From the IMG/VR virus record IMGVR_UViG_3300042892_003674: DNA of 64,000 bases; one strand, given 5' to 3'. The translations under genes and the position numbers were made by a program. Numbering within the stretch: the first letter of the stretch is position 1; the number at the start of each line of letters is the position of its first letter. Shown piece after piece: positions 1 through 64,000 of this stretch. The notes under the pieces are model-generated. The model was not told the DNA's origin. It saw only the letters and a list, made by a program, of their open reading frames with translations, and did no database searches. This DNA comes from a virus. Its lineage: Duplodnaviria > Heunggongvirae > Uroviricota > Caudoviricetes.

Positions 1-623
1 GAACTAACTGTCGCAACACACCACCAAGATGCTGACGCATAACCAACAGCATCATTCATATTATAAAGTGAGTTATTACTCCAAGAACCTTGCCAAGTTA
101 AACCAGAAACACCAACAGGACCTTCGACACCTTGTGCACCTTGATTACCCTGAACACCTTGAATACCTTGTTCACCAGAAGAACCAGAAGAACCAGAAGT
201 TCCAGATGAACCAGAAGTTCCAGATGAACCAGAAGTTCCAGAAGAACCAGAAGTTCCAGAAGAACCAGATGTTCCAGAAGAACCAGATGAACCAGAAGTT
301 CCAGAAGAACCAGATGTTCCAGAAGAACCAGAAGTTCCAGAAGAACCAGAAGTTCCAGAAGAACCAGAAGTTCCAGAAGAACCAGAAGTTCCAGAAGAAC
401 CAGAAGTTCCAGATGAACCAGAAGTTCCAGATGAACCAGAAGTTCCAGATGAACCATTAGCACCAGTCGCACCAATAACACCAGAAGTTCCAGAAGTTCC
501 AGAAGTACTAGAATCATTTGCTAAGTTGTTTAAAAATTTTAAATTGTTATCCATTTCTTCAACAGATAGTCTTGCGTCTTTTGATTCTCTAAGTGTTAAA
601 GAGAAGGTTCCCGGATAGATCAT
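1..623 (-). CDS. Gly/Ser/Thr-repeat, collagen-like virion fibre protein (runs off window)
   Basis: Not in ORF track. ATG at 623 reads MIYPGTFSLTLRESKDARLSVEEMDNNLKFL, then (GSSGTS)n, G-X-Y triplets GEQGIQGVQGNQGAQG, then LTWQGSWS..Y..NDAVGY..ASWWCV. Upstream TAATATATAC motif at 646-655. Confidence 0.75.
   Translation of the reverse strand, partial: MIYPGTFSLTLRESKDARLSVEEMDNNLKFLNNLANDSSTSGTSGTSGVIGATGANGSSGTSGSSGTSGSSGTSGSSGTSGSSGTSGSSGTSGSSGTSGSSGTSGSSGTSGSSGSSGTSGSSGTSGSSGTSGSSGTSGSSGTSGSSGSSGEQGIQGVQGNQGAQGVEGPVGVSGLTWQGSWSNNSLYNMNDAVGYASASWWCVATVS
175..456 (-). repeat. 18-bp tandem repeat encoding GSSGTS
   Basis: About 15 copies of ccagaagttccaga(t/a)gaa. Confidence 0.95.
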
Positions 624-686
624 TTTTAGTATTTTTTTTTATAATGTATATATTAAATATAAAAATCATTTTTTATATAATTTTTG

Positions 687-694
687 TATATTTG
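687..694 (+). promoter_or_regulatory. Bacteroidota-type -7 promoter element TAnnTTTG
   Basis: TATATTTG in intergenic DNA upstream of the + operon. Similar sites at 1927, 13669, 26976, 32536, 33486, 36434, 39999, 41326, 44190, 61373 and 60605-60612 (-). Confidence 0.7.
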
Positions 695-1065
695 CAGTTA
701 TAAATTATAAAATAAACTAATATGGCAGTAAAGTATATAAGACTAGAAAGTAGTGCTAACGTAGCAAAACGTATAGAAATAAGTAATAGAATCGTTCGTG
801 GAGAGATAAAACTATCACATTATGCGGTAGATAATGATATATTCTATCATTATTACGAGATCTTGATACCTTTAACCAATAAAAAAAAATAGTATGATAA
901 ATAAAATAAAATGTTTTTTTGGATTCCATAATTGGAAGAACATAAGACCAATAACTCCAATACCTGAGAAAGGAGAACAGATCAGTTTTAGTAACTTACA
1001 CAAGTGTAAATATTGTGATAAGGAAGAATGGTTAGGAATGGGAACAATAATATAAATATAAAAAG

Positions 1066-1587
1066 ATGAGAAAACTATTATTAGGAGCTATACTATTATT
1101 TAGCAATTTGTGTATTTCACAAGAACAACAGAAAGATACAGTCTTAGTAAAACAAGAAAAAACACTTAACGACTATCTATATAATGAAGACAAGTTTACC
1201 GGTGAGAAAACATATTACAGTCCAACAATAACCATATCAATCGCAAAGTTTGTACAAGGAAAAAAATCAAACCAATATATTTCTATTGCTGTACCAGGTT
1301 CTACTTTAAATTATGGTTGTTATGGTGTTTCTATACTATTTGAAAATGGTAAGAAAATTGTAAGACCTAATGAAAAAGTAGAAACAAATTATAGTGATGG
1401 ATGGTCATACAGAGCTTTCTTTACACCAACCACAAATGAAATAAACTTACTTAAATCCTATAAAGTAGTCGCAGTAAAACTCTATATCTATGATGCTGAT
1501 ATAAATTCAACCGAGAGCGAAGACTTACTAACTGCATCAAAGATTATGTTATCAATACCAAAAATTGCTAAAACCCCAAAAAAATAA
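1066..1587 (+). CDS. secreted hypothetical protein
   Basis: Signal peptide MRKLLLGAILLFSNLCISQ. Confidence 0.7.
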   Translation: MRKLLLGAILLFSNLCISQEQQKDTVLVKQEKTLNDYLYNEDKFTGEKTYYSPTITISIAKFVQGKKSNQYISIAVPGSTLNYGCYGVSILFENGKKIVRPNEKVETNYSDGWSYRAFFTPTTNEINLLKSYKVVAVKLYIYDADINSTESEDLLTASKIMLSIPKIAKTPKK

Positions 1588-1844
1588 TGAACTATACAAG
1601 ACCAAATAGTGACGAATCAGATACACCAAAAGATTGGTTAAACTCTGCTTTAATTTTTACAAGAACACTCTCTCTAATACTTGAAGAAAATACAGGTATT
1701 GTTGTTAAACTAAAAGGTGATATGGTAAATCCGATCAATACAAATAGTGATAGAGTAGTAGTCTTTAAGAAAGATAAAATGATACATGTTGATAATATCC
1801 AAGATGAAAACTTAAAAGAAGGAGATTGGATAAAAATACAATAA
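1587..1844 (+). CDS. hypothetical protein
   Basis: Translationally coupled ORF followed by terminator. Confidence 0.65.
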   Translation: MNYTRPNSDESDTPKDWLNSALIFTRTLSLILEENTGIVVKLKGDMVNPINTNSDRVVVFKKDKMIHVDNIQDENLKEGDWIKIQ

Positions 1845-1873
1845 TAAAAAAGTCTCAGAATTGAGACTTTTTT
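1845..1873 (+). terminator. intrinsic terminator
   Basis: aaaaaagtctca-gaat-tgagactttttt. Confidence 0.8.
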
Positions 1874-1960
1874 ATTTTTAGTTAAATAAATTATTATTCT
1901 TTAATCAAAAATCAAATTAGTTATTGTATATTTGTTTAATAAATAAAATCACAAAATCAC

Positions 1961-4499
1961 ATGACAGACTTTAAAACATTAAAATTAGGTTTTGCACTAA
2001 CTGTTGGTATATACATTATACTAACTTCACCATTATTATTAAGCATTATGACGTATGACATCGATACCGGTCATTACTATGGACTTAGATATCCTTATTG
2101 GGTTATCTATACAATAGGTATTTTATCAGGAATCAGTGGAAATCTTTTGTCACGTAGTAAATACTTTAAACAATAATGGATAGGTTAGATTTAACCGAAG
2201 AATTTATATCATTGGGATTTGAACCAAAATATCTAATTTATAAAGACGGTACTTGGATAAAAAAAATAAATGATAAAAGTAAAATTATCTGTTACTTCTC
2301 TAATAAAGATTGGGAGCCCGCTAATTATCTTATCATCGAGTCAGTACAAACTTATATGAGAAAGGATGATCCTAATAAGTTTATCAAGTTCTCTGGTACA
2401 ATAAACAAATCAGAGGATTTATCATACCTATTATCAATGATAATATAATGATTAAATCTATCAATAAATTAGATGTACCAGATGGTAAATATTATGGAGT
2501 ATACTCATCTGATAACATACGTTTATATGAAATATTAGTAAAAGAATTTATCTATATAAACGCGGATAAACAAGATGTTATCATAGAATTTAAAGTTGAT
2601 ATAGCAATTAAATCAATGGGTACAAAAGTTCCGGTAGATATAATTGATGGGTGGGCTTATATAAATATCTCATTACAGGAAACAAGAGAACTAAAATTAA
2701 ATATAATAACTAAATAAAAAATTATGAGTGAATTAGTAAACGTAGGTAAAACAATGAAATCAACATTTGAACAAATTTCTGCTCAAGGATTCCTTGATCA
2801 ATTCCCAGATTCAGAATTTAGAAATGAATCTCAATTCTCTGGTATGGGTGATGTTTTTATCAAAAGTGAATTGGTAGAATCATTTAACCAATTAAAGGAA
2901 CAAATGATTGAAACTAACGGTAGTTTCCCTATTCTATAAAATTGTCAGTTAAAAAACAATTCATTACCTGGATACTAACGTGGACAACCTTTATATGGCT
3001 AAGATGGATCAAAAGAGGATAGATTTAATATGTGTTGATAATACTGACTATGATGGGTTTTTAACCTTACATAAATGGTATAAAGGTGAACTATCACATA
3101 GTTATCTACCTACATTAGAAATAGATAATTACTTTTATAGTAACCTATCTAATGATAGAGGTGGTAGTAAAGATGTATACCAAACTAAAGTATTTATGAC
3201 AAAACAACAATGGAGAGATTCTAAAATAGAAAAGATATTAAATGGATAAATACTATCAATGTGGTAGATGTGGTGGTTCGGTCGCAGTAAACTATGACAG
3301 TGCAATATGTACTTTACCAGTAACACACCGAACATCCGGAATATGTTCAGGTAGTATATCTATGGAAATTACAGAAGCAGATTATAACCAAGTAAGATCA
3401 CAATGGAGATCTGCAACTCGTAGAACAAAAATAAAAAAAGTAATTAAAGATGTTTAGAAATCCGTTTAGAAAGAAAAATACTGAATTTAGTGGAGGATTA
3501 AGATGGGGACAACTTGTTAGACCAAGTATGAACTTAAAGAATTACGACCGTATGAGAAAAATAAATCGATTACTCGGTAGAATAGAACTTACTAAATCTA
3601 CAGGACTTATGCCAATGAAACAAGAATATTGGATTTATTCAATAAGTTAAAATATATCCTTATAAAAAATAAATTAGATGATACTAGTATGTATAAACCC
3701 ATCAGATAGACTTACCAAAGGTAAAAAATATGAAGCAAAACCCTTCATCAGTGAACATTCATATAATCTTTTGAAGGTTAAAGATGATACTGGTGAATTT
3801 TATATGTATAGTATAAATAGATTCATTACAGTAGAAGAATGGAAAAATAAGCTTAGAAAAATGTTAGATAAAAAGAAGATATGTTAAAAGAAATAATGTC
3901 GTTTAGTAAAGAATTCTTAGATTATTATGATCTGAATGATCTAACTATGACTAATAGTTCCAATAATTTTACAAACTGGGAAAAAGTAAATCTCGGCTTT
4001 CCCGATAGAAATTATACTCAACATCTTATCCGTATTATTGATAATAGTCCTGGTACTGAAACCTATATTTATAAACCATATAACTTAAATATTTATAAAG
4101 ATAGATTGGTTAGTTTTCTTCAAAACTTTACTACAGAGTTTGAAGTAGAAAAAGAACCGGCTTTAATAACCATCTACTCTCACAAACAAGGTAGTTTAGT
4201 GAAAACACTTTATTTTGATTTAAAAGCATTTAGTAATACATCAATTACAGAACCAATAGATTATATCGAATTGAAACTGATACAAAATAATGAAAATTAA
4301 ATGTATTAAAAATCATGATAGTGTAGGTAAATTAAAAGGATTAAGAACAGATACCTATTATCAAGTAACTGATATAGATATGATTGGATATCGAATAATC
4401 GATGATTTAGGTAGGAATTTTTGGTTCACCAAAGATCGTTTTGAACCAATTGAAGAAACAAGAGATAGATTACTAAATAAACTAATAAACAATTTATAA
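1961..4499 (+). other. operon of about 10 small hypothetical ORFs, several with family B C-terminal tag
   Basis: Overlapping stop/start codons. Ends include TRELKLNII (2448), WRDSKIEKIL (2980), TRDRLLNKLI (4290). Confidence 0.7.
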
Positions 4500-4685
4500 T
4501 ATAATGATAAATTACATTTTCCGAAAATTAGGTTTCATAGTGTCAGACTCCGGTCTATTACTAACAACCAATAAATTTTCTAAACAAATTGCAGAAATGG
4601 CAGTTCGTGACGGTTCTCTACAAAAGAAATATGAAAATCTATACACGAAATCTAAACAACGTAACAATTAAAACAAATATAAATT

Positions 4686-4979
4686 ATGTCAGAACAAACA
4701 GAAACAACACAAAAAACAATCGCAGTATTCGCAACTGAGTATTATGAAACATCTATCACTAGAGAACCTATTGAATTAAACATCGAAGATTATCCAGAAT
4801 TAGAAGGTATGACACCAGAAGAAGCAATTGACTATGTTGAGTCTAATGCTTGGGAGATGCCATCAACAAATCCAGATATGTATGAATCATTGGCAGAAGA
4901 ACTTAATGATCAAGATATACGTAGAGATAAAATTACAAATGAGTCTCAAGAAATCAACGCTCAATTAGAAATGTTCTAA
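4686..4979 (+). CDS. highly acidic protein, paralog of 8972..9301
   Basis: ATEYY..EPIELNIEDYPELEG..EEAIDYVESN versus ATEYF..EPVELDSDLFPDFEG..QEFFDYISEN. Confidence 0.7.
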   Translation: MSEQTETTQKTIAVFATEYYETSITREPIELNIEDYPELEGMTPEEAIDYVESNAWEMPSTNPDMYESLAEELNDQDIRRDKITNESQEINAQLEMF

Positions 4980-5201
4980 TAATGGAAAAATATGAAAAAC
5001 AAATAAAAGGTTTTTTATTAGGATTTTTTATAGGTGGAATATTTGGTATTATTGTCTTAGATTTAGTTCAAAAAGGTATAATTTAATGTAACAAGAGATT
5101 GTTAAAAATAAAATCACTGGTGATGAAACAGAAGTTCTTACTGACTAAGAAAAAATTTACCTACATTTAATTTTTATATATATAACAAAAAAGTAAAAAT
5201 T

Positions 5202-6266
5202 ATGTCAACAGAAACAAATTCAAACGCATCCGTAAATCAAAGTGCTGAGGTTCACTCAGACAAAGACTCCGCAGGAGTATCTTATACAAATACAGTCGAA
5301 GCTGGGGTTAGTGTAACAACTGGTAACGATAACGCTTCAGTTACCGCAGGAGCATCAGTAAAAACAGGAACCGAAGCATCTGCAGAAGCTGGGTTAGATG
5401 GTAATAATGCTTATGCACAAGCTTCTTACTCAGATACAACCGAAGCTCACGTTACAGTAGAAGCTCAAGCAAATACAAATGGAGTAGGAGTATCAGCAGG
5501 AGCAGATGCTTATATAGTATCCGGTAACACAGCAGAAGGTCACGTATCAGTAGGTGATAAAGGTGTAGATGTTGGTGGTGGAGTTTCCACCGGAACTGCA
5601 GTAGGTGTAGATGCGACAGGTACAGTAGATTTAAGAGAAGGATCAGTTACCGCAGGAGCAGGAGTTTCAGTTGGAGATCAATTCGCAGTAGGTGGTGGAG
5701 GTCAAGCAACATTTGATGATGGTGTAGCAACTATCGGAGTTGAAGGTGATCTTGCCGCTTATGTAGGATTAGATGTGGATTTATCAGTAAGTATTGATAC
5801 AAACCAAATTGCTAAAGATGCAGAGGCCACTGCTAAAGCAGCAGATGAGGCAGCAGCGGCTACTAAAAAGGCGGCAGATGAGGCAGCAGCGGCTACTAAA
5901 AAGGCGGCAGATGATGCAGCTAAAGCAACACAAAAGGCAGCAGATGATGCGGCTAAAGAAGCAGAGAAAGCAGCGAATGATGCTGCAAACTTGGCAAAAG
6001 ATACAGGTAAGTCAATATCTAATAGTGCTAAAAAAACTGGTAAATCAATTAAGAAAGCTTTCTCTGATCGTAGAGTAAAAGAAAATATTACTTTAGTTGG
6101 TATAGTAAGTGATTTGAATATATATGAGTATAATTATATATGGTCTAAAGAAAAACAAACTGGAGTAATGGCACAAGAACTATTGAATACAAAATATGCT
6201 GATGCAGTATCAACAGATGAAAAGTCAGGATACTATATGGTAGATTATTCTAAATTACCTTTGTAG
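5202..6266 (+). CDS. fibre/spike-like protein with C-terminal peptidase S74 (intramolecular chaperone) domain
   Basis: G/A/V-rich beta repeats, an Ala/Lys coiled coil, then SDRRVKENI...YEYNY...GVMAQEL...VDYSKL. Confidence 0.75.
   Translation: MSTETNSNASVNQSAEVHSDKDSAGVSYTNTVEAGVSVTTGNDNASVTAGASVKTGTEASAEAGLDGNNAYAQASYSDTTEAHVTVEAQANTNGVGVSAGADAYIVSGNTAEGHVSVGDKGVDVGGGVSTGTAVGVDATGTVDLREGSVTAGAGVSVGDQFAVGGGGQATFDDGVATIGVEGDLAAYVGLDVDLSVSIDTNQIAKDAEATAKAADEAAAATKKAADEAAAATKKAADDAAKATQKAADDAAKEAEKAANDAANLAKDTGKSISNSAKKTGKSIKKAFSDRRVKENITLVGIVSDLNIYEYNYIWSKEKQTGVMAQELLNTKYADAVSTDEKSGYYMVDYSKLPL
5841..5972 (+). repeat. 33-bp (11-aa) tandem repeat, 4 copies
   Basis: gcagatgaggcagcagcggctactaaaaaggcg twice exactly, plus 2 diverged copies. 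Confidence 0.85.
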
Positions 6267-6267
6267 T

Positions 6268-6837
6268 ATGTCAGAAATAGTTACCCTATATAAAAAAGAA
6301 TATTTGGTTGGATATCTACAAGAGGATATCCAACCTTTATTATTTATGGTTCTAAAGAACTATAATGAAGGTAGAAATATGGCAAAATCACCTGATGATA
6401 TTAGACATGAAGATATACGTATCAATTTTACACCTCAATTACAAATGATTGCTAAAAAATTAGCAGATGAATGGAATAAAGCATTCAATGAAGAGATAGA
6501 ACTATGTTGGCAAAATAAAGAAGGTCAAGATCCAAATTCATCTTTCTGGGCAGTAGTACATGAAAAGAATGAATCAACAAACCTTCATACCCACGAAAGT
6601 ATGGAGTGTTATGAAGACGGTGCACAAGTTAGTTGTGCGTTATGGTTACAAGTTCCAAATAATAGTGGTGATCTAGTATTTCAATATAATAGTAACCCTT
6701 ATAGATTACACCAGGAAGTCGTTAAATCAGAAGTTGGTAAGTTTGCAATGTTTGATAGTACTCTACCACATTTTGTTACAAAAAATCAATCAGATGGATT
6801 AAGAGTAGTTATCAGTATGAATTTTAAATATAAATAA
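6268..6837 (+). CDS. 2OG-Fe(II) oxygenase family protein
   Basis: LHTH...SGDLVF...FDSTLPHFVTKNQS..RVVISMN. Confidence 0.75.
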   Translation: MSEIVTLYKKEYLVGYLQEDIQPLLFMVLKNYNEGRNMAKSPDDIRHEDIRINFTPQLQMIAKKLADEWNKAFNEEIELCWQNKEGQDPNSSFWAVVHEKNESTNLHTHESMECYEDGAQVSCALWLQVPNNSGDLVFQYNSNPYRLHQEVVKSEVGKFAMFDSTLPHFVTKNQSDGLRVVISMNFKYK

Positions 6838-7491
6838 ATGTTATACCCAAAGAATAAATACGGAGTATATGCGGTACCCGAAGAAGTCGAATATACTTAC
6901 ACAGCACAAACTATTTTAGAGGGTGGTGTTCACGAAGAAACTACAATCGAATACATAAAATCAATTGGTGGTAATGTTATACACGCAGGTGCAGGATTTG
7001 GTGATTTCCTACCAGCTTTAAAAGATTGTAATCGTGTATTTGTATTTGAACCAAATCCTTTAATGTACCAGTGTTCTTTAGAAACAATACGTTTGAATAA
7101 TCTAATGAATGTTAGTTTATATACATACGCACTTGGTGAATATGATACCAAATCTACACTAAAAATAACAGATGAGTCAGGATTAGAAATGGGACCTAGA
7201 AGCGAAATTGGTGATGGAATTGGAGTGAAAATGATCAAATTAGACACATTTATCGTCGAAAAGATTGATTTAATACACTTAGACATTGAAGGATACGAGT
7301 TTGAAGCACTAAAAGGTGCAAAAGAACTGATAGAAAGAGATAAACCAATCATAATCTTAGAGATAGATTCAAGAGCAGTAGATTATAATAACTTTATGTT
7401 ATCAATCAATTATGTGCCTTATAAACAACTAATATACAATAGTAACGAAAGAGTGGTATTTGTAAATACTGTTTATAAATCTATAGACTGA
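6838..7491 (+). CDS. FkbM-family methyltransferase
   Basis: HAGAGFG, VFVFEPNP, IDLIHLDIEGYEFEALKGA. Confidence 0.85.
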   Translation: MLYPKNKYGVYAVPEEVEYTYTAQTILEGGVHEETTIEYIKSIGGNVIHAGAGFGDFLPALKDCNRVFVFEPNPLMYQCSLETIRLNNLMNVSLYTYALGEYDTKSTLKITDESGLEMGPRSEIGDGIGVKMIKLDTFIVEKIDLIHLDIEGYEFEALKGAKELIERDKPIIILEIDSRAVDYNNFMLSINYVPYKQLIYNSNERVVFVNTVYKSID

Positions 7492-7516
7492 TAACACCAA
7501 AACTTTAAGAATAAAT

Positions 7517-7909
7517 ATGAAGATACAAATGCCTAATAAAATATACATCGATAATAGTCCAATACACGGACTAGGTGTATTTGCCAGTCAAATAATATAC
7601 GAAGGAGAAATCATTGAGATTTGTCCTGTAATTGATATGGGATTAAATAAAGAAGTCAGTCCAATACTAATCGACTATAGATTCAATTGGCCACAGGGTA
7701 ATGAATGGACAAATCAAGTTGTTGCAGCTGGCTATGCTATGTTATATAACCACAGTAATAGACCTAATTCAAACTGGAGATCAAATGAACAAATGAAAAC
7801 ATTTGAGTTTTATGCAACAAAACAAATACAACCTAATGAGGAAATACTTATATACTATGGTGATGTAAATTATTGGAGCGATGGTAGAACAGATATTGAT
7901 ATAAAATAA
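7517..7909 (+). CDS. SET-domain methyltransferase
   Basis: SPIHGLGVFA, LYNHSNRPN, I.PNEEILIYYG. Confidence 0.9.
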   Translation: MKIQMPNKIYIDNSPIHGLGVFASQIIYEGEIIEICPVIDMGLNKEVSPILIDYRFNWPQGNEWTNQVVAAGYAMLYNHSNRPNSNWRSNEQMKTFEFYATKQIQPNEEILIYYGDVNYWSDGRTDIDIK

Positions 7910-7936
7910 AAAAGAGATCAACTAGATCTCTTTTTT
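7908..7936. terminator. bidirectional terminator
   Basis: aaaaaagagatc-aacta-gatctctttttt between convergent genes. Confidence 0.8.
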
Positions 7937-8242
7937 ATTTTATATCACTCATGACCAAATATATCTTTTATTTTGAACATTCTTCTAATAGCTCGCATAC
8001 GTGAATCGAGTTCGGCCCAATCTTTTTCGGTCCAATCTAATTGTCCAAAATCTAAATCAACAGTTATCATATAACTATATATTACTTTTCTACCTCAACA
8101 TCAAACCAATCACCTTGTAAAAAATAAGGTGTGTCTTTTAATAACTCTGTTGCTGATTTACATTTATCACACCAATCATCTGAATTAGTGTGAACACATA
8201 CCACTTTCTCGTGCAAAGGATTCCACGTTACATATACTTTAC

Positions 8243-8452
8243 TCATTTTATATATTTTCTAATAAATTTTGTCTGGTTCTTATTTAAGACTAAGATATAC
8301 TTATTACCCATAGCAGTTTGATAGACTTGGTATCTTTCACCTTGGTCTGAGTAGTACCAATAATCAGTATAACTATAATTTTGTAATCTTAGTTCTGCGG
8401 GTTTACAACTAAAAAGAAGTAAAATGGTAAGTAATGTTATTATTTTTCTCAT
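8243..8452 (-). CDS. small lipoprotein
   Basis: Lipobox LLFSC. Confidence 0.6.
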   Translation of the reverse strand: MRKIITLLTILLLFSCKPAELRLQNYSYTDYWYYSDQGERYQVYQTAMGNKYILVLNKNQTKFIRKYIK

Positions 8453-8971
8453 TTGCTATTTAATAAAAGGTTTAATCTTTTTTGACGAATCTTTGCTACG
8501 TCAATAGTATATTGTGCATGATGAATAATATCTTCACCAAAAGGTACATTTTTCTTTAAAGTTATATTCACTTTGATACCTTCTTCTCCATTAGAAGGTA
8601 TACCAAAAACATCGGCTTTATATACCTTCACAATACTCATATGCATATTTTTAGTTCTACTATGGAAAAAGTTTATTATATTTTCAGTTATTCCGTGCTG
8701 TAGTAATATCGGTTCTATCTCCATCTATAATTTTATTTAATTGTTTATCTCTCCACTGTTCTAAATGCTCAAAAAAATCTAAAGATACTGTAAAAACCTC
8801 TCTATCATGAATATAACAATTCCATAAGTCCCAAGAGTTATCATCAGTATATAAAATACGTTCCATATCATATATTTTACCAACCTGTAATCTATTTTCG
8901 ACGAATGTCTCACCATCAATCTCACGTGTATTTTTTATACAAATAACCTTTTGTTTATTGGTGAGATTCAC
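8449..8971 (-). other. two family B tagged small proteins (8449..8724, 8684..8971)
   Basis: IRQKRLNLLL; WRDKQLNKII. Confidence 0.65.
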
Positions 8972-9301
8972 TTAGTATCCAGTTGTAAGTTCAACTTCAA
9001 AACCACCAGTCTTATGCCAAGTTTCATTAGGTTGACCCATTTGAATATCACCTTCATATCCCTTAGTACAAGAATTAAAGTAATCAAACTTCTCACCTTC
9101 AATAAGTGTCCAAAGTGCATCTCTTACCTCTTCTGGTAAAGATTCATCCTCTGCTAAGTCATTATAATTCTCTGATATGTAATCAAAAAATTCTTGCTCT
9201 GTTTCTCCCTCAAAATCCGGGAATAAATCACTGTCTAATTCAACTGGTTCAGTCGCTGCGTGAATAGTAAAATACTCTGTTGCTCTAAAATGTTTTTTCA
9301 T
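8972..9301 (-). CDS. highly acidic protein, paralog of 4686..4979
   Basis: Shared ATEY/EPVEL/FEG/DYI motifs. Confidence 0.7.
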   Translation of the reverse strand: MKKHFRATEYFTIHAATEPVELDSDLFPDFEGETEQEFFDYISENYNDLAEDESLPEEVRDALWTLIEGEKFDYFNSCTKGYEGDIQMGQPNETWHKTGGFEVELTTGY

Positions 9302-9318
9302 ATTTTTCGTTTTTATTT

Positions 9319-9747
9319 TTAATTTGGGAAAACTTCTATAGTTCTCTCTTGTTTAACAAGATCACTCCAAACACCCTCATATCTAGTTCCTTTTACAATA
9401 TGATTGTCTACCCAATGATAGTTACCACCTCTTGGTTTACCCATAAGTAATCCATGATATTTATAGCCCCACTTATTTAACCAATCTTCAGTTACTTCTC
9501 TATGCTCTTCTGTTCTAGAAGTAAAGAATGTAATCACATGTCCTTCATCATACCACTTATTTAAAGTTTCTACCGAACCGTGATACGGTAAAACTACCGA
9601 CATACGTTCCGGTTCTTCATTAGGTACATCATCTGTAATAGTTCCATCAATGTCTATCAGATAATTTTTAACACCCACCGGTAATTGTGGACTAGCTAAA
9701 TGACCCTCATCATCTAGTATTGATCTTAATTCTATTTCTTTTTTCAT
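9319..9747 (-). CDS. HAD-superfamily phosphatase
   Basis: LIDIDGTI, FFTSR, MGKP motifs. Confidence 0.8.
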   Translation of the reverse strand: MKKEIELRSILDDEGHLASPQLPVGVKNYLIDIDGTITDDVPNEEPERMSVVLPYHGSVETLNKWYDEGHVITFFTSRTEEHREVTEDWLNKWGYKYHGLLMGKPRGGNYHWVDNHIVKGTRYEGVWSDLVKQERTIEVFPN

Positions 9748-10114
9748 TTATTCGTTTTTATTTTATTCATGAAGAGATTCATTATCTTAATCTTTCTTAC
9801 ACTAGATCGTAATATACTATGTCTAGTAATTGGACTCCATTTTCCTGATGTTTTTTGATACATTCCTTTAAATATTTTTCCAGTATTCAATTATACCTAT
9901 AGAGAATATCTTTCTAATTTTATGTTTTCTTAGTCTAGCTCGAAGTATATTTCTCCATTTATTTTTACCCATTGAAAATTCGTCTAATCTTGTGTTTACG
10001 TTCTAAACCTCTCATAGTAATCCAAGGTTGTCTAAAAGTTCCATAAGGAAATGATGTAATAATAACCTTTGGATTATCAGTCACGACATCAGCACTGATA
10101 ATATAATTACTCAT
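9744..10114 (-). other. three basic microproteins (9965..10114, 9868..9972, 9744..9863)
   Basis: Closely packed 49/34/39-aa ORFs below the track cutoff, with ERKHKIRRIF, LRKHKIRKIF, VRKIKIMNLF. Confidence 0.6.
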
Positions 10115-10118
10115 TATC

Positions 10119-11210
10119 TTAATTACTTAAAGCCGCCTTAATTATTTCGTGTGACTTATAATCATTTAATGTGAAATCAGTTATATCATATAAAGGTAAT
10201 GAATCATTTTCATTCTTCATCACTTTATTTATAGTTACACTAGGTAAATCCAATCCTTTTCTTGCAATCTGTTGTTTCGCTTGTTCAATATGATTAGAAT
10301 ATAAATGAACATCACCTAAATTACCAATCAATTGATCCGGCACCATATTCACTTCTCTAGCTATTATCTCTAATAAAAGTGCATAAGAAGCTATATTGAA
10401 TGGTAAACCTAAGAATGTATCTACCGAACGTTGATTCCACATTAAAGAAATTGATCTCTTAGGTGTTGGTTCATAATATGTATTATCATAATCAGGTAAA
10501 TCATCTGGATTAAAATGTCTTTCCATACCAGTTTCGTAATTATTATTAAACCAGATATTATATCTAGTTTCATCATCTAACTCTCTAGTATAAACTTGAA
10601 ATCCATAATGACAAGGTGGTAAAACCATATTCTCTAATTCTCCTACATTCCAAGCAGAAACCATCAATCGTCTAGAATCTGGATTTGTTTTAAGATCGTT
10701 TATTAGGTTTTGGATTTGGTCAATATACATTGAACCTGCCTCATATATAGATTCACCATCTTCAGCTTTTAATGTAGTTTCAATTCCCTTACCAACTCTC
10801 CAAGATCTCCACTGAGCTCCATAGATAGGACCTAACTCACCCCACTTCTTAGCAAACTCACTATCGTTTTTGATTTTGTTGATGAATTCTTCTTGAGTTA
10901 GACTATCACCTTTAGAAGTGAAATTTTTACTTCTATAATTCTTGTAAGCATCACCATTCCAAATATTACATCCATTATCAACTAGATACTCAATATTAGT
11001 ATCACCATTTAAAAACCATAACAATTCTGTTACGATTGTTTTGAATGGCATCTTTTTGGTTGTCAATAAAGGAAAACCATCCTTCATATCGTGTCTAATC
11101 TGTCTACCGAATACTGAAATTGTTCCGGTACCAGTTCTATCGCCTTTTGCCTGACCATTATGTAAAATGTCTAGTAGCAAGTCTGTGTATTGTTTATCTA
11201 ATTTATTCAT
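10119..11210 (-). CDS. thyA: thymidylate synthase
   Basis: DRTGTGT, FPLLTTKK, LGPIYG.QWR, SRR, LPPCH, QRSVD.FLGLPFNIASYALL, GDVHLYSNH. Confidence 0.97.
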   Translation of the reverse strand: MNKLDKQYTDLLLDILHNGQAKGDRTGTGTISVFGRQIRHDMKDGFPLLTTKKMPFKTIVTELLWFLNGDTNIEYLVDNGCNIWNGDAYKNYRSKNFTSKGDSLTQEEFINKIKNDSEFAKKWGELGPIYGAQWRSWRVGKGIETTLKAEDGESIYEAGSMYIDQIQNLINDLKTNPDSRRLMVSAWNVGELENMVLPPCHYGFQVYTRELDDETRYNIWFNNNYETGMERHFNPDDLPDYDNTYYEPTPKRSISLMWNQRSVDTFLGLPFNIASYALLLEIIAREVNMVPDQLIGNLGDVHLYSNHIEQAKQQIARKGLDLPSVTINKVMKNENDSLPLYDITDFTLNDYKSHEIIKAALSN

Positions 11211-11293
11211 ACACGTTATATAATATGAGTATAACTTTGTTGATAAATATAACGTATAAAAAAAGTGATATAAAATCTTATATCACTTTGTTA

Positions 11294-11587
11294 TTATTTT
11301 GCATAGTTTGGTTTTCTACCCTCGCCTTTAGAACCAGTTTTCTCTACTTTTCTCTTTCTTGCAACAGATGCTTTTTTCTCTTTTGCAGACATCCTTGCCG
11401 CTACTCTTACCTTACGACACTTTGGATAACCACCCTTATCAGCATCATCACGACCACAAGGCGGGTGTGAACCATCTGCATTGGTTTTAGATATATCTAC
11501 CCATTTTTCTTTAAACCACTTGTCAAGACCACCTTTAGTTTTCTTTTCCTCTAAAATAAATTGTTCAAATAATAATATATGTTCCAT
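11294..11587 (-). CDS. basic phage protein with leader-like N-terminus
   Basis: MEHILLFEQFILEE, then GGLDKWFKEKWVDI..PCGR..YPKCR. Confidence 0.7.
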   Translation of the reverse strand: MEHILLFEQFILEEKKTKGGLDKWFKEKWVDISKTNADGSHPPCGRDDADKGGYPKCRKVRVAARMSAKEKKASVARKRKVEKTGSKGEGRKPNYAK

Positions 11588-11796
11588 TATTTCTTTTTAG
11601 ATTTTTCTTTTTTCCACTTACCACCCTCAGCTTTATATTTCTTTGCGGCAAATCCACAAGCATATGCAGATGGCCAAACATCATATTTTGACTTAGCGGC
11701 TGCCTTACATCTTGACCAAAGTTCAGGATTAGTTGGTATATTTTTCTCTACAATAAGAACTTCTTTGAAGTCTTCAAAGATTAGTAAGTTTTTCAT
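11587..11796 (-). CDS. basic phage protein with leader-like N-terminus (start revised to 11796)
   Basis: MKNLLIFEDFKE..PTNPELWS..KYDVWPSAYA..YKAEGGKWK; TAATATATAC motif upstream. Confidence 0.7.
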   Translation of the reverse strand: MKNLLIFEDFKEVLIVEKNIPTNPELWSRCKAAAKSKYDVWPSAYACGFAAKKYKAEGGKWKKEKSKKK

Positions 11797-11893
11797 AGTA
11801 TATATTATTTTTATAATGTATATATTAAAAAAATTATCATCTTTTATACTAAACAAAAATAATATATAAATAATATAAAAAAAATATATTTTC

Positions 11894-12541
11894 ATGGAAA
11901 AAAAGTCATTAGAAGAAATATGGAATCAAATGGAACAAAAAAGACTATTTGAGAAACAAACTGTAGAACAAAAAGAAACTGAATTATACGAACAAAGAGA
12001 AACTGCACGTAAAGAATATCTGAAGGTAATGAGAATGTATGAAGTAATCTCTACTACAAATACACCTTCTGTAGCAGCGGCAGCAGGTGCCGGTGGAACA
12101 AAAAAGAACTACTTTATAACTACTACTGATACAGTTTGGTTATATCCAATTGCAGATACTGAATATGCGTTAGCAGGAACAACATACTCTTATACAAGAA
12201 ATGGAAATACTCTTACATTCGCAGACCAAAATACACTAATTGCAGTTTATTTAGAAATATTTGCAAGAACCGCAGTAACACGTCCTGGTAGTAATCCAGG
12301 ATATACTTTAGGTGTAGGAACTATATTAAAAGATTTAAAACAAGAATTAAATTTTAAAATAAATGACCAATTAATGGTAACTTGGAGATTAGTAGAACAA
12401 ATTACTAATCAGAGTGATTTACCAGTTGGTGGTAATTCAGCTGATGGTACAATTGGATATACTACTCTAATTGAAAACTGGCCAGATCCTCTTCCAGATA
12501 GTGGTTTAGATTTAGCACTTCTAATTGATTACAATTATTAA
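11894..12541 (+). CDS. hypothetical, possibly virion-associated protein
   Basis: Charged helical N-terminus, AAAAGAGG linker, beta-rich C-terminus. Confidence 0.6.
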   Translation: MEKKSLEEIWNQMEQKRLFEKQTVEQKETELYEQRETARKEYLKVMRMYEVISTTNTPSVAAAAGAGGTKKNYFITTTDTVWLYPIADTEYALAGTTYSYTRNGNTLTFADQNTLIAVYLEIFARTAVTRPGSNPGYTLGVGTILKDLKQELNFKINDQLMVTWRLVEQITNQSDLPVGGNSADGTIGYTTLIENWPDPLPDSGLDLALLIDYNY

Positions 12542-12549
12542 ATATAAAT

Positions 12550-13044
12550 ATGAAACACTTAAAAAGATTCAACGAGAGTGTAACACAAGAAGAACTACAA
12601 GACTTCTGTGAATCATCATTAGCTTATCTGATAGATGAAGGGTTTACCATTAGAATCTATGGTCCTGATGATCCACGTAGACCTTTACCTAAAAGACAAT
12701 TCAATATATGGCTACACAAAGATAATGCAAAAGAGTTTTTTAAATGGGATGATGTAAAAGATTATTATATTCCTTTCTTACAACTATTATCTAACAGATA
12801 TGAAATATATCATTTCGATAGTAATCAACCAGAAATTAGATTTAGATACCGTAAAAAGAGTGATTACTCATTTGTCAATATAAATAAAGATTTCAGTTAT
12901 GGTAGAGTTATCAATGATGATGTATTTGATTCAGAAGGTTATTGGAAAGATAGTATATTCTATAAGTGGATACCAGACCCAGATATATTATCTATAGGAG
13001 TTATCATAAAAGAAAGAACTAATCAAGTAAAATTAGATATATAA
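12550..13044 (+). CDS. family A protein
   Basis: MKHLKRFNES..ELQDFCESSLAYLIDEG..WDDVKDYYIPFL. Confidence 0.85.
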   Translation: MKHLKRFNESVTQEELQDFCESSLAYLIDEGFTIRIYGPDDPRRPLPKRQFNIWLHKDNAKEFFKWDDVKDYYIPFLQLLSNRYEIYHFDSNQPEIRFRYRKKSDYSFVNINKDFSYGRVINDDVFDSEGYWKDSIFYKWIPDPDILSIGVIIKERTNQVKLDI

Positions 13045-13045
13045 A

Positions 13046-13630
13046 TTATACGTTTATCTTTATAATTATTTCTACTATATTACTATATGAATCAATAGCA
13101 TCATTTATAAGAAGATTTATTTCAAACTTCTCATTATTAGTCGCGTACCTCCAGTTAGTACCTAAAGCAAATTCAATATCGGATAACGGTTTGAAATCCC
13201 TTTTCAACATAATCAAAAATGGTATAAACCTATCCTTAACCTGATCCCAAGAAAATTCTTCTCGATTTCTCTCTAAAATAAAGATAACATCACCTTGATT
13301 ATATAAATCACTGTTTAGATCCTCATTTATATCAATAAAATATTTAAACCCATCATCCTGTAAGTAAACTAAATGTTGTTCACATAATTCATCAACACCT
13401 TCAATAACATTACCAACCTTTTGAATCAAACCACTCATCACAGATTCAACAGACTCATTCTTATAAGAACCACCTTTTCGTTTTCTCTTACAATATTGCT
13501 TCTGAGAAAATCCCTTTGGATTAGAACAATTTATTGTTTTCTTATACTTAACAGACCAACGTTTCTTACCACCCGCCCTTGGTTTATTATAAGCTTCATT
13601 AAATGAATCGAAATTTAAAATGTTTTCCAT
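13046..13630 (-). CDS. family A domain fused to a basic KRWSxKYK..CxNPKGFSQ module (start revised to 13630)
   Basis: MENILNFDSFNE; ELCEQHLVYLQDDG..WDQVKDRFIPFL. Confidence 0.75.
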   Translation of the reverse strand: MENILNFDSFNEAYNKPRAGGKKRWSVKYKKTINCSNPKGFSQKQYCKRKRKGGSYKNESVESVMSGLIQKVGNVIEGVDELCEQHLVYLQDDGFKYFIDINEDLNSDLYNQGDVIFILERNREEFSWDQVKDRFIPFLIMLKRDFKPLSDIEFALGTNWRYATNNEKFEINLLINDAIDSYSNIVEIIIKINV

Positions 13631-13699
13631 ATAAATATATATTATTTTTATTTTACACTTTTTTATCCTATCTTTGTGAAACAAATAAAAATATAAAAA

Positions 13700-14044
13700 A
13701 TGAGTGGAGGAGCATTCGATTATCAACAATATAATATTGGCCGTATCGCAGATGACATAGAACAAGTTATCTTAAAAAATGGTGTAAAGAAAACACCCGA
13801 ACAAATTAAAGAAGAAAGCTGGAGAGACGATTCTTGGTATGAAAAATATCCGGAAGACTTATGTCATTACAAATATCCAGATGAAGTTATCAACAAGATG
13901 AAAATGGCAGTTAAATCTCTTAGAATCGCACAAGAGTATGCACAACGTGTTGATTGGTTATTATCAGGTGATGATGGTGAAGAAACATTCCTAAGTAGAT
14001 TAGAAGAAAACTTAAATAAAATAAATGAAATCACACAATCATAA
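13700..14044 (+). CDS. conserved phage hypothetical protein
   Basis: MSGGAFDY...RVDWLLSGDDGEE; TAnnTTTG at 13669. Confidence 0.75.
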   Translation: MSGGAFDYQQYNIGRIADDIEQVILKNGVKKTPEQIKEESWRDDSWYEKYPEDLCHYKYPDEVINKMKMAVKSLRIAQEYAQRVDWLLSGDDGEETFLSRLEENLNKINEITQS

Positions 14045-14194
14045 ATGCACAATGAAGTGTCCTAAATGTAATTATACATCTAGGGTTCCACTCACAAACT
14101 TTTATCTAAACAATAAGAATTCAGTTCATAGCAAGTTATGTCCAGTTCATAGGTTAGAACTAGTAAGATTTTATATACCTTTAAAAAAATAAAT

Positions 14195-15278
14195 ATGTGT
14201 CTTAAACCATGCCGTGAATGTCCATGGGTTGTTAGAAATCAATTCAATGATATGATTATAAAACACTCAAAACAATATGACAAACCACACAATTGTCATA
14301 TGATACCAACCGAGAAAAGAGGTGATCTGTGGGATACAAAAGAAAAAACAAAATGTGTGGGTAGAAAACAATATGAACATGATAGTAATTAGAGATAAAT
14401 CAATAAAAACCTTAACAAAATGCGAACCTTTCATCGATGTAATCACCGATGAAACGGCTATCGCCTTTGAAAAACATGAAGAAGATTATCCGAAATCTTC
14501 TGACCAAATAAAAAATGGCTTAACCAAACAAGATAACCAATACTACTACTTTGAACACGACATCGTAAATACTCCTAAAACCTATTCATCTAGATACTAT
14601 GATAGTTGCTTTGCGTATAATGTTTATCCTATCACCGATAATATAGCAAATCGTATTATTAAAAAAGAATATGTATCTAAATGGGAAATACTGTTCGATT
14701 CTTTTCTTAACTATAAAAAGATTTATAGTATGATAAAAGATTATAGTCTTAGTTTATCATATATCACTTCTTATATGTTAGATGATAAACTAGTAATTCC
14801 TTATGGTATATCACCAAGTGATATGGGTGATGAGGAAATAACAATAGAAGCTTACCTTACTAAAAATAATAAAAAATACGCTTCGTTTAATAAACAATTA
14901 GATATAAATCTAACCGTTCTAAGAGAAATGAAACTTAACGAATTAAATATAGATTAAATGAAAGAATACATACTATGTGCTGCTATCTGGTACAAAGAAA
15001 TACCACTAAAGAAAGAAATACCTCAAGTTCTACCAAAAAACTGTGATAAAGGCTTAGTTGTTCTAGGACATCGTCATGGTCAATGTATGTGGACTATGAG
15101 TTGTTTAACCGGATTAAGAAGTGTTACAAACGCTTTGGATGGTGTTGGTGAATATGAACAAGGGTTCTTAACCAATACTAATAGATTTGTTGATAGAAAA
15201 GAAGGTGGTCAGATAGCATTTAATGCAGGTCAGACTCAAGAGTTAAAAACGACTTTATACTCGGAAGATTTATACTAA
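14195..15278 (+). other. three hypothetical ORFs (14195..14392 Cys-rich, ~14376..14957 family B tag, 14958..15278)
   Basis: PCRECPW; LREMKLNEL; ILCAAIWY..QGFLTNTNRFVDR. Confidence 0.65.
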
Positions 15279-15299
15279 AAAATTATAAAATAATATAAT

Positions 15300-15671
15300 A
15301 TGAACATAGCAATCATTGCACACGACAACAAGAAAGCAGACATGGTCGCTTTCGTTATGAAACGATTAAAATACTTTAAAAGTAAAGACGTTAAATTATA
15401 TGCTACTGGCACAACCGGTTCTCATATTAAACACGCCGGAGGATTAGAAGTAGAATGTTTAAAATCTGGACCTTTAGGTGGTGATGCACAAATCGCTGCA
15501 CTTTTAGTAGAAGGTAAAATCGATATGATTCTATTCTTTATCGACCCTATGTTTTCACACCCTCACTCAGTAGATATACATATGCTTATGAGATTGTGTA
15601 ATGTATATGATATACCACTAGCAACAAACTATGCAACTGCGTCTAGACTAATTGAAAGAGAAACACTATAA
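15300..15671 (+). CDS. mgsA: methylglyoxal synthase
   Basis: IAIIAHDNKK, YATGTTG, SGPLGGDAQI, FFIDP..HPH.VDI..LMRLCNVYDIPLATN. Confidence 0.95.
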   Translation: MNIAIIAHDNKKADMVAFVMKRLKYFKSKDVKLYATGTTGSHIKHAGGLEVECLKSGPLGGDAQIAALLVEGKIDMILFFIDPMFSHPHSVDIHMLMRLCNVYDIPLATNYATASRLIERETL

Positions 15672-15676
15672 TAAAC

Positions 15677-16510
15677 ATGACGACAGAAGAAAGAATAAAA
15701 CAAGAGTTTGAATCACTTAAAGGTCAGTTCGTAATCACACAAAGTCATAAAATCGAAAGATTAATAGCGATAGGTGAAGACGAACACGACTTGTATTGGG
15801 TAACGTATGATGGTAGAAAACTAACATGGAATACCTGTGTAGGTCGTTTAATGCCACTGAAAGGTTATCTACGTGATAAAGATTATAATGAGTTAGTTCG
15901 TTCAGCTACATTAAACCATTTTGACCAAGAAACTTGTTGGGGTAAACAAGGTGATAACTCACATATTCATAAGAATGAACTTTTAAAAGTAAGTGGAACA
16001 GATAAATTTCTAGCTGACTTATGTTGGGACTTAAATTAAAATTCGTATCTTTATACCTATGGAAAATAAACACATTATAAATAACTATATCTATATCACT
16101 AACGATGAAGATATAAAGGTGGGAGATTGGGTTCTCGATGAAGATGGTATACTTAAATGTACTGCTCATGCAGGTTCGATGAATCACTACTTTAGTAAAA
16201 TCATAGCAACAAATGACCCAAAACTTATCTTAGATGGAATTAAATCTATATGAAATTCAAAGTAGGAGACATAGTTTATAAAAGCTATACAGGTGAAGGT
16301 GATTATTTAAAATCAATAGACTCTTATGTACCAATGACTATTGAAGCAATTGATAGTGATTGGAGAGGTGGACACCAATTCTATAACTGTGCTTGGTTTG
16401 AAGATAATGAATTAAAAAGAGCCAGTTTTATTGAATGGTATCTGGAAGACCAAGAAACAAATTTTAAACGAATAAATAGAGAACAAAAATTAAAACAACT
16501 AGGAATATAA
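15677..16510 (+). other. three small ORFs; 16250..16510 is YodC/DUF2158-like with family B tag
   Basis: FKVGDIV..PMTI..CAWF..NREQKLKQLGI. Confidence 0.6.
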
Positions 16511-16527
16511 ACAAATAAAATAAACAT

Positions 16528-17216
16528 ATGAAAAAACTAATCTTATTACTACTTGCTATCACAGCAACATCTTGTGATCTATTCGCACCAGATAAACCAA
16601 CTGAACCTATACAAGTAACCACAAAAAACCATAGTGCTAAAAGTATTGAATACATCATTGGTGAATTACACACCACTGGTCGTAGCGTTGGTTTATATAA
16701 AGTAACCTTACAAGACGGTAAGGAAATACTTCTATATAATGATTCCAGAGGTATAGCAATGATTCAACTTAAATAAAAAATATAAATATGAAAAAACTAA
16801 TCCTATTACTAGTAACAATTTTACTTTTAACTTCATGTCAATTTACACCTTATACAGATAGACATACAAAAAAAATTCCTTTACGCCAACTTGTCAAAAG
16901 TGAGACAAAGGAAAGCTATTCATCCGCATCATTCTTTTTGATTGCAGGATCCGCTAGTTCTGGTACTTATACCAATACTGATGTAAAAGCTATGGGAGCC
17001 GTTGATGGAGAATATAGATATTTACAGATGGACTTTCAGAAGGTACGTATCAAACTTGATAATACCATTAAGATACCTTATGTGATTATCAATTATAATA
17101 ATGATCATGAAAATGATATAAACTACTTATTAGAGTATGAATATAATATAGATAGTTATACAATCGTTTGTCCTGAAAACTACTTACCAGAACACTTATT
17201 ACCAATTCAATTATAA
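16528..17216 (+). other. two tandem lipoproteins (16528..16776, 16788..17216)
   Basis: Both begin MKKLILLL and carry a TSC lipobox. Confidence 0.7.
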
Positions 17217-17226
17217 TTAAAACAAT

Positions 17227-17725
17227 ATGAAGTACAAAATTTATTTAAACCAGTATGTAACCGCACAGGTTAGAGTTGAGTTTGAAATCGAATCAGACCT
17301 AGCATTAGAAGACCTACAAGAAGAAATCTATGAAGCAACAGAAGATTGGTCTAGATTGGCTAGATTTAGCCCAGAATTAGAAGAATTCCCAGGAACTTAT
17401 GTCAAAGATTCATATAAGTATGACTTAGACTATCAAGGTGATGATGGTGATGAAATCGATGTTTATGTAGAAGAAGTAGAACAAACAGAAGAAAACTAAT
17501 ATGAGAAAATTTTACTATGTAGTCGACATCGCGGTAGAAGATTACGGTGATGATGTTTTAGAATGTACCGGTAGCAAACTTGTTACCATATACGAAATCA
17601 TTGATAATGAACCAAAACAACTTGAACTATTAGGGCTATCATTAGAAGATGATTCCCAGCAAGAAGCTCAAGATTATTTAGATACAACCTTTGAAGATGA
17701 AGTCTTCGAACTAAGACGTTTGTAA
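17227..17725 (+). other. two very acidic small proteins
   Basis: D/E-rich 90-aa and 74-aa ORFs. Confidence 0.65.
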
Positions 17726-20700
17726 TGAAATATGTTAAGTCTATCAATCCTTTGGGAGTCAATCTAACGTATCAAAAAGTATATGAAGTAATACGTTTCT
17801 TTACATCAGATTGGAGTAAGCTAACATACCACGTAATAATAAATGACTTAGGTGATGAAACTACATATGATGATTTATGGTTTGAAGATGTGACAGCAGA
17901 GGTAAGAGAAAGTAAAATAAATCAGATTTTAGATGAAAGTAGTGTGTGTTAAAGAATGTTCGTATTCATTCAACCATTTAGATTATTATTTCAATATAGG
18001 TGACCAATTTGAATTGTCAAAAATTCAACCTGGTATTACTTTTTTTGATACACAAAAAATATGGAACTCACCTAAAAATAAAATAAGTATCGTAATAAAT
18101 TTCATTGATGGTAAAGATTATACCGTTACTGTATTACAAGAAGATTTTATATCTTTACCAGAATGGAGAAATAAACAATTAAATTTGATACTAGATGAAA
18201 ATAATATGTATAAATAATTCAGAAATAATAAACGGTCCTATTGAATTATTAACCATAAATAAAATCTATGAAGCTATAAAAGTTAGCCAAGACCAATATT
18301 ATATCAAAGACAACTCTGGTGAAGAAAGATGGTATAATTATAATAGATTCAAAGATATGGCTATTGTCAGACAAGAAAAATTAAAACAAATAGGAATATG
18401 ATTAAGTGGATAAAAAGTAAATTCGGAAAAACTGAAAAACAAAAGTTTGATAGTTTTTTAAAAGATTTAGTCAAAGAAAGAAAAGAAGCTCTTAATCCTC
18501 ATCAACGAGGTACTCGTGATACAGGACCAAGATGAATAGTAACATGGACCGATTTAAGATGGATAGATTTAATATAGGAGATAACGTAGTAATAACCAAA
18601 AGGATATGTAACATCAAAGATGTAAAAGGTGTTGTATGTCATATTGGGAAAAGCTTCTATGGGGTTAAACACGGTCGTCCTAACTCTTCTGGTACATGTA
18701 ACATCTTTATAAACCACTCAGACGAGACTATAGAATTAGATATACAACAGCAAAGACATGATAAAATAAATAAGATATTAAATGACTGAGAAAGAAAAAG
18801 ATGATTATATCATAATGATAAATCAATCAGTTGATACTGGTCGTGAAGCACTTTGTATAGATAATAAAGACGTAGAAACTTGGCTAACAAAAGGAAAAAG
18901 ATATAAAGTTTACTCTCACCATATGAACCCTTCTATTCGAGTTATAACCGATCAAGGAACTAACAACTCGTTCTCTAGTGAAAGATTTCAAAGCTTACAA
19001 GATACGAGAGAAGAAAAATTAAAACAATTAGGAATATGAAACTAATATGTATAAATAACTCTTCGTTAGAAGAAGGATATATAGCTCCTATAACACCAGG
19101 AAAGATTTATGAAACTGAACCTAATAATGACATCAATTTAAACTATTTAGTAATGAATGATGCTAGTTTTAAAAGCTGGGAACTAAAGGAAAACTTTATT
19201 ACCTTAAAAGAGTATAGACAACAAAAATTGAAAGAATTGGGTATATGAGATATAAAGATAAAGCCACAATAAAACAAGTAACTAATCATCAGAATAAACC
19301 TGAGACTGAGTACTATGGTCAAAATATGACTAATCGTCAAAGAGAAAGAATGAGAGAACGTTTTCTAAAAGAATTTAGAACAATGATACCAGATAAAATC
19401 TGGTGGGATAGTTTAAATGATAATGATAAAACAGAAGTCGCTCACGAATATAAAAAATTCAAAGATGGTTCAAATAACTTGAAAGAATTAGTTAAACAAT
19501 TTCCTGGTGATATTGTTTATATAAGAGATAAAAAAATTGATGTGTTAGGACTATGAAGAAAATGTTTAAATGTATTGATAAAGGTAGTTATCACCTAACT
19601 CCAGGTAAAAATTATCTTATCTCACTAAATATAGGTAAATCTAGTTTAGGTATGCATCACACTTTATATAATGACATAGGGAAACAACACCTTGTATTTG
19701 AAGATGAACTAAATAACCTATTCATTGATATAGAAAAGATACGAGAAGAAAAATTAAATGAATTAGGTATATGAAAATAATATGTATTAAAAATACTAAA
19801 AGTGTTTCCACCAATGGACATCCAGGTTATGTAGACCAAAAGTATTTTAAAGTAGGTGAAAAATATGATGCTCAAGATGATTATCCAACTGGTAAACAAC
19901 ATTACTTTGTAATACATCATAATGGTTCTAATTATTCTGTATACCGAAGAGACTTCACTACAGTAGAGAACTGGAGAAATAAACAATTAAATGAACTTGG
20001 TATATGAAAGTTAAATGTATAAATACAAGTATGCTTATGGGTGGACCAACTAGACCACTAACCACTGGTAAAATATATGATGTTATCTCAACTAAAATGC
20101 CAGTTGAAATTGAAGGTGATGGATCAATCCTTATCAAAGGTGATGATGATGAAGAACGATGGTATAGTTTAGAAAGATTTGAAGATGTCACCGCAGAAGT
20201 AAGAGAACAAAAATTAAATGATTTAGGAATATGATACTACAAATACTTATCCCATCGATAATAATATCCACTTTAATTTTATTCACGACCTGTGAGATAG
20301 TAAATATAAGTGTGTTCAAACAGTACAATAAAGATAAATCTATATTAGACTTCTATCGTTTTGTTAGATTGTTTAAGGTGGATAGTATCGATTTATCATA
20401 TTCTTTAAGAGGTCCTGTTATTGATAGTTGTTACTACCATATCAAAATACTTGATGAAGATAAAGTTATTTTATTCAAGTGTAGTTTAACAAATAGAATA
20501 AATACCGTATATTTGATAGATTGTAAAGATGATAAACAAAAAGAAGTTAAGTATGAACTACCATTAGGTCGAGCTAGCTGGCTTCTATCATATAGAATGA
20601 ATAAGATCGAAAAATATATGGAACTATCAAAATTAGAACATATCAAAGCAGAAGAGTTAAATAAAGAAGTAAATAAACATCTTACTACCTATAATAGAGA

Positions 20701-22763
20701 AAGTAGATTGAAGAAACTAGGTATATGATACATTGTCACCACTGTTATACTACAACTGTAGATAAAGATTTCATTTGTGATACCTGTGAGGAGTTATACT
20801 GTGAAGAATGTTCTTATACGTTCTCATTACATTACCAATTCCAAGGAAGTAGATGTTATCTGTGTGCAGACCAAGCAAGAAGAAATAAACTAACTAAACA
20901 AATAATTAGACAGAATAAACTTAAATTATTATCTTTGTAATATGAAAGTCAAATGTATAAGAAACTCACCATTAGTATATGGTGGTGGAGTAACCGTAGA
21001 TAAAACCTATCAAGTATTAGATAGTGGTCATATAGGTGGTGAACCAGTATATTACTTAATGAAAGATAATAAACATAAAGACTGGGTATCACAAAATTAC
21101 TTTATTACAATTGAAGAACTAAGACATAATAAATTAAACGAACTGGGAATATAATATGGCCATAATAAATGCAAAAGAAGAGTTTGTTAGACACACTGTA
21201 CGTAAAGTCATAAAGTGTGCTTATATCCAATTCATAGATTATGAAGATGGTGAAAAGTTCTCATTGACAACCGGATTTACACAAGATGAATATAATCAGT
21301 TTCTATCTGATATAGATAAGACTTATAATAACGGTTATGGCGGACAAGAACTAGATGGTATGATTTGGTATGAAGATGGTACTTGGACAACCAGAGGTGA
21401 GTATGATGGTTCAGAGTGGTGGGAATACCACGAAGTTCCTGAGATACCAGATTTTCTGAATCGTATAGATAAAGTAAGAGATAAAAAGTTAAATGATATA
21501 CTAGAATGATTAGTTTAAAAGAAATAGTTTGGGTAAAACAAGCAGGTATATCTGATGATTATATTTACCATGATGGTATACTAAATGGACACCAAGTGAT
21601 TTCTATACATGAAAGTGTTGATTCGCTCTATGAAAAGAATGGTTATACTGTTTATGATCACATAGGTAAAACCGCAGCTTCGGATAGAACGGTTTACAAA
21701 ACATTAGATGATGCCAAAACCGTATCTAAAAAGAAAGTAGAAGATTTTGTATTTGGTTTAATTGATATGAGAGACTATAAAATAAGTACTCTGTTAGAGA
21801 GTTCAACTAAATTGATATGAAAAAAGGTGATTGGGTAGTATGTGTACATCATAGATTTGCTAACTTTACAAAAGGTAAGAAATACCAACTAATAAGCGAT
21901 TCATACGGTTCTACATTAGATATTCTAAATGATAAAGGTGAACGAGGTAGACCCTCATTAAATGGTTATGAAAGTGGTAAAGCAATTACCTACTTTATGA
22001 CTATACAAGATATAAGAGAAAAGAAATTAAATGAGATTCTATATGACAGCAGAAGATATGATAATAGGAAATGATGTTATATGTATTAATAATACCAATG
22101 CAGATGAAGTCATAAATGAAATAACTATCAATAATAAATATAAAATAGTTGAATTTGATAATCACATGAATTGGATAAGAGTATTAAATGATAAAGGTAA
22201 AGTAGAATGGTATACAATAAACAGATTCACTACAATTGATGAGTTAAGACATAATAAATTAAATGAATTAGGTATATGAAACTAAAATGTATTAAAAATT
22301 GGATAGACTATAAAGATGGAGACATTAGAGACGTATCAACTTATCTTACCATAGGTAAAATATATTATCTAGCTAATGAACCTGCCTGTTCTGAATGGGT
22401 TTATAATATCATAGATGATAGAGGCAAACCTCATGATATGGGTAAAGATTTGTTTATAGATGTCTTACCAATCGAAAGAGAAGAAAAATTAAATCAATTA
22501 GGAATATGACAGAACAAGAATTTATCGATTATATGGCACCATATGGTACACACGTACAATTTCAATGGGGTGATGATATTATACAAAAGAAGATACATTT
22601 GACACCAAATAACTCAAATTATAAAAACTTTCCACACATATCTAAAGGTAGAAAATATCATATGGAGTTTGAAATAAACGGCAAAAGATCATCAATAAAA
22701 GAATGTTCTGATTTGATAACGATATATAAAAGAGAAGAAAAATTAGAAAAATTGGGTATATGA
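17725..22763 (+). other. tandem array of about 19 family B small proteins
   Basis: Mostly MKxxCI..LTxGKxY..DDxG..F..R[DE]xKLxxLGI; many joined by GG(T/A)ATATGA stop/start overlaps. Confidence 0.85.
21787..21809 (-). mobile_element. TA-flanked double-hairpin micro-insertion (21-bp variant)
   Basis: TAGTTGAACTCTCTAACAGAGTA on -. Removal restores the tag RDYKISKLI. Confidence 0.55.
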
Positions 22764-22850
22764 CGGTAAATAACTGACATATAGTGTAATACTAAACTTT
22801 ACGTGAAAATTTGAATATAAATAATTAAAAACAATTAAAAAATAGAAATT

Positions 22851-23177
22851 ATGAGTGAGAAATTAAAAAGATTAAAAGAGAAAATGATGCCAATATTTAA
22901 AAATATTACTATCTATAGCATCATAATTTGTTCAGTAGTGGCTTCTTTCTTTGTTGGAGTATTCTATAATAGAATGACTAGTAAACCAACTACTAAAATT
23001 GAAGTGAAAACAATCAACAAATCAGAAGTGAATCTAGGAATTGATGAAAACAATCACCTAATTGTTATTGAAAAGAAAACCGGTAACTATACCATTTACC
23101 AAGATTCTATCGGTAAAACCATATTCAAACTTTATGCGAAAAATGTATGGGGTCAAAATAATACAAAAATAGAGTAA
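22851..23177 (+). CDS. single-pass membrane protein next to transglycosylase
   Basis: One hydrophobic helix IYSIIICSVVASFFVGVFY. Confidence 0.65.
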   Translation: MSEKLKRLKEKMMPIFKNITIYSIIICSVVASFFVGVFYNRMTSKPTTKIEVKTINKSEVNLGIDENNHLIVIEKKTGNYTIYQDSIGKTIFKLYAKNVWGQNNTKIE

Positions 23178-23182
23178 ACAAC

Positions 23183-23737
23183 ATGAATATAAAATCAATA
23201 TTACTATTTATGACACTTTGCTTATCTGCAGTAATCTTAACCAGTTCATTTAATATTATTACCAAAGTAGAAGTAAAGAAAGAACTTAATTTAGATAAGT
23301 TAGGTAACTCGGATCTAAACTATCCAACTCCATTGAAAATGTATGAACTAATAGATCACTACTCTGATGTATATGATATACCCAAACATATCGCATTTAA
23401 TGTGGCTTATCTAGAAACTAAATATAAAGGACCTTTCGATTGGAAGTATAAACCTAATCTATCATCATCTGCAGGTGCAGTAGGACCTATGCAAGTTATG
23501 CCAGCAACCGCGACATATATACAAAATAAGAAAATATCTAAAGACAACCTAAAGAATAATGTAGAACTAAACATACAAACAAGTATGAAACTACTACATA
23601 AACTACATAAACAATATTCAAACTGGAAACTAGTTTGTGGTGCTTATAATACAGGTCGTCCAATTGTAAACTCATATGCCACATTCTGTGTCAATAATAA
23701 AAACTATAGAAGTAACTGGACTAGAATAAGAACATAA
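23183..23737 (+). CDS. SLT-domain lytic transglycosylase with signal sequence
   Basis: AYLET, SSAGAVGPMQVMPATA, GAYNTG. Confidence 0.9.
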   Translation: MNIKSILLFMTLCLSAVILTSSFNIITKVEVKKELNLDKLGNSDLNYPTPLKMYELIDHYSDVYDIPKHIAFNVAYLETKYKGPFDWKYKPNLSSSAGAVGPMQVMPATATYIQNKKISKDNLKNNVELNIQTSMKLLHKLHKQYSNWKLVCGAYNTGRPIVNSYATFCVNNKNYRSNWTRIRT

Positions 23738-23738
23738 T

Positions 23739-24629
23739 ATGAATAGATTAAACGGTAAAGTAGTATCAGAAAAAATTATCAACCAAATTAAAGAAAGTGT
23801 TGATGAACATATAAACGAATCTAAACAAAGATTAGGTTATAAAATTGCTAAACCAAGTATAGCAATCATTCTTGTTGGTAATAACCCAGCATCTGAATCA
23901 TATGTCAAAGCCAAATTAAAAGCATGTGAATCTGCTAACATCAATTATAACCTAATTAGATTTGATGAAACTATATCCGAGTATGATTTATTACTAGAAG
24001 TTAAAAACCTAAATAAATCACACCACGATGGATTCATAGTTCAACTACCTCTACCCAATCATATCAGACCCGAACCAATTATCAATGAAATAAGTGCTTA
24101 CAAAGATATTGATGGATTCCATCCACTTAACTTTGGTAAAATGGCACTAGGTCAAAAATCAATGAGACCAGCTACTGCTTATGGTGTTCTGAAACTTCTA
24201 GAACATTACCAAATTGAAACTAAAGGAAAGCATGTCGTTGTTATAGGGAAATCAAATCACGTTGGTAAACCTATCGCTATTATGCTTGCCAATGATTTTA
24301 ATATTGGAAGATCAACAGTAACCACCTGTGATATCAATACTCCTAAGTCACTTCTAAAAGAAGAGTGTTTAAAAGCAGATATTGTTATTGTAGCAGTTGG
24401 TAAACCTTGCTTAGTAACCGCAGATATGATTAAAGAAGGTGCAGTTGTTATTGATGTCGGTATCAATAAATTAGCCAATGGCAAATTAGTAGGTGACTGT
24501 GATTATGATGAAATTGTAAAGAAAGCTAAGATAACTCCAGTACCAGGAGGTGTTGGACCAATGACTATATCTGGACTGATTCTAAATACGTTTGAAGCAT
24601 GGAAAATGAAAAACTTTATAAGTAAGTAA
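23739..24629 (+). CDS. folD: methylene-THF dehydrogenase/cyclohydrolase
   Basis: ASESYVKAK, IVQLPLP, KDIDGFHP, VIGKSNHVGKP, VIDVGIN, ITPVPGGVGPMTI. Confidence 0.97.
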   Translation: MNRLNGKVVSEKIINQIKESVDEHINESKQRLGYKIAKPSIAIILVGNNPASESYVKAKLKACESANINYNLIRFDETISEYDLLLEVKNLNKSHHDGFIVQLPLPNHIRPEPIINEISAYKDIDGFHPLNFGKMALGQKSMRPATAYGVLKLLEHYQIETKGKHVVVIGKSNHVGKPIAIMLANDFNIGRSTVTTCDINTPKSLLKEECLKADIVIVAVGKPCLVTADMIKEGAVVIDVGINKLANGKLVGDCDYDEIVKKAKITPVPGGVGPMTISGLILNTFEAWKMKNFISK

Positions 24630-25349
24630 ATGAACGACTACCAAAAGATTTTTGAAAAAAGAGCAAATGATTATCATTATGCGATGCAGAAATATCCAGA
24701 TGTTCGTGCTTATGAATTTGAAAGTTTAATCTCTAGTACCAACCTTTCAAACATTAAGAACGTTTTAGATATTCCATCTGGTGGTGGGTATTTAAAAAAA
24801 TATCTTCCTAAGAATATTGAACTTATCTCAGCGGACTTTTCAGAAGGGTTTACAAATGAAAACATACAACTTGCAAACCCTACACAATTTACATATCCTG
24901 ATAATTCATTTGACTTAGTTCTTTCTTTAAGTGGACTACATCATTTGAATGATGTTCCTAAATTTGTAAACGAATGTTTGAGAGTTTTGAAACAAAATGG
25001 TTCATTCATCTTCTCTGATGTTAAAAAAGATACCGCAGTTGATTTTTTCTTAAATGAGTTTGTCGATAAATATAGTTCATTAGGTCATAATGGAATTTTC
25101 TTCACAGAGAATTCATTTAATGATCTTCCATTATTACAACAAAAGATTATAAGAACACAATATAACCAGTATCCTTTCGTGTTTAAAGATAAATCTGAAA
25201 TGCTTTGTTTCTTTTCTTATTTCTTTGGGTTAGATAAAGCCAATGAAGATATTATCTATGATGGGATTCGTGATATATTAGGAATAAAATCTACTGAAAA
25301 TGGACTTGAAGTAGATTGGGGTTTGATACAATTTGAATTTAAAAAGTAA
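24630..25349 (+). CDS. class I SAM-dependent methyltransferase
   Basis: VLDIPSGGGY, DNSFDLV, LHH, RVLKQNG. Confidence 0.85.
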   Translation: MNDYQKIFEKRANDYHYAMQKYPDVRAYEFESLISSTNLSNIKNVLDIPSGGGYLKKYLPKNIELISADFSEGFTNENIQLANPTQFTYPDNSFDLVLSLSGLHHLNDVPKFVNECLRVLKQNGSFIFSDVKKDTAVDFFLNEFVDKYSSLGHNGIFFTENSFNDLPLLQQKIIRTQYNQYPFVFKDKSEMLCFFSYFFGLDKANEDIIYDGIRDILGIKSTENGLEVDWGLIQFEFKK

Positions 25350-25354
25350 GAAAT

Positions 25355-26249
25355 ATGAATAAAACTTATCTTAGACTTAAAAGAGATATATCAATACTAG
25401 TAGCTGATGGGAACTGGTCACTAAACACTGGTGATATGATTGTATTACAAAAAATTGGAACCAGAAGTGAGATTAAACGCCATGAATATAAACCAAGTGA
25501 ATATATTCATAGTGATAGTTACCTACTAACAGGATTTGAATATAGAACTATTAAAGATATTAAAAGTGCCGAATATCATACAGTTTGGAATGAATGTAAC
25601 TCAGTTGATACTTTAATAACAATATCTACAGGTAAACCTTTATATCATAGTAGAACTTGCACATATTCAGAAATTATATCTAATAATAAATTAAATATTA
25701 CCATAGTAGATAATATTAGACTTGAAGATGTATTTGATGATGTATCAATACAATATAATAGACATAATAAAATAAAAGAATTATTTATATGATAGACATA
25801 GTAATACCCGTAAAAGACTTCTATAGAAATATACCCGGTCAAGGCAAAGTAAAGGAACTAACAAAAGGTAAACAATATGAATGTAGGATAGAAACATTAG
25901 GTAATAAAAGCTTCTTTCTTAGAACCGACTTAGGTGATATGAAAATGTATAGTAAGAAAAATATGTTTATCACAAAGTCAATGTCAAGAGATAATAAGTT
26001 AAGAGAATTGGGAATATGAGACTAATATGTATTGATCATATTACCGATGTTCTTAATTTTGGTAATGGTGAACCCGAACTAACGTATGGTAAAGAATATG
26101 AAGTCACTAGATGGTTTGACAAACATGAAGATGGTAGACAGTTTATTGGAATAATAAATGATTCTGGTAAAATAAATGAGTACTTGATAACAAGATTCGT
26201 AACCAAAGAAAAATGGAGAGATAAACAAATAAATAAGATTATACTATAA
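25355..26249 (+). other. three family B tagged ORFs
   Basis: RHNKIKELFI, RDNKLRELGI, WRDKQINKIIL. Confidence 0.75.
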
Positions 26250-26264
26250 TAAATAAAAACCACT

Positions 26265-26708
26265 ATGAAAATATCTATAGGTTGCGACCACGCAGCATAC
26301 GAACTTAAAGAAAAGGTTAAACAATATTTAACCACCAAAAATATCGAAGTAAATGACTTTGGTTGTCACTCAGAAGAACGATGTGATTATCCCGACTTCG
26401 CTCACGCAGTTGCCCAAGATGTTACCAATGAAAATTGTGATTTCGGTATCTTAATATGTGGTTCAGGTAATGGTATCAGTATGACCGCCAATAAATGGTC
26501 TGGTATTAGATCGGCAATTTGTTGGACTGCAGAGATAGCTAATTTAGCTAGATTACATAATGATGCGAATATACTTACACTACCAGGTAGATTCATCTCA
26601 GATGATGAAGCTTTCAAATGTGTAGATGAATTCATCGAAACAGGGTTTGAAGGTGGTAGACACTCAGATAGGGTTTGTAAAATTGATAAGATAAAAAAAG
26701 AAGTGTAG
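26265..26708 (+). CDS. rpiB: ribose-5-phosphate isomerase B
   Basis: IGCDHAA, DYPDFA, GILICGSGNGISMTANK, ARLHNDANIL, FEGGRH. Confidence 0.96.
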   Translation: MKISIGCDHAAYELKEKVKQYLTTKNIEVNDFGCHSEERCDYPDFAHAVAQDVTNENCDFGILICGSGNGISMTANKWSGIRSAICWTAEIANLARLHNDANILTLPGRFISDDEAFKCVDEFIETGFEGGRHSDRVCKIDKIKKEV

Positions 26709-26729
26709 TTTTGACCACACTTCTTTTTT
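26694..26729. terminator. bidirectional terminator
   Basis: aaaaaagaagtgt...acacttctttttt. Confidence 0.75.
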
Positions 26730-26730
26730 A

Positions 26731-26919
26731 TTATCTAAAGTCTTTGAAACTTTTAATAATTCTTGTTGATTGGTTTTCCATGATTTCACTATCCATATCA
26801 TGATTCATACCATTACACATTTGCATTAGTTCAGCATCTGAACAAACTTCTAAGTCTTGCATCTCATGTCCCATATTACATAACATATTACACATTTCTT
26901 TTCTTGACATATTCTCCAT
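26731..26919 (-). CDS. Met/Cys-rich small protein
   Basis: ATATATAA upstream; ends IIKSFKDFR. Confidence 0.55.
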   Translation of the reverse strand: MENMSRKEMCNMLCNMGHEMQDLEVCSDAELMQMCNGMNHDMDSEIMENQSTRIIKSFKDFR

Positions 26920-27004
26920 TTGATTAATATTTTTTTATTTTTATATATTAAATTTTTTTTATATAAAATAATACTTATCTTTGTACAAATATAATCATTC
27001 AACT

Positions 27005-27361
27005 ATGAAGAAAATCTTAACATTACTTATCCTATTACTATCACTTACTACATTCTCACAAGTAACAGTAAGTAAAATCAATTGTCAAAGAGCATTAGGT
27101 AGAACCATTGGTTACCACCTTGTACTCAAAAATAACTCCACTAAAACTATAGATGCCGTAGAATGGACCGCAACATTCACTGATAAGTTTGGTGATGTCA
27201 AAGAAATTAAGAAAGGTGAACTATGGTCTTCTGGTAATACTCTAACCATAGATACCAGTAAACCTATTGAACCAGGTAAAGAATTACAAGTAACAATGAG
27301 TTCACTTGTAAAAGGAGCTACTGATGTCGAAATTAAAATAACAAGAATACATTACCTATAA
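27005..27361 (+). CDS. secreted Ig-like hypothetical protein
   Basis: Signal MKKILTLLILLLSLTTFSQ; LKNNSTKTI..FTDKFGD. Confidence 0.65.
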   Translation: MKKILTLLILLLSLTTFSQVTVSKINCQRALGRTIGYHLVLKNNSTKTIDAVEWTATFTDKFGDVKEIKKGELWSSGNTLTIDTSKPIEPGKELQVTMSSLVKGATDVEIKITRIHYL

Positions 27362-27382
27362 TAAATAAATAAAACAAATAAT

Positions 27383-27628
27383 ATGAAATTTTTAGAAAAC
27401 GGAGCAACCTTAAACAAAGGTTATTACAACGCATTAAAATTAAGGTATCAGTCTCAAATGGCTGAAGCCAAAGCTAACTTAGACCTTTACTTTAGTAATA
27501 CTAACCTAGCTGCAATTGGAGAACACTCTGACCTATTAGCAGAACATGATAGATGGGTAGAAGTTTATACCAATGCAAAAGATAAATTAGAAACTATCGA
27601 ATCACTTTACGGTGTCTTAGTAGACTAA
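27383..27628 (+). CDS. helical phage hypothetical protein
   Basis: AIGEHSDL..AKDKLE motif. Confidence 0.65.
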   Translation: MKFLENGATLNKGYYNALKLRYQSQMAEAKANLDLYFSNTNLAAIGEHSDLLAEHDRWVEVYTNAKDKLETIESLYGVLVD

Positions 27629-27654
27629 TGAAATAAACTGATATAATTATAAGA

Positions 27655-27682
27655 TGTGTAAAAAACGAACGGATTTTACACA
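27655..27682. repeat. 28-bp palindromic site, copy 1
   Basis: TGTGTAAAAAA-CGAACG-GATTTTACACA. Confidence 0.75.
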
Positions 27683-27731
27683 TCTTTCTTTTTTATCATA
27701 AACAGGAAATATAGTAATAAATATATACTTC

Positions 27732-28997
27732 ATGCCAACTAGTAGACCATTCGCTTATAACCCATCACAAACATTTATACCAGGTATAGAATTATACGGT
27801 GCATTATCTGTTGGACCAGTTGGGTCTGGTAAAATCACTGGACTAACTACTTGGAATGGTCCTGATGAAGATTTAGGATATGTTATTGCAAAAGTAGTAC
27901 CGGGTAATAGTCAACCTACACCAATAGCAGGAGTCTCGGCATCTGTAGGGTTTTATAGATCATCAACTTTTACGGAAGAAGCATTCCTTTTAATTGCAAA
28001 TAGAGGAATAGGACTCAATTATTCAGATGGTTCATTAGCAAGTAATTATCTATTATCAAATGGTTATTGGACTAATTATCCAACAGATGATCCAGATGCA
28101 CTTATATACATGAATGCATTGAATTCAGTAGGTGGTAATTCTACTTTTTTTTATGATCCATCTATTATAAATCAATTATTTATAGGTTTAAAGACAGCGG
28201 GTCTTTATGATAAAATGGAAGCTTTTTATCCAATGATGGGTAATTCGGGATTGTCACAAAGACTTAATGCAAAATCTGTTGGTGGTGTAAGACAGTCAGG
28301 ATTTGATTTATTCTTTAGTGGTGGATGGAACTTTAACTATTATTCTAATGGCCCATATACTGCGAGGGGTAATGGGTTTAATACACTTATATCCGTGAAT
28401 AAACAATATACTACTCTAGCATCACTTAAAGATACACATTTTGCAGTATATGGAAATGATCTTGGATATCCTACAGGAGGAGGTGATACTGCAGCAGCAG
28501 ATGTTTTTGCAGTTGATTTATACACAACTAATGGTATAGAGTATCGTTTTGTTGAGATGAGATTAGCGAATTCTACGAATCCATTTTTTAATGAACCCAG
28601 AACTTATGATAGTACATATGATTATCCAGGGAACATACTTCCACAGGCAGGTCCAGTAATTAATACTAATGGAACTTCAACTCGTAACTCATTTGCAATA
28701 ATGAGTTACGACAACATTTTAGATAATGGTACTAATAATTTTAGTATAAATGGATCTCCTTACACTAACTATAATTTCGATCCGGCAGATACAGTTCCGA
28801 GTGATCCGGCAGATACAACATACGGAGCAGAACTAACTTTTGGATATTACTATGATTGGTATCATGGTCAACAATTTTATACTGGAGCAGCATATGGTTG
28901 GCTAGGTTTTGGTACATCATTAGATGCGACTGAACAATCTAACTATCAATCAATTGTAAATACCTTTATGCAAGGAACTGGAAAAAGTACTTATTAA
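27732..28997 (+). CDS. putative virion structural/accessory protein
   Basis: G/S/T/N-rich, RPFAYNP..WNGPDEDLGYVIA N-module; AATATATAC upstream. Confidence 0.6.
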   Translation: MPTSRPFAYNPSQTFIPGIELYGALSVGPVGSGKITGLTTWNGPDEDLGYVIAKVVPGNSQPTPIAGVSASVGFYRSSTFTEEAFLLIANRGIGLNYSDGSLASNYLLSNGYWTNYPTDDPDALIYMNALNSVGGNSTFFYDPSIINQLFIGLKTAGLYDKMEAFYPMMGNSGLSQRLNAKSVGGVRQSGFDLFFSGGWNFNYYSNGPYTARGNGFNTLISVNKQYTTLASLKDTHFAVYGNDLGYPTGGGDTAAADVFAVDLYTTNGIEYRFVEMRLANSTNPFFNEPRTYDSTYDYPGNILPQAGPVINTNGTSTRNSFAIMSYDNILDNGTNNFSINGSPYTNYNFDPADTVPSDPADTTYGAELTFGYYYDWYHGQQFYTGAAYGWLGFGTSLDATEQSNYQSIVNTFMQGTGKSTY

Positions 28998-28999
28998 AT

Positions 29000-29248
29000 A
29001 TGAAAATAGCATTTATAACACTCGAACAAATGGATCTACTAAATAAACAAGAATTTACAAGTGCTTGTTTATTTAATCCAATTCAAATAGCAACACAGTC
29101 TACAACTTCTGCAGCATTCATATCAGAGCAGGAAGTAATCAATTGTGATAATCCTGAATTTTCATGGGTTAAAGACTTAGAGATAACAGAGATAACAGAC
29201 TTATCTACTATTAGACCTATACCAGTTACTACAATTAAGATACGATAA
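29000..29248 (+). CDS. small partner of 27732 protein
   Basis: Coupled ORF, FNPIQ..FISEQE..FSWVKDL. Confidence 0.6.
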   Translation: MKIAFITLEQMDLLNKQEFTSACLFNPIQIATQSTTSAAFISEQEVINCDNPEFSWVKDLEITEITDLSTIRPIPVTTIKIR

Positions 29249-29264
29249 AAATTTTTATAGAACT

Positions 29265-29891
29265 TTATGTCATAAAGTATTCAGACTTAATATAAATAGA
29301 TATACCTGCAATCTGTTTATCATCTTCTATTTCATCATTTAAGATTTGATCAACTTTAATCTTTTCATTAGTTGATCCAGATTCAACTCCCGTATCATAA
29401 CTAACAAATGATATACCTCTTTGATTATGACCCTTTGGATTATCTTGTATCTTAAAATCTTTTACTAAGTAATAAAAGAATGGTATTAAATGATTCTTTA
29501 CAGAAGACCAACTAAAGTAATCTCTTTGACCACTTTGATTAAATCCATCTAACCCAATATAAACAAAGAAAGCATCTGGTACATTACGAACAATCCTTAC
29601 AATAAAACCATCATCTTTTAAGTAAGCTAGATTATTATCACATATTTCTTGTATAGCTTCTTTCTGCTGTTCGTTATTATCAAACCTTGGTTTAGTATTT
29701 CTTTCTTCAATCATTTTCTTTAAAGCCAAGTAATATGGATTACTTACTTTATCTGATAACTCAATGGCTTTATTGATATATTCTAACGCTCTATCATTAT
29801 TCAAATGATTATTGAAATAATGAAGAGCTGAACTATAATAGTCAGTATCACTACCAGTAGAACTTTCATTGAATGGTTTTAAGTATTTCAT
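29265..29891 (-). CDS. family A protein with TPR-like insert (start revised to 29891)
   Basis: MKYLKPFNES; ALEYINKAIEL; ICDNNLAYLKDDG..WSSVKNHLIPFF. Confidence 0.8.
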   Translation of the reverse strand: MKYLKPFNESSTGSDTDYYSSALHYFNNHLNNDRALEYINKAIELSDKVSNPYYLALKKMIEERNTKPRFDNNEQQKEAIQEICDNNLAYLKDDGFIVRIVRNVPDAFFVYIGLDGFNQSGQRDYFSWSSVKNHLIPFFYYLVKDFKIQDNPKGHNQRGISFVSYDTGVESGSTNEKIKVDQILNDEIEDDKQIAGISIYIKSEYFMT

Positions 29892-29904
29892 ATTTATATT
29901 CTTT

Positions 29905-30315
29905 TTATTCTTCTTCAACTATTACTAATATACGACTAATCAATACACCCGGTACTATACCACCATCAATAACCTGTTCAAAAGATAACCTAGTACTAGA
30001 TTTCCCTACGTTAAAATAATCTACCACACACTCAATAACCTCATACTGATTTGATAATCTTTGTAAAAATGGTATGAAATGATCCTCAATATCTGACAAT
30101 TCAAAAAAATCTGTTCTACCTGCAATCCATCTATAAAAATGAATTAAATGACCCGGTTTATGTCCAGGTGAAACAGAAGGTAAATTATCCCTACGTGTTA
30201 TCATTACCTTATAATCATCATCCAATAGATAAGCTAGATTCCACTCACAAAAATCTTTTAAATCGTCTTTAACTGATTCAACAATCAAAGAACTATATTT
30301 CTTAATGTATTTCAT
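29905..30315 (-). CDS. family A protein
   Basis: DFCEWNLAYLLDD..DHFIPFL. Confidence 0.85.
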   Translation of the reverse strand: MKYIKKYSSLIVESVKDDLKDFCEWNLAYLLDDDYKVMITRRDNLPSVSPGHKPGHLIHFYRWIAGRTDFFELSDIEDHFIPFLQRLSNQYEVIECVVDYFNVGKSSTRLSFEQVIDGGIVPGVLISRILVIVEEE

Positions 30316-30346
30316 AAAGTATATATAAAAAATAATATATAGATCT

Positions 30347-30559
30347 ATGAGATATTTAAAACACTATGAATCTAAATCTGAGATAAAATCTGAGTTACAA
30401 GATAATAATGATTACCAAATGGTATCAGGTATCATAGACATTCTAAAGAAAGTAAAAGATAAAACGAATAGAATGGAAATAGCAGATGATATGGTTAAAC
30501 AATTCAAAAGGGAGAAGATTAAGTTTGACTATAAAAAATTTCTTGATGAATTACAATGA
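30347..30559 (+). CDS. small protein with family A leader only
   Basis: MRYLKHYES. Confidence 0.7.
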   Translation: MRYLKHYESKSEIKSELQDNNDYQMVSGIIDILKKVKDKTNRMEIADDMVKQFKREKIKFDYKKFLDELQ

Positions 30560-31074
30560 GACACCTTAAACGATTTAACGAAGATATGGATAACCATGAA
30601 CAATTATTCAAAGATGAACTAAAAGACTTCTGTGAGACTAATTTAGCGTACCTATTAGATGAAGAATTAGAAGTAAGAGTACTATTTGGAGCAGTCGGTT
30701 ATAGACTTCTAATAGAATTAAATCAAAACCCTCAACTATGGTCTGATATAAAAGATCATATGATTCCTTTCTTAACTAGATTATCGAATCAATATGAACT
30801 TCGATCATTTCCTATCAATAATAGGAAAAATGTAACAATAGAAGTAACACGTGATTTAGAAGCCGCTAGACAAAACTGGCCTCATCGTAAAACATCCGTA
30901 TTCTACGAAGTACCGAGACTAATCAATGATGATACAAAATCAGGTCTTACCTATGATAGAGGCACTGATGATATTCTAGAATCTTATATAACAGAATTTG
31001 AGTTTCTAATTGATGGTTATAAAAAAGAACCTAAGAAAGATATTCTAACCAAAATAAAATCATTTTTCAAATGA
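30556..31074 (+). CDS. family A protein
   Basis: MRHLKRFNE; DFCETNLAYLLDE; ends KIKSFFK. Confidence 0.85.
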   Translation: MRHLKRFNEDMDNHEQLFKDELKDFCETNLAYLLDEELEVRVLFGAVGYRLLIELNQNPQLWSDIKDHMIPFLTRLSNQYELRSFPINNRKNVTIEVTRDLEAARQNWPHRKTSVFYEVPRLINDDTKSGLTYDRGTDDILESYITEFEFLIDGYKKEPKKDILTKIKSFFK

Positions 31075-31556
31075 GATACTTAAAATCATTTAACGAAGAT
31101 ATAACCTCTTTTAACTTTGAAGAAGAACTAAAAGACTTCTGTGATAACAACCTAGCTTATCTATTAGATGAAGGTGCAGAAATACAAATAGTAGAACAAC
31201 CAGGTGGTCACCAAGGTCTTCACCTTATTAGAATACTATTAGATCAATCTAAACCTTGGAATGAAATAAAAGATCATATGATTCCTTTTCTAACTAGATT
31301 ACAGAATCAATACGAAATAACTGATGAGGTTTATAAAGAACTGACTAATGATACAGGAGATATAAGACTTTATATTGCCTTTGAAGATGATTCGACCCGT
31401 AGATATAGATCTTTTATAACTAATCTAGTTAAAAACTTAATAGCGGATAACCATGCTTGGCCTAATGCTAGAATAGCTGATATACGTTTATATGTGAAAG
31501 GTTATAAACAAGAAAAGAAATCATTCATATCTAAAATAAAATCATTCTTTAAATAA
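31071..31556 (+). CDS. family A protein (tandem duplicate of 30556)
   Basis: Shares IKDHMIPFLTRL and KIKSFFK. Confidence 0.85.
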   Translation: MRYLKSFNEDITSFNFEEELKDFCDNNLAYLLDEGAEIQIVEQPGGHQGLHLIRILLDQSKPWNEIKDHMIPFLTRLQNQYEITDEVYKELTNDTGDIRLYIAFEDDSTRRYRSFITNLVKNLIADNHAWPNARIADIRLYVKGYKQEKKSFISKIKSFFK

Positions 31557-32047
31557 TGAGATATATTAAACCATTCAATGAAGCCAAAGATAATTGGTTC
31601 AATATAAAAGCTTCTGACGTATTAGATTTCGCTAATAACTCTCATCTAGTTTACCTATTAGACAAAGGATATACAATCGATGTTAGAAGACCATCAGGTG
31701 GTACTCACGATAATAACGACCTGTTAAGTGATAGATCTTATATTAGAATTATCAATTTAGAAGGTACGACTAGATCAATATCAAAACCTTGGTCTGAGAT
31801 AAAAGATTACTTCATACCATTTTTAAACAGATTTGTAAATCAATTTGGTTTATTATCCAATATAGAAATTGAAATGGGGTTAAGCTCACCTGAAACACTT
31901 GATGGATTTGGCAATCGTAGTGTTACACCTAAAACATTTACATTAGATGATGTATTAAATGATAAAACTACTAACTTTGAAAATCGGTTGTTAAAGATAG
32001 GAAGAACTGGTATGACAGAAGTAAATTGGATTAAAATAAAAAGATAA
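31556..32047 (+). CDS. family A protein
   Basis: MRYIKPFNE; LVYLLDKG; WSEIKDYFIPFL. Confidence 0.85.
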   Translation: MRYIKPFNEAKDNWFNIKASDVLDFANNSHLVYLLDKGYTIDVRRPSGGTHDNNDLLSDRSYIRIINLEGTTRSISKPWSEIKDYFIPFLNRFVNQFGLLSNIEIEMGLSSPETLDGFGNRSVTPKTFTLDDVLNDKTTNFENRLLKIGRTGMTEVNWIKIKR

Positions 32048-32073
32048 TATGGTTTTCTCTATTAGAAAGTAAC

Positions 32074-32505
32074 TTATATCTTATCTACTATCTTTATATT
32101 TATTCCCCAAATAGGATAATCTAAACCGGTTTTATCATTTATCACTTGGTCTAATGATAAATATCTTAATCCACTTGTAGTATTAAAACAAACGTAAATG
32201 TGAGCAGTATCATCTAAATAAGGTAGTAACTCATATCTTCTTTGTAACATCTGTAAAAATGGTATGTAGTAATCTTTTACATCATTCCAATTGAATTTTT
32301 GATAACCTACTGCATAGTTTTCTTCAGGTAAACCTAAACTTACGATTATATGGTTCCTCCCTGGATACTTTACTTGATCTCTTATAGATAAACTAACATT
32401 ATATCCATCATCTAATAGATAAGCGAGTGAAGTCTCACAGAAGTCTTTTAACTCGTCAACCTCATCTGATTGTAAACTTTCATTAAACTTTTTTAAATGT
32501 TTCAT
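32074..32505 (-). CDS. family A protein
   Basis: MKHLKKFNES; DFCETSLAYLLDDG. Confidence 0.85.
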   Translation of the reverse strand: MKHLKKFNESLQSDEVDELKDFCETSLAYLLDDGYNVSLSIRDQVKYPGRNHIIVSLGLPEENYAVGYQKFNWNDVKDYYIPFLQMLQRRYELLPYLDDTAHIYVCFNTTSGLRYLSLDQVINDKTGLDYPIWGINIKIVDKI

Positions 32506-32627
32506 ATAATGTATATATTATAAAATAAAATTACTTATCTTTGTAGAAGTCATGTGCTGGAATGGTGTCCTGACTACAAGCAGGTGGGTTGTGAGTGACT
32601 TCCCGGAAGTATGGAACTCTCATTTTT

Positions 32628-32729
32628 AGTCAGGTGGTGAAATTGGCAACCACAGCATGTAAATCCCCGGGTATTGTGTTGAAAACTTACGAGTGATTAG
32701 ATATACAGGTTCGAATCCTGTCCTGACTA
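32628..32729 (+). tRNA. tRNA-like RNA, anticodon undetermined
   Basis: Acceptor AGTCAGG/CCTGACT+A, D arm GTG-AAATTGGCAAC-CAC, T arm ACAGG-TTCGAAT-CCTGT; irregular ~50-nt centre. Confidence 0.7.
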
Positions 32730-32743
32730 CTAAATAATAAATA

Positions 32744-33305
32744 ATGAACGTAGGTGATATAGTAAAGATTAAAAGTATTCCAGGTTCAAGAGATATTATA
32801 AAGTTTATTGGTAATAATGCAAAACATTTTATATATCTTGAGAATAGTTCATATCCATTCTTTGTATCTGAACTAGAACTTCACGAAGATCAAATAAAGC
32901 TTAATAATAGAGAAATTAAACTAAATCAAATAGGAATATAAAATGAATAAGGAAGAATTAAAAACAGTGATTGGTTCACTAATGTCAGACCTCAGAGGAA
33001 ACTGGGGCTATGATTATATTGAAAGAATGAGATTACTTATTGAACTATTAAATGAATTGAAATCATTAGATCCTGAACTCCAATCTGATTGTGATAACTT
33101 AATTAGTCATACAGAAGGTGAGATTGAAGATCCATATGATGGTAGAACTTTTAGAGGTGCATTTCTTTATGGATATGCAAGCGAAGAAGGTTGTACCAGA
33201 GAAGTACACACATATTTAGAAAGAGTTTTAACACACCCTGAATATAATAACATTAAAGTAAATATTTCTACAGAAAGAGACGAAAAACTAAATCAAATAC
33301 TATGA
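32744..33305 (+). other. two family B tagged ORFs
   Basis: REIKLNQIGI; RDEKLNQIL. Confidence 0.7.
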
Positions 33306-33510
33306 TAAAAAGTAAATGTTGTAATTCGACTGAACTAATCGAACCCGATTGGGATAAGGCAGAAGAAATGGGTAGTATGTGGAGAGCTTATGTTTGCTAT
33401 ATATGCAAAAAGTGTGGTAAAGTATGTGATGTACAAACCGATAAATAAAAATCAAATTAAGATTAGGTTATTCAATTTTTATACCTATCTTTGTAAAACA
33501 AAATCAAAAT

Positions 33511-33726
33511 ATGAGTAACTACTTTAAATCCGTACGTGACAACATCTTTATCTATATAGCTTATATGATAATAGTCGCTTTCCTATTATTTATCTCAATT
33601 GAAATGCTAAGACTAGCTAGACCTCTTAAAATTATAGGAATTCTAGGAACATTAGGTTCAATATGGGCAATCTTCAAATATCCAGACTTTCAAAAATACT
33701 TAACAACAAATAAAACAAAAAAATAA
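33511..33726 (+). CDS. two-TM membrane protein coupled to SPFH gene
   Basis: Two hydrophobic helices; promoter at 33486. Confidence 0.65.
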   Translation: MSNYFKSVRDNIFIYIAYMIIVAFLLFISIEMLRLARPLKIIGILGTLGSIWAIFKYPDFQKYLTTNKTKK

Positions 33727-34556
33727 TGAACTTAACATTTACAGGAATTTTAAAAATTTTAGCAGGACTCGGCCTTGTAATTACTCTCGCCATCTTTGTA
33801 TTTAGTGGTAAAACAATCAAACCCGGAGAAGAAGGGTTCCTCTTCGATAGCTTCGGCGGTGGTATCGATAAAACTATGACCTATAGTGAAGGGTATACAC
33901 CATACCTACCTTGGAAAGAAATGATTACCTACAACGTGCAGTATAAATCATATAAGTATACCGCCAAAGTACTCGATAAAGACGGAACCGAAGTAACCGT
34001 ATCCGTAACCGTGTCTGCGGCTTTACTAAGAGGTAAATCACCATTCATACACCTTAAACACGGTCCAGGCTATGAAGCTAGTGTAATTGATGTACAATCA
34101 TCCGGGGCTATTAAAGATGCTATTGGTAGATATGGATACGAACAAATATATGGAGCTAAACGTGAAAATGTAGAAAGTGAAATCGAAACAAGTATTAGAA
34201 CCTCACTAGCTAAAGAAAATATTCACGTTGCTTTCGCAGAGGTTACCGATGTTGATTTACCTGGTGCCATTGCTTCCGCTATTATCGCTAAACAAGAACA
34301 AGAACAACTTAACTTGAAAGCAGAGAAATTAAAAGCATATGAAACAAATATTGCAGCATCTACTGTAGAAGCAGCTAGAGGACGTTTTGAAACGGCTGAA
34401 TATGATACTAAAGCTAAAGCACTTATGTCTCAACCAGCAATCTTGAGATTGAAAGAACTTGAAATTGAAGAGAAGTGGGCCGATAAAGGAGTTTCTCGAT
34501 ATGGTAATAACAACGTCTTTGGTGCAGGAACAACTGTCATAAAAGGATTAAAATAA
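33726..34556 (+). CDS. SPFH/Band 7 (prohibitin-like) membrane protein
   Basis: N-terminal TM, IKPGEEG, VLDKDG, VTDVDLP..IASAI..KQ, LRLKELE..EKW. Confidence 0.88.
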   Translation: MNLTFTGILKILAGLGLVITLAIFVFSGKTIKPGEEGFLFDSFGGGIDKTMTYSEGYTPYLPWKEMITYNVQYKSYKYTAKVLDKDGTEVTVSVTVSAALLRGKSPFIHLKHGPGYEASVIDVQSSGAIKDAIGRYGYEQIYGAKRENVESEIETSIRTSLAKENIHVAFAEVTDVDLPGAIASAIIAKQEQEQLNLKAEKLKAYETNIAASTVEAARGRFETAEYDTKAKALMSQPAILRLKELEIEEKWADKGVSRYGNNNVFGAGTTVIKGLK

Positions 34557-34558
34557 TA

Positions 34559-34584
34559 AAAGAGGGTCTTATGACCCTCTCTTT
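34559..34584 (+). terminator. intrinsic terminator
   Basis: agagggtc-ttat-gaccctct-cttt. Confidence 0.75.
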
Positions 34585-34615
34585 AGTTAAATAACAATTA
34601 TAAAAATTATAAATT

Positions 34616-34939
34616 ATGAAAAAAATCTTATCAATACTTATCCTATTATTCTTACTAACATCTTGTGAAGATAAAGGTGTAACCAGTCAAAAACTAACAG
34701 GTGACGAATCAACCTTACCCACAGAACTAAAAGGTCTTAAAGTTTATACCGTATCTACTGGTGATGGTAGCTACGTAAAAGTCGGTATTCTAAACAACCA
34801 AGCTATTTCTACGACATATCAATCAGGTAAACATTCACAATCAATAATCCTTTTGAATAACGAAACTAAAACAACAATCAATGTAGAATCAATTATATCT
34901 GAGAATGATTCTATTATAGTGATTAAAAAATCTAGATAA
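34616..34939 (+). CDS. lipoprotein
   Basis: LLTSC lipobox. Confidence 0.7.
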   Translation: MKKILSILILLFLLTSCEDKGVTSQKLTGDESTLPTELKGLKVYTVSTGDGSYVKVGILNNQAISTTYQSGKHSQSIILLNNETKTTINVESIISENDSIIVIKKSR

Positions 34940-36413
34940 TGAAAGTTATAAATTCAGAGACCGTATTACAATCTATGGGAATCTATGTTATAATAACCTT
35001 GTTGAACCTTTTAATAGGTACAGGTTATTGTTTAGTAAATTCACTAGATGATTATTATATAAACTATGTAGTGATTAGTCAATTGATACTAATACCAGTA
35101 TCTATACTAATCTCAATCTTTATCAATAAAAAAATATAAACAATAAACTTAAAAGAATTAAAATTATGGCATACACACGTGATGAAATAGAAAATAAACA
35201 CGGTCAATACATTGCAGATTTTTCTAGAGAGAAAGGAAATACTGAACTTGAGAAGTTTAGAAATTTTATTAAAGGTGGAAGTGGTGCTGAGTTTATCATA
35301 CCTGATAAACAAGGTTTAGACATGACTTGTATTGTTGATTTAGATGAAGGTCCAGAAGGTTATGCCTTAGTTTGTTTCAATCATCTTGGTGAAACTTTCT
35401 TTCAAACAGAAGATTGTTATAACCCAGATAAAGAATCAATTGTAGAATGCTTAAAAGATTATGATATTCTGTAAACTATGAACTTAAAAGTAAAAGATAA
35501 GGTTATACTAACCTGTGATGAAACAGATTTTGAAAACCAAGAACCGAGAAGAGATTGTATCAATAAAATAGTCACCATCAAACAAATCTTCTATGATGAT
35601 GATAATAACATTGATACATTCTTTGTAGAAGAGAATAAGTATGAATGGGTTCCTGAAAACATACTCACTAGAGTACCAAACAATATGACCCTACAAGAAA
35701 AAATCGATCTAGTCAAACAAGACATACTGACTAGGTTCCCAGATTGTCACCACACCATTAGAATACTTCTATGGGATGATAATACCGATATGGTTGAATG
35801 TAGACACGGAGACGGTGAAAAACTTTATATGTCTAGATACTATGATAATAAACTTACCTATGAAGAAATCGATCTAAGAGGTAGAGCCAATAGTATGTTG
35901 ATTGATGAAGAAGGAACTGAATACTTTCCAATGCCATACACAGACCATAGTATTACATCACAAGATTTTAAAAGCTGGTTGCAGTCAATAGATGATGATC
36001 AAACTGAATTAGAAGATTTGCACCTAGAATACCTAGCAGAGGTAAAGGCTAATAAACATTAAAAAATGAGTAAAATAGAATTATACTTAGTTAAATCAAG
36101 TTCAGGTTCCTATGATGATTACAGAGAATCTAATGAAACTATTATCTATGCTACCTTAGAAGCAGCAGAGAAAAGAAAACAAGAAATTATTGATTCTCAT
36201 AAAGAAAAGCCATTCCCATTCGATTGGTGTACCGAACAGGAGTTTGATGAACTTAGATGTGAAGATGGTAAAGTAACTGATGAACAATGGACAATCTATG
36301 ACCAATGGGATTCAGATAACTATAATGCTAGAGAGTTTGGATCAGCGTGGGTACAACCAGTTGAGTTAGACCTACAAAGCTGGAGAGAAAGAAAACTAGA
36401 AAGTCTACTATAG
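34939..36413 (+). other. four hypothetical ORFs, last with family B tag
   Basis: Closely packed ORFs; WRERKLESLL. Confidence 0.6.
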
Positions 36414-36445
36414 GTTAGAGATAAAAAAATCCGTATATTTGTAAT

Positions 36446-36838
36446 ATGAAACTAATCAAAGAAATAAAATCGAAAACCGGTGATATACACTTTAAACGAT
36501 GGGAAATACTTAAAACTCCCTTCGGCTCTATCTGGTTACACGCTATTCATAAAGCAGATACTGATAAACACCTTCATAACCACCCTTGGGACTTCATTTC
36601 AGTCGTTTTAAAGGGTTCTTATTATGAACAGACACCAAAGGGTAATAAGAAACAATACCCTGGTAAAATCAATGTAAGAAACGGTGAAGGATATCATAAG
36701 ATACTAGAAATGGTAAGTCCTGTTGTTTATACCTTATTCTTTGTGTCTCCACCAAAGAGACAGTGGGGTTATAGAGTTAGAGGTGAGTTTATAGATCACG
36801 AAACATATAGAGAAATGAAAAATAAAGGAGAGATATAA
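36446..36838 (+). CDS. cupin-like phage protein
   Basis: LH.IHKAD.DKHLHNHPWDFISVVLKGSYYE...YH...TLF...WG. Confidence 0.7.
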   Translation: MKLIKEIKSKTGDIHFKRWEILKTPFGSIWLHAIHKADTDKHLHNHPWDFISVVLKGSYYEQTPKGNKKQYPGKINVRNGEGYHKILEMVSPVVYTLFFVSPPKRQWGYRVRGEFIDHETYREMKNKGEI

Positions 36839-37871
36839 TATGAACATATTGACTCATGGTTGTCACTATGGGAAATAATGCCAGAAGACTTTACTCCACG
36901 AACATTAAATATAAAAAATATAGATATGAGAATTTTAGAAATTAAAGAAAAAGTACCACAAACAACAACGTTACCAGATGGTTCATATTTTGGTATATGG
37001 GGTGGTAGTGTAATTGAATTAGATTACAAAGGTAAAACTTATGAACTAACAACAGAAGAAGGTGTTAGAGGAATTGGTTATAAAGTAGTTGTAAACATCA
37101 AAGATGGTGTGGCAACGTTTACTGAGATTAAAAACTAATGTTAGTAGGTATCTTTGATTTACTGTGGGAAATAGTTGAAGGAATAATCAAGCTATTTAAA
37201 AAATAAGAATGGAATCATATCTAATTATATCATTGATAGGTATATCTATCGCTGTTACCGGTTTAATACTAATAAACTGTGATATAAAGTATAAAGGTAA
37301 ATGTATTCTACACGATTGGGAATATAAGTTTGAGTACGGTGACTATTGGAAATATACAGGATCATTCCTGAAATCCAATAGAAGATATGTTTGTAATAAA
37401 TGCTATAAAGAAATAAAGGAATAAAATGACGAAAGAACCTTGTATCTACAGAGGTCATAATACCGAAGAAAGAAGAGCTGCTATTGAAAGACCTGATGGT
37501 AAATCATATTGGGTAGACTTCCCAGATGATGAACCAAATGATAAAAATCTACTAACTTGGATTAAACCAATAGTAGAATCATTGACTATATCATATTGGA
37601 GAGATATAGCTTTAGATAAAACATTTAATATAAAAAGAGAACAGAGTGTCTGGGTAGAAGGACTATGGTTCTCATATGACTATAAAGACGGTGTAGTAGA
37701 AGTATATGATATAAGAAAAGATAAACATACTTTTGGTTCTATCTATAAGTCAGTAATGAGTTTATTCACAATTTCAGAAGAAACCAAACAAAAGATAAAA
37801 GATAGTATTGAAGATGTGGTAACTGATGTTACGTTCATTGATTATAAAGAAAATTCTAAATACATTAAAAT

Positions 37872-38180
37872 ATGATAATCAATAGTGTAAAAGAACTACA
37901 AGACATACTAATCTCTAGACCTGGTTACTTCGATAATATGTTAGAAGATAAGTTCAGTATAAAATTAGATGATCTTACTCCTGATAATATTAGTTGGGGT
38001 TCTATAGGTATGGATGACCTAGATAGTGTTGAAATGATTATGGACTTTGAAAAGTATTTCGATATAGAAATTCCAGATGATCTTATGAATAGTATTGAGG
38101 ATACAAATTTCTATGAGTTTTATAGTAAAGTATCTATAGCTAGAATTAGACAAGATAAATTAAACGAATTGGGAATATAG
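37872..38180 (+). CDS. acyl-carrier-protein-like protein lacking the Ppant serine, family B tag
   Basis: GMDDLDSVEMIMDFEKYFDIEIPDD versus ACP consensus GADSLDTVELIMEFEKEF.I.IPD. Confidence 0.75.
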   Translation: MIINSVKELQDILISRPGYFDNMLEDKFSIKLDDLTPDNISWGSIGMDDLDSVEMIMDFEKYFDIEIPDDLMNSIEDTNFYEFYSKVSIARIRQDKLNELGI

Positions 38181-40405
38181 TGGGTGTGGAAATAATTAAG
38201 GTAGGTGACTTAGTATCATCAAGAACATCATATCATCCACCAAAGATGATTTATGGTAACATTACAGAAATTAAAGATAGTAATGATGAAATACACGATC
38301 AATATGAAGTAATAACAGGAAACGGTGATAGAAACTCAAAACTAGAAGTCACAGTTAGTTATTTTGCGGAATTAGATGAAGATTATCATTATGATATAAC
38401 TGATGCAATAAAATACTTTGAAACTCCTTTAGTTAAAGTAGAAACTAATATGCACAATCTTGTATTTCATACAGATAAAAAAATAAAAGGTACATTTAAA
38501 CATTATAGAACTAAAATTACTAATATCAATAATAAAATAAACTTTCTAAAAAAACATAGAAATATAATAGAACAAAGAGAAGAGAAACTAGTTAGTTTAC
38601 TTGATAGATAAAGTTATGAAAGTGATGTGTGTTTATAATAGTTGTGAAGATTTAACTATTGGGAAAATATATGATGTTATACATTTGGAAAAATCTCGTA
38701 TATTACCTCGTATGTTACATTCTATACTTATTGTCAATGACAAAGATGAACAACAACTTTACTATATTGAAGATAATAAAAGAGTTTGGTTTGAAGATGC
38801 CACACCTTATATAAGAGATAATAAACTAAATGAATTAGAATTAGATAAATGGAGAGATAACCAAATAGAAAGTGTATTACAATGATAGTTAAATGTATAT
38901 CAACTAGTTCAACCTTTGATAGACCAGATGCTCTTCATTATAGATGGTTGACATTGGATAAGATTTATAATGTGATTGAATATAATAGTGATTTGACACA
39001 TTACGATATAAGAGATGATGGTGGAAATGTTTCATCATACCCTCAACATTGTTTTATGGATTTAATGTTGTGGAGGAATCAACAAATAGAAAGTGTATTA
39101 CAATGAGAGTGATGTGTATAAAGAAAATGATTTCTAGTGATGTTGTATTCTCTAGTATTAAAGTAGGTGACTGGATTGAAGTATATGAGAAATCTATATA
39201 CGATATGACTAATAAAGATCCCAATCATTCATCATGTTACTTTTATAGTCCATCACCTAGTAATGAGTATGCTTTTTATAAGAGTAACTTCATTACATTA
39301 GACCAGTGGAGAGAACAACAAATAGAAAAGTTATTGGATAATGAATAAGATAGTTTATACCGGACCAACCTGTTACTTAGGTCAATGGCATTTCACCACC
39401 TGTAAAACATATGATGTTCATCTGTATGAAAGAAGTGTGTATTATGTTATGGCAGATAATGATATACCTTATTATATAAATATGGGTAATTCACGTTCTA
39501 CATATATATCTCTGGAATCTGGAATTTTGGGTCTGTTCCCAGAGATAAATAGTAGTTTTATGACATTAGAACACTGGAGAGAGAATCAATTAAACAAGGT
39601 TGGAATATGAAATATGTTAAATGTATTTATAAAGGCAGATTTTTAGGTAGTCCATATAGTGATTTAACCGCAGATAAGATCTATGAGGTTATAAATCATA
39701 ATTCAGATACTAAACCTCATAATAACCCCACCTATACAGGTAATATATGGAACGAATCAATTGATATTATTAACGACAAAAATGAATTGAGAAATTACTA
39801 TCTAATAGATACTGATGGTAGATGGTTTGAAGATGTCACATCCGAAATAAGAAATGATAAACTAAATGAATTAGGTATATGAAAGTTATATGTGTTAAGA
39901 AGAGTAATTTCATCACCTTACAACAATGGAGAGAGAATCAACTAAATAAAATATTATAAAAAGTTAAAATAATATTTGGTAGTCTAATTTAGTTTACATA
40001 TCTTTGTATCTAATTTAATAAAATAATATGAGAAGAATTATCTGTAATTTCATCAGTAAGATTACCTCTGGAAAGATTTGTTTCGGTTGGTGTAAAAATT
40101 AAAACATAATCCACTCGTTAAAGAGTGGGTTTTTTAGTTTCATATGGAACGAAACAATTGATATTTTTAAGAAATGATAAACTAAAACAACTGGGAATAT
40201 GAAAGTGATGTGTATAGATCAATGTAATTTCAAAATGTGTGGATTTACTATTGAACCTGGTGACTGGTTAGAAGTTTATGATAATACCACAGATATAATT
40301 TCATATACATTTGAGAGAAATGGTAGTGAATGGTTTGTTGAGAAATATAAATTCATTACCGTTCAACAATTCAGACAGAAACAACTAGAAAAGATTGGTG
40401 TATAA
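38180..40405 (+). other. second tandem array of family B small proteins (7 plus a 26-aa minigene)
   Basis: C-terminal tags and overlapping stop/start codons. Confidence 0.8.
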
Positions 40406-40426
40406 AATCCGTACGTTTTTTATACT
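40399..40426. repeat. 28-bp palindromic site, copy 2
   Basis: TGTATAAAATC-CGTACG-TTTTTTATACT. Confidence 0.8.
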
Positions 40427-40518
40427 CTGTTTCACAGACTTAGAAGATGAAGACTTAATGTTTGACTTTTGTTAAAAAATAATGTGTTTTTTATTTAATA
40501 TATAAAAATAAAAATATT

Positions 40519-41282
40519 ATGATAATTAGAAAATTTAATGAAGAAAATGATAATCATTGGGATGATGATTTAGAAATTGAAAAGGGTGACTTAATAAAAG
40601 TAACCATGAAATTTGAAAACTTAATTGGAGTTGGATTTGTTTACTCTGAACCAGAGGAATCAAATCATTTAATTGTTGATTTATCTTGGCAAAGTGGAGG
40701 TTCAACAGAGTGTATGGAAATTAGTGAATTGCTTGAGACCCCACACACTAAAATAGAAGTTATTAATATATAACCAATAAAAATAAAAATATATTATGAA
40801 ACACATTAAAAAATTTAATGAGGATAATTCACAAACTAACACACAAGAACAAATGAAACAATTAGAAGATAAAATTATTGACTTGCTTGATGAAGCAGGT
40901 GAAAAGTTATCTAAGGATGACTTTGGAATACTTGCAGAGTCTATTATAGATTATATAGATGATATATCAAGAAGTAAAAGATAAAAAAATACTATATTAA
41001 AAAATATATAGTATATAAAAAAATAATATTATTATGATACACATTAAAAAATTTAATGATAAAGTAAATGAGGAATTTGGAGAACCTCTTAAAGATGTAA
41101 TGGGCACTAGAGTAGACCAACTTATAGAATATCTACAAGACTATAAACAAAAATTAGAATCAAGTGAAGATGAAGCTTATTCATTTGAGGATGAGACTGA
41201 AAAAGTAGATAAAATGTGGCAAGATGTATTCTATCCAGTACCTAATGACATCAACAGTAAAAGAAGTTCATTTAATAAATAA
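40519..41282 (+). other. three acidic small proteins with family A leader only
   Basis: MIIRKFNE, MKHIKKFNE, MIHIKKFND..VNEE; AATATATA motifs upstream. Confidence 0.75.
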
Positions 41283-41355
41283 TTTGAAAAAGACTAAATA
41301 ATTTGTTTAGTCTTTTTTTATTATATATCTTTGTAGTCTACAATAAGTAAATAAC

Positions 41356-41898
41356 ATGAGAAAATTAGAAGCAGAATTAGTTAAATCAATCAGAAATAAT
41401 GATATTGATACATTTAAAGTATTAGTAAGACTCATTGATGTTAATAAACCAATTAAAATCACTTATTATGATGATGAATTGTTATGTACCCCATTACAAT
41501 TTATCTCAAGACTTGAATATGAGAGAAAAGATAATCTAAGATATAATGGTGTACAACCTAAAACAGATTTCAATTCTGACTATAAATTCACTAAAATTCT
41601 GATTGAAAATGGAGCTGATGTAAATTTAAAACAAAAAGGTATAAGTCCACTAATCAATTTTACTCAGTATAATAACATTGAACTTGTTAAGTTATTAATT
41701 GAAAATGGCGCAGACTTATCTACAACTGATAATAATCGTATGACACCATTATTGATTGCAACTGATAACAAACATAAAGATTTGATGAACTTATTACTAT
41801 ATAAAGGTAGTAATATAAATCATAAAAATATAAATGGTGAAGATTATAAAGTAATGTATAACTATAATTTTCATAATATACTATTACCCAAATGTTAA
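41356..41898 (+). CDS. ankyrin-repeat protein
   Basis: LIENGADVN, SPL, LVKLLIENGADL, TPLLIA, LLLYKGSNIN. Confidence 0.88.
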   Translation: MRKLEAELVKSIRNNDIDTFKVLVRLIDVNKPIKITYYDDELLCTPLQFISRLEYERKDNLRYNGVQPKTDFNSDYKFTKILIENGADVNLKQKGISPLINFTQYNNIELVKLLIENGADLSTTDNNRMTPLLIATDNKHKDLMNLLLYKGSNINHKNINGEDYKVMYNYNFHNILLPKC

Positions 41899-41901
41899 AA
41901 A

Positions 41902-43032
41902 ATGATAAAAAAAATTGTATGTATTTCTAAAGAACATAATGGTAGTATATATAATGGAGTTATTGTTGGCGAAATATACGATATAGTAGAATACCTACCT
42001 ACTGTTGCACCAAATGGTAGATTTAGAATAAAAGGTAAATTAGAAGGGATAGAATATTCTTCTGGTATAAAAACAATTGATCTTTTCCCAAAAGAACTAT
42101 TTATTACCTTACAACAATGGAGAGAACAACAATTAAATAAGATTGGAATATGACACTAAAAGAATATATCGAACAACTACAAAAGTTCGCCGAAATGAAC
42201 CCCGAAACATTAGATATGGATGTTATCTACTCACGCGATGATGAAGGTAATGGATTCCAACAAGTTCATTATGCACCATCCAAAGGTAACTATGAAGATA
42301 TGGAGTTCCAAGAAGGTGATGAAGATGTAAATGCGGTTTGTATAAATTAAATAATATGGAAGAAATAGAAAACGTTTACAAAATTATACATGATGAAACC
42401 TATAATAACCAGGTTCTTCTTGATATAGAACTTAGTAAAATTAGTGATCAAAAACTAGTAGTAGGTATGTTATGTGACCTTTATGCCAAAGAAGGTTATA
42501 AAGCAGATAAAGACGCAATGATATTAAGTATGAGAAACTACTGTGATATAGAACACCTTAATCTACAAGAATGTAATGCTTACTTTATTGATAAAATGAA
42601 AGAATATAGATCAACTAAAGTAAAGGCACCAAGCGCTGATAAACTTAAACAATTTTTATCTATTCTTCAATTAAGTATGAAACAAGCAGTTGATGGTCAT
42701 GTTACCCTACCTGAAAATAAAGAGTATGTTGACTTTGTTAAAGAACTATCCAATGATGAATTTGAATTCTTCAAAAATATCCTAATTGGTCAAGAACTAT
42801 ATGAAGAAGTAACTAATATGATAAACATCAGATTGTAATGGCAACTACTAGAAAAACACCACAGCGAGTTTTCTGTGAAGATACCTCAACCCTTCTCAAA
42901 ACAATACGTTCTCATAAAGAACACGGTAAAACAAAGGTTATAAATGGGATAACGTATGAGATTATAGGTGGTGATATGTTATTTAATACAAAAACAAATA
43001 GAATAGAACAAGTTAAAAGTTTAGAAAGATAA
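41902..43032 (+). other. four small hypothetical ORFs, first with family B tag
   Basis: WREQQLNKIGI; YSRDDEGNGF motif in 42150. Confidence 0.65.
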
Positions 43033-43063
43033 ACTTTTAAAATCAATAAATAAAAATTAAACT

Positions 43064-44113
43064 ATGAGAGTAAAATTACTTTTCCTATTATTTCCCTTCT
43101 TTTGTCTAGCACAAATCCCTACATACTATACATCTATTGATTTCTCACAGACTGGTAACAATCTAAAAAACCAGCTTACCACTTTAATAACAAATACACA
43201 CACTACCTTTTTACCATATACAGCTACAGGAACTACTGATACTTGGGATGCTTTATATCAAACTGATTTAAACCCAACAAATACTAACAATGTTCTTTTA
43301 ATTTACGGTTGGGATGATAATGATAATGATTTCACAAATGATTACTCTCGTGATAAAACTTTATCATGTCATACGTCTTCATGTTCTGGTCTATGGCAAA
43401 GAGAGCATGTTTTCCCTCGTTCATTAGGTACTCCAAATTTAGGTTTTGAATTCGCTGGTTCAGATGCTCACAATTTAAGATCTATCGATGCTGACAGGAA
43501 TGGTGCAAGAAGCAACCGCATGTTTGAAGACAGTTCAAGCTCTGTGATGTCTTTTATTACGACATTAGGTAATTGGTATCCTGGTGACGAATGGCGTGGT
43601 GATGTCGCACGTATGATAATGTATATGTATGTTCGCTATCCTACTCAATGTGCCGCAACAAGTGTCGGTGCAGGAAGTACTACCTTCTCTGTTGATATGC
43701 CAAATGTTTTTTTAAATTGGAATGTAGCAGACCCTGTTTCTCAATACGAACTAAATAGAAATAATATACTTCAAAATATTCAAGGCAATAGAAATCCCTT
43801 TATTGACAATCCCTATCTAGCAACTGTTATTTGGAATGGTCCAAATGCTCAAAATCCTTGGGGTTCATTATCATCAAGCAATCAAAGTATTGCTAACATA
43901 TCAATATATCCTACTATAACAAAAAACATAGTACACATAACAAATCCTAACAACCAAAATTATCAATACTCTATTTTTAATACATTAGGTCAATTAATCA
44001 AGACCAATACCACTACTGATATTATAGATATTTCAAACAATTCAAAAGGAATATACTTTATCAATTTACAATTAGAAAATCAATCAAAAAATTTTAAAGT
44101 TATTCTAAATTAA
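43064..44113 (+). CDS. secreted endonuclease I-family nuclease with T9SS type A sorting domain
   Basis: Signal peptide; WQREHVFPRS, DAHNLR, RGDVARM..YM, NRNPFIDNP; C-terminal IYP..IFNTLGQLI..GIYFI..KVI. Confidence 0.9.
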   Translation: MRVKLLFLLFPFFCLAQIPTYYTSIDFSQTGNNLKNQLTTLITNTHTTFLPYTATGTTDTWDALYQTDLNPTNTNNVLLIYGWDDNDNDFTNDYSRDKTLSCHTSSCSGLWQREHVFPRSLGTPNLGFEFAGSDAHNLRSIDADRNGARSNRMFEDSSSSVMSFITTLGNWYPGDEWRGDVARMIMYMYVRYPTQCAATSVGAGSTTFSVDMPNVFLNWNVADPVSQYELNRNNILQNIQGNRNPFIDNPYLATVIWNGPNAQNPWGSLSSSNQSIANISIYPTITKNIVHITNPNNQNYQYSIFNTLGQLIKTNTTTDIIDISNNSKGIYFINLQLENQSKNFKVILN

Positions 44114-44132
44114 ACAGATCTTTATCCCTAAA

Positions 44133-44160
44133 TGTATAAAATCCGTACGTTTTTTATACA
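44133..44160. repeat. 28-bp palindromic site, copy 3
   Basis: TGTATAAAATC-CGTACG-TTTTTTATACA. Confidence 0.85.
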
Positions 44161-44298
44161 CTTTACTTGGTAGACACATATAATCTCCGTATCTTTGTAG
44201 TGTAATCTCGAAGAAAGTCGAGTAGTGGATGACGGGCGATGTGTAACACCAACACAGGAAGAGTAGACTCCACCCTATTTTTATATTTTTTAATATAA

Positions 44299-44326
44299 TG
44301 TATAAAAAACGTACAGATTTTATACA
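44299..44326. repeat. 28-bp palindromic site, copy 4 (inverted relative to copy 3, 27/28 match)
   Basis: TGTATAAAAAA-CGTACA-GATTTTATACA. Confidence 0.85.
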
Positions 44327-44338
44327 AAGAATCAAATA

Positions 44339-46163
44339 TTAATGAAAATGTTTATCAGAAAATAACCGATCGATGATTTTCATCCTCCTTATTGTATTAA
44401 ATACTGAAAGTGGCTCTAACAAACCACTACCAGTATTATAAGTTATATTCTTTAATCCCAACTTCCTCTCAATCGATTCCTTTATCCTCAATTTTAAATC
44501 CATAATCAAACCAATACCCCTATTGTTGTCATTAAACCACCATTAAACGTGTTCCTTGAAACATCTATAGCTCTTATAACATAAGTTACACCTTCATATA
44601 AAATCGTGTCTCCCACGTCAACTTTCGGTAACTCCTTCTCCCATACCTCAGAACATAAACCAGACTTAATGAAATCTATAATCAATACAACTCCACGACC
44701 AGTTAGGTTAAACTTATCCGTAACAACCAAATTATCCCAATTCTTCATAATACTTTCCTCCTTCTATATACAATACGATCCTCATCAAAAATACCAAAAA
44801 TCCTCCTTATCGCAGCCTTCCTCATTAAAACACGTAAGAACTCATACTCATAATCATCTATCATAACTATCATCTCAAATAGGTGATACTATTTTGATTA
44901 AAATGTAACTTAATATATTTCCACTCTAAATACTCCTTTGAATGTGTCTTGTCATAAATAACTAAAGAATCAATAGGTAAATGAAATAACCTCTCAACCT
45001 TTCTAACTCGCTGCAATCTTTTCATCATATTACCCTCTTTCTTTAAATTCATGACCCTAACTTAAAATCTTCTCTAACTTTATCTGCCTAATCTTTTGCG
45101 GTAAATCCTCAATAATTTCTGATCCACTTACCGAAATACCATCATATAAACATGATATATGAACCTGATGATATTTCTCATTATAAACCGAAGAGTTCCA
45201 AGTCATTGATGATAACTTCTCAATAATTCTTATCACCTTTATACTATGATAATCATTTAAACCAGGCTTCTCCTTCATAAGTATATCAAATACATCCTGT
45301 GCCAAAAACTCAGCAATCTTAGTATAATCAAAATCCTGACCACTAGTAGTAAAACTAAATGACTTATCGTCGTTCTCTATAAGAACATCAACCAATTCTC
45401 CAAAACTATTTTCAAATATCATATCCATGAGATCTTATTTGTTAAATTATAATACCAATCACCATTAGTCATCCCATCAGGTTTAAATAACCTGAAAATC
45501 TTTCCCATACGATTCATTACAACCCTATGCTGTCTAGGTGTTCTATTAGGCTTCGTACTCTGTGTATGCAGAGAGTGTTTCACACTACTACTACTCATAT
45601 CAATCCTTTCAAAATATGAATTATCTTCATCTTTCTTACAACACGTCTTCTCTCAATCCAACCAGGTAGATGAGAGCTCATATACTCTTCATACCACTTA
45701 TTATCCATTCAATATCCTTTTAATCTTTTTCATCCGTGAGTTCTTTCTTATCCACTTTAAATTCGTCGGTCTGTGAACTCTCTTAGACCATTCGGTATAA
45801 CCCATACCATAAGTGACTATCGGAAGCGCCATGACAAAATCCTTTTAATCTTATACTTTCTTGTTAGAATAACAGGTAACCTAGCTTCTCGTAACTTATG
45901 CTTTTTCCACCACCTCAATTGAGTAAAATCATTATTCATATAAAAATCCTTTTAATCTTATTCTTTCTTATTAGTCTAGTCGGTAGTGTAACGTGAAGTT
46001 TAGCACTAGGGTTCAGAATACCTAAACCAACATTTACTGCACTGTAGAGAGTAAAAATCTTTTTAATCTTTCTCTTTCTAGCAATCTTACTACTATAGGT
46101 TCCTTTCACAGCATAGTACGAACCCGGTGAAATACCTAAACTACCTTTTTTTATCGGTTCCAT
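44339..46163 (-). other. operon of about 10 small ORFs, most basic with an R-x-x-K-I-x-x-I/L-like motif
   Basis: RKRKIKKIF, RKNKIKRIF, RKYKIKRIL, RMKKIKRIL, RMGKIFRLF, RQIKLEKIL, RVRKVERLF, RRMKIIDRLF. Confidence 0.65.
45556..45587 (-). mobile_element. TA-flanked double-hairpin micro-insertion (30 bp)
   Basis: TA-GTGT-GAA-ACAC-T-CTCTG-CATACA-CAGAG-TA, in frame in ORF 45419..45598. Confidence 0.65.
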
Positions 46164-46338
46164 ACTTATTCAAAAACTCTTCTAAGATACATTCGATCAA
46201 TTCGTTTCTCTTATATTGGTTCGTCTCACAGTACAACTCAAACTGGTCATAAACCTCTTTGTTCATAAAGAAGTTTATCCTTTGCTTTTTTGGTTTAGGT
46301 GGTTTAAAACCTTTCTTCGCTCTTTCAAACATCGTCAA
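46141..46338 (-). CDS. ribbon-helix-helix (CopG-like) DNA-binding protein
   Basis: KQRINFFMNKEVYDQFELYCE..KRNELIECILEEFL strand-helix-helix pattern. Confidence 0.7.
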   Translation of the reverse strand: MTMFERAKKGFKPPKPKKQRINFFMNKEVYDQFELYCETNQYKRNELIECILEEFLNKYGTDKKR

Positions 46339-46339
46339 C

Positions 46340-46560
46340 TATTTTCTTTCTATATATATTCTAAATAATGCGAAAAGTTATCCACAATCGCAAATAAATG
46401 TAATGACCTTGAAAAGGTTTTTGGAACAACCTTACAAACACGAATAGGATCAACTAAAAATTTGTATAAAAAACGACCGGATTTTATACACTTTTGGTAA
46501 TTACACTTATTTTCACTATATTTAGGTAACTTCACGATACTATACTAATATAATGTAAAT
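46340..46560. other. candidate replication origin region
   Basis: Strand skew switch, TTATCCACA at 46378-46386, 28-bp site at 46463, divergent genes. Confidence 0.5.
46463..46490. repeat. 28-bp palindromic site, copy 5
   Basis: TGTATAAAAAA-CGACCG-GATTTTATACA. Confidence 0.85.
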
Positions 46561-46682
46561 GGATGATAAAAATATTGATAAAGTATGTACTGTTTTGGCT
46601 ACTCGAAAGTGTATGACTTTATATGGTTTTTACAGAAGTATAAGTAAGAATATGGTAAGATATGTTTTAAGACAAGCTAAGA

Positions 46683-47111
46683 TTGTTTCAATATTTAAAG
46701 AGAGATTTGATTATGAAGAGTAATAAGAATTATCATAAGGATATGATAGAAAGTATAAAAGATTATACAAAGCATTATACTATAATAAGAGGTTATTGTG
46801 ATGTTTTTATAGATCCTAACAGAACACTTGTTCCACTTTATAGTGTTACTAATAATGACTATTGGATTGTGTTGGGTAATTTATCTGATGAGGCAATCGA
46901 TGATTTATTTGAGGATAGTTCTTTTAGTGATGAGGATGGTATTGAACGAGAAGGTTGTTATGAGTATTCGGCTTGTTTGTATTATTCTTCTGGTAGTTGG
47001 GATGAGCAATCAGAAAGTTACATTGATTATATAGATTTTAATTTTGTGGAGACTTTTGAGAGTAGGGATCGAGATAAGAAGTTGAATGAGTTATTGGGTT
47101 TTGATTTTTAG
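46683..47111 (+). CDS. acidic protein with family B tag (start probably ~46713)
   Basis: RDKKLNELLG. Confidence 0.7.
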   Translation: MFQYLKRDLIMKSNKNYHKDMIESIKDYTKHYTIIRGYCDVFIDPNRTLVPLYSVTNNDYWIVLGNLSDEAIDDLFEDSSFSDEDGIEREGCYEYSACLYYSSGSWDEQSESYIDYIDFNFVETFESRDRDKKLNELLGFDF

Positions 47112-47716
47112 TTTAGATTCCAGTCTATAGGTGTTATATTATTCTGTAATAGATATTGATTAGTTTTACTAAAGTGTTTATTATTGAACCATTTCCCTTG
47201 GTTGGCGGATAGGGGTGATGGATGGCCAGACTTGAGTATAAGGTGTTTTGTGCTATCGATTAGTTTTTCTGTTTTGTGAGCTTGTGAACCCCATAGAATG
47301 AATACGAGGTTTTCTTTATTATTATTTAGTTCTGATATAATATTATTGGTAAATTGTTCCCATCCTTTATTCTTATGTGAGTTGGGTTGGTTCTTTCTTA
47401 CTGTTAGTATTGTATTAAGAAGTAGTACACCTTGGTTATGCCAATGAGTTAGATTCCCGTGAGATGGTATTGTGATGTTTAAGTCGTTATTAAGTTCTTT
47501 AAAGATGTTTTTCAGAGAAGGTGGAATAGTTGTATCTAGGGTGGAGAAAGCTAGACCGTGAGCTTGGTTTTCACCGTGGTACGGGTCTTGACCTATGATG
47601 ATTACTTTAGTGTTATTAAGGTTGGTTAGTGCGTTAAGTATTAAATCTTTAGGTGGGAAGCATTGGTGTTGGGAATATTCTTTATCTATGAATTTTTTTA
47701 ATTCGGATGGTATCAT
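47108..47716 (-). CDS. ung: uracil-DNA glycosylase, family 1
   Basis: GQDPYH, HGLAFS, PPSLKNI, GVLLLN, HPSPLS. Confidence 0.97.
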   Translation of the reverse strand: MIPSELKKFIDKEYSQHQCFPPKDLILNALTNLNNTKVIIIGQDPYHGENQAHGLAFSTLDTTIPPSLKNIFKELNNDLNITIPSHGNLTHWHNQGVLLLNTILTVRKNQPNSHKNKGWEQFTNNIISELNNNKENLVFILWGSQAHKTEKLIDSTKHLILKSGHPSPLSANQGKWFNNKHFSKTNQYLLQNNITPIDWNLN

Positions 47717-48000
47717 GACAGGAGTAATTTTATTCTAAAGTTTCTTATTGTTTGTTTATCTGCTTTGGCAAGTTCTAGTGCGTATAGTAGTGCGCTTTCG
47801 TATGTTGGTAGTGTTATTTCGTTATTTGTGCCGTAGCCGCCGCATATAGCTGTTCCTAGTTGGTGTGTTACGGTACAGGAGTATCGGTTACCTTTGTGTG
47901 TAGTATCGTAGAAAGCATCAATTTCGATGGTTGTGTATTGGTCTAGTTGTATTGTTTCTATTATATTTTTGGTATAGTACTTTGATTTTGGTAATTTCAT
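47713..48000 (-). CDS. hypothetical protein, tag-like C-terminus
   Basis: TYESAL..AL; IRNFRIKLLLS. Confidence 0.6.
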   Translation of the reverse strand: MKLPKSKYYTKNIIETIQLDQYTTIEIDAFYDTTHKGNRYSCTVTHQLGTAICGGYGTNNEITLPTYESALLYALELAKADKQTIRNFRIKLLLS

Positions 48001-50432
48001 TATGATGATTTAATATATAAGTATATGATGAGGTATTTAAAAAGTTTTATGGAGTCTGATTTTTATGTTAGGTTGAAAGGTGATGATTTGCAGGATGAAT
48101 TGGATGATGTTTGTGAGCAATTTTTGGCACCATTGGCGGATGATGGGTTTACGTATGAGGTTAGACCTGCTTGGAATGGTGAGTTTGATATAAGGTTATC
48201 TTTTACTGATGGTGGTCGTACGAATAAGTTATATGATTATTCTTTGGTGATGGATAGGTTTATCCCGTTGGTTCGTATGTTATCTAGGAGGTATGATTTA
48301 CATGATACTGTTTATTTTTATAGTACAGAGGTTTATGATATGGATAGGAAATCTTTTACGGTTGGGCAGATATTGAATGATGAGGCGCCGGATTTTTTGG
48401 TTACTACGGTTAAGTTGACGGTTAAGTCGAGGAAAGGTTAGGATTGTGGTGGGACCAATCAGGGGTTCGGGGAGCCGTTGCCTTCGGCAAGTAGTTTGAG
48501 GGTCGTCGGAGTCGTAAACGTGCTGACGCACGTGGGGTTTTAAAATAAATTGTAGTGATGAGATACATAAAGAAGTATAACGAAAGTAATTCAGAAGGTT
48601 TAACTGAGGAAGTAATAAAGGATTTCTGTGAGATGAATCTAGCTTATCTAATGGATGATGGTTTAAAGGTTTTGGTTTCACCAGATTATTTTGATTTAAA
48701 GGTTATAGATTATAAGGTGACGTTATCGTTTAGATTATTTGTTAATAAGAGGTGGGGTCAGATAAAGGATCAGGTTATACCATTTTTAACACATTTAAAG
48801 AATGAGTATGATTTAGTAGCAGATTTAGGTAATATGGGGGTTTCTGATTATTCTCAAAAGGTATTTTTAAAGAATAATATAAGGATTGAGATGATTGGTT
48901 CGGTAACTACATATCCTGATTGGTTTAATATAGATGATGTTATATCGGAGAAGATTGTTCCGGCTGGTCGTCTCCAAGACGATTATAAGATTTATACAAT
49001 TCAGTTTAAAATTAAAGGTAAGAAATGAAATACATAAAGACTAGTGAGACATTGAAATCAGAGGCAGATGTTGCTTATCAGAAAAGGATGGAGTTACAGG
49101 AGTTTGCTAATGATTGTTTAGTTTATCTTATAGATGATGAATGGTCGGTATCGGTGTGGGGATTTACTACATCGTTTAAGATTGTTTTGTTATCACCTAG
49201 GTCGGTTAAGAGAAATAGAGTTCATCATGATGATGTTACTTGGTTATCGGTAAAGAATCATGTTATTCCATTTGTTCAGATGTTATCTAATAGGTATCAT
49301 TTGGGTTATGAGGCAAGTTCATCGATTATTAGGATAGAGGCGACTTATTCGGATGATATACATATTAAGGATATAAAACAGTTAGAGGATTTATCGGATG
49401 ATATGTTATTTTATAGTTTTTCGATTGTAGTAAAAAAATAGGTTAGGTATGAAACATTTGAGAAAGTTTAATGAGAGTATAGATGAGAATGAATTAAGGG
49501 ATTTCTGTGAGATCAATTTAGCTTATTTGTTAGATGATGGTTTTGAGATAATGATTAGTGGTAATAATTTCAGTGGAGATTCTTTTAAAAGTATAAAAAT
49601 AACTAATCCAAGGTCTTTAGATGATCGTCAGGATGGTACGGTAAATTATTTTAAATGGAATGACATTAAAGATCATTTTATACCATTTTTTACACGTTTA
49701 TTAAATCAGTATTCACTTTATGGTAACTTTATAGTGGCGGATGGTATATTGTTTCACTATATTGCACCTATGTATGCTCATGATAGAAGTACTAATTGGT
49801 ATAAATTCTCTGGGTTAAGGACTACAAAGTTGTATAAACCATCTTTAGATAATGTATTAAATGATGAGGTATATGATGATGTAAGTACAATACATAATGG
49901 TAATCATTGTATGAATTACTTATATAGTATTGAATTATTAGTAAAAGAAAAGTAGTAAGGTATGAAACATTTAAGAAGGTATAATGAGAGTTTAGATAAA
50001 GATGAGTTAGAGGATTTCGTAGAGAGTTGTTTAGCTTATTTATTGGATGAGGGTTTTAATGTTTTTATTCCTAGATCATCTGGTGATGATTCTGTTGCGA
50101 TTTGGTTAGCTATTTCTAATCAATATTCTACTAATTCAACTTCATTCACTTGGGATCAGATAAAGGATCATTACATACCGTTATTGAAGTTATTATCTAA
50201 TAGGTATGATATAATTGGATTTGGTGAGCCGAGTAGAGATGGTCGTTCTATTGAGATGGATTCGACTGCTCAGATAAGATTTAGATTACAACCGGAATAT
50301 AGTAGTGATGCGTTTAGGGATTTTCCGTTATACAAGGTGATGAATGATACTTTATTTGGTTCTTATTCGTATGAGCCAAGTTTATATTCGGTGGGTATTA
50401 TGATTAAAGAAAAAAGATAGGTATGAAACATT

Positions 50433-50464
50433 TAGTACGAAGTACTCTTTACGGAGGTAAAGTA
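50433..50464 (+). mobile_element. TA-flanked double-hairpin micro-insertion (30 bp)
   Basis: TA-GTAC-GAA-GTAC-T-CTTTAC-GGAG-GTAAAG-TA splits MKHL|RRFNE. Confidence 0.75.
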
Positions 50465-50951
50465 AGAAGATTCAATGAAGGTTTGTCTTCTAATGAATTT
50501 GATGAGTTAAAAGATTTTAGTGAAAGTTGTTTAGCTTATTTATTGGATGAGGGTTTTGAGCTTGAGTTGGTGGATAGATATGGTCGTGATTCAAATGACC
50601 CTTCGTATGAGATTGACTCGGATTACTTTTGGATTGATCTTTATGGTCCGTTTATTACTCAGCCTGATATGTATGGTGCAGTTCCTAATGATAGAAGTTA
50701 TAGTTGGAATCAGATAAAAGATTATTATATTCCATTTCTTCAGTTATTAAAGGCGAGGTATGTATTAGTAGATGATGAAAGAAGTTATAAAGGAGATGTG
50801 GTTTACTTTAAGATACTAGAAGGCGCAGATGTTGATACGGCATTTAAAGAGTTTAAACTTGACGAGGTTATAGGAGATAAGATTACATTAGATAGTATCT
50901 TTTCAGTATCAATAAAAGTAAGTAGTAAGATATGAAACATTTGAGAAAGTT

Positions 50952-50983
50952 TAGTACGAAGTACTCTCTGCTAGAACAGAGTA
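50952..50983 (+). mobile_element. TA-flanked double-hairpin micro-insertion (30 bp)
   Basis: TA-GTAC-GAA-GTAC-T-CTCTG-CTAGAA-CAGAG-TA splits MKHLRKF|NES. Confidence 0.75.
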
Positions 50984-51461
50984 ATGAGAGTTATACTCAG
51001 CAAGATTTAGATGAGTTAAAAGAGTTTTGTGATGATCACTTATCATATTTGATTGATGAGGATTATAAGGTTTCTGTTCAAGATTTTGAGACAAATGCTG
51101 GTAGTGTATTACAGGTTGTTGTTAGACCACCGAAGGTTATGAGAAAGAATAATTGGGCAACAAGATTAAAAACGAATTTAATTGAGGAAGAGTTGGGAAC
51201 ACCTTTTTCACATTTCAAGGATAGGTTGATACCATTTGTTTATATGTTATTGAAGGATTATCGTTTGATAACCAATGAAGAGATGGATAGAATGGAATTA
51301 GGTCATGATGAGGGTGGTATGGGTTTTGCGATGCCTAATCCTAATAGTAACATATTAGATACGAAAATGGTACGTGTTAGTTCTTTAGAACATTTAGAAC
51401 AGGTTGAAGATAATCTAATGGTTTCAACATTTTATATAAGAATAAAAAAGAAAGATTAGTT

Positions 51462-53162
51462 ATGAGAAAGTTTTTATTAACTATATTATTAATGTTAGCT
51501 ACAATTGCCGTTACAGCTCAAAGTGTTACCGCTCCTCCAGCAACATCATATAATCAAAATACTTCAAATCAAAGTGCTACGGGATTTTCGGTATCAGGAT
51601 TTGTACCGACATCTACTTTATTAGTTACTGTTGGGTTAGTTAATCCTCCGTCAGGTACTACTTTAAGATTTTCGACGACATCAGGAGTAACTGCGAGCAC
51701 AGGATATGCAATGACATCTAATTTTACTAGAATTAGTTTTACAGGCCTTCAAGCAAATGTAAATACAGTTCTAGCATCACTTTTAGTAAACACAGGTTCA
51801 ACACCTGGGAATTTATATATAGCAGTTACTGCAACAGAAAATCCGGCAGGTTATTTTTATTTACCGACAAATGGTCACTTTTATCGACCAATCGCCGCGG
51901 GAGCAACTTATACCAATGCAAGAGCTGCTGCATTGAATACGACATTTAGAGGTCAGCAGGGATATTTAGTAACTATCACTTCTGCTGATGAAGATTTGTT
52001 TATCTTTAACAACGTTCCTCAATCTCAAATATGGTTTGCATTAACAGATGAAGGAGTAGAAGGACAGTGGAGAATTGATGCTGGTCCAGAAGCCGGTACA
52101 TTAATCAAGACATCTAATGGTCAGACAGCAGGTAACATTGCAGGTCAGTATAATAATTGGGCAGGTGGAGAACCTAATAACTCTGGTAATGAAGATTATG
52201 CAGTAACAAAGTGGAATGGTTCTCAATGGAATGACTTACCTAACAGTTTTTCATGTCCTTATGTAATTGAATATGGTACATGGTCTGATCCTGCAAATCA
52301 AACTTTTACAAATTTCTATACAGGATTCGTAACTCATCAAATAGCGTGTAGTCCTGCAACCTCACCAACAACTCCTAACGGAGTTAATGGCTCTAGATCA
52401 TTAGCAGGAACAGTTTCTTTATCAGCAACGACAGCAGCGGGTACGACTGTAGATTGGTATGCTAATGCAACAGGTGGTAATGTACTTTCTGGAGGTTCTG
52501 GAACTTTATCATTTACGACTCCTAGTATTTCAGAAACTAAAACATATTACGCTCAAGCTAGGAATTCAACGACAGGATGTGTTAGTTCATCAAGAACTGC
52601 TGTGGTGGCTACTGTAAATTACCCAACACCATTTACATACTCAGGCACTATTAATAGTTCTTTAGGAGCTGGAGTACCAAATATTGCAGTTAAGGTTTAC
52701 TATAAAACAAAGGCAGGATCTACATATACATTGTTACAAACATATACGACAGATAATTTTGGTATATTTTCAATTTCAACTTCGCTAGATATTTCAAGTT
52801 ATGACTTTCAAATAGTTATTGATAGCATACCTATTACATCTCCTTCTGTATCCGATGCATTAATATTTAATCAAAAGGTATTATTTCAAACGTTTGATGC
52901 AAAGGATTATTATAGAATGAATACCAATGGTAATTCTAATTTAACAGTCGCTGATATATTTTTAATCTATAGAAGAATTAATGGTACTTCATTTTCAGTA
53001 CCAGTATATAGATTATTTACACAAACCGAATGGAGTATTATTAATGCATCGACTGCAAATTTAACAGCCTCATATACAGGCACACAAACTATAACTTTAA
53101 CTAACCCAACAGCAGGTGGTAATTCAACATTCTACCTAATTAAAACAGGATTCGCTAACTAA
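51462..53162 (+). CDS. secreted C-type lectin plus Ig-like domain protein
   Basis: Signal peptide; GYLVTITSADE..WFALTD..EGQWR..YNNWAGGEPNN..EDY..WNDL; DWYANATGG..FTTPSIS.TKTYYAQ; EF-hand-like NTNGNSNLTVAD. Confidence 0.85.
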   Translation: MRKFLLTILLMLATIAVTAQSVTAPPATSYNQNTSNQSATGFSVSGFVPTSTLLVTVGLVNPPSGTTLRFSTTSGVTASTGYAMTSNFTRISFTGLQANVNTVLASLLVNTGSTPGNLYIAVTATENPAGYFYLPTNGHFYRPIAAGATYTNARAAALNTTFRGQQGYLVTITSADEDLFIFNNVPQSQIWFALTDEGVEGQWRIDAGPEAGTLIKTSNGQTAGNIAGQYNNWAGGEPNNSGNEDYAVTKWNGSQWNDLPNSFSCPYVIEYGTWSDPANQTFTNFYTGFVTHQIACSPATSPTTPNGVNGSRSLAGTVSLSATTAAGTTVDWYANATGGNVLSGGSGTLSFTTPSISETKTYYAQARNSTTGCVSSSRTAVVATVNYPTPFTYSGTINSSLGAGVPNIAVKVYYKTKAGSTYTLLQTYTTDNFGIFSISTSLDISSYDFQIVIDSIPITSPSVSDALIFNQKVLFQTFDAKDYYRMNTNGNSNLTVADIFLIYRRINGTSFSVPVYRLFTQTEWSIINASTANLTASYTGTQTITLTNPTAGGNSTFYLIKTGFAN

Positions 53163-53246
53163 AAATTTACTATTTTTACTGTTAAGTTGAAGATGGTTTA
53201 ATGTTTTCTACGTTTTATATATAAGAGTTAAAAGAAAGATTAGTTT

Positions 53247-56200
53247 ATGAAACATTTAAGAAAGTTCAATGAGGGGTTAAAAGAAGAGTTACAGGATTTC
53301 TGTGAGACTTACCTAGCTTATTTGATTGATGAGGGGTTTAAAGTAAGGATTTCAAAGTTTGAAGGAGATGACTTTCATCAGATAATGTTGGGTTATGCAA
53401 CAGACGGTTCGGGATATGGTAATAATAATCGTTTATGGTCAGAGATGAAGGATCAGGTTTTGCCGTTCTTACATTTTTTATTTAAGGATTACGAATTGTA
53501 TTGGGATAACGGTGTAGAAGCACCGATGGGTATTATTTATCATTTAATGGGTGGTTCTGGTACATCTGGTTCTCTTAGACAAAGTAGTCTAACATTGAAG
53601 CAGATAAATGATTTACCTGATGATACTGAGATAGCTACTTTATTTATTAGGGTTATTAAAAAGGAAGAAAAGGTTGAAAAAGCTTGGTTTAGAAAATTTT
53701 AAATAATATATACATTATGAAGTATTTAAGAAGTATTTTTGAAGAGGTCAATCAAAATGAGTATGAAGAGTTAAAAGATTTCTGTGAGATGTATTTAGCT
53801 TACTTATTAGATGATGGTGATTGGCGAATAGACATTTCTATGAGAACTCAGGTTTATCCACATACTGGTTTTTATGACGTTATGATTTGGAGAAGATATG
53901 AGACGAATGCAGATGGATCACATAGTTATCCTAATTGTACTTGGGATGATGTATCTGATTATTTTATACCATTTTTCAAAGTTTTGATAGATAATTATGA
54001 GTTAGTGCCTAGTGTTTCTCGTAGTATGAAAACGGGAGAGCTTGTTGATAATTTAGTGGAGTTTTCAGGGGCAAATGTACCAAAGGAAAAGATATTAGGT
54101 AATTTGATACCGGGTAATCAACCAGCTAGAAAAATAAGTTTTAAAGTAAAACGTAAGATATGAGGTATTTAAAGAAGATTTTCGAGAACGATTTATATAA
54201 ACAGGTTGATTCGGATGAGTTAAAAGATTTCTGTGAGACTTACTTAGCTTATTTATTGGACGATACTAGTTTTAAGATAGAGGTTATTGATACAGAAAAG
54301 TGGGATTCATATACTATCTGGTTGGGTAAGACTTTAGTAGATCGTCGTATTCAGACTTTTAGTTGGGATGACATTAAAGATTATTATATTCCATTTGTTA
54401 CGATTTTATCAAGAGAATATGATTTGAATGATATAGATTTAGATCAGAGAAGTTCGAGTATTATTATCAATTTTATGTCTGGTAATCAATTATTTGTTAC
54501 TGCGTCTGGTATTGAAGATTGGGATGGTAGACTTACAAAAAGACCAGATTTTTATAACGGTAATGGTATCAAAGAGATTGGTATTGTAGTAAAAAATACT
54601 ATAAAGATATGAGGTATTTAAAAACATTTGAGTCTATTGATTTAGAGAAAGATTTAAGAGATTTTTGTGAGACTTATCTAGCTTATTTGTTAGATGGTGA
54701 TTTTGAATTATCTGTTATTTGGCAGGGTCATAATCCTTTTCTGGTCCCATATAACCGTTATAATATAAATCTAGTTAAGTTAAATGATTATGGAGCTACT
54801 GGATTTACTTGGAATGAGGTTAAAGATTACTATATTCCTTTTTTACATATGTTGAATAAAGATTATGAGATAATGGATGAAGGTGAAGCAAGTAGAAACG
54901 CGGGGCAGTGGGATGTTCCTTGTATTTGTTTATATAATGGTAGTCAAAACTTTTGTGTTTCGGTTAAGGATATTTTATCTGGTGAGCCTTTACCTGGTAG
55001 ATATGATGATAGACCTTTATTAGAGATTACACTTCAGGTTGCGTTCAAAAATAAATTGGTAGAATGAGATATTTAAAAAGATTTAATGAGTCAGTTGATT
55101 TAAAATCACAACTACGTGATTTTAGTGAGTCTTATCTAGTTTATTTGTTAGATGATGGTTATACGGTAAATATTACACAAGCAAGTGATCATTCAGGTGG
55201 TGGTGGTTTGCCACCAAATGCATTTTTGATAAAATTGAGTAATGACATTGATTTTACTTGGTTAGATGTTAAAGAGTCATATATTCCATTTTTACATATG
55301 TTAAATAGAGACTACAATATAGTAGATCAGTCTATAATGATTTATGATTATAATGATGATACTGAGTTTGGTATTGAAACAATTTTATCTGGTAATCCTT
55401 TACCATTTGATAATAAAAGTTTAATAGAGATTTTAGTTTGGGTCACTTTTGATAAACCTATTAAAGAGTCTGTTGAATTGAAGACAGATGATGTAGAACA
55501 TTATTTGGTTGAGTTATTGGATTCTGGATTTGATGATGTCAGGGTTACTAAAAGTGCTGATAGATATAAGGATGTTGAACCAATGACTGCAATTTCTATG
55601 GAGAGAAAGCTTACTACTGATGAGTGGCAATCTATTTTAAGAACTGGTATTATATATGAGAATGTGATAATTGGTGTGAGATCTGAACCGATGAGAGTAT
55701 TTACTTCTAGTCAATTTAAGAAGCCAGTTCCTTTATCTATTTTTAAATCTGATATATTGAATCAGGTTGAGTTTTTCGCACAGGATGCTGCAGATAAGAT
55801 TTTATTGAGTTTATCTGATAAGTTTGTTAGTAAGAAGATTGTGATGTCTTTTAAGGCAGGTGCAGGTCAGGTTCAACGATATAATTTTGGTGACATTTCG
55901 ATTAGATTACAGATTATTTTAACAGAAAAGGAAGATACAAAATGAAATATTTAAAGAGGATTTTTGAGAATTTAGATAAGGATGAGTTACAAGATTTCTG
56001 TGAGATGAACTTAGCTTATTTATTGGATAATGAAGATTTTAGGATAGACATTGAATACTTTGATGACTTGATAGGTCAGTATTTGGTTGTTATTAAATTG
56101 GTTAAAATGGTTGAGCTTAGTGCTGGTGGAAGAATGACGACGATGTATCAGTGGCAAGAGGTTAAAGATTATATTGTACCGTTTATTGTACAATTGAATA

Positions 56201-59200
56201 AGAGTTATAGTTTGAATACAACTTGGAATGATAATAAAGGTTCGATTACTATTCGTCAGGAACAAGAGTGGAGAAACTTTTCTTATGAGAAGTTTATGAG
56301 GGTTGTTGATAATTGGTATGAAGATGATGATGAGATAAGATATATTGAAATAATATTAGATAATAAATGAAACACTTAAAAAAATACAATGAAGCGGTTG
56401 GTGGTGTGAATGGAGTTAATGATTTCTGTGAGGGTTACTTAGCAAATATTTTAGATGATGATTCTTATCAGTTTAATGTAACAGAGCAAATGTCTGGCCA
56501 TAGGGTATCACCATCGTATTATTTTAGTTTATACAAAGTAGGTAATGGTGCATATGATATAATTCAGTGGGATGAGATTAAGGATCAGATTATACCATTT
56601 TTACATATGTTGATAAGAGAGTATAGTATTGAACCTATGAGACTTATAGATCAATCGAAGCTAACCTATCAAACAAAAAACGTTTATATAGATGATAATC
56701 CTAGAAACAGAACGATTCAGTTTAACAGGTATTTACCGGATACTTATAGTTCTGATCTTTATTATATGGATGTGAGGAATGTTATAAAGGACGAGGATGT
56801 TCCTGAAAAATTCTATCGAATACAATTACAATTTTACTAATATAATATATAGTTCTATGAAATACTTAAAACCATTTAACGAAGCCGTAACACAAGACGA
56901 CATTGAATTATGTTGTGTTGATTTATTTGATGATGGATTTGAATTAAATGGTTATAATAAGACTGGTAAAACAATAATTCAGTTAGTGAAGAATATTACT
57001 TCTTCATTACCAGACGATCAATCTAATATAGTTGTAGTTGATGAACATTCAAAGAATTATAGACAAGGTACAATAACTATATCAGGTAGAAATTTTGATC
57101 ACGTTATTGCAAAAGAAAGATCTAGTGATCTACCATTTACTGAGAATGAGAATAAACTTATAAGTCAAGTTAGTGATGCTGCAAATCTATTGAGACATTA
57201 TAGTAGTACTAATGGTGGGACTGATCGTGTTGTTATTACTATAACAAGTAGAGGAATACAGAATCCTATGAACTTTGAATATGAAAGATACTTAACACAA
57301 ATAAATATATTATTCTATATATGAGATACTTAAAAGGGTTTAATGAAGCTATTGAACAAGACAACATTGATTTATGTTGTGTTGATTTATATGATGATGG
57401 ATTTCAGTTACTAGGTTATAACAAGACTGGTAATACCTTGATTTCATTACAGAAGAAAATAGTTAGTCAATTAGATCAGTGGGATGGTCACACAGGAACA
57501 GATACTAGAGCAGGAGTTATGTGGGATGAACATTTAAGTAAGTATCAACCGGGAACTATTACTATTACTGGTGATAATTTTGATAAGGTTGAAACTAGTT
57601 TTAGACAAACTTGTGGTTGGGATAGAACTAGACCATTACCATTTACTGATGATGAGAATAAACTTATAAATCAAGTTACTGATGCGGCTAGTATATTGAC
57701 ACATTATAGTGATACTGAGGTAAAAAGAAAAAGAGTTGAAATACAAATTTCTAGTAGAGGTTTACAAAATCCTATGAACTTTGAATATGATAAATACTTA
57801 ACAATATTAAAGGTAACATTCTTCTTATGAGATACTTAAAGAGATTTAATGAGGCAATTGAACCAGATGAGATAAAAGACTTCTGTGAGCAGTATCTAGC
57901 TTATTTGTTAGATGATGGTTATGCTTTAGCTTTTAGAGAATCTGGTAGAATAACTCAAGTAGACTTTGTTAAACCAAAGGAAAATCCTTTACACGGTAGA
58001 TGGAGTCCTGGTTTTGGTGGACCGGTTGATTGGATGGATTGGGATCATATAAAAGATAGTTTTATTCCTTTTTTAAAGATGTTAGATAAGGAGTATGATG
58101 TTAAGGATAATCTTATAACTTTTCAATGTCCTAGCGCGATACAAATTCAAATATCTTTTCAGGATGTTATTGATGATAAAGTAAAAGATATACTTCATGA
58201 CAAACTTACATTAGATGCTAGAGATAGAATTAGTTCTGTTAGAATAAATGTTATCGATCATAGTGTTAAGGATTATGCTTGGCAGGTTAAAGAAGCTAAA
58301 GAAGATTGGAGAAGAAACTTCAGTGATGATGAGTTACAAGAAGTTTGTGATACATTTTTACCTTATCTTTATGATGAGGGTTTTGTTGTACACACCACGG
58401 TGCCTACTTATTTTATGTTTAAGAAAAACATTATTACACTTTGGAAAGAACAAGAAAAAGGTGATGGTCGAGGATTAGAGACTCTTCCATTTTATTGGCA
58501 TGAGATAAAAGATAGATTTCTACCACTTTTTGATTATTTGAATAAGAATTATCCGTTGGGTAAGGTTAGATTGGTTCATTATTATAATTCTTGGGAAAGA
58601 AAAGAGAACAAGAAAGAAGTGGTTTTTAAATCGGATAATGATAAAGAATCTTGGAGTGGACTTCCATTTAGTAAGTTTGAGGAGATTATGTCGAGAGATG
58701 CCGCTTATAGAAGACCAATGAAGATTGGTGAGATAATAATAGAAGTACAAAATTTAGATGAGTTATGAGATATATAAAGTTATTTGAGGGTTTTAAAGAT
58801 GATTTACTTGGATTTACTCAGGACCGCTTAGCTTATCTTATGGATGATGGATTTGATCTTACAACAAATGACACACAGAATGGTTACTGGCGTGAATATA
58901 ATGTTGATTGTGGAAAAATTTCAATAGTTAAACGTTCAGGTTTCACTTGGGAGGAAATTACTGATAGATTCTCACCGTATATTTATATGTTGAATAAAGA
59001 ATATAGTATTTTAGAAATAGTATTTCATCAGAGTGGTGGAAGACAACAACAATATGATACTAGAAAAGATATAGAAGAACTTGTAAGTGGTGAATCGGAT
59101 CAGTATCTTACCAATAAGTTGTATTGGATGATAACAATAATAGTAAACAAATGAGATATATAAAATTATTTGAAGTATTTGATAGATGGTCAAGAGATCA

Positions 59201-59975
59201 GAAATCTGAACTACAAGATTATTGTGAGACTAATCTAGCTTATCTTATGGATGATGGTTTTAAAATAAGAGTTGGTCAAAACATTGATAAAACAGTTCGT
59301 AATGTTACAATTCAAATAACTAAAAAAGATTCCGTGGATACTAGTGATATAGATAGAGAAGATTTCTTTTGGGAAGATGTTAAGGATCAAATTATACCAT
59401 TTGTTTTGAGATTAGAAAATAAGTATGATATTGAAAAGATTAGAATTTTAGGTGAGGATAATTATCGTTATATGAGAGATAATTTTGAATTTGAATTGGA
59501 TACACTACCTATTTACAAAGTATCTTATATAGATATATTTTTATCAGGTGAGAAAGATGTACTTAATGAGAGTATGTCACACAAAGAAGAGATTGAAGAC
59601 TTTTGTGATACATATTTATCTTATCTTACTGATGAAGGATTCTATATTGAGTATGAAGAGCTTTATGGTGGTCATTGCACCAATGTAACAATTAGACATT
59701 CAAAGAGAGAGGATAGTAGGTACTCTCATGATTTTAGTTGGGATGAGGTTAAAGATCGTTTCATACCATTCTTACAAATGTTATCAAAGGAATATAAACT
59801 ATTTAACTTCCATCATGAAGATTTTAATTGTAAAAGAAATCAAGTGGTTTGTATGAGAAGGTTAGATGATCTTTTATCTAGTGATTATTATAGTTATGAT
59901 GATGTTATTAAAGATACTATAAATGCAGATTTTCTCTTCTACATAAAGTTAAAGGTTGGTGGTAAACTTACCTAA
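53247..59975 (+). other. tandem array of 12 family A genes (53247, 53717, 54160, 54609, 55064, 55942, 56367, 56857, 57321, 57827, 58765, 59151); three are two-domain fusions
   Basis: Leader plus shared domain; 56857/57321 form a divergent pair (ELCCVDLFDDG / DLCCVDLYDDG). Confidence 0.9.
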
Positions 59976-60196
59976 GCTTGTTTGTTAAACGAAAATAGTT
60001 TTCTCTTAGCCACTTGTTCTAACGTTAAAAAGTATAATTTCTTTATAATATAAATATCGTGGTCAAATAAGAACATATAGCAATTATCATATTCAGATAA
60101 GGTATCATAGACTTGACCTCTCTTAAATACAATTCTTACATTACCAGTCTCACATTTGTGAGTGGCTTCATATCCTATGTTACAGATTACTTTCAT
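59972..60196 (-). CDS. family B-like small protein
   Basis: MKVIC..RGQVY..FLTLEQ. Confidence 0.6.
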   Translation of the reverse strand: MKVICNIGYEATHKCETGNVRIVFKRGQVYDTLSEYDNCYMFLFDHDIYIIKKLYFLTLEQVAKRKLFSFNKQA

Positions 60197-60596
60197 TTAA
60201 TATTTTTTCAATTTCTTTATATTCGTCTTTAGATAAACCAATCCAACTACGACATTTTACCACATTATTTATATGTCTTTCTATATCAGAAGTTTTATCA
60301 TCTATGATAACAAAGTTATCAACAGAGTTATTTTTTAACCATTCTTTTATTTCTATTCCTCTGTCTGCCTGATCTATATGAGGTGTAAAATCATAAATTT
60401 CAAAGTTTATTCCTTGTTCTTTGAAGATGGTATTTAACTGCTCTTTGGTGTGATTTAATCTCCACGTTGAGGTAATCACTATCTTTAGATCAAACTGCTC
60501 ACATAGTTGATTATATATGCATATAGCGGGTTTACTCCACTTGGTTCGCCAGTGTGGGTTTAGAACTCCGTCAATATCGGTAAATAGTACTCTCAT
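60180..60596 (-). CDS. HAD domain protein (Swiss-Army-Knife RNA repair type)
   Basis: FTDIDGVLN, IVITSTWR, RGIEIKEWL, FVIIDD. Confidence 0.85.
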   Translation of the reverse strand: MRVLFTDIDGVLNPHWRTKWSKPAICIYNQLCEQFDLKIVITSTWRLNHTKEQLNTIFKEQGINFEIYDFTPHIDQADRGIEIKEWLKNNSVDNFVIIDDKTSDIERHINNVVKCRSWIGLSKDEYKEIEKILNESNL

Positions 60597-60653
60597 ATTA
60601 GATACAAATATAGTGATAAAATTATAATATATATAATAAAAAATTATATTATT

Positions 60654-61337
60654 ATGGCAACCGCGTCATTAACTGCTACATCTTTTAGTGGTTACTTGTT
60701 GAGAGATGATGTATTAGTATTTGATCCTTCAACAGAGTGGTCGAATACCGTAAATGCTACTACTGCAACAACAGTTTATACATGGCAATCTAATGCTCAG
60801 GTAATGGCTGATACAAGTTTTAATTTACGTATAAATAGATTATATTTAGTTTTTGATACATCATCAATACCACCAAGTGCTGTAATAACATCAATCTCAT
60901 TAAAACTATATGTTGCAACTAAGTTAGGTGATACAGATTTTAAAATATACAAAACTTCTTCGCCAACCTTATCAACAACTTTACAAGTATCTGATTATAA
61001 TTTAACTAACTTTTCAACTGATTATGGTGATGGTAATGCATTTACTGTAACTTCTACAGGTGCTTATGATATTATACTGAGTCCAACCGGAAGTTTAGCA
61101 AGTGATGTGAAAAGTTTAAATGAACTTTCAATAGTTTTTAGAAATATATATGATTATGATAATACTGTACCACCAGGAACCTATAATGCAGTAAGTTTTA
61201 GATTGTCACAATCACCATCACCTTACATATCAGTTACATATACTACCGGATATGGAAATAAAGTAGATTCCATTTTAAATATGGCAAGTGTTAATGGTGT
61301 TAGTAAATCTAATATTAGTAAGATAGACGGAATATAA
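60654..61337 (+). CDS. putative virion accessory protein, beta-sandwich (DNRLRE/CBM-like)
   Basis: RLYLVFDTSSIP..AVITSISLKLYV..PYISVTY; ATATATA upstream. Confidence 0.6.
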   Translation: MATASLTATSFSGYLLRDDVLVFDPSTEWSNTVNATTATTVYTWQSNAQVMADTSFNLRINRLYLVFDTSSIPPSAVITSISLKLYVATKLGDTDFKIYKTSSPTLSTTLQVSDYNLTNFSTDYGDGNAFTVTSTGAYDIILSPTGSLASDVKSLNELSIVFRNIYDYDNTVPPGTYNAVSFRLSQSPSPYISVTYTTGYGNKVDSILNMASVNGVSKSNISKIDGI

Positions 61338-61400
61338 ATATCATTTTTTTTGTGAGTATGTATATTTTTTCTTATATTTGTAAAACAAAACAAAAACATT

Positions 61401-61595
61401 ATGGACTTATCTTTCTTCTTTTTATGTGCTGCTGCGGTAGCTATTGTTTATCTTAGACGTGACAAGTGTCTTCACAATTGGGAAGACAAGAGCGTGGAGA
61501 ATACGGTTGGTTTAGGTGAATCAAAATATAAAGTCATTCGTCAGAAGTGTACTAAGTGTGGAAAAAATAACATTGAAAAATTCCATATAAACTAA
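61401..61595 (+). CDS. small membrane-anchored Zn-finger-like protein
   Basis: TM segment plus CLHNW..CTKC; similar pattern in 37209..37424 and an ORF near 894..1052. Confidence 0.55.
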   Translation: MDLSFFFLCAAAVAIVYLRRDKCLHNWEDKSVENTVGLGESKYKVIRQKCTKCGKNNIEKFHIN

Positions 61596-61656
61596 AAACA
61601 TGTAACATCATGATATATAACTAATAATAAATAAATGTCGGGTTTTTTCTCGACAT

Positions 61657-62312
61657 TTATTGTTTAATTAGTTGACTGATTTTTTTATCTCGTTGTTTAA
61701 TAGTTTGTATCATTTCATGAATTTTCTCAAAATTATATTCGTAATGGTTATCAAACTTTAAATCTTTGCCATAATAAACTCTTATTGCCCAGTCGTAATC
61801 TTCATCATAAACTCTTATTAGAAGAACAAGTGGTTTACCGTATTGGTCTTTATAGATTTCACAATCTCTTGTTTCTTTACAATAAGAAACAATTGTTGCT
61901 TTATTATCATTTACCCAATTATCTTTTTCAAGTTTTGTCATATTCCTAATTGTTTGAGTTTTCTTTCTCTTTCTAATTCTATGAAGTTTTTTAGTAAAAA
62001 AGGATACTTTTTAATATATTTTGTTTCTAAAATCTCATTCGCTTCTATATCTTTATGAAGAAGTAAATTTAGAGATCTGCATATTTCAGTTTTCCATTTT
62101 GGATCTTGTATGTGACCCCACGGAGTTTCTGCAGTTAGTACTCTTCTTAAATATGTAAATCTTTTATTAGTACAACCAGGATAAGTAACTACACGAATAT
62201 ATTCAGCGATTTGAATACCGAATAGTAATTTTATATTACGAATGTATATTACATCTAAAGGGAATGTGGCTCTAGAGTCTGACTTTTTAGTTTTCCATTT
62301 AGAATTTATCAT
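61657..62312 (-). other. two family B tagged ORFs
   Basis: RERKLKQLGI; RDKKISQLIK. Confidence 0.7.
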
Positions 62313-62361
62313 AGGTCTTATATTTGATATTTTATATATAGTTTATAAAAATATAACAAAT

Positions 62362-64000
62362 ATGTCAGAACTTCCAAATACAGATCAACAACCATCAATA
62401 GGAAAGATGGGAAGAATTTCCTTAGCATCAATAAATACATTGGCAGGACTATCTATGTTAAGTGTGGCAAAAGTAGATGGACTTGATATTGGTGGTAAAA
62501 CACTTACTGGTAATTTTAAAAGTACTTGGAACACAAATAAAGCTGGTGTCACTAACACCAACTCAATACAATTACCTCTTGTAAATAGTGGTACATATGA
62601 CTTTACCGTTGATTGGGGAGATGGTAATACAGATTATATTACTTCTTATAATCAAGCAGAGACGTTACACGAATATGGTTCAACAGGTACATACTCAATA
62701 GCTATAAGTGGTACGTGTAGTGGTTGGTCATTTGAGCAACAACCAGATACTAGTGAGGAAGGTGGTACTTCACCATCAAATCCTTTAACCGATAGACTTA
62801 AAATTTCTTCAATTGAAGAATGGGGTTGTCTTAGATTAGGTACAGAGAACTGTAATTTTGGAGATTGTAAAAATTTAACATTAAATTCAGTAGTTGATGT
62901 TCTTAATCTATCTGGAACTGTTGACTTATATGGATTATTTCATGGATGTACTTCGTTGACAACTATTAATAAACTTAACCAATGGAATTTATCTAATATT
63001 TCAAAGGCCGATTATATGTTTTTTGGTTCCGAGTTATTTAATCAAAATATTGGTGATTGGGATGTTTCTTCAGTAACTACTATGAAAGCTATGTTTAGTA
63101 CTAGAGGAAAAACTATAATGATTTTTAACAATGGTTCAGACACTTCTATTAATAGCTGGGATACATCATCAGTAACTGATATGTCTTATATGTTTAAACA
63201 ATCTAATTTTAATCAACCAATTGGAAATTGGAACACATCACAGGTTACAAATATGAGAGCTATGTTTCTATCTAATAACTTATTTAATCAACCAATTATT
63301 AGATCAGGTACTAGTTGGAATACTAGTGATGTTACTGATATGAGTGCAATGTTTTATAATGCATATGACTTTAATCAAGATATTAGTAATTGGATAACAA
63401 CAAATGTAACTGATATGAATCTTATGTTTGCCAATGCTTATGATTTTAATTATCCTCTTACATCTTATGATGATGGATTACTTAATATTTGGAAAGTTAG
63501 TAATGTAACCGATATGACTAGTATGTTTGCAGGAACTATTTTATTTAACCAACCCCTTAATAGTTGGGATGTTAAAAACGTACAAAGTATGTCTAATATG
63601 TTTGCATACTCACAAGCATTTGATCAACCGTTATCAAATTGGGATGTTACTAATGTAGTTAATATGAATTCTATGTTTGCTGGAACTATATTCAATCAGG
63701 ATATTAGTAATTGGCAACCATATAATGTATATTATATGTCCTTTATGTTTGGTCAATCAACATTTAATAATGGTGGATCGAGTTTAATCAGCAATTGGTT
63801 TCCAGTAGGTCCCCCTTATGCACCTCAACAATGGGTTATACAAGATATGTCTTTTATGTTTTATAATTGTTTATTTAATCAACCAATTCCAGATTGGAAT
63901 ACATCAAATGTAACTACTATGGAGGGAATGTTTGGTGGATCTGCATCAGTATTCGATCAAGATATTTCTAGTTGGGATGTTGGTAATGTTACTAACTTTT
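62362..64000 (+). CDS. BspA/DUF285-type surface repeat protein with PKD-like N-domain (runs off window)
   Basis: Not in track. YDFTVDWGDG..HEY..GTY, then more than 10 repeats of FNQ.I..W.TS.VT.M..MF. Confidence 0.88.
   Translation, partial: MSELPNTDQQPSIGKMGRISLASINTLAGLSMLSVAKVDGLDIGGKTLTGNFKSTWNTNKAGVTNTNSIQLPLVNSGTYDFTVDWGDGNTDYITSYNQAETLHEYGSTGTYSIAISGTCSGWSFEQQPDTSEEGGTSPSNPLTDRLKISSIEEWGCLRLGTENCNFGDCKNLTLNSVVDVLNLSGTVDLYGLFHGCTSLTTINKLNQWNLSNISKADYMFFGSELFNQNIGDWDVSSVTTMKAMFSTRGKTIMIFNNGSDTSINSWDTSSVTDMSYMFKQSNFNQPIGNWNTSQVTNMRAMFLSNNLFNQPIIRSGTSWNTSDVTDMSAMFYNAYDFNQDISNWITTNVTDMNLMFANAYDFNYPLTSYDDGLLNIWKVSNVTDMTSMFAGTILFNQPLNSWDVKNVQSMSNMFAYSQAFDQPLSNWDVTNVVNMNSMFAGTIFNQDISNWQPYNVYYMSFMFGQSTFNNGGSSLISNWFPVGPPYAPQQWVIQDMSFMFYNCLFNQPIPDWNTSNVTTMEGMFGGSASVFDQDISSWDVGNVTNF

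Follow-up and report, generated by a model that had tools for sequence, protein, structure and literature searches.

A C-terminal helix shared by many small proteins of different folds in a clade of huge phages

To our knowledge, based on a literature search, no published paper describes the C-terminal tag reported here. In Foldseek, the barrel of the main family of tagged paralogues groups with SH3 domains (probability 1.00, TM about 0.6), its AlphaFold model consisting of five strands and a C-terminal helix (pLDDT 87). The product of the gene at 37872 is related to acyl carrier proteins (PF00550, E 4.6e-5, above the cut-off; PHROG acyl carrier protein, 1.2e-10), with the prosthetic-group serine absent. 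The YodC likeness proposed for the product of 16250 comes down to a weak, sub-threshold DUF2158/YodC hint (E 0.02); this protein does have the tag. In LR745206.1, the carrier bodies cannot be named, because a Pfam match was obtained for just 2 of 78 carriers.

The window, that is the whole 64,000-nucleotide stretch analysed, comes from an uncultured huge phage. The tag, a ten-residue helix with the consensus R-[DE]-x-[KQ]-[LI]-[NK]-x-[LI]-[GL]-I, is found in 54 ORFs from 2448-2717 to 61938-62312, in agreement with the more than 40 tagged small proteins originally noted. These carriers make up about one gene in three on this stretch and are small proteins with differing folds. The tag closes in two ways: with G-I-stop, a glycine C-cap and then a hydrophobic final residue, or with a further L/I plus one to three residues. 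The carriers are as follows (coordinates, strand, length, body where assigned, tag).

2448..2717 (+), 89 aa, other body, relaxed tag 2685-2714
2980..3249 (+), 89 aa, SH3-like family (by profile), tag 3214-3243
3242..3457 (+), 71 aa, Cys-rich body, basic tag variant 3419-3448, kept in L041 orthologue
4290..4499 (+), 69 aa, SH3-like family, relaxed tag 4461-4490
7945..8070 (-), mini-ORF, 41 aa, basic tag variant 7954-7983
8449..8724 (-), 91 aa, tag 8458-8487, kept in L041 and LR745206.1 orthologues
8684..8971 (-), 95 aa, SH3-like family, tag 8723-8752, then 13 residues
9744..9890 (-), mini-ORF, 48 aa, basic tag variant 9768-9797
9965..10114 (-), mini-ORF, 49 aa, basic tag variant 9971-10000
14322..14957 (+), 211 aa, relaxed tag 14922-14951
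16250..16510 (+), 86 aa, weak DUF2158/YodC hint, G-I-stop tag 16478-16507
17725..17952 (+), 75 aa, SH3-like family, tag 17905-17934
17933..18217 (+), 94 aa, SH3-like family, tag 18167-18196
18195..18401 (+), 68 aa, SH3-like family, G-I-stop tag 18369-18398, ATGA overlap
18532..18789 (+), 85 aa, other body, tag 18754-18783
18782..19039 (+), 85 aa, SH3-like family, G-I-stop tag 19007-19036, ATGA overlap
19036..19248 (+), 70 aa, SH3-like family, G-I-stop tag 19216-19245, modelled with five strands and helix 57-67
19245..19556 (+), 103 aa, other body, G-L-stop tag 19524-19553
19553..19774 (+), 73 aa, SH3-like family, G-I-stop tag 19742-19771
19771..20007 (+), 78 aa, SH3-like family, G-I-stop tag 19975-20004
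20004..20234 (+), 76 aa, SH3-like family, G-I-stop tag 20202-20231
20231..20728 (+), 165 aa, N-terminal hydrophobic segment, G-I-stop tag 20696-20725
20725..20940 (+), 71 aa, Cys-rich body, relaxed tag 20908-20937, LR745206.1 DNA match 73%
20942..21154 (+), 70 aa, SH3-like family, G-I-stop tag 21122-21151
21156..21509 (+), 117 aa, PHROG 3972 body, tag 21477-21506, kept in L041 orthologue
21506..21820 (+), 104 aa, other body, tag 21770-21799
21817..22074 (+), 85 aa, SH3-like family, tag 22015-22044, then 10 residues
22031..22279 (+), 82 aa, SH3-like family, G-I-stop tag 22247-22276
22276..22509 (+), 77 aa, SH3-like family, G-I-stop tag 22477-22506
22506..22763 (+), 85 aa, other body, G-I-stop tag 22731-22760
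25355..25792 (+), 145 aa, other body, tag 25760-25789, L067 orthologue
25789..26019 (+), 76 aa, SH3-like family, G-I-stop tag 25987-26016, L041 orthologue ending of I-L type
26016..26249 (+), 77 aa, SH3-like family, tag 26217-26246
32744..32941 (+), 65 aa, other body, G-I-stop tag 32909-32938
32943..33305 (+), 120 aa, other body, tag 33276-33302, up to the stop
36066..36413 (+), 115 aa, other body, tag 36384-36410, up to the stop
37872..38180 (+), 102 aa, ACP-like (PF00550, residues 23-72), G-I-stop tag 38148-38177, modelled helix 89-99
38180..38611 (+), 143 aa, other body, tag 38576-38605
38601..38885 (+), 94 aa, SH3-like family, two tandem tags, the second at 38853-38882
38882..39106 (+), 74 aa, SH3-like family, tag 39074-39103
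39049..39348 (+), 99 aa, SH3-like family, tag 39310-39339
39341..39610 (+), 89 aa, SH3-like family, G-I-stop tag 39578-39607, orthologue endings of I-L type
39607..39882 (+), 91 aa, SH3-like family, G-I-stop tag 39850-39879
40199..40405 (+), 68 aa, SH3-like family, G-V-stop tag 40373-40402
41902..42153 (+), 83 aa, SH3-like family, G-I-stop tag 42121-42150
45057..45428 (-), 123 aa, other body, tag 45060-45089
45701..45832 (-), mini-ORF, 43 aa, basic tag variant 45707-45736
45817..45939 (-), mini-ORF, 40 aa, basic tag variant 45832-45861
45936..46163 (-), 75 aa, basic tag variant 45939-45968 and an internal copy
46559..46723 (+), 54 aa, tag 46670-46699, then 8 residues
46683..47111 (+), 142 aa, tag 47070-47099, then 4 residues, LR745206.1 homologue also tagged
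47713..48000 (-), 95 aa, other body, tag 47716-47745
61657..61941 (-), 94 aa, other body, tag 61663-61692
61938..62312 (-), 124 aa, other body, G-I-stop tag 61941-61970, ATGA overlap with 61657-61941

The excess over chance was evaluated with a core pattern (R, any two residues, K/Q/R, L/I, any two, L/I/V, L/I/G/F). A greedy call of 162 ORFs contains it 51 times, in 43 cases at most 10 residues from the C-terminus, as compared with means of 1.35 overall and 0.17 near the end (maximum 2) in 500 residue shuffles. When the greedy filter is lifted, the core pattern turns up in 50 ORFs of 40 aa or more, one of which (57827-58768) is likely a false positive, and a relaxed form is found in 5 more. 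A logo built from 391 different tails shows R, D/E (69%), K (81%), L/I, N/K (63%), L/I and L/G; positions 2 and 6 are the only free ones. Because there is almost no information upstream, the tag is a peptide rather than a domain.

Several observations indicate that selection acts on this portable tail as a peptide. At positions 3, 6, 7 and 8, codons agree between tags just as often as codon usage predicts; the lysine of the tag is encoded by AAA in 74% of cases, as in the background, and its leucine is spread over five codons. In 11 independent orthologue pairs, pS is 0.38 and pN 0.09 in the tag core, for 0.42 and 0.15 in the bodies. Residues I, R, K, L, N, L and I of the tag do not vary among 27 ACP-like orthologues of 63-92% identity, and the tag of the 36066 carrier differs from that of a 98%-identical orthologue by two synonymous changes only. 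Stronger conservation of DNA than of protein was sought with a negative outcome. The sole codon fixed at the DNA level is the last one (ATA before TGA). Since the G-I-stop form makes ATGA start/stop overlaps with the next gene, this ending is a separate, DNA-level by-product of the overlap.

As proposed from the sequence, the tag is carried by different folds, including an SH3-like barrel, an ACP-like bundle and a membrane protein. It was checked and found in each of the carriers named at 37872, 20231, 20725 (in relaxed form), 21156, 32943, 36066 and 46683, and 43 carriers fall into 34 BLAST clusters. The carriers are soluble, 94-98% of them having no hydrophobic segment; the 20231 protein has a single, N-terminal one. 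In the two AlphaFold models (SH3-like and ACP-like), the tag forms a helix of two to three turns with a pLDDT of about 90, the last three residues being coil. With so high a pLDDT in both models, the helix may pack on its own body instead of lying free. The helix could, alternatively, be merely part of the fold in the SH3-like family. The MKxxCI..LTxGKxY..DDxG paralogues noted at first are indeed a real family, with 23 members that align, others having been added by a profile search over tag-less bodies. This single family makes up 24 of the 54 carriers; the remaining 30 include ACP-like, membrane and Cys-rich proteins.

We find it reasonably probable that the tail is a peptide-selected portable module by which many unrelated small phage proteins dock on one putative partner. 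The helix is attached to a wide range of unrelated small accessory proteins, mostly soluble, in the huge-phage clade, and most likely serves as an address or adaptor handle docking every carrier onto one common partner. The hubs suggested from the sequence, such as a protease, clamp, membrane or phage compartment, are conjectural. Docking would let fast-evolving small binders or mimics (SH3-like barrels, a serine-less ACP-like protein, Zn-ribbon-like proteins) act at one site. A conserved host component appears the more likely partner, rather than a megaphage-specific machine or ATPase. A host-encoded reader is favored by the tags of complete phages only about 31 and 37 kb long. The tagged small phages are G022 (30,983 bp, direct terminal repeats), G024, G023 and G020 (36,771 bp, 3-4 tags); in G020, AAA_3, AAA_5 and ClpP were sought without a match. 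Each small phage has just 1-4 tags, so that these could have gained tagged genes by transfer or could rely on a co-infecting huge phage.

The tag was also expected to complement an N-terminal leader (family A), and the two almost never co-occur. In LR745206.1, one ORF combines both, against 126 with just the tag and 64 with just the leader (p 0.002); near-exclusion is also observed in the window (p 0.009) and in IMG/VR loci (p 0.006). Tag frequency is about twofold in operons behind TAnnTTTG (Bacteroidota-type) boxes, where leaders are near-absent, these being placed behind TATATAA boxes. Two TAnnTTTG boxes of the window head gene runs that hold carriers.

13669..13676 (+), TAnnTTTG (Bacteroidota-type -7 box), consensus match only, 23 nt before 13700; heads a + strand gene run holding 19 carriers (14322-22763)
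37149..37156 (+), TAnnTTTG box, consensus match only, 52 nt before 37209; heads operon 37209-39882 with 7 carriers

The original statement that most carriers lie behind such promoters holds in part. By a strict test (operon box within 70 nt), 8 of 49 window carriers qualify, a figure that rises to 27 should 14322-22763 be driven by the 13669 box as well. Most operons have neither box, and TATATAA boxes precede some carriers. The proposed early timing is partly supported, by the enrichment behind consensus TAnnTTTG boxes. The same boxes, the only basis for naming a host phylum, suggest that the hosts of the clade are probably Bacteroidota.

Comparison with other phages delimits the distribution of the tag. 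It was sought in RaK2, Atu_ph07 and PA5oct with 0 matches, and the unrelated 484-kb huge phage LR756508.1 has it in 1 of 755 ORFs. LR745206.1 has 127 tagged ORFs out of 975 and the 344-kb IMG/VR genome G002 has 73 out of 503; the tag was present in 20 of 20 IMG/VR records. Its DNA form was found in 55 stretches in IMG/VR versus one in 596 Gb of prokaryote genomes. The tag is virus-specific and is a feature of an entire huge-phage clade.

The C-terminal tag is a real feature of these small proteins, it is selected at the protein level, and it occurs throughout one clade of phages. Its core pattern (R, two free positions, K/Q/R, L/I, two free positions, L/I/V, L/I/G/F) matched 51 times in the 162 called ORFs of the window, and 43 of these matches lay at most 10 residues from the stop codon; 500 shuffles gave expectations of 1.35 matches overall and 0.17 near the C-terminal end. 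Among window ORFs of at least 40 aa, 50 have a core-pattern end, one of them probably a false positive, and five more have a relaxed version, leading to 54 carriers between 2448 and 62312. The original observation of a tag on more than 40 small proteins is therefore borne out. Twenty-one carriers finish with G-I/L/V right at the stop codon (the G-I-stop form), 26 with L/I followed by 0-13 residues (the I-L type); the remaining seven end in a basic variant, R-[KRM]-x-K-I-[KR]-x-I-[FL]. This variant, which is present in relatives too, was found in seven or eight ORFs of 40-75 aa, mostly on the minus strand:

Window 7945-10114, minus strand: basic-variant ORFs, predicted mini-ORFs of 40-75 aa
Window 44339-46163, minus strand: basic-variant ORFs, predicted mini-ORFs of 40-75 aa

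Two proteins have two tags each. ORF 38601-38885 ends in a tandem pair, and ORF 45936-46163 has an internal and a terminal copy of the basic variant; both look like read-through or fusion products.

In a logo of 391 distinct tails (window, relatives and IMG/VR), R is present in 100%, followed by D/E (69%), a free position, K (81%, with Q in 10%), L/I, N/K (63%), a second free position, L/I, L/G, and then I or the end of the protein. Upstream of the tag, positions -10 to -1 each hold less than 0.8 bit in the same logo. A shared C-terminal domain was ruled out on this ground, and the conserved unit is thus a ten-residue peptide. Among curated families, no Pfam or PHROG match includes the tail, taken as the last 12 residues of a carrier. 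The nine-residue core is followed by 0 to 9 residues in the related phage LR745206.1, where the endings vary (G-I, L-D, L-K, L-N), and by 0 to 13 in the window. In the two AlphaFold models obtained (carriers 19036-19248 and 37872-38180), the tag is helical and its last three residues are coil, an arrangement that would fit a hydrophobic residue placed after a glycine C-cap. Of the tag positions, 2 and 6 alone are free; both lie on one narrow face of the helix, so that a partner would be in contact with the greater part of its surface, R, D/E, K and N included. We infer that this partner offers a specific protein groove; a lipid surface, or pairing in a simple coiled coil, would fit less well.

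The claim that the same tag ends unrelated bodies holds as well. Once the tail was removed, 43 carriers fell into 34 BLAST clusters. By profile iteration and alignment, 24 of the 54 carriers belong to a single paralogue family, for which the AlphaFold model (pLDDT 87) has five strands followed by a C-terminal helix at residues 57-67. Fold assignments were taken from consistent Foldseek top hits and, for the acyl carrier protein (ACP), also from Pfam; no match of either model fell below an E-value of 0.001. For the paralogue family, the top hits were all SH3 domains (probability 1.00, TM about 0.6 over 56-57 aligned columns, E only about 0.07), and its predicted five-stranded body is an SH3-like small barrel that superposes on these domains. 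The other 30 carriers include an ACP-like helical protein, a protein with an N-terminal membrane segment, a Cys-rich protein, a member of PHROG 3972 and many orphans. The ACP-like protein 37872-38180 matches PF00550 over residues 23-72 of 102 (24 bits, cut-off 20.8), the Pfam/PHROG match stopping at residue 72-76, and ACP structures top its Foldseek list. The serine that receives phosphopantetheine in ACP (D-S-L) is replaced by Asp (G-M-D-D-L-D) in 27 out of 27 orthologues, so that the protein is ACP-like and not a working ACP; this suggests a non-acylated ACP mimic. A scan of IMG/VR with the ACP alignment matched tag patterns and no ACP relative. Carriers are short (median 103 aa vs. 145), and 94-98% of them have no hydrophobic segment, a membrane segment being present in some. 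In LR745206.1, only two of the 78 longer carriers have any Pfam match; 76 have none.

The window is AT-rich (G+C about 30%), its many small genes lie close together, and it resembles an accessory region of a very large phage. The window itself was found neither in IMG/VR, by exact match, nor in INPHARED. Among the public records of the phage collection, the closest relative is LR745206.1, a 634,780-bp "uncultured phage" without annotation, which has only a few enzymes in common with the window at 50-72% identity (12 of the 162 ORFs at E below 1e-5). Metagenome contigs are closer to the window, and related loci on such contigs provided the DNA of orthologues. One 18.5-kb contig (Ga0181344_1000351) brings together orthologues of genes that lie in eight or more separate places of the window, e.g., 2176, 3242, 8449, 18398, 21156, 25789, 38180 and 53717; this gene order shows intense shuffling of small-gene cassettes among relatives. 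Two other elements of the window may be recorded here. A 102-nt tRNA-like element on the plus strand at 32628-32729 (Rfam RF00005, 37.5 bits) lies just 5' of the tagged gene 32744-32941; ARAGORN made no call for it, perhaps owing to an insertion in the element. Five TATGTTTG boxes, spaced by about 75-100 nt, lie at 63423-63751, within the 965-nt gene-poor stretch 62562-63526 and beyond it, and Tandem Repeats Finder reported no array at these boxes.

Genome-wide counts were taken from relatives. A profile of the tag, the means by which a genome-wide count of carriers had been proposed, matched 74 places when run on LR745206.1; by pattern, 127 of the 975 ORFs of this phage are tagged, with only 29 internal matches in 201,597 residues. 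A more distant IMG/VR genome, G002 (344 kb, 37% G+C), has the tag in 73 of 503 ORFs. By comparison, it is found in one of the 755 ORFs of LR756508.1 (484 kb, 40% G+C), and RaK2, Atu_ph07 and PA5oct gave no matches. All 20 IMG/VR records examined have tags, and most of them encode proteins 60-90% identical to those of LR745206.1. The DNA pattern of the G-I-stop form retrieved 55 stretches from IMG/VR and a single 3.5-kb MAG contig from 596 Gb of prokaryote genomes. These counts indicate that the tag is a trait of one clade of huge phages, retained while the bodies diverged beyond recognition.

The tag also occurs, in small numbers, in small complete phages unrelated to the huge ones. G022 (30,983 bp, direct terminal repeats, CheckV 100%) and its relatives G021, G023 and G024 have one to three tags each, and two further genes of G022 end in D-L-G-I. 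The provirus G020 (36,771 bp, CheckV 100%) has three or four, in its non-structural region; it has no protein in common with the huge phages and gave no AAA_3, AAA_5 or ClpP match. That small phages are tagged, and that G020 gave none of these matches, shifts the odds towards a tag reader supplied by the host. Alternatively, the few tags of small phages may come by gene transfer, or these phages may depend on a co-infecting huge phage.

Tagged proteins avoid the class defined by the N-terminal leader (N-leader; family A). In LR745206.1, 126 ORFs have only the tag and 64 only the leader, and a single, dubious ORF has both (p 0.002); the same avoidance is found in the window (p 0.009) and in IMG/VR loci (p 0.006). 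Two kinds of boxes occur upstream of genes. TAnnTTTG is the -7 element of Bacteroidota, and TATATAA recalls the late promoter of T4. Their positions in the window are as follows:

Upstream of 30347, 40519, 40796, 41034, 48025, 53247, 60654, 5202 and others: TATATAA boxes preceding family A genes and certain larger genes, at a distance of 5-30 nt from the start codon
Preceding 1961, 13700, 33511, 36446, 41356 and 61401: TAnnTTTG boxes

Operons behind TAnnTTTG hold tags at about double the frequency and almost no leaders, which are found behind TATATAA (window p 2e-4; LR745206.1 p 1.4e-5). Neither box is found in most operons, the two-box pattern in the window is at chance level, and TAnnTTTG as such is not enriched over the whole window (105 occurrences against 95.5 expected); an enrichment, of about 2.5-fold, appears only among intergenic, correctly oriented boxes. 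Most carriers had been described as early proteins encoded in operons behind host-type promoters. The preference for TAnnTTTG stands, the placement of most of them behind such boxes is borne out only in part, and "early" would be a reasonable, provisional label judging from these upstream sequences.

The best-supported reading of the tag would be a docking or address label, and the nature of its reader can be considered next. C-terminal peptides are classic signals of AAA+ machines, as in ssrA, the MuA tail and the XB peptide of SspB. It is conceivable, though rather doubtful, that an AAA+ protease reads the tag as a degron or as an adaptor tether, this protease being either the phage's own ClpC-like unfoldase with ClpP or the host Clp, Lon or FtsH. 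The carriers may then be removed at a set time, or they may dock as adaptors and hand host targets over to it. The position of the tag at or near the C-terminus of soluble carriers is in favor of this idea, as are genes of LR745206.1 and of its near-complete relatives. These genomes encode a Clp-family double-AAA unfoldase of roughly 700 aa without N-domain, and one or two ClpP (E down to 1.9e-68). The unfoldase has a V-G-F loop, which from its sequence may be of the kind that docks ClpP in ClpC, and in LR745206.1 a short UVR-like linker as well. The genes concerned are:

LR745206.1 423224-425290: ClpC-like unfoldase
LR745206.1 123568-124089: ClpP paralogue
LR745206.1 75197-75721: second ClpP paralogue

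However, this type of unfoldase is also found in RaK2-, PBECO4-, PA5oct- and Atu_ph07-like jumbo phages, often adjoining DnaJ, and the ClpC-like gene is present in RaK2, Atu_ph07 and PA5oct, which lack the tag, and in LR756508.1, with its one tagged ORF. Conversely, G020 is tagged and gave neither an AAA_5 nor a ClpP match. Moreover, the 0 to 13 residues that follow the core imply that a free carboxylate at a fixed distance is not needed, and four conserved polar residues are atypical of known degrons.

It is unlikely that the helix is a self-association handle, by which tags would bind each other or the SH3-like barrels of the carriers and build mixed oligomers or a condensate with no separate hub. 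The SH3-like fold typically binds short peptides, and some SH3 domains read R-x-x-K peptides; such a barrel is the commonest body among the carriers. The double tags of 38601-38885 and 45936-46163 are in line with this idea, which requires no extra gene and so fits the small phages. On the other hand, a helix of 2.5 turns in which R, D/E, K and N are conserved is ill suited to a coiled coil, and one to four carriers per small phage are few for a network.

A phage MoxR-type AAA+ ATPase acting with a vWA-peptidase partner is an improbable reader. LR745206.1 and every near-complete relative do encode an AAA_5 protein of roughly 390 aa; AAA_5 proteins belong to the core genes, one of them having proved ClpC-like. 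A MoxR-vWA-peptidase pair is reported from group 2.2 jumbo phages in the comparative study by Iyer et al. (2021; PMC7824862). However, PF07726, the canonical MoxR family, had no match in 10 records, and G020 is tagged without an AAA_3 or AAA_5 match. According to that study, the pair is present in Atu_ph07, which has no tag, so that the pair does not track the tag, and its authors assign it to virion assembly; the tag carriers are depleted among leader-type and TATATAA-box genes. As genes tracking the tag, both the ClpC-like and the MoxR-type ATPase were rejected, since both occur in tag-less phages (for the MoxR pair of Atu_ph07, according to PMC7824862). A wider comparison of gene content was of little use, as 153 of the 176 LR745206.1 ORFs conserved in G002 are absent from LR756508.1, which is too distant to discriminate.

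A reading in which the tag acts mainly at the DNA level, with the 30 coding nucleotides serving as a recombination linker or a translational-coupling signal and the peptide as a by-product, is highly improbable and largely refuted. The heavy shuffling of gene order among relatives would suit a linker, and in the window 19 of 19 G-I-stop cases have ATA as their last codon, against 46% in the background. In three genomes, 50% of G-I-stop tags overlap the next gene by ATGA, compared with 9.5% of untagged genes. Nevertheless, in the same genomes the last codon is free where this overlap is absent (ATA 18, ATT 7, ATC 5). The last codon is the sole DNA-level constraint on the tag, and its ATA-TGA ending is a by-product of tight gene packing. 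GGA is also used in tags above the background rate; a Kozak-like A at -3 was considered as the cause and dropped, GGA being just as common without the ATGA overlap (45%) as with it (55%). Elsewhere, codon choice at the conserved residues is that of the background. AAA encodes K equally often in tags and in the background (74% each), L is spread over five codons, and codon identity between tags that share a residue equals the codon-usage expectation at positions 3, 6, 7 and 8. For the four core positions, 11 independent orthologue pairs gave a pS of 0.38 and a pN of 0.09 (0.42 and 0.15 in the bodies), so that synonymous sites change as fast in the tag as in the bodies, and the free positions of the tag change fast. 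Among the 27 ACP-like orthologues (63-92% identity), seven tag residues are invariant. Furthermore, orthologues exchange G-I-stop and I-L-type endings and keep the core residues, which makes these endings two forms of one tag and again argues against a DNA-level role. Background codon use, synonymous change and invariant residues together establish that the tag is kept as a peptide; DNA conservation exceeding that of the protein, the result that had been named as refuting a shared docking, localisation or degron peptide, is not what these comparisons gave.

Least probable of all is a membrane-targeting amphipathic helix of the kind ending MinD and FtsA, since the tag, although a short helix at the C-terminus whose hydrophobic residues are spaced i, i+3/4 and i+5, has just three or four such residues, a conserved acidic position 1, Asn/Lys at position 5 and a net charge of about 0 to +1, while its only two free positions suggest a partner gripping most of the helix rather than lipid, and some carriers already have a membrane segment.

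Returning to the docking label, a broader scheme can be sketched, although we consider it unlikely as a whole. A clade of huge Bacteroidota phages would sort its proteome by two labels, the N-leader designating late virion cargo and the C-terminal helix designating small binders as adaptors for one conserved host machine. Interchangeable, fast-evolving binders (SH3-like barrels, the ACP mimic and others) would be plugged into, for example, a host unfoldase or protease, and each would bring a different host target to that machine. Such a system would be common to small phages of the same hosts, and would parallel, in prokaryotes, the F-box/PRANC strategy of other viruses.

Huge phages have hundreds of small genes without assigned function. 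If between one in seven and one in three of these small genes bear the handle, one pull-down experiment using the tag peptide could reveal where in the cell the class acts, and dozens of orphan proteins would become approachable at once through the common handle. As a marker, the tag tells the leader-bearing class apart from an accessory class that is enriched behind host-type promoter boxes, and it can be used to spot members of the phage clade in metagenomes. Its occurrence in small phages may indicate that Bacteroidota cells have a hub that is conserved and vulnerable. As far as we could find, the tag is undescribed: neither full-text searches nor the portion examined of the jumbo-phage comparative paper PMC7824862 gave a description of it.

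Several known systems resemble the tag. AAA+ signals (ssrA, the MuA tail and the SspB XB peptide that binds the ClpX N-domain) are likewise short, transferable peptides at or near the C-terminus, read by one machine, and the phage clade encodes a ClpC-like unfoldase and ClpP. In contrast to them, the tag has an unrelated sequence, is helical with four conserved polar residues, and is gene-encoded on 13-30% of the proteome; phages with a ClpC-like gene and no tag exist. An ssrA-type signal presents a free carboxylate at a fixed terminal position (e.g., L-A-A-COOH), whereas 0 to 13 residues may trail the tag and its endings vary. Clamp-binding motifs (bacterial Q-L-[SD]-L-F or Q-L-x-L-x-L, the gp45-binding tails of T4, the PIP box) also link many proteins to one ring-shaped hub through one short, often C-terminal peptide, and a minority of tags, Q-L-N-K-[IL]-G-I, are superficially like the clamp motif Q-L-x-L-G-L. 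Nevertheless, the logo of the 391 tails departs from the bacterial clamp consensus. The tag is keyed on an invariant R and a K largely conserved, with spacing one residue longer; it is predicted to be helical and not extended, and its carriers are not replication proteins. MinD/FtsA-type helices have a broad hydrophobic face, basic flanks and no specific polar residues, a combination that the tag does not show. The capsid targeting sequence of T4 (IPI-III, Alt) is a phage-encoded short address peptide on unrelated proteins as well, but it is N-terminal and cut by the prohead protease, whereas the tag is C-terminal, has no cleavage motif and avoids the N-leader class; the leader family is a better candidate for a role of this type. 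Finally, the poxvirus ankyrin proteins with a PRANC/F-box-like C-terminus offer the parallel of a large virus giving many variable binders one handle into a host machine. PRANC, however, is a folded domain of about 40-50 residues with Skp1 as partner, and the tag is a ten-residue peptide in a prokaryotic setting. The tag appears to act like a short linear docking motif, one that departs from each of these analogues in their testable defining features.

Follow-up and report, generated by a model that had tools for sequence, protein, structure and literature searches.

A portable N-terminal leader and an expanded family of small proteins in a giant phage of Bacteroidota: a candidate capsid-targeting peptide

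Genes of Family A and further carriers of the leader

The analyzed DNA, a window of 64,000 nucleotides, stems from a giant uncultured phage of Bacteroidota. It encodes an expanded family of small proteins, termed Family A, and a leader of nine residues with the consensus M-[KR]-[HY]-[LI]-[KR]-x-[FYI]-N-E, which is found at the N-termini of Family A proteins and of unrelated proteins. An HMM built without the leader columns matched 25 ORFs of the window with 27 domain copies, at a threshold of E <= 1e-24, and all-against-all BLASTP of the window ORFs resulted in a single cluster of 28. The start positions of 48028, 48558, 56857, 59151, and 13630 (minus strand) were corrected. The family is encoded as follows:

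12550 to 13044, plus strand, Family A gene of 164 aa, leader MKHLKRFNE (leaderless HMM, E 3e-39)
13046 to 13630, minus strand, Family A gene of 194 aa, variant leader MENILNFDSFNE, then a Lys/Arg-rich insert of about 45 aa, then the domain (HMM E 8e-30)
29265 to 29891, minus strand, Family A gene of 208 aa, leader, helical insert of about 65 aa, domain at residues 75-204 (HMM E 3e-37)
29905 to 30315, minus strand, Family A gene of 136 aa (HMM E 8e-32)
30556 to 32047, plus strand, three tandem Family A genes, 30556-31074, 31071-31556, and 31556-32047 (HMM E 1e-28 to 1e-34)
32074 to 32505, minus strand, Family A gene of 143 aa, chosen for modelling with AF2 and for orthologue and dN/dS analysis; TAATATATA box at 32512-32520, minus strand
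48028 to 51459, plus strand, array of seven Family A genes, 48028, 48558, 49025, 49449, 49962, 50423, and 50932 (HMM E 1e-27 to 1e-37); box at 48011-48019
53247 to 56840, plus strand, array of seven Family A genes, 53247, 53717, 54160, 54609, 55064, 55942, and 56367 (HMM E 3e-24 to 4e-36); box at 53704-53712
56857 to 57830, plus strand, two divergent genes, 56857-57324 and 57321-57830 (hhalign 94.5%, 37 columns); box at 56843-56851
57827 to 59975, plus strand, three Family A genes, 57827-58768 and 59151-59975 with two domains each and 58765-59154, from the leaderless-HMM domain table

A preliminary description of this DNA had listed about 25 genes with a domain of about 130 aa plus two divergent members, in arrays at 29.2-32.5, 48.0-51.5, and 53.2-60.0 kb. 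Both the number and the positions were borne out, and an additional pair was found at 12.5-13.6 kb. The divergent genes 56857 and 57321 have only the leader, helix 1, and the DDGF-strand in common with Family A. In the alignment 50423 and 50932 contain an in-frame insert of 30 bp within the leader, and the C-terminal half of 55064 differs from that of the other Family A genes. In the internal domains of 57827 and 59151 the leader has decayed to the remnants RRNFSD and VLNES.

The leader had also been reported on unrelated proteins, and it is indeed carried by six small window ORFs without similarity to the domain (E >= 0.8):

30347 to 30559, plus strand, ORF of 70 aa, strict leader MRYLKHYES, first gene of the operon 30347-32047 (E 0.8 to the domain); box at 30333-30341
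40519 to 40773, plus strand, shortened form MIIRKFNEE; box at 40496-40504
40796 to 40984, plus strand, strict form MKHIKKFNE; box at 40764-40772
41034 to 41282, plus strand, shortened form MIHIKKFND
11294 to 11587, minus strand, basic DUF5872-type ORF, leader variant MEHILLFEQF (Pfam PF19197, E 1.4e-6)
11587 to 11796, minus strand, basic DUF5872-type ORF, leader variant MKNLLIFEDF (Pfam PF19197, E 1.5e-3); box at 11799-11807, minus strand

The Family A domain

Family A is a new small alpha+beta domain of about 130 aa. The AF2 model of the 32074 protein has a pLDDT of 86.8, with values below 50 exclusively at residues 1-8, and the folded domain begins at residue 13 according to both the model and the HMM. 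Two conserved helices, which correspond to the conserved motifs quoted in the preliminary description, form a frame, while the sheet and two loops are variable, the loops (residues 61-76 and 95-103 of the 32074 protein) being hypervariable and rich in indels. The paralog entropy is 1.04 for the leader, which is thus the most conserved segment of Family A, 1.55 for the helices, and 2.0-3.1 for the other segments. The mature domains are acidic, with pI values of 4.3-5.7 and net charges of -3 to -14 in 20 of 22 members.

Pfam and PHROGs yielded nothing usable for eight Family A members, a Foldseek search of PDB and BFVD with the model gave nothing at E < 1e-3, and the best Z of 6.2 obtained with VIA-align was within the background. 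Alpha/beta folds of the tail-terminator, PilO, and S6 types scored Z 5-6, i.e., at background level, and were not used. A tblastn search of GenBank phages gave no match for one Family A member or for the 421-aa neighbour, the ESM Atlas and a search of 5.8 billion proteins returned solely viral or metagenomic hypothetical proteins, one of them identical to the 32074 protein and encoded on a contig of 328.7 kb, and literature searches revealed no description of Family A or the leader. This new family, for which clustering at 50% identity gives about 1,500 clusters, is annotated in no database. Its distribution among related phages is patchy: it is absent from G001 and G005, G002-G004 have weak partial matches, and G006-G008, G017, and G018 contain 3-5 copies.

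Family A had been proposed to be a diversified repertoire for anti-defence or host binding. The diversification is in agreement with the conserved scaffold and its two indel-rich hypervariable loops, and an LRR family, a second family of the binder type that is also tagged and expanded, follows the same pattern outside this window. Because the two helices are conserved while the sheet and both loops vary freely, the model and the alignments suggest that Family A may be a collection of modules that bind host factors. Overall, there is little support for the proposed anti-defence or host-binding repertoire. The suggested comparison of dN/dS in loops and core did not reveal positive selection: the average is below 1 everywhere and amounts to 0.53 for the loops in a comparison of orthologues excluding indel columns. 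The structural model and the fold search, which had also been proposed, gave no match above background and no link in fold or sequence to anti-defence proteins, and the acidic domains differ from IPI, IPII, and IPIII of T4, which are small, highly basic head proteins (PMC8442874).

The leader is N-terminal, portable, and conserved at the peptide level

The leader has a length of 9-12 aa and is followed by a variable linker. The motif is present at residue 2 of 22 window proteins and of 20 proteins of G004, a Mahaphage-type relative, compared to an expectation of 0.01 from shuffled sequences, and therefore it is not a chance match. Carriers make up 22% of the genes of the window and 8% of those of G004. 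The leader is strictly N-terminal; in two apparently internal cases in the window an in-frame Met just before the motif is the likelier start. It lies outside of the fold and is disordered in the AF2 model. Position 4 is L or I in 31 of 32 carriers and position 7 is F, Y, or I in 29, while 27 have a Glu at position 8-9, and the residue two before it is hydrophobic, usually Phe.

For orthologues of the 32074 gene the dN/dS of the leader is 0.04 at a dS of 1.02, and synonymous codon use in the leaders is as expected (134/207 versus 138.1/207). By these measures, selection on the leader acts at the level of the peptide and is the strongest purifying selection within the gene. Together with its N-terminal restriction, its disorder in the model, and its portability, this marks the leader as a functional peptide in its own right.

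Beyond the window, 125 leader ORFs of IMG/VR fall into at least 71 unrelated clusters. The Pfam domains behind the leader are of seven types, i.e., ART-PolyVal, GIY-YIG, NUDIX, GNAT, Methyltransf_24, ankyrin, and LRR. These domain classes are known from injected phage effectors. The leader is virus-specific and nearly absent from cellular genomes, with 18 stretches in a total of 596 Gb, of which a single low-GC MAG accounts for 13. The proposal that the leader is a portable signal resembling the T4 CTS is thus supported in silico by its N-terminal restriction, its position outside of the fold, purifying selection, and the number of families that carry it, as well as by the promoter class and the presence of a head module in phages with Family A, which are described below.

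Promoter classes

The strict TAATATATA box is found upstream of the genes for the portal, the protease, and the tail fibres and of giant ORFs, while AAACTT-N15-17-GATATAAT precedes the genes for DNA polymerase, helicases, RNR, and topoisomerase. In the window, 9 of the 15 strict TAATATATA boxes are located upstream of leader genes, all of which lack a replication-type promoter. Based on these motifs, the leader genes seem to belong to the virion-type and not to the replication class. In many leader genes the box is only 4-5 nt away from the ATG, and therefore transcription may yield leaderless mRNAs for which the first codons matter. N-termini other than the leader are found in many genes whose box is at -13. 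A host-type TAnnTTTG motif had no positional peak and was regarded as noise.

The head module of related huge phages

The head module was seen in the relatives G004, G017, and G018, on contigs other than that of the window, and the window and G004 have only 6 of 149 proteins in common. In G004 the gene for the portal (phrog_213) is accompanied by those for a gp23-type MCP (PF07068, E 1e-28) and for a head maturation protease that continues into a scaffold-like tail (phrog_207, E 3.5e-31). The protease-scaffold ORFs of G004 and G017 have 712-739 aa, of which about the first 250 represent the protease domain. In G017 and G018 genuine Family A genes occur together with the gp23-type MCP and the protease, and the identities of MCP and protease among the three phages are 75-83%. 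Small leader-type genes are located within the head module of the relatives. In the MCP of the relatives the last Glu before a Glu-free core belongs to an invariant I-N-E (with the Glu at residue 43), which can be compared to the F-N-E of the leader. The maturation site of the MCP could not be mapped by alignment to T4 gp23; the alignment spans the C-terminal two thirds only, and the N-terminal profile matches nothing.

Known phages for comparison are the huge phages of the Mahaphage clade (Al-Shayeb et al. 2020, PMC7162821) and the cultured jumbo phages of Bacteroidota PTm1, pT24, MA9V, and PAU. The G004 MCP is 51-72% identical to the MCPs of genomes of 634-735 kb of the Mahaphage clade (LR745206, LR756501-4), and LR745206 contains 24 strict leader starts versus 0 in the control. 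PTm1, the closest cultured phage (26% MCP identity), has the same module of portal, protease-scaffold, and MCP, but a leader match was not found in it, and no cultured relative is known to carry the tag.

Discussion

The best explanation of these results seems to be that the leader is a candidate capsid-targeting propeptide of the T4 CTS type, a reading based on sequence and analogy to which we assign about an even chance. The T4 CTS has the sequence MKTYQEFIAE (PMC8442874), residues 4 and 7 are used for targeting and residues 8 and 10 for processing, and the gp21 motif is L/I-X-E (PMC9026906). It is present on IPI-III and Alt (Mullaney and Black 1996, reviewed in PMC9026906, PMC3012670, PMC8442874). 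Like the CTS, the leader is a short N-terminal peptide with a Met-Lys start that heads otherwise unrelated proteins. In both, positions 4 and 7 are hydrophobic or aromatic, and a Glu is found two residues after a hydrophobic one. The relatives have gp20/gp21/gp23-type head genes like T4, and the cargo classes include an ADP-ribosyltransferase, as is the case for T4 Alt. By analogy we infer that the leader, through its hydrophobic residues 4 and 7, would attach new proteins to the scaffolding core of the prohead, and that a gp21-type prohead protease would cleave behind the Glu (position 8-9). The processed protein would remain inside the head until it is delivered, along with the DNA, to the next host cell, where it may act on a target. 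Among the cargo families of this phage, Family A would be the most expanded one.

There are also differences to T4. Only M1, K2, F7, and the Glu coincide with the CTS, and a likeness over 10 residues cannot establish homology. The Glu of the leader is at position 8-9 instead of 10, and P3 of the putative cleavage site is mostly Phe instead of Leu or Ile. Family A is acidic, in contrast to the T4 internal proteins, the protease of the relatives is fused to the scaffold, and the leader is known from sequences alone. The tag is found on 8-22% of the genes, compared to about five proteins in T4, and to our knowledge the number of carriers is above that of any known CTS set.

The high number of carriers, which exceeds any known packaged set, would also fit an address or docking tag for another phage machine, e.g., a degron or handle for a Lon-like or MoxR/vWA-type ATPase-protease or for a hub protein in the infected cell. 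Portability, N-terminal restriction, and selection at the peptide level would suit any system that reads peptides, and G004 encodes a Lon-like ATP-dependent protease (phrog_4871). However, this gene is itself behind a replication-type promoter, and such a tag would leave unexplained the match to the CTS layout (positions 4, 7, and the terminal Glu), the Phi-x-E ending common to the leader and the MCP junction, the leader-type genes in the head module, and the virion-type promoter class of the leader genes. We therefore regard it as rather unlikely.

It is also conceivable, albeit improbable, that the tag does load the head and that Family A proteins are structural internal parts, i.e., core, inner-body, or DNA-organizing proteins, instead of injected effectors. 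Giant phages such as phiKZ and SPN3US possess about 50 head proteins, with paralogous families among the internal ones (PMC9026906, PMC7411985). The average dN/dS below 1 throughout, without a sign of an arms race, would be in agreement with such a role. However, 27 fast-diverging and indel-rich copies with a patchy distribution across related phages are unlike a structural component, and acidic proteins are poor DNA condensers. The phages phiKZ, 201phi2-1, and SPN3US (PMC5694885, PMC9026906) resemble the phages described here in being giant, in having many head proteins with paralogous internal families, and in a gp21-like protease that cleaves after Glu, but their propeptides mostly exceed 100 residues, compared to 9-12 aa of the leader, have S/A-X-E sites, and do not share a short tag. 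In addition, their hosts are Proteobacteria, and the sequence of their MCP does not resemble gp23. Finally, a shared N-terminus without a function of its own, due to family descent or to an RNA-level constraint on translation initiation, would fit the fact that paralogs represent most window carriers and that the box is so close to the ATG, but is very improbable and already contradicted, on sequence grounds, by the unrelated clusters and Pfam-defined domains that carry the tag, the low dN/dS and the free synonymous sites, in addition to the other N-termini behind boxes at -13 and the decay of internal leader copies.

If the leader is indeed a capsid-targeting peptide, it would touch upon the open question of the role of the hundreds of unannotated small genes in huge phages. 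One easily recognized tag would sort a large share of such genes as virion cargo, would provide a sequence rule for the prediction of injected proteins in metagenomes, and would be a short tag with which foreign proteins could be loaded into large capsids. This prediction can be tested without phage culture. We put forward, tentatively, the wider possibility that this clade of huge Bacteroidota phages packages and injects a pre-made set of dozens of different leader-tagged proteins, encoded by 8-22% of the genes. The set would comprise enzymes (ART, nuclease, methyltransferase, GNAT, NUDIX) as well as binder families that are hypervariable, lineage-specific, and massively expanded (Family A in this phage, an LRR family in others). 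Much of their extra coding capacity would then be an injected first-strike arsenal addressed by a single nine-residue tag. A comparable delivery of ART, methyltransferase, and nuclease effectors together with the DNA is represented by the P1 Dar and polyvalent proteins (ART-PolyVal, PF18760), and one leader carrier contains ART-PolyVal, but there the effectors are domains of one giant protein or are loaded via DarA/Hdf, whereas here they are separate small tagged proteins.

Family A and its variable loops

Clustering with BLASTP yielded 28 ORFs of Family A, the family of small proteins in the window, and a family HMM without leader columns detected 25 ORFs with 27 domain copies at E <= 1e-24. 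The pair 56857/57321 has only the leader, helix 1, and the DDGF-strand in common with the family. The leader or a variant is also found on six small ORFs (30347, 40519, 40796, 41034, 11294(-), and 11796(-)), which do not resemble the Family A domain. These results corroborate the family counts, coordinates, and motifs of the preliminary description, and only a few start codons were corrected. An AlphaFold2 model of protein 32074, generated with a paralog alignment, was confident (pLDDT 86.8, pTM 0.81) and contains two helices (13-32 and 77-90) and a six-stranded sheet, and no relative above background was found for the domain in Pfam, PHROG, PDB, or BFVD. All named database matches are viral or metagenomic "hypothetical proteins." An exhaustive profile search retrieved 1,493 representatives at 50% identity, of which 991 reached E <= 1e-10, and fusions of two or three domains are common in this set. 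The mature domains are acidic.

Conservation among the paralogs is limited to the leader and the two helices. When 26 orthologues of a single gene (56-99% identity) were compared, loops 61-76 and 95-103 held most of the substitutions and of the indels, which reach about 20 residues. The Nei-Gojobori dN/dS of six orthologues was 0.04 for the leader, 0.11 for H2+b3, 0.35 for H1, 0.46 for the sheet, and 0.53 for the loops. Constraint on the loops is relaxed and indels are frequent there, but positive selection in them was not shown. Of the diversified repertoire proposed before, the variability of the loops has been retained, but dN/dS gave no sign of an arms race.

A second BLASTP cluster comprises 25 small ORFs (60-95 aa) at 2995-42153 of the window, which have neither a Pfam match nor the leader. 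They typically start with MK[IVL]xCI and contain GKxYE, for example in the following regions:
17725-20234, second paralog family
21817-22509, second paralog family
25789-26249, second paralog family
38616-39882, second paralog family

The leader is a separate peptide module

The leader (M-[KR]-[HY]-[LI]-[KR]-x-[FYI]-N-E) is the only low-confidence part of the AlphaFold2 model (residues 1-8), yet no other segment is as conserved. Synonymous sites within it have reached saturation (dS 1.02) and its codon choice is unremarkable, therefore selection acts on the peptide and not on DNA or RNA. The leader occurs only directly after the initiator methionine, and where two Family A domains have been fused the internal copy has decayed. 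More than 118 IMG/VR loci match a degenerate leader DNA pattern. Among the matches listed, 125 leader carriers fell into 71 unrelated clusters after trimming of the leader, and Family A accounts for only about one tenth of the carriers, which bears out the view that the leader is portable. Domains found on carriers include ART-PolyVal, GIY-YIG, NUDIX, GNAT, Methyltransf_24, ankyrin, and LRR. A search of 596 Gb of genomes from bacteria and archaea found the pattern in 18 stretches. One low-GC MAG accounts for 13 of them, and on its contigs the same leader heads an LRR-like family present in at least 22 copies:
L175-L192, JALOAD01 contigs ("Ca. Muiribacterium halophilum" MAG bin 137), 24-28% G+C, LRR-like arrays with 4-5 copies per 8 kb, each starting with MKYLKxFNE

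These contigs look like mis-binned huge-phage DNA. Taken together, the leader is a real, portable, virus-specific, and selected peptide. The variation pattern of Family A and the parallel LRR expansion make a binder repertoire plausible.

Leader genes and the head module of huge phages

Several leader-bearing IMG/VR contigs are genomes of 280-680 kb that are 90-100% complete. One of them, the whole genome G004 (385 kb), has 463 crude genes, about 36 of which encode leader proteins. Its head module contains a portal (phrog_213), a 712-aa protease ORF, and a gp23-type major capsid protein (MCP). The protease ORF matches phrog_207, head maturation protease, over its first 250 residues (E 3.5e-31; weak Pfam S77). 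The MCP shares 51-72% identity with the MCPs of the 634-735-kb genomes reported by Al-Shayeb et al., which belong to the Mahaphage clade and have Bacteroidetes as predicted hosts. LR745206 has 24 strict leader starts, compared to none in the reversed control. Only 6 of the 149 window proteins are common to G004, while two related genomes, G017 and G018, encode both genuine Family A members (E 1e-30) and the MCP and protease-scaffold seen in G004. All MCPs of these huge phages have an invariant I-N-E, which supplies the final Glu ahead of a conserved core free of Glu and is followed by NAYVN. Small genes of the leader type are located within the head module. A conserved gene of 130-138 aa directly 3' of the MCP gene begins with a leader variant (MRLKKYKQFNES, MKHISNFKLYLES):
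L161, 3296-3688, post-MCP gene
L162, 1033-1425(-), post-MCP gene
L132, 6492-6908(-), post-MCP gene

Its product contains a GVPGSHVVI motif, which may resemble NFACT-R/DUF814-type domains.

Two promoter-like classes were defined over L139-L158 of G004. The strict TAATATATA box peaks sharply 13 and 30 nt upstream of the ATG and precedes the portal, protease, tail fibre, and head-module peptidase genes and giant ORFs; the spacing of 13 nt implies that these mRNAs would be leaderless or nearly so. The other class, AAACTT-N15-17-GATATAAT, is found before genes of replication and nucleotide metabolism (the replication type): those for DNA polymerase, two helicases, SbcC, the RNR small subunit, and both topoisomerase II subunits. 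It also precedes the gene for a Lon-like protease. The strict box is present at 14 of the G004 leader genes, the replication type at no more than three. Nine of 15 strict boxes in the window lie upstream of leader genes, a strict or variant box stands at the head of every Family A transcription unit, and none of the leader genes in the window has a replication-type promoter. This pattern of motifs would fit production of the leader proteins during head assembly.

Capsid targeting is the best available reading

The T4 capsid targeting sequence MKTYQEFIAE is cut once and its cargo remains in the head (PMC8442874). Residues 4 and 7 are the main determinants of targeting and residues 8 and 10 those of processing, and gp21 cleaves after L/I-X-E (PMC9026906). 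The internal proteins of T-even phages act against restriction and are diverse, with only this sequence in common (PMC3012670). The leader has the same layout (M1, K/R2, L/I4, F/Y/I7, Glu8-9), a resemblance too short, at ten residues, to establish homology. A capsid-targeting signal is the best available reading, in which we have about even confidence. It would explain how the leader is laid out and why it ends in Glu, as well as the head machinery, the promoter class, and the types of cargo. Against it, the cargo set would be unprecedented in size and the main cargo family is acidic. The main rival, that the leader serves another system that reads peptides, we regard as rather unlikely.

Three leader-variant proteins, two of them DUF5872-type, have strongly basic Lys/Arg-rich segments (13046-13630(-) and 11294-11796(-) of the window), unlike the acidic domains of Family A, and are candidates for DNA-associated internal proteins. 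In G004, the protein encoded at 142092-142766(-) (L146) has the leader MKKLKTYETFINEE in front of a segment that resembles a signal peptide, RRGIAAAGLMGALATSPAMS. A 30-bp element (TA-GTAC-GAA-GTAC-TCT, a variable hairpin, and AGTA) occurs three times in the window:
50433-50464, in frame within the leader of Family A gene 50423, splitting MKHL / RRFNE
50952-50983, in frame within the leader of Family A gene 50932, splitting MKHLRKF / NES
45556-45587(-), third copy

Inserts of this kind would leave the mature protein unchanged if the leader is a propeptide that is removed.

The window and its likely host

The window has 30% G+C and short, densely packed ORFs, mostly in the same direction. It matches the first 64 kb of the metagenomic contig JBFDNU010006644.1 (156 kb), and a 328.7-kb contig carries one protein that is also encoded in the window; the genes tested had no match in GenBank phages. 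A T9SS sorting domain on endonuclease I (43064-44113) and a CHU_C Ig domain on a 566-aa secreted-type protein with a C-type lectin domain (51462-53162) point to a probable Bacteroidota host. The gene of the lectin protein is located between the two largest Family A arrays.

Follow-up and report, generated by a model that had tools for sequence, protein, structure and literature searches.

Copies in the window and their host genes

The window analysed here, i.e. the whole stretch of 64,000 nucleotides of phage DNA, carries three 30-bp insertions located shortly after the start codons of three genes. Copy A (50433..50464, plus strand), composed of a TA, a 28-nt double hairpin and a second TA, starts 10 nt past the ATG of gene 50423..50935 (+; 170 aa) and adds VRSTLYGGKV to its leader. 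Copy B (50952..50983, +) has the same layout, starts 20 nt past the ATG of gene 50932..51459 (+; 175 aa) and adds STKYSLLEQS. Copy C (45556..45587, minus strand), whose hairpin 1 reads GTGT-GAA-ACAC, lies 11 nt past the ATG of gene 45419..45598 (-; 59 aa) and adds SVKHSLHTQS. The three positions and the layout given in the original prediction (TA / GTNN-GAA-NNAC / T / CT..AG hairpin / TA) were recovered for all three copies. Their 16-nt core pattern was matched 3 times in the window versus 0.03 expected, and at least three matches were reached by 0/100 shuffles.

The host genes of copies A and B belong to a family of 13 paralogs. In their alignment, A and B stand out as unique insertions of 10 residues that interrupt the conserved leader at different points, as had been claimed. 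The paralog at 49449, put forward as an empty site, is indeed gene 50932 without its insert, letter for letter. Copy C was kept in 8/8 members of its cluster, and the homologue of its gene in the related contig L019 bears a copy of a different subfamily, 9 nt further in. We infer that the three window copies are older members of the family, present within N-terminal leader peptides in all or nearly all sampled close relatives.

An unfiltered covariance model search of the window retrieved copies A, B and C at 45.7, 44 and 46.1 bits, respectively (E about 1e-9 at 44-46 bits). It ranked fourth a probable mini variant of 21 bp (19 nt + TA) at 21787..21809 (-; 15.8 bits, E 0.075), all lower window matches being noise. 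As predicted, this variant interrupts a tag: it lies antisense in the last codons of gene 21506..21820 (+), adding 7 residues within the C-terminal tag, and its deletion in silico restores the canonical ...RDYKISKLI tail directly before the stop codon. No empty allele of the variant was found, cluster members being 104 aa long in 3/3 cases. The reading frame is kept by all four window copies.

Architecture, structure and target site

The element is 28 nt long (30 bp with the repeated TA) and consists of two abutting hairpins, the first with a 4-5-bp stem and a 3-nt loop, the second with a 5-7-bp stem and a 4-6-nt loop. Conserved positions are restricted to the stem feet, the joining T and the ends (TA-GT..AC-T-CTYT..ARAG-TA). 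The covariation first noticed in hairpin 1 (GTAC/GTAC versus GTGT/ACAC) is real and generalises to 38 distinct sequences, in which both helices covary, hairpin 2 likewise keeping its pairing despite sequence change. Pairing was found in 95 % of cells and double-sided changes amounted to 46 versus 15.5 in shuffles; the observed values were reached by 0/500 shuffles, and slid controls were all far lower. G-T wobble pairs are rare in the stems. Window copies and the commonest variant are predicted to fold into two stacked hairpins on either strand (-4.9 to -9.7 kcal/mol), the commonest variant presenting a GCGAA hairpin on each strand. At the site orthologous to that of copy B, a pair that is A-T in the window is G-C in contig L026, i.e. 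a compensatory change in place.

A TA was present on both sides of 46/46 distinct copies, in a search that did not ask for flanks. A G at position -3 was observed at 19/43 sites (p 2e-5), the mirror position showing no preference, and the left junction read GTAG at 19/43 sites. The claimed duplication of the TA stands as regards the two flanking TAs, but it is indistinguishable from insertion of the element next to a single TA or inside it: the site data are compatible with insertion after (G)TA of an element ending in GTA and, just as well, with a 2-bp duplication. The element has no terminal inverted repeats of 10 bp or more; the ends match only as TAGT versus TACT, and each half is self-complementary. 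Most copies have a GC content of 0.38-0.53 (minimum 0.31), versus about 0.30 for the genome.

The 30-bp unit is stop-free in 5/6 frames, and no sense copy in the phase that reads TAG occurs among the sites tabulated. Insertion therefore adds ten residues and leaves the gene unbroken, so that copies persist wherever they are tolerated, chiefly within the first 10-40 nt of genes; by our own reading of the site table, about 10/26 gene-internal sites (collapsed) lie within 40 nt of the start codon. In-frame insertion, proposed as a property of the element, holds for the window copies but is not a fixed feature, as a 29-bp subfamily that breaks the frame exists beside the 30-bp type. Similarly, insertion into genes is frequent, but copies also occur in non-coding DNA, in both orientations. 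Orientation relative to genes and GC skew was about 19 versus 20 overall and 7 versus 4 in a hotspot at 44-46 kb, i.e. no strand bias. The loop of hairpin 1 is purine-rich on the sense strand in 18/19 copies versus 10/20 on the other strand (Fisher p 0.003).

Filled and empty sites

Empty alleles of the copy A site, with a single TA, were identified in contigs L019, L020 and L021 and for proteins P0006 and P0008. Both proteins are 90-97 % identical to the product of gene 50423 with exactly 10 residues fewer, and their DNA reads CATT-TA-AGAAG. An empty counterpart (related contig or paralogous copy) was found for 21 further sites, reading a single TA in 17/21 and TG in 4/21, with flanks 90-98 % identical at 11 of the 21.

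Several sites are empty in the window and filled elsewhere. The TA at 47801..47802, within gene 47713..48000 (-), is filled in L022 by a 29-bp copy that shifts the frame of the homologue, the flanks being 96 % identical over 121 nt. In the 44-46 kb hotspot, the TA at 44721..44722 is filled in L053 (flanks 94 % identical to the window), and other empty sites lie at 44264, 44704, 45245, 45798 and 45810. The TA at 56385..56386, in the leader of gene 56367..56840, is filled by an antisense copy in L019, L030, L041 and P0078, the latter a 96 %-identical allele with 10 additional residues. P0091 (L073) is a +10-aa allele of gene 49962, also empty in the window, with a copy-B-type element at the leader position of copy B. 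In this way, different paralogs have A-type or B-type copies at one and the same position of the leader, which suggests that part of the spread may be leader exchange, i.e. recombination between paralog leaders, and not new transposition. Contigs L071 and L072 contain an allele of gene 45936-46163 with a 27-bp insert that does not belong to the family.

Single-TA empty alleles of filled orthologs therefore exist and the pattern is far above chance; these two results support the non-autonomous, structure-defined, TA-inserting micro-element of the original prediction. Regarding excision, positions 40-60 kb were compared with contigs assembled from four runs (lake, estuary and subsurface), and no 30-bp indel at the elements was found among the matches listed, contigs being unable to show minor variants. 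The support for mobility is comparative throughout.

Distribution of the family

A pattern scan of public metagenomes yielded 44 additional contigs, all of them from lake water or other aquatic sources; they contain 69 matches, 38 distinct sequences and about 45 distinct insertion sites. Nearly all matches have both hairpins fully paired, which the pattern did not require. The covariance model gave 95 matches in 325 kb of carrier contigs. Sites are found in non-coding DNA, gene middles, 3' ends and leaders; identical copies occur at different sites within one contig, L019 contains an inverted pair of copies 70 bp apart, and some tandem or head-to-head pairs have one TA in common.

The genomes of 185,579 species of bacteria and archaea (596 Gb) lack the family, 0 matches being obtained with two patterns. 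In IMG/VR, the 15 matches of a first pattern were due to chance, being devoid of pairing, a second pattern gave no matches, and a third retrieved one carrier contig (L074, single copy). About half of the carrier contigs have proteins in common with this phage (35-96 % identity), and carriers encode terminase, virion protein, RNA-polymerase and other phage genes. The phage itself is present in lake and other aquatic metagenomes from 13 studies. The phage collection contained neither a near-identical DNA match to window positions 48000-53200 nor a tblastn match to the protein of 27732-28997; a virion-protein search returned three distant contigs, all without copies, and a near-identical sister contig walked to 81 kb showed no further copy. 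The carriers are a clade of large, low-GC lake phages, whose hosts are probably Bacteroidota. Presence or absence of copies marks recent divergence among these phages.

Search for a mobiliser

No transposase, HUH/Y1, DDE or serine-recombinase family was detected in the 105 window ORFs, in agreement with the earlier statement that the window holds no mobiliser. The same families were absent among the best 25 families listed for 129 carrier-contig ORFs, and no transposase or recombinase family was found in genes called over 40-81 kb of the near-identical contig. No Y1/HUH gene was present in the roughly 100 kb of the 328-kb phage genome and the carrier-contig pieces that were read. The only nucleases seen were an HNH homing endonuclease (L047) and a GIY-YIG nuclease (L019). 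A longer autonomous element, with hairpins 1 and 2 parted by a gene, was also searched for, and only decayed copies were retrieved.

Proposed explanation and alternatives

We propose, with a probability of roughly 80 %, that the copies form a family of non-autonomous mobile DNA elements of 28 nt, inserted at many unrelated TA sites, moved in trans and recognised as a folded single strand. Inserted copies are bordered by a TA left and right, a single TA standing in the alleles that lack them. Being too small to encode anything, the element would be moved in trans. Recognition would rely on the folded shape of one strand, the foot of the two stacked hairpins being the putative meeting place of both ends and all conserved bases.

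As to the machinery, it is possible that transposition of the folded 28-nt strand is restricted to phages, through an unrecognised phage enzyme or through phage replication and recombination machinery without a dedicated transposase. The stop-free 30-bp design might, as part of that same tentative reading, be an adaptation to densely packed phage genes. The leading candidate for the enzyme, albeit a doubtful one, is an HUH/Y1-type transposase that recognises hairpins and acts on single strands; the absence of strand bias fits poorly with the lagging-strand bias of IS608-type elements. Several other routes were rejected. P-nucleotide or hairpin-opening repair disagrees with the conservation of the inserts, which do not copy their flanks; excision through cruciform resolution would leave double-strand breaks; a serine or bridge recombinase would require a double-stranded circle, which 30 bp cannot form; and ribosomal bypass disagrees with the open frame through the inserts.

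Tc1/mariner/IS630 enzymes cut at TA with a 2-nt stagger and produce a true TA duplication, a TA on each side together with single-TA empty sites being the hallmark of this superfamily. An ultra-short MITE moved by such a DDE transposase, of the phage or of its host, would account for the TA on both sides of every copy, for the single-TA empty sites and for the two orientations, as expected of double-strand insertion. We nevertheless consider it unlikely: terminal inverted repeats are lacking, 28 nt leaves no room for a pair of transposase-binding repeats, each usually 20-30 bp long, the target preference (G at -3) is confined to one side and not palindromic, no DDE_3 or HTH_Tnp family was found in window ORFs or among the carrier-contig families listed, and none of the bacterial genomes searched contains the element.

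Selection on a functional RNA or DNA hairpin module (protein-binding, or tuning translation after start codons), spread by recombination, would agree with the proximity of about 10/26 gene-internal sites to start codons, the compensatory change at orthologous site B, the purine-rich sense loop and the recurrence of one subtype at a shared leader position across paralogs. It appears very improbable in view of the more than 40 unrelated sites (some in non-coding DNA, others in the middle or at the 3' end of genes, with copies facing either way), the exact TA...TA flanks and single-TA empties without the flanking homology that recombination needs, the tandem copies with a common TA, the frame-breaking 29-bp copy and the rarity of G-T wobble. 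Finally, chance similarity or an assembly artefact, conceivable for very short elements with only three copies in the window, is practically dismissed by the excess of matches over expectation, the strong covariation statistics and the identical structures assembled independently in NCBI, JGI, ENA and Logan data.

Significance

Phages rarely carry transposable elements, since an insertion nearly always lands in a gene (PMC11602168). A ten-codon element that is stop-free in 5/6 frames represents one way round this problem, and it also diversifies a hypervariable paralog family through inserted peptides. The mobile element proposed here is among the smallest known, and if transposition is indeed phage-restricted it would be the smallest active transposon of any virus. 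Its mobiliser, once found, could turn out to be a DNA-insertion enzyme of a new, minimal type whose target is 2 nt long. As the element lies below the size range of MITE finders and has no inverted repeats, similar elements may be widely overlooked.

Comparison with known systems

We found no description of such an element in phages in the literature. The byps of Magnusiomyces mitochondria are mobile inserts of 27-55 nt inside coding genes; they are skipped by the ribosome, whereas the phage inserts are open in frame and appear to be translated. Rickettsia palindromic elements (RPEs) are bacterial, about 100-150 bp long and without a TA rule, and the phage element differs from them by its 28 nt and its location in phage contigs. 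Both are palindromic repeats lying in frame in protein-coding genes that stay functional, as far as RPEs are covered by work cited in PMC3733652. TA-duplicating MITEs (Stowaway, Correia, RUP) are also non-autonomous, with a TA on both sides and single-TA empty sites, but they possess terminal inverted repeats of at least 10-15 bp, which the 28-nt phage element lacks. In a census of viral datasets, the smallest MITEs were 36 and 53 bp long, with medians of 72-82 bp (PMC11602168).

REP/REPIN sequences associated with RAYT (HUH Y1), together with palindromes derived from IS200/IS605, are likewise hairpins of 20-40 nt defined by structure and a short conserved tag, with compensatory stem changes between subfamilies and occasional in-gene copies (PMC3733652). 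The commonest phage variant, with its GCGAA hairpin per strand, resembles an inverted REP pair, and the frequent GTAG left junction is a further likeness. Hairpin ends recognised by structure, a trait of IS200/IS605 and REP/RAYT, have their counterpart here in the compensatory changes and the predicted folds on either strand. Orientation bias with replication, another of their traits, was not observed relative to GC skew (about 19 versus 20 overall; 7 versus 4 in the hotspot). Polar insertion 3' of a short specific target without duplication, also typical of them, would be one reading of the one-sided G at -3, a 2-bp duplication being an equally good one. REPs are mainly extragenic, chromosomal, single hairpins, present in high copy and beside a RAYT gene, whereas the phage element has TA...TA flanks, no strand bias, no occurrence in the bacterial genomes searched and no Y1 gene in the DNA read.

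The double-hairpin elements (DHEs) of Allomyces and fission yeast mitochondria and the GC clusters of yeast encode no enzyme and move by an unsolved mechanism (PMC10085805, PMC4478555). [quoted passage not shown] They differ by their location in organelle genomes, where they mostly occupy intergenic DNA or rRNA genes, whereas the present element occurs in phages, always at TA, with many copies translated. As a tractable phage-based model, the family could help to explain how the mitochondrial double-hairpin elements and GC clusters move, a long-standing problem.

Detection of the element in the window

Three 30-bp insertions had been predicted at 50433-50464 (+), 50952-50983 (+) and 45556-45587 (-) (copies A, B and C), and their positions and layout (TA-GTNN-GAA-NNAC-T-CT..AG-TA) were confirmed from the window sequence. 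The 16-nt core pattern matched three times in 64 kb, far above the 0.03 matches expected by chance; with up to two mismatches it matched eight times (i.e. the same three copies and five unrelated sites), a count not above chance. A covariance model run without filters on the window scored copies A, B and C at 44-46 bits, and ranked next a 21-bp variant at 21787-21809 (-) (15.8 bits, E 0.075), the rest being noise. This variant is antisense to gene 21506-21820, within its final codons, and probably interrupts a C-terminal tag as originally proposed; its removal gives back a ...RDYKISKLI* tail.

In an alignment of 13 paralogs (48.0-57.8 kb), copies A and B alone inserted 10 residues into the conserved M-K/R-H/Y-L leader. 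They interrupt it at different positions and gene 49449 corresponds to gene 50932 without the insert, both as the original prediction had it. These tandem paralogs (window 48025-57830) encode proteins of 138-175 aa with a common M-K/R-H/Y-L-K-x-F-N-E leader and a W..IKD..IPF core. Their leaders appear mosaic among alleles (MKHLRRY, MKHLRKF and MKNLRKF for one gene), which suggests that the 5' ends of paralogs often recombine with one another.

Structure and covariation

The consensus of the element is TAGTGCNAAGCACTCTCTGCNTNNGCAGAGTA. The 30-bp class was dominant in a search biased towards 30 bp; 29-bp copies formed a subfamily, 27- and 33-bp copies were rare, and the 21-bp class was represented by the window variant. 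No variation was seen in either TA, in the T joining the two hairpins, in the bottom two pairs of hairpin 1 (the left stem-loop) or in most of the bottom four pairs of hairpin 2; the upper stems and loops of both hairpins varied. The hairpins were indeed found to keep pairing while their sequence changes: 95% of cells were paired and double-sided changes numbered 46 versus 15.5 in shuffles (none of 500 reached 46), all slid controls being far below the observed covariation.

In the predicted fold, the joining T is paired with the left TA through its A, which would make the hairpins abut and allow them to stack, and both ends and all conserved bases converge at a single point. The commonest variant folds equally on either strand (-9.4 and -9.7 kcal/mol), and its hairpin 1 includes GCGAAGC, the classic very stable DNA mini-hairpin.

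Of 19 copies on the purine-rich (coding) strand, 18 had a purine-rich hairpin 1 loop (GAA, AAA, AAC), versus 10 of 20 on the other strand (Fisher p 0.003), where loops were often the exact inverse (TTC, TCT, TAT). The loop seems either to invert or to be under selection, such that purines are placed on the sense strand.

Filled and empty sites

The 90%-identity cluster of the protein encoded at 50423-50935 contained two 160-aa members without exactly the ten inserted residues, and the DNA of the short alleles, carried by three related contigs (L019, L020 and L021), read ...CATT-TA-AGAAG... at the position occupied in the window by TA, 28 nt and TA. Two other proteins were filled alleles of window genes: P0078 (gene 56367-56840, 96% identical) carried ten additional residues and P0091 (gene 49962-50420, 93% identical) a B-type insert. 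Empty sites were searched by joining both flanks of each copy and comparing them with all DNA of the analysis, ungapped counterparts being counted. Such element-free counterparts were obtained for 21 distinct sites, with flank identity of 90-98% at eleven of them. Empty single-TA alleles, as anticipated for an inserting element, were found at 17 of the 21, as well as among the alleles of gene 50423; the four others had TG, three at lower identity (84-88%) and the fourth, the -4982 site of L019 against contig L053, at 93%.

Eight empty sites lay inside the window, at 47801, at 56385 and, for six of them, in a stretch of small minus-strand genes spanning 44.2-45.9 kb. This stretch (44200-45900), whose genes are very small, is a hotspot, with TA sites at 44264, 44704, 44721, 45245, 45798 and 45810 that are empty in the window and filled in related contigs; copy C is located there too.

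In a search that left the flanks unspecified, TA stood on both sides in all 46 distinct copies. This part of the predicted TA duplication held; true target duplication is not proven, since three cut positions for the 30 nt (before, within or after TA) are indistinguishable. Identical copies were found at differing sites within a single contig, and tandem and head-to-head pairs had one TA in common. L019 carried four further copies at other sites, with AAA or AAG loops. Two identical inverted copies 70 bp apart (L019:4882-4982) jointly make up a larger REPIN-like inverted repeat, the L053 counterparts being a single TA at +4882 and TG at -4982.

Other length differences were seen nearby. The allele of window 45936-46163 (-) in contigs L071 and L072, otherwise 100% identical, bears a 27-bp in-frame insert (nine additional residues, FSNRFIVEM); having neither TA flanks nor family features, it was ruled out as a family member and represents an indel of another kind. 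In a contig from a lake metagenome (run X6), window 43012 is joined to 44129; the missing 1116 bp contain the gene of a secreted endonuclease I that bears a type IX secretion tail, a gene presence/absence polymorphism among close relatives.

Relation to genes and target preference

Copies were found in both orientations relative to genes. Sense copies used only the two phases avoiding an initial TAG and antisense copies all three, and in each of these five phases 72-100% of 32 distinct 32-mers were open. Non-coding DNA and gene ends harboured the 29-bp copies, except one in contig L022, causing a frameshift after codon 66 in the homologue of window gene 47713-48000. In-frame insertion is therefore not the rule for every copy. 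By our reading, about 10 of the 26 collapsed gene-internal sites lay no more than 40 nt from the start codon, a figure that is suggestive only and most simply read as tolerance.

Beyond TA, target preference was one-sided, with G at -3 in 19 of 43 sites (p 2e-5) and no preference at the mirror position; (A)GTA, the target preferred, is thus similar to the 3' end of the element itself.

One 29-bp copy adjoins the 3' end of a tRNA-like gene (L047 2448-2478), within a cluster of such genes (L047:1300-2600 (-), L044:151-306; compare window 32536-32730). Three of them match the full Rfam tRNA model, yet have a much larger insert in place of the anticodon arm (51 and 76 nt in the two L047 alignments inspected); ARAGORN reported one normal tRNA-His only.

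Distribution and probable host

With a degenerate pattern, in which the inner stem positions were left free, no match was obtained among IMG/VR viral contigs, and 44 contigs were retrieved from public metagenomes of lake water and other aquatic samples. The pattern of the commonest variant matched one IMG/VR contig; neither pattern matched any of 185,579 bacterial and archaeal species genomes. Both hairpins were fully paired in nearly all of 69 pattern matches (chance about 1 in 32), and the covariance model gave 95 matches over 325 kb of carrier contigs. About half of these contigs had proteins in common with some 100 kb of the window phage and L019 (35-96% identity), and GC content was 26-35% in nearly all of them. 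As judged from these sequences, the element family has many members, all within a clade of phages.

The window phage occurs in 13 studies of lake and other aquatic metagenomes and is large, its proteins being found on a 328,661-bp contig. A Bacteroidota host is probable, given the type IX secretion tails carried by two of the phage's proteins.

Candidate mobilisation mechanisms

The element inserts at TA, is defined by its structure, has no coding capacity and occupies many independent sites, on phage-like contigs only. It would move in trans, through recognition of a folded single strand. A hairpin-recognising HUH/Y1 enzyme would fit best as mobiliser; it is unsupported, because no such gene was detected in the window (as the original prediction had noted), among the top 25 families of 129 carrier-contig ORFs or over 40-81 kb of a near-identical sister contig, and copies displayed no orientation bias. 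A symmetric double-strand DDE reaction is argued against by the polar target preference and by an element without inverted repeats. Serine and bridge recombinases are argued against, on our own reasoning, because DNA of 30 bp cannot feasibly form a double-stranded circle.

Comparison with known systems

A full-text literature search retrieved no similar element for phages, and this family of mobile micro-elements is real and new for them. A census of MITEs in viral datasets required inverted repeats and reported minima of 36 and 53 bp (PMC11602168). Closest in kind are fungal mitochondrial double-hairpin elements and GC clusters (PMC10085805, PMC4478555), together with REP/REPIN sequences (PMC3733652) and the Rickettsia palindromic elements.
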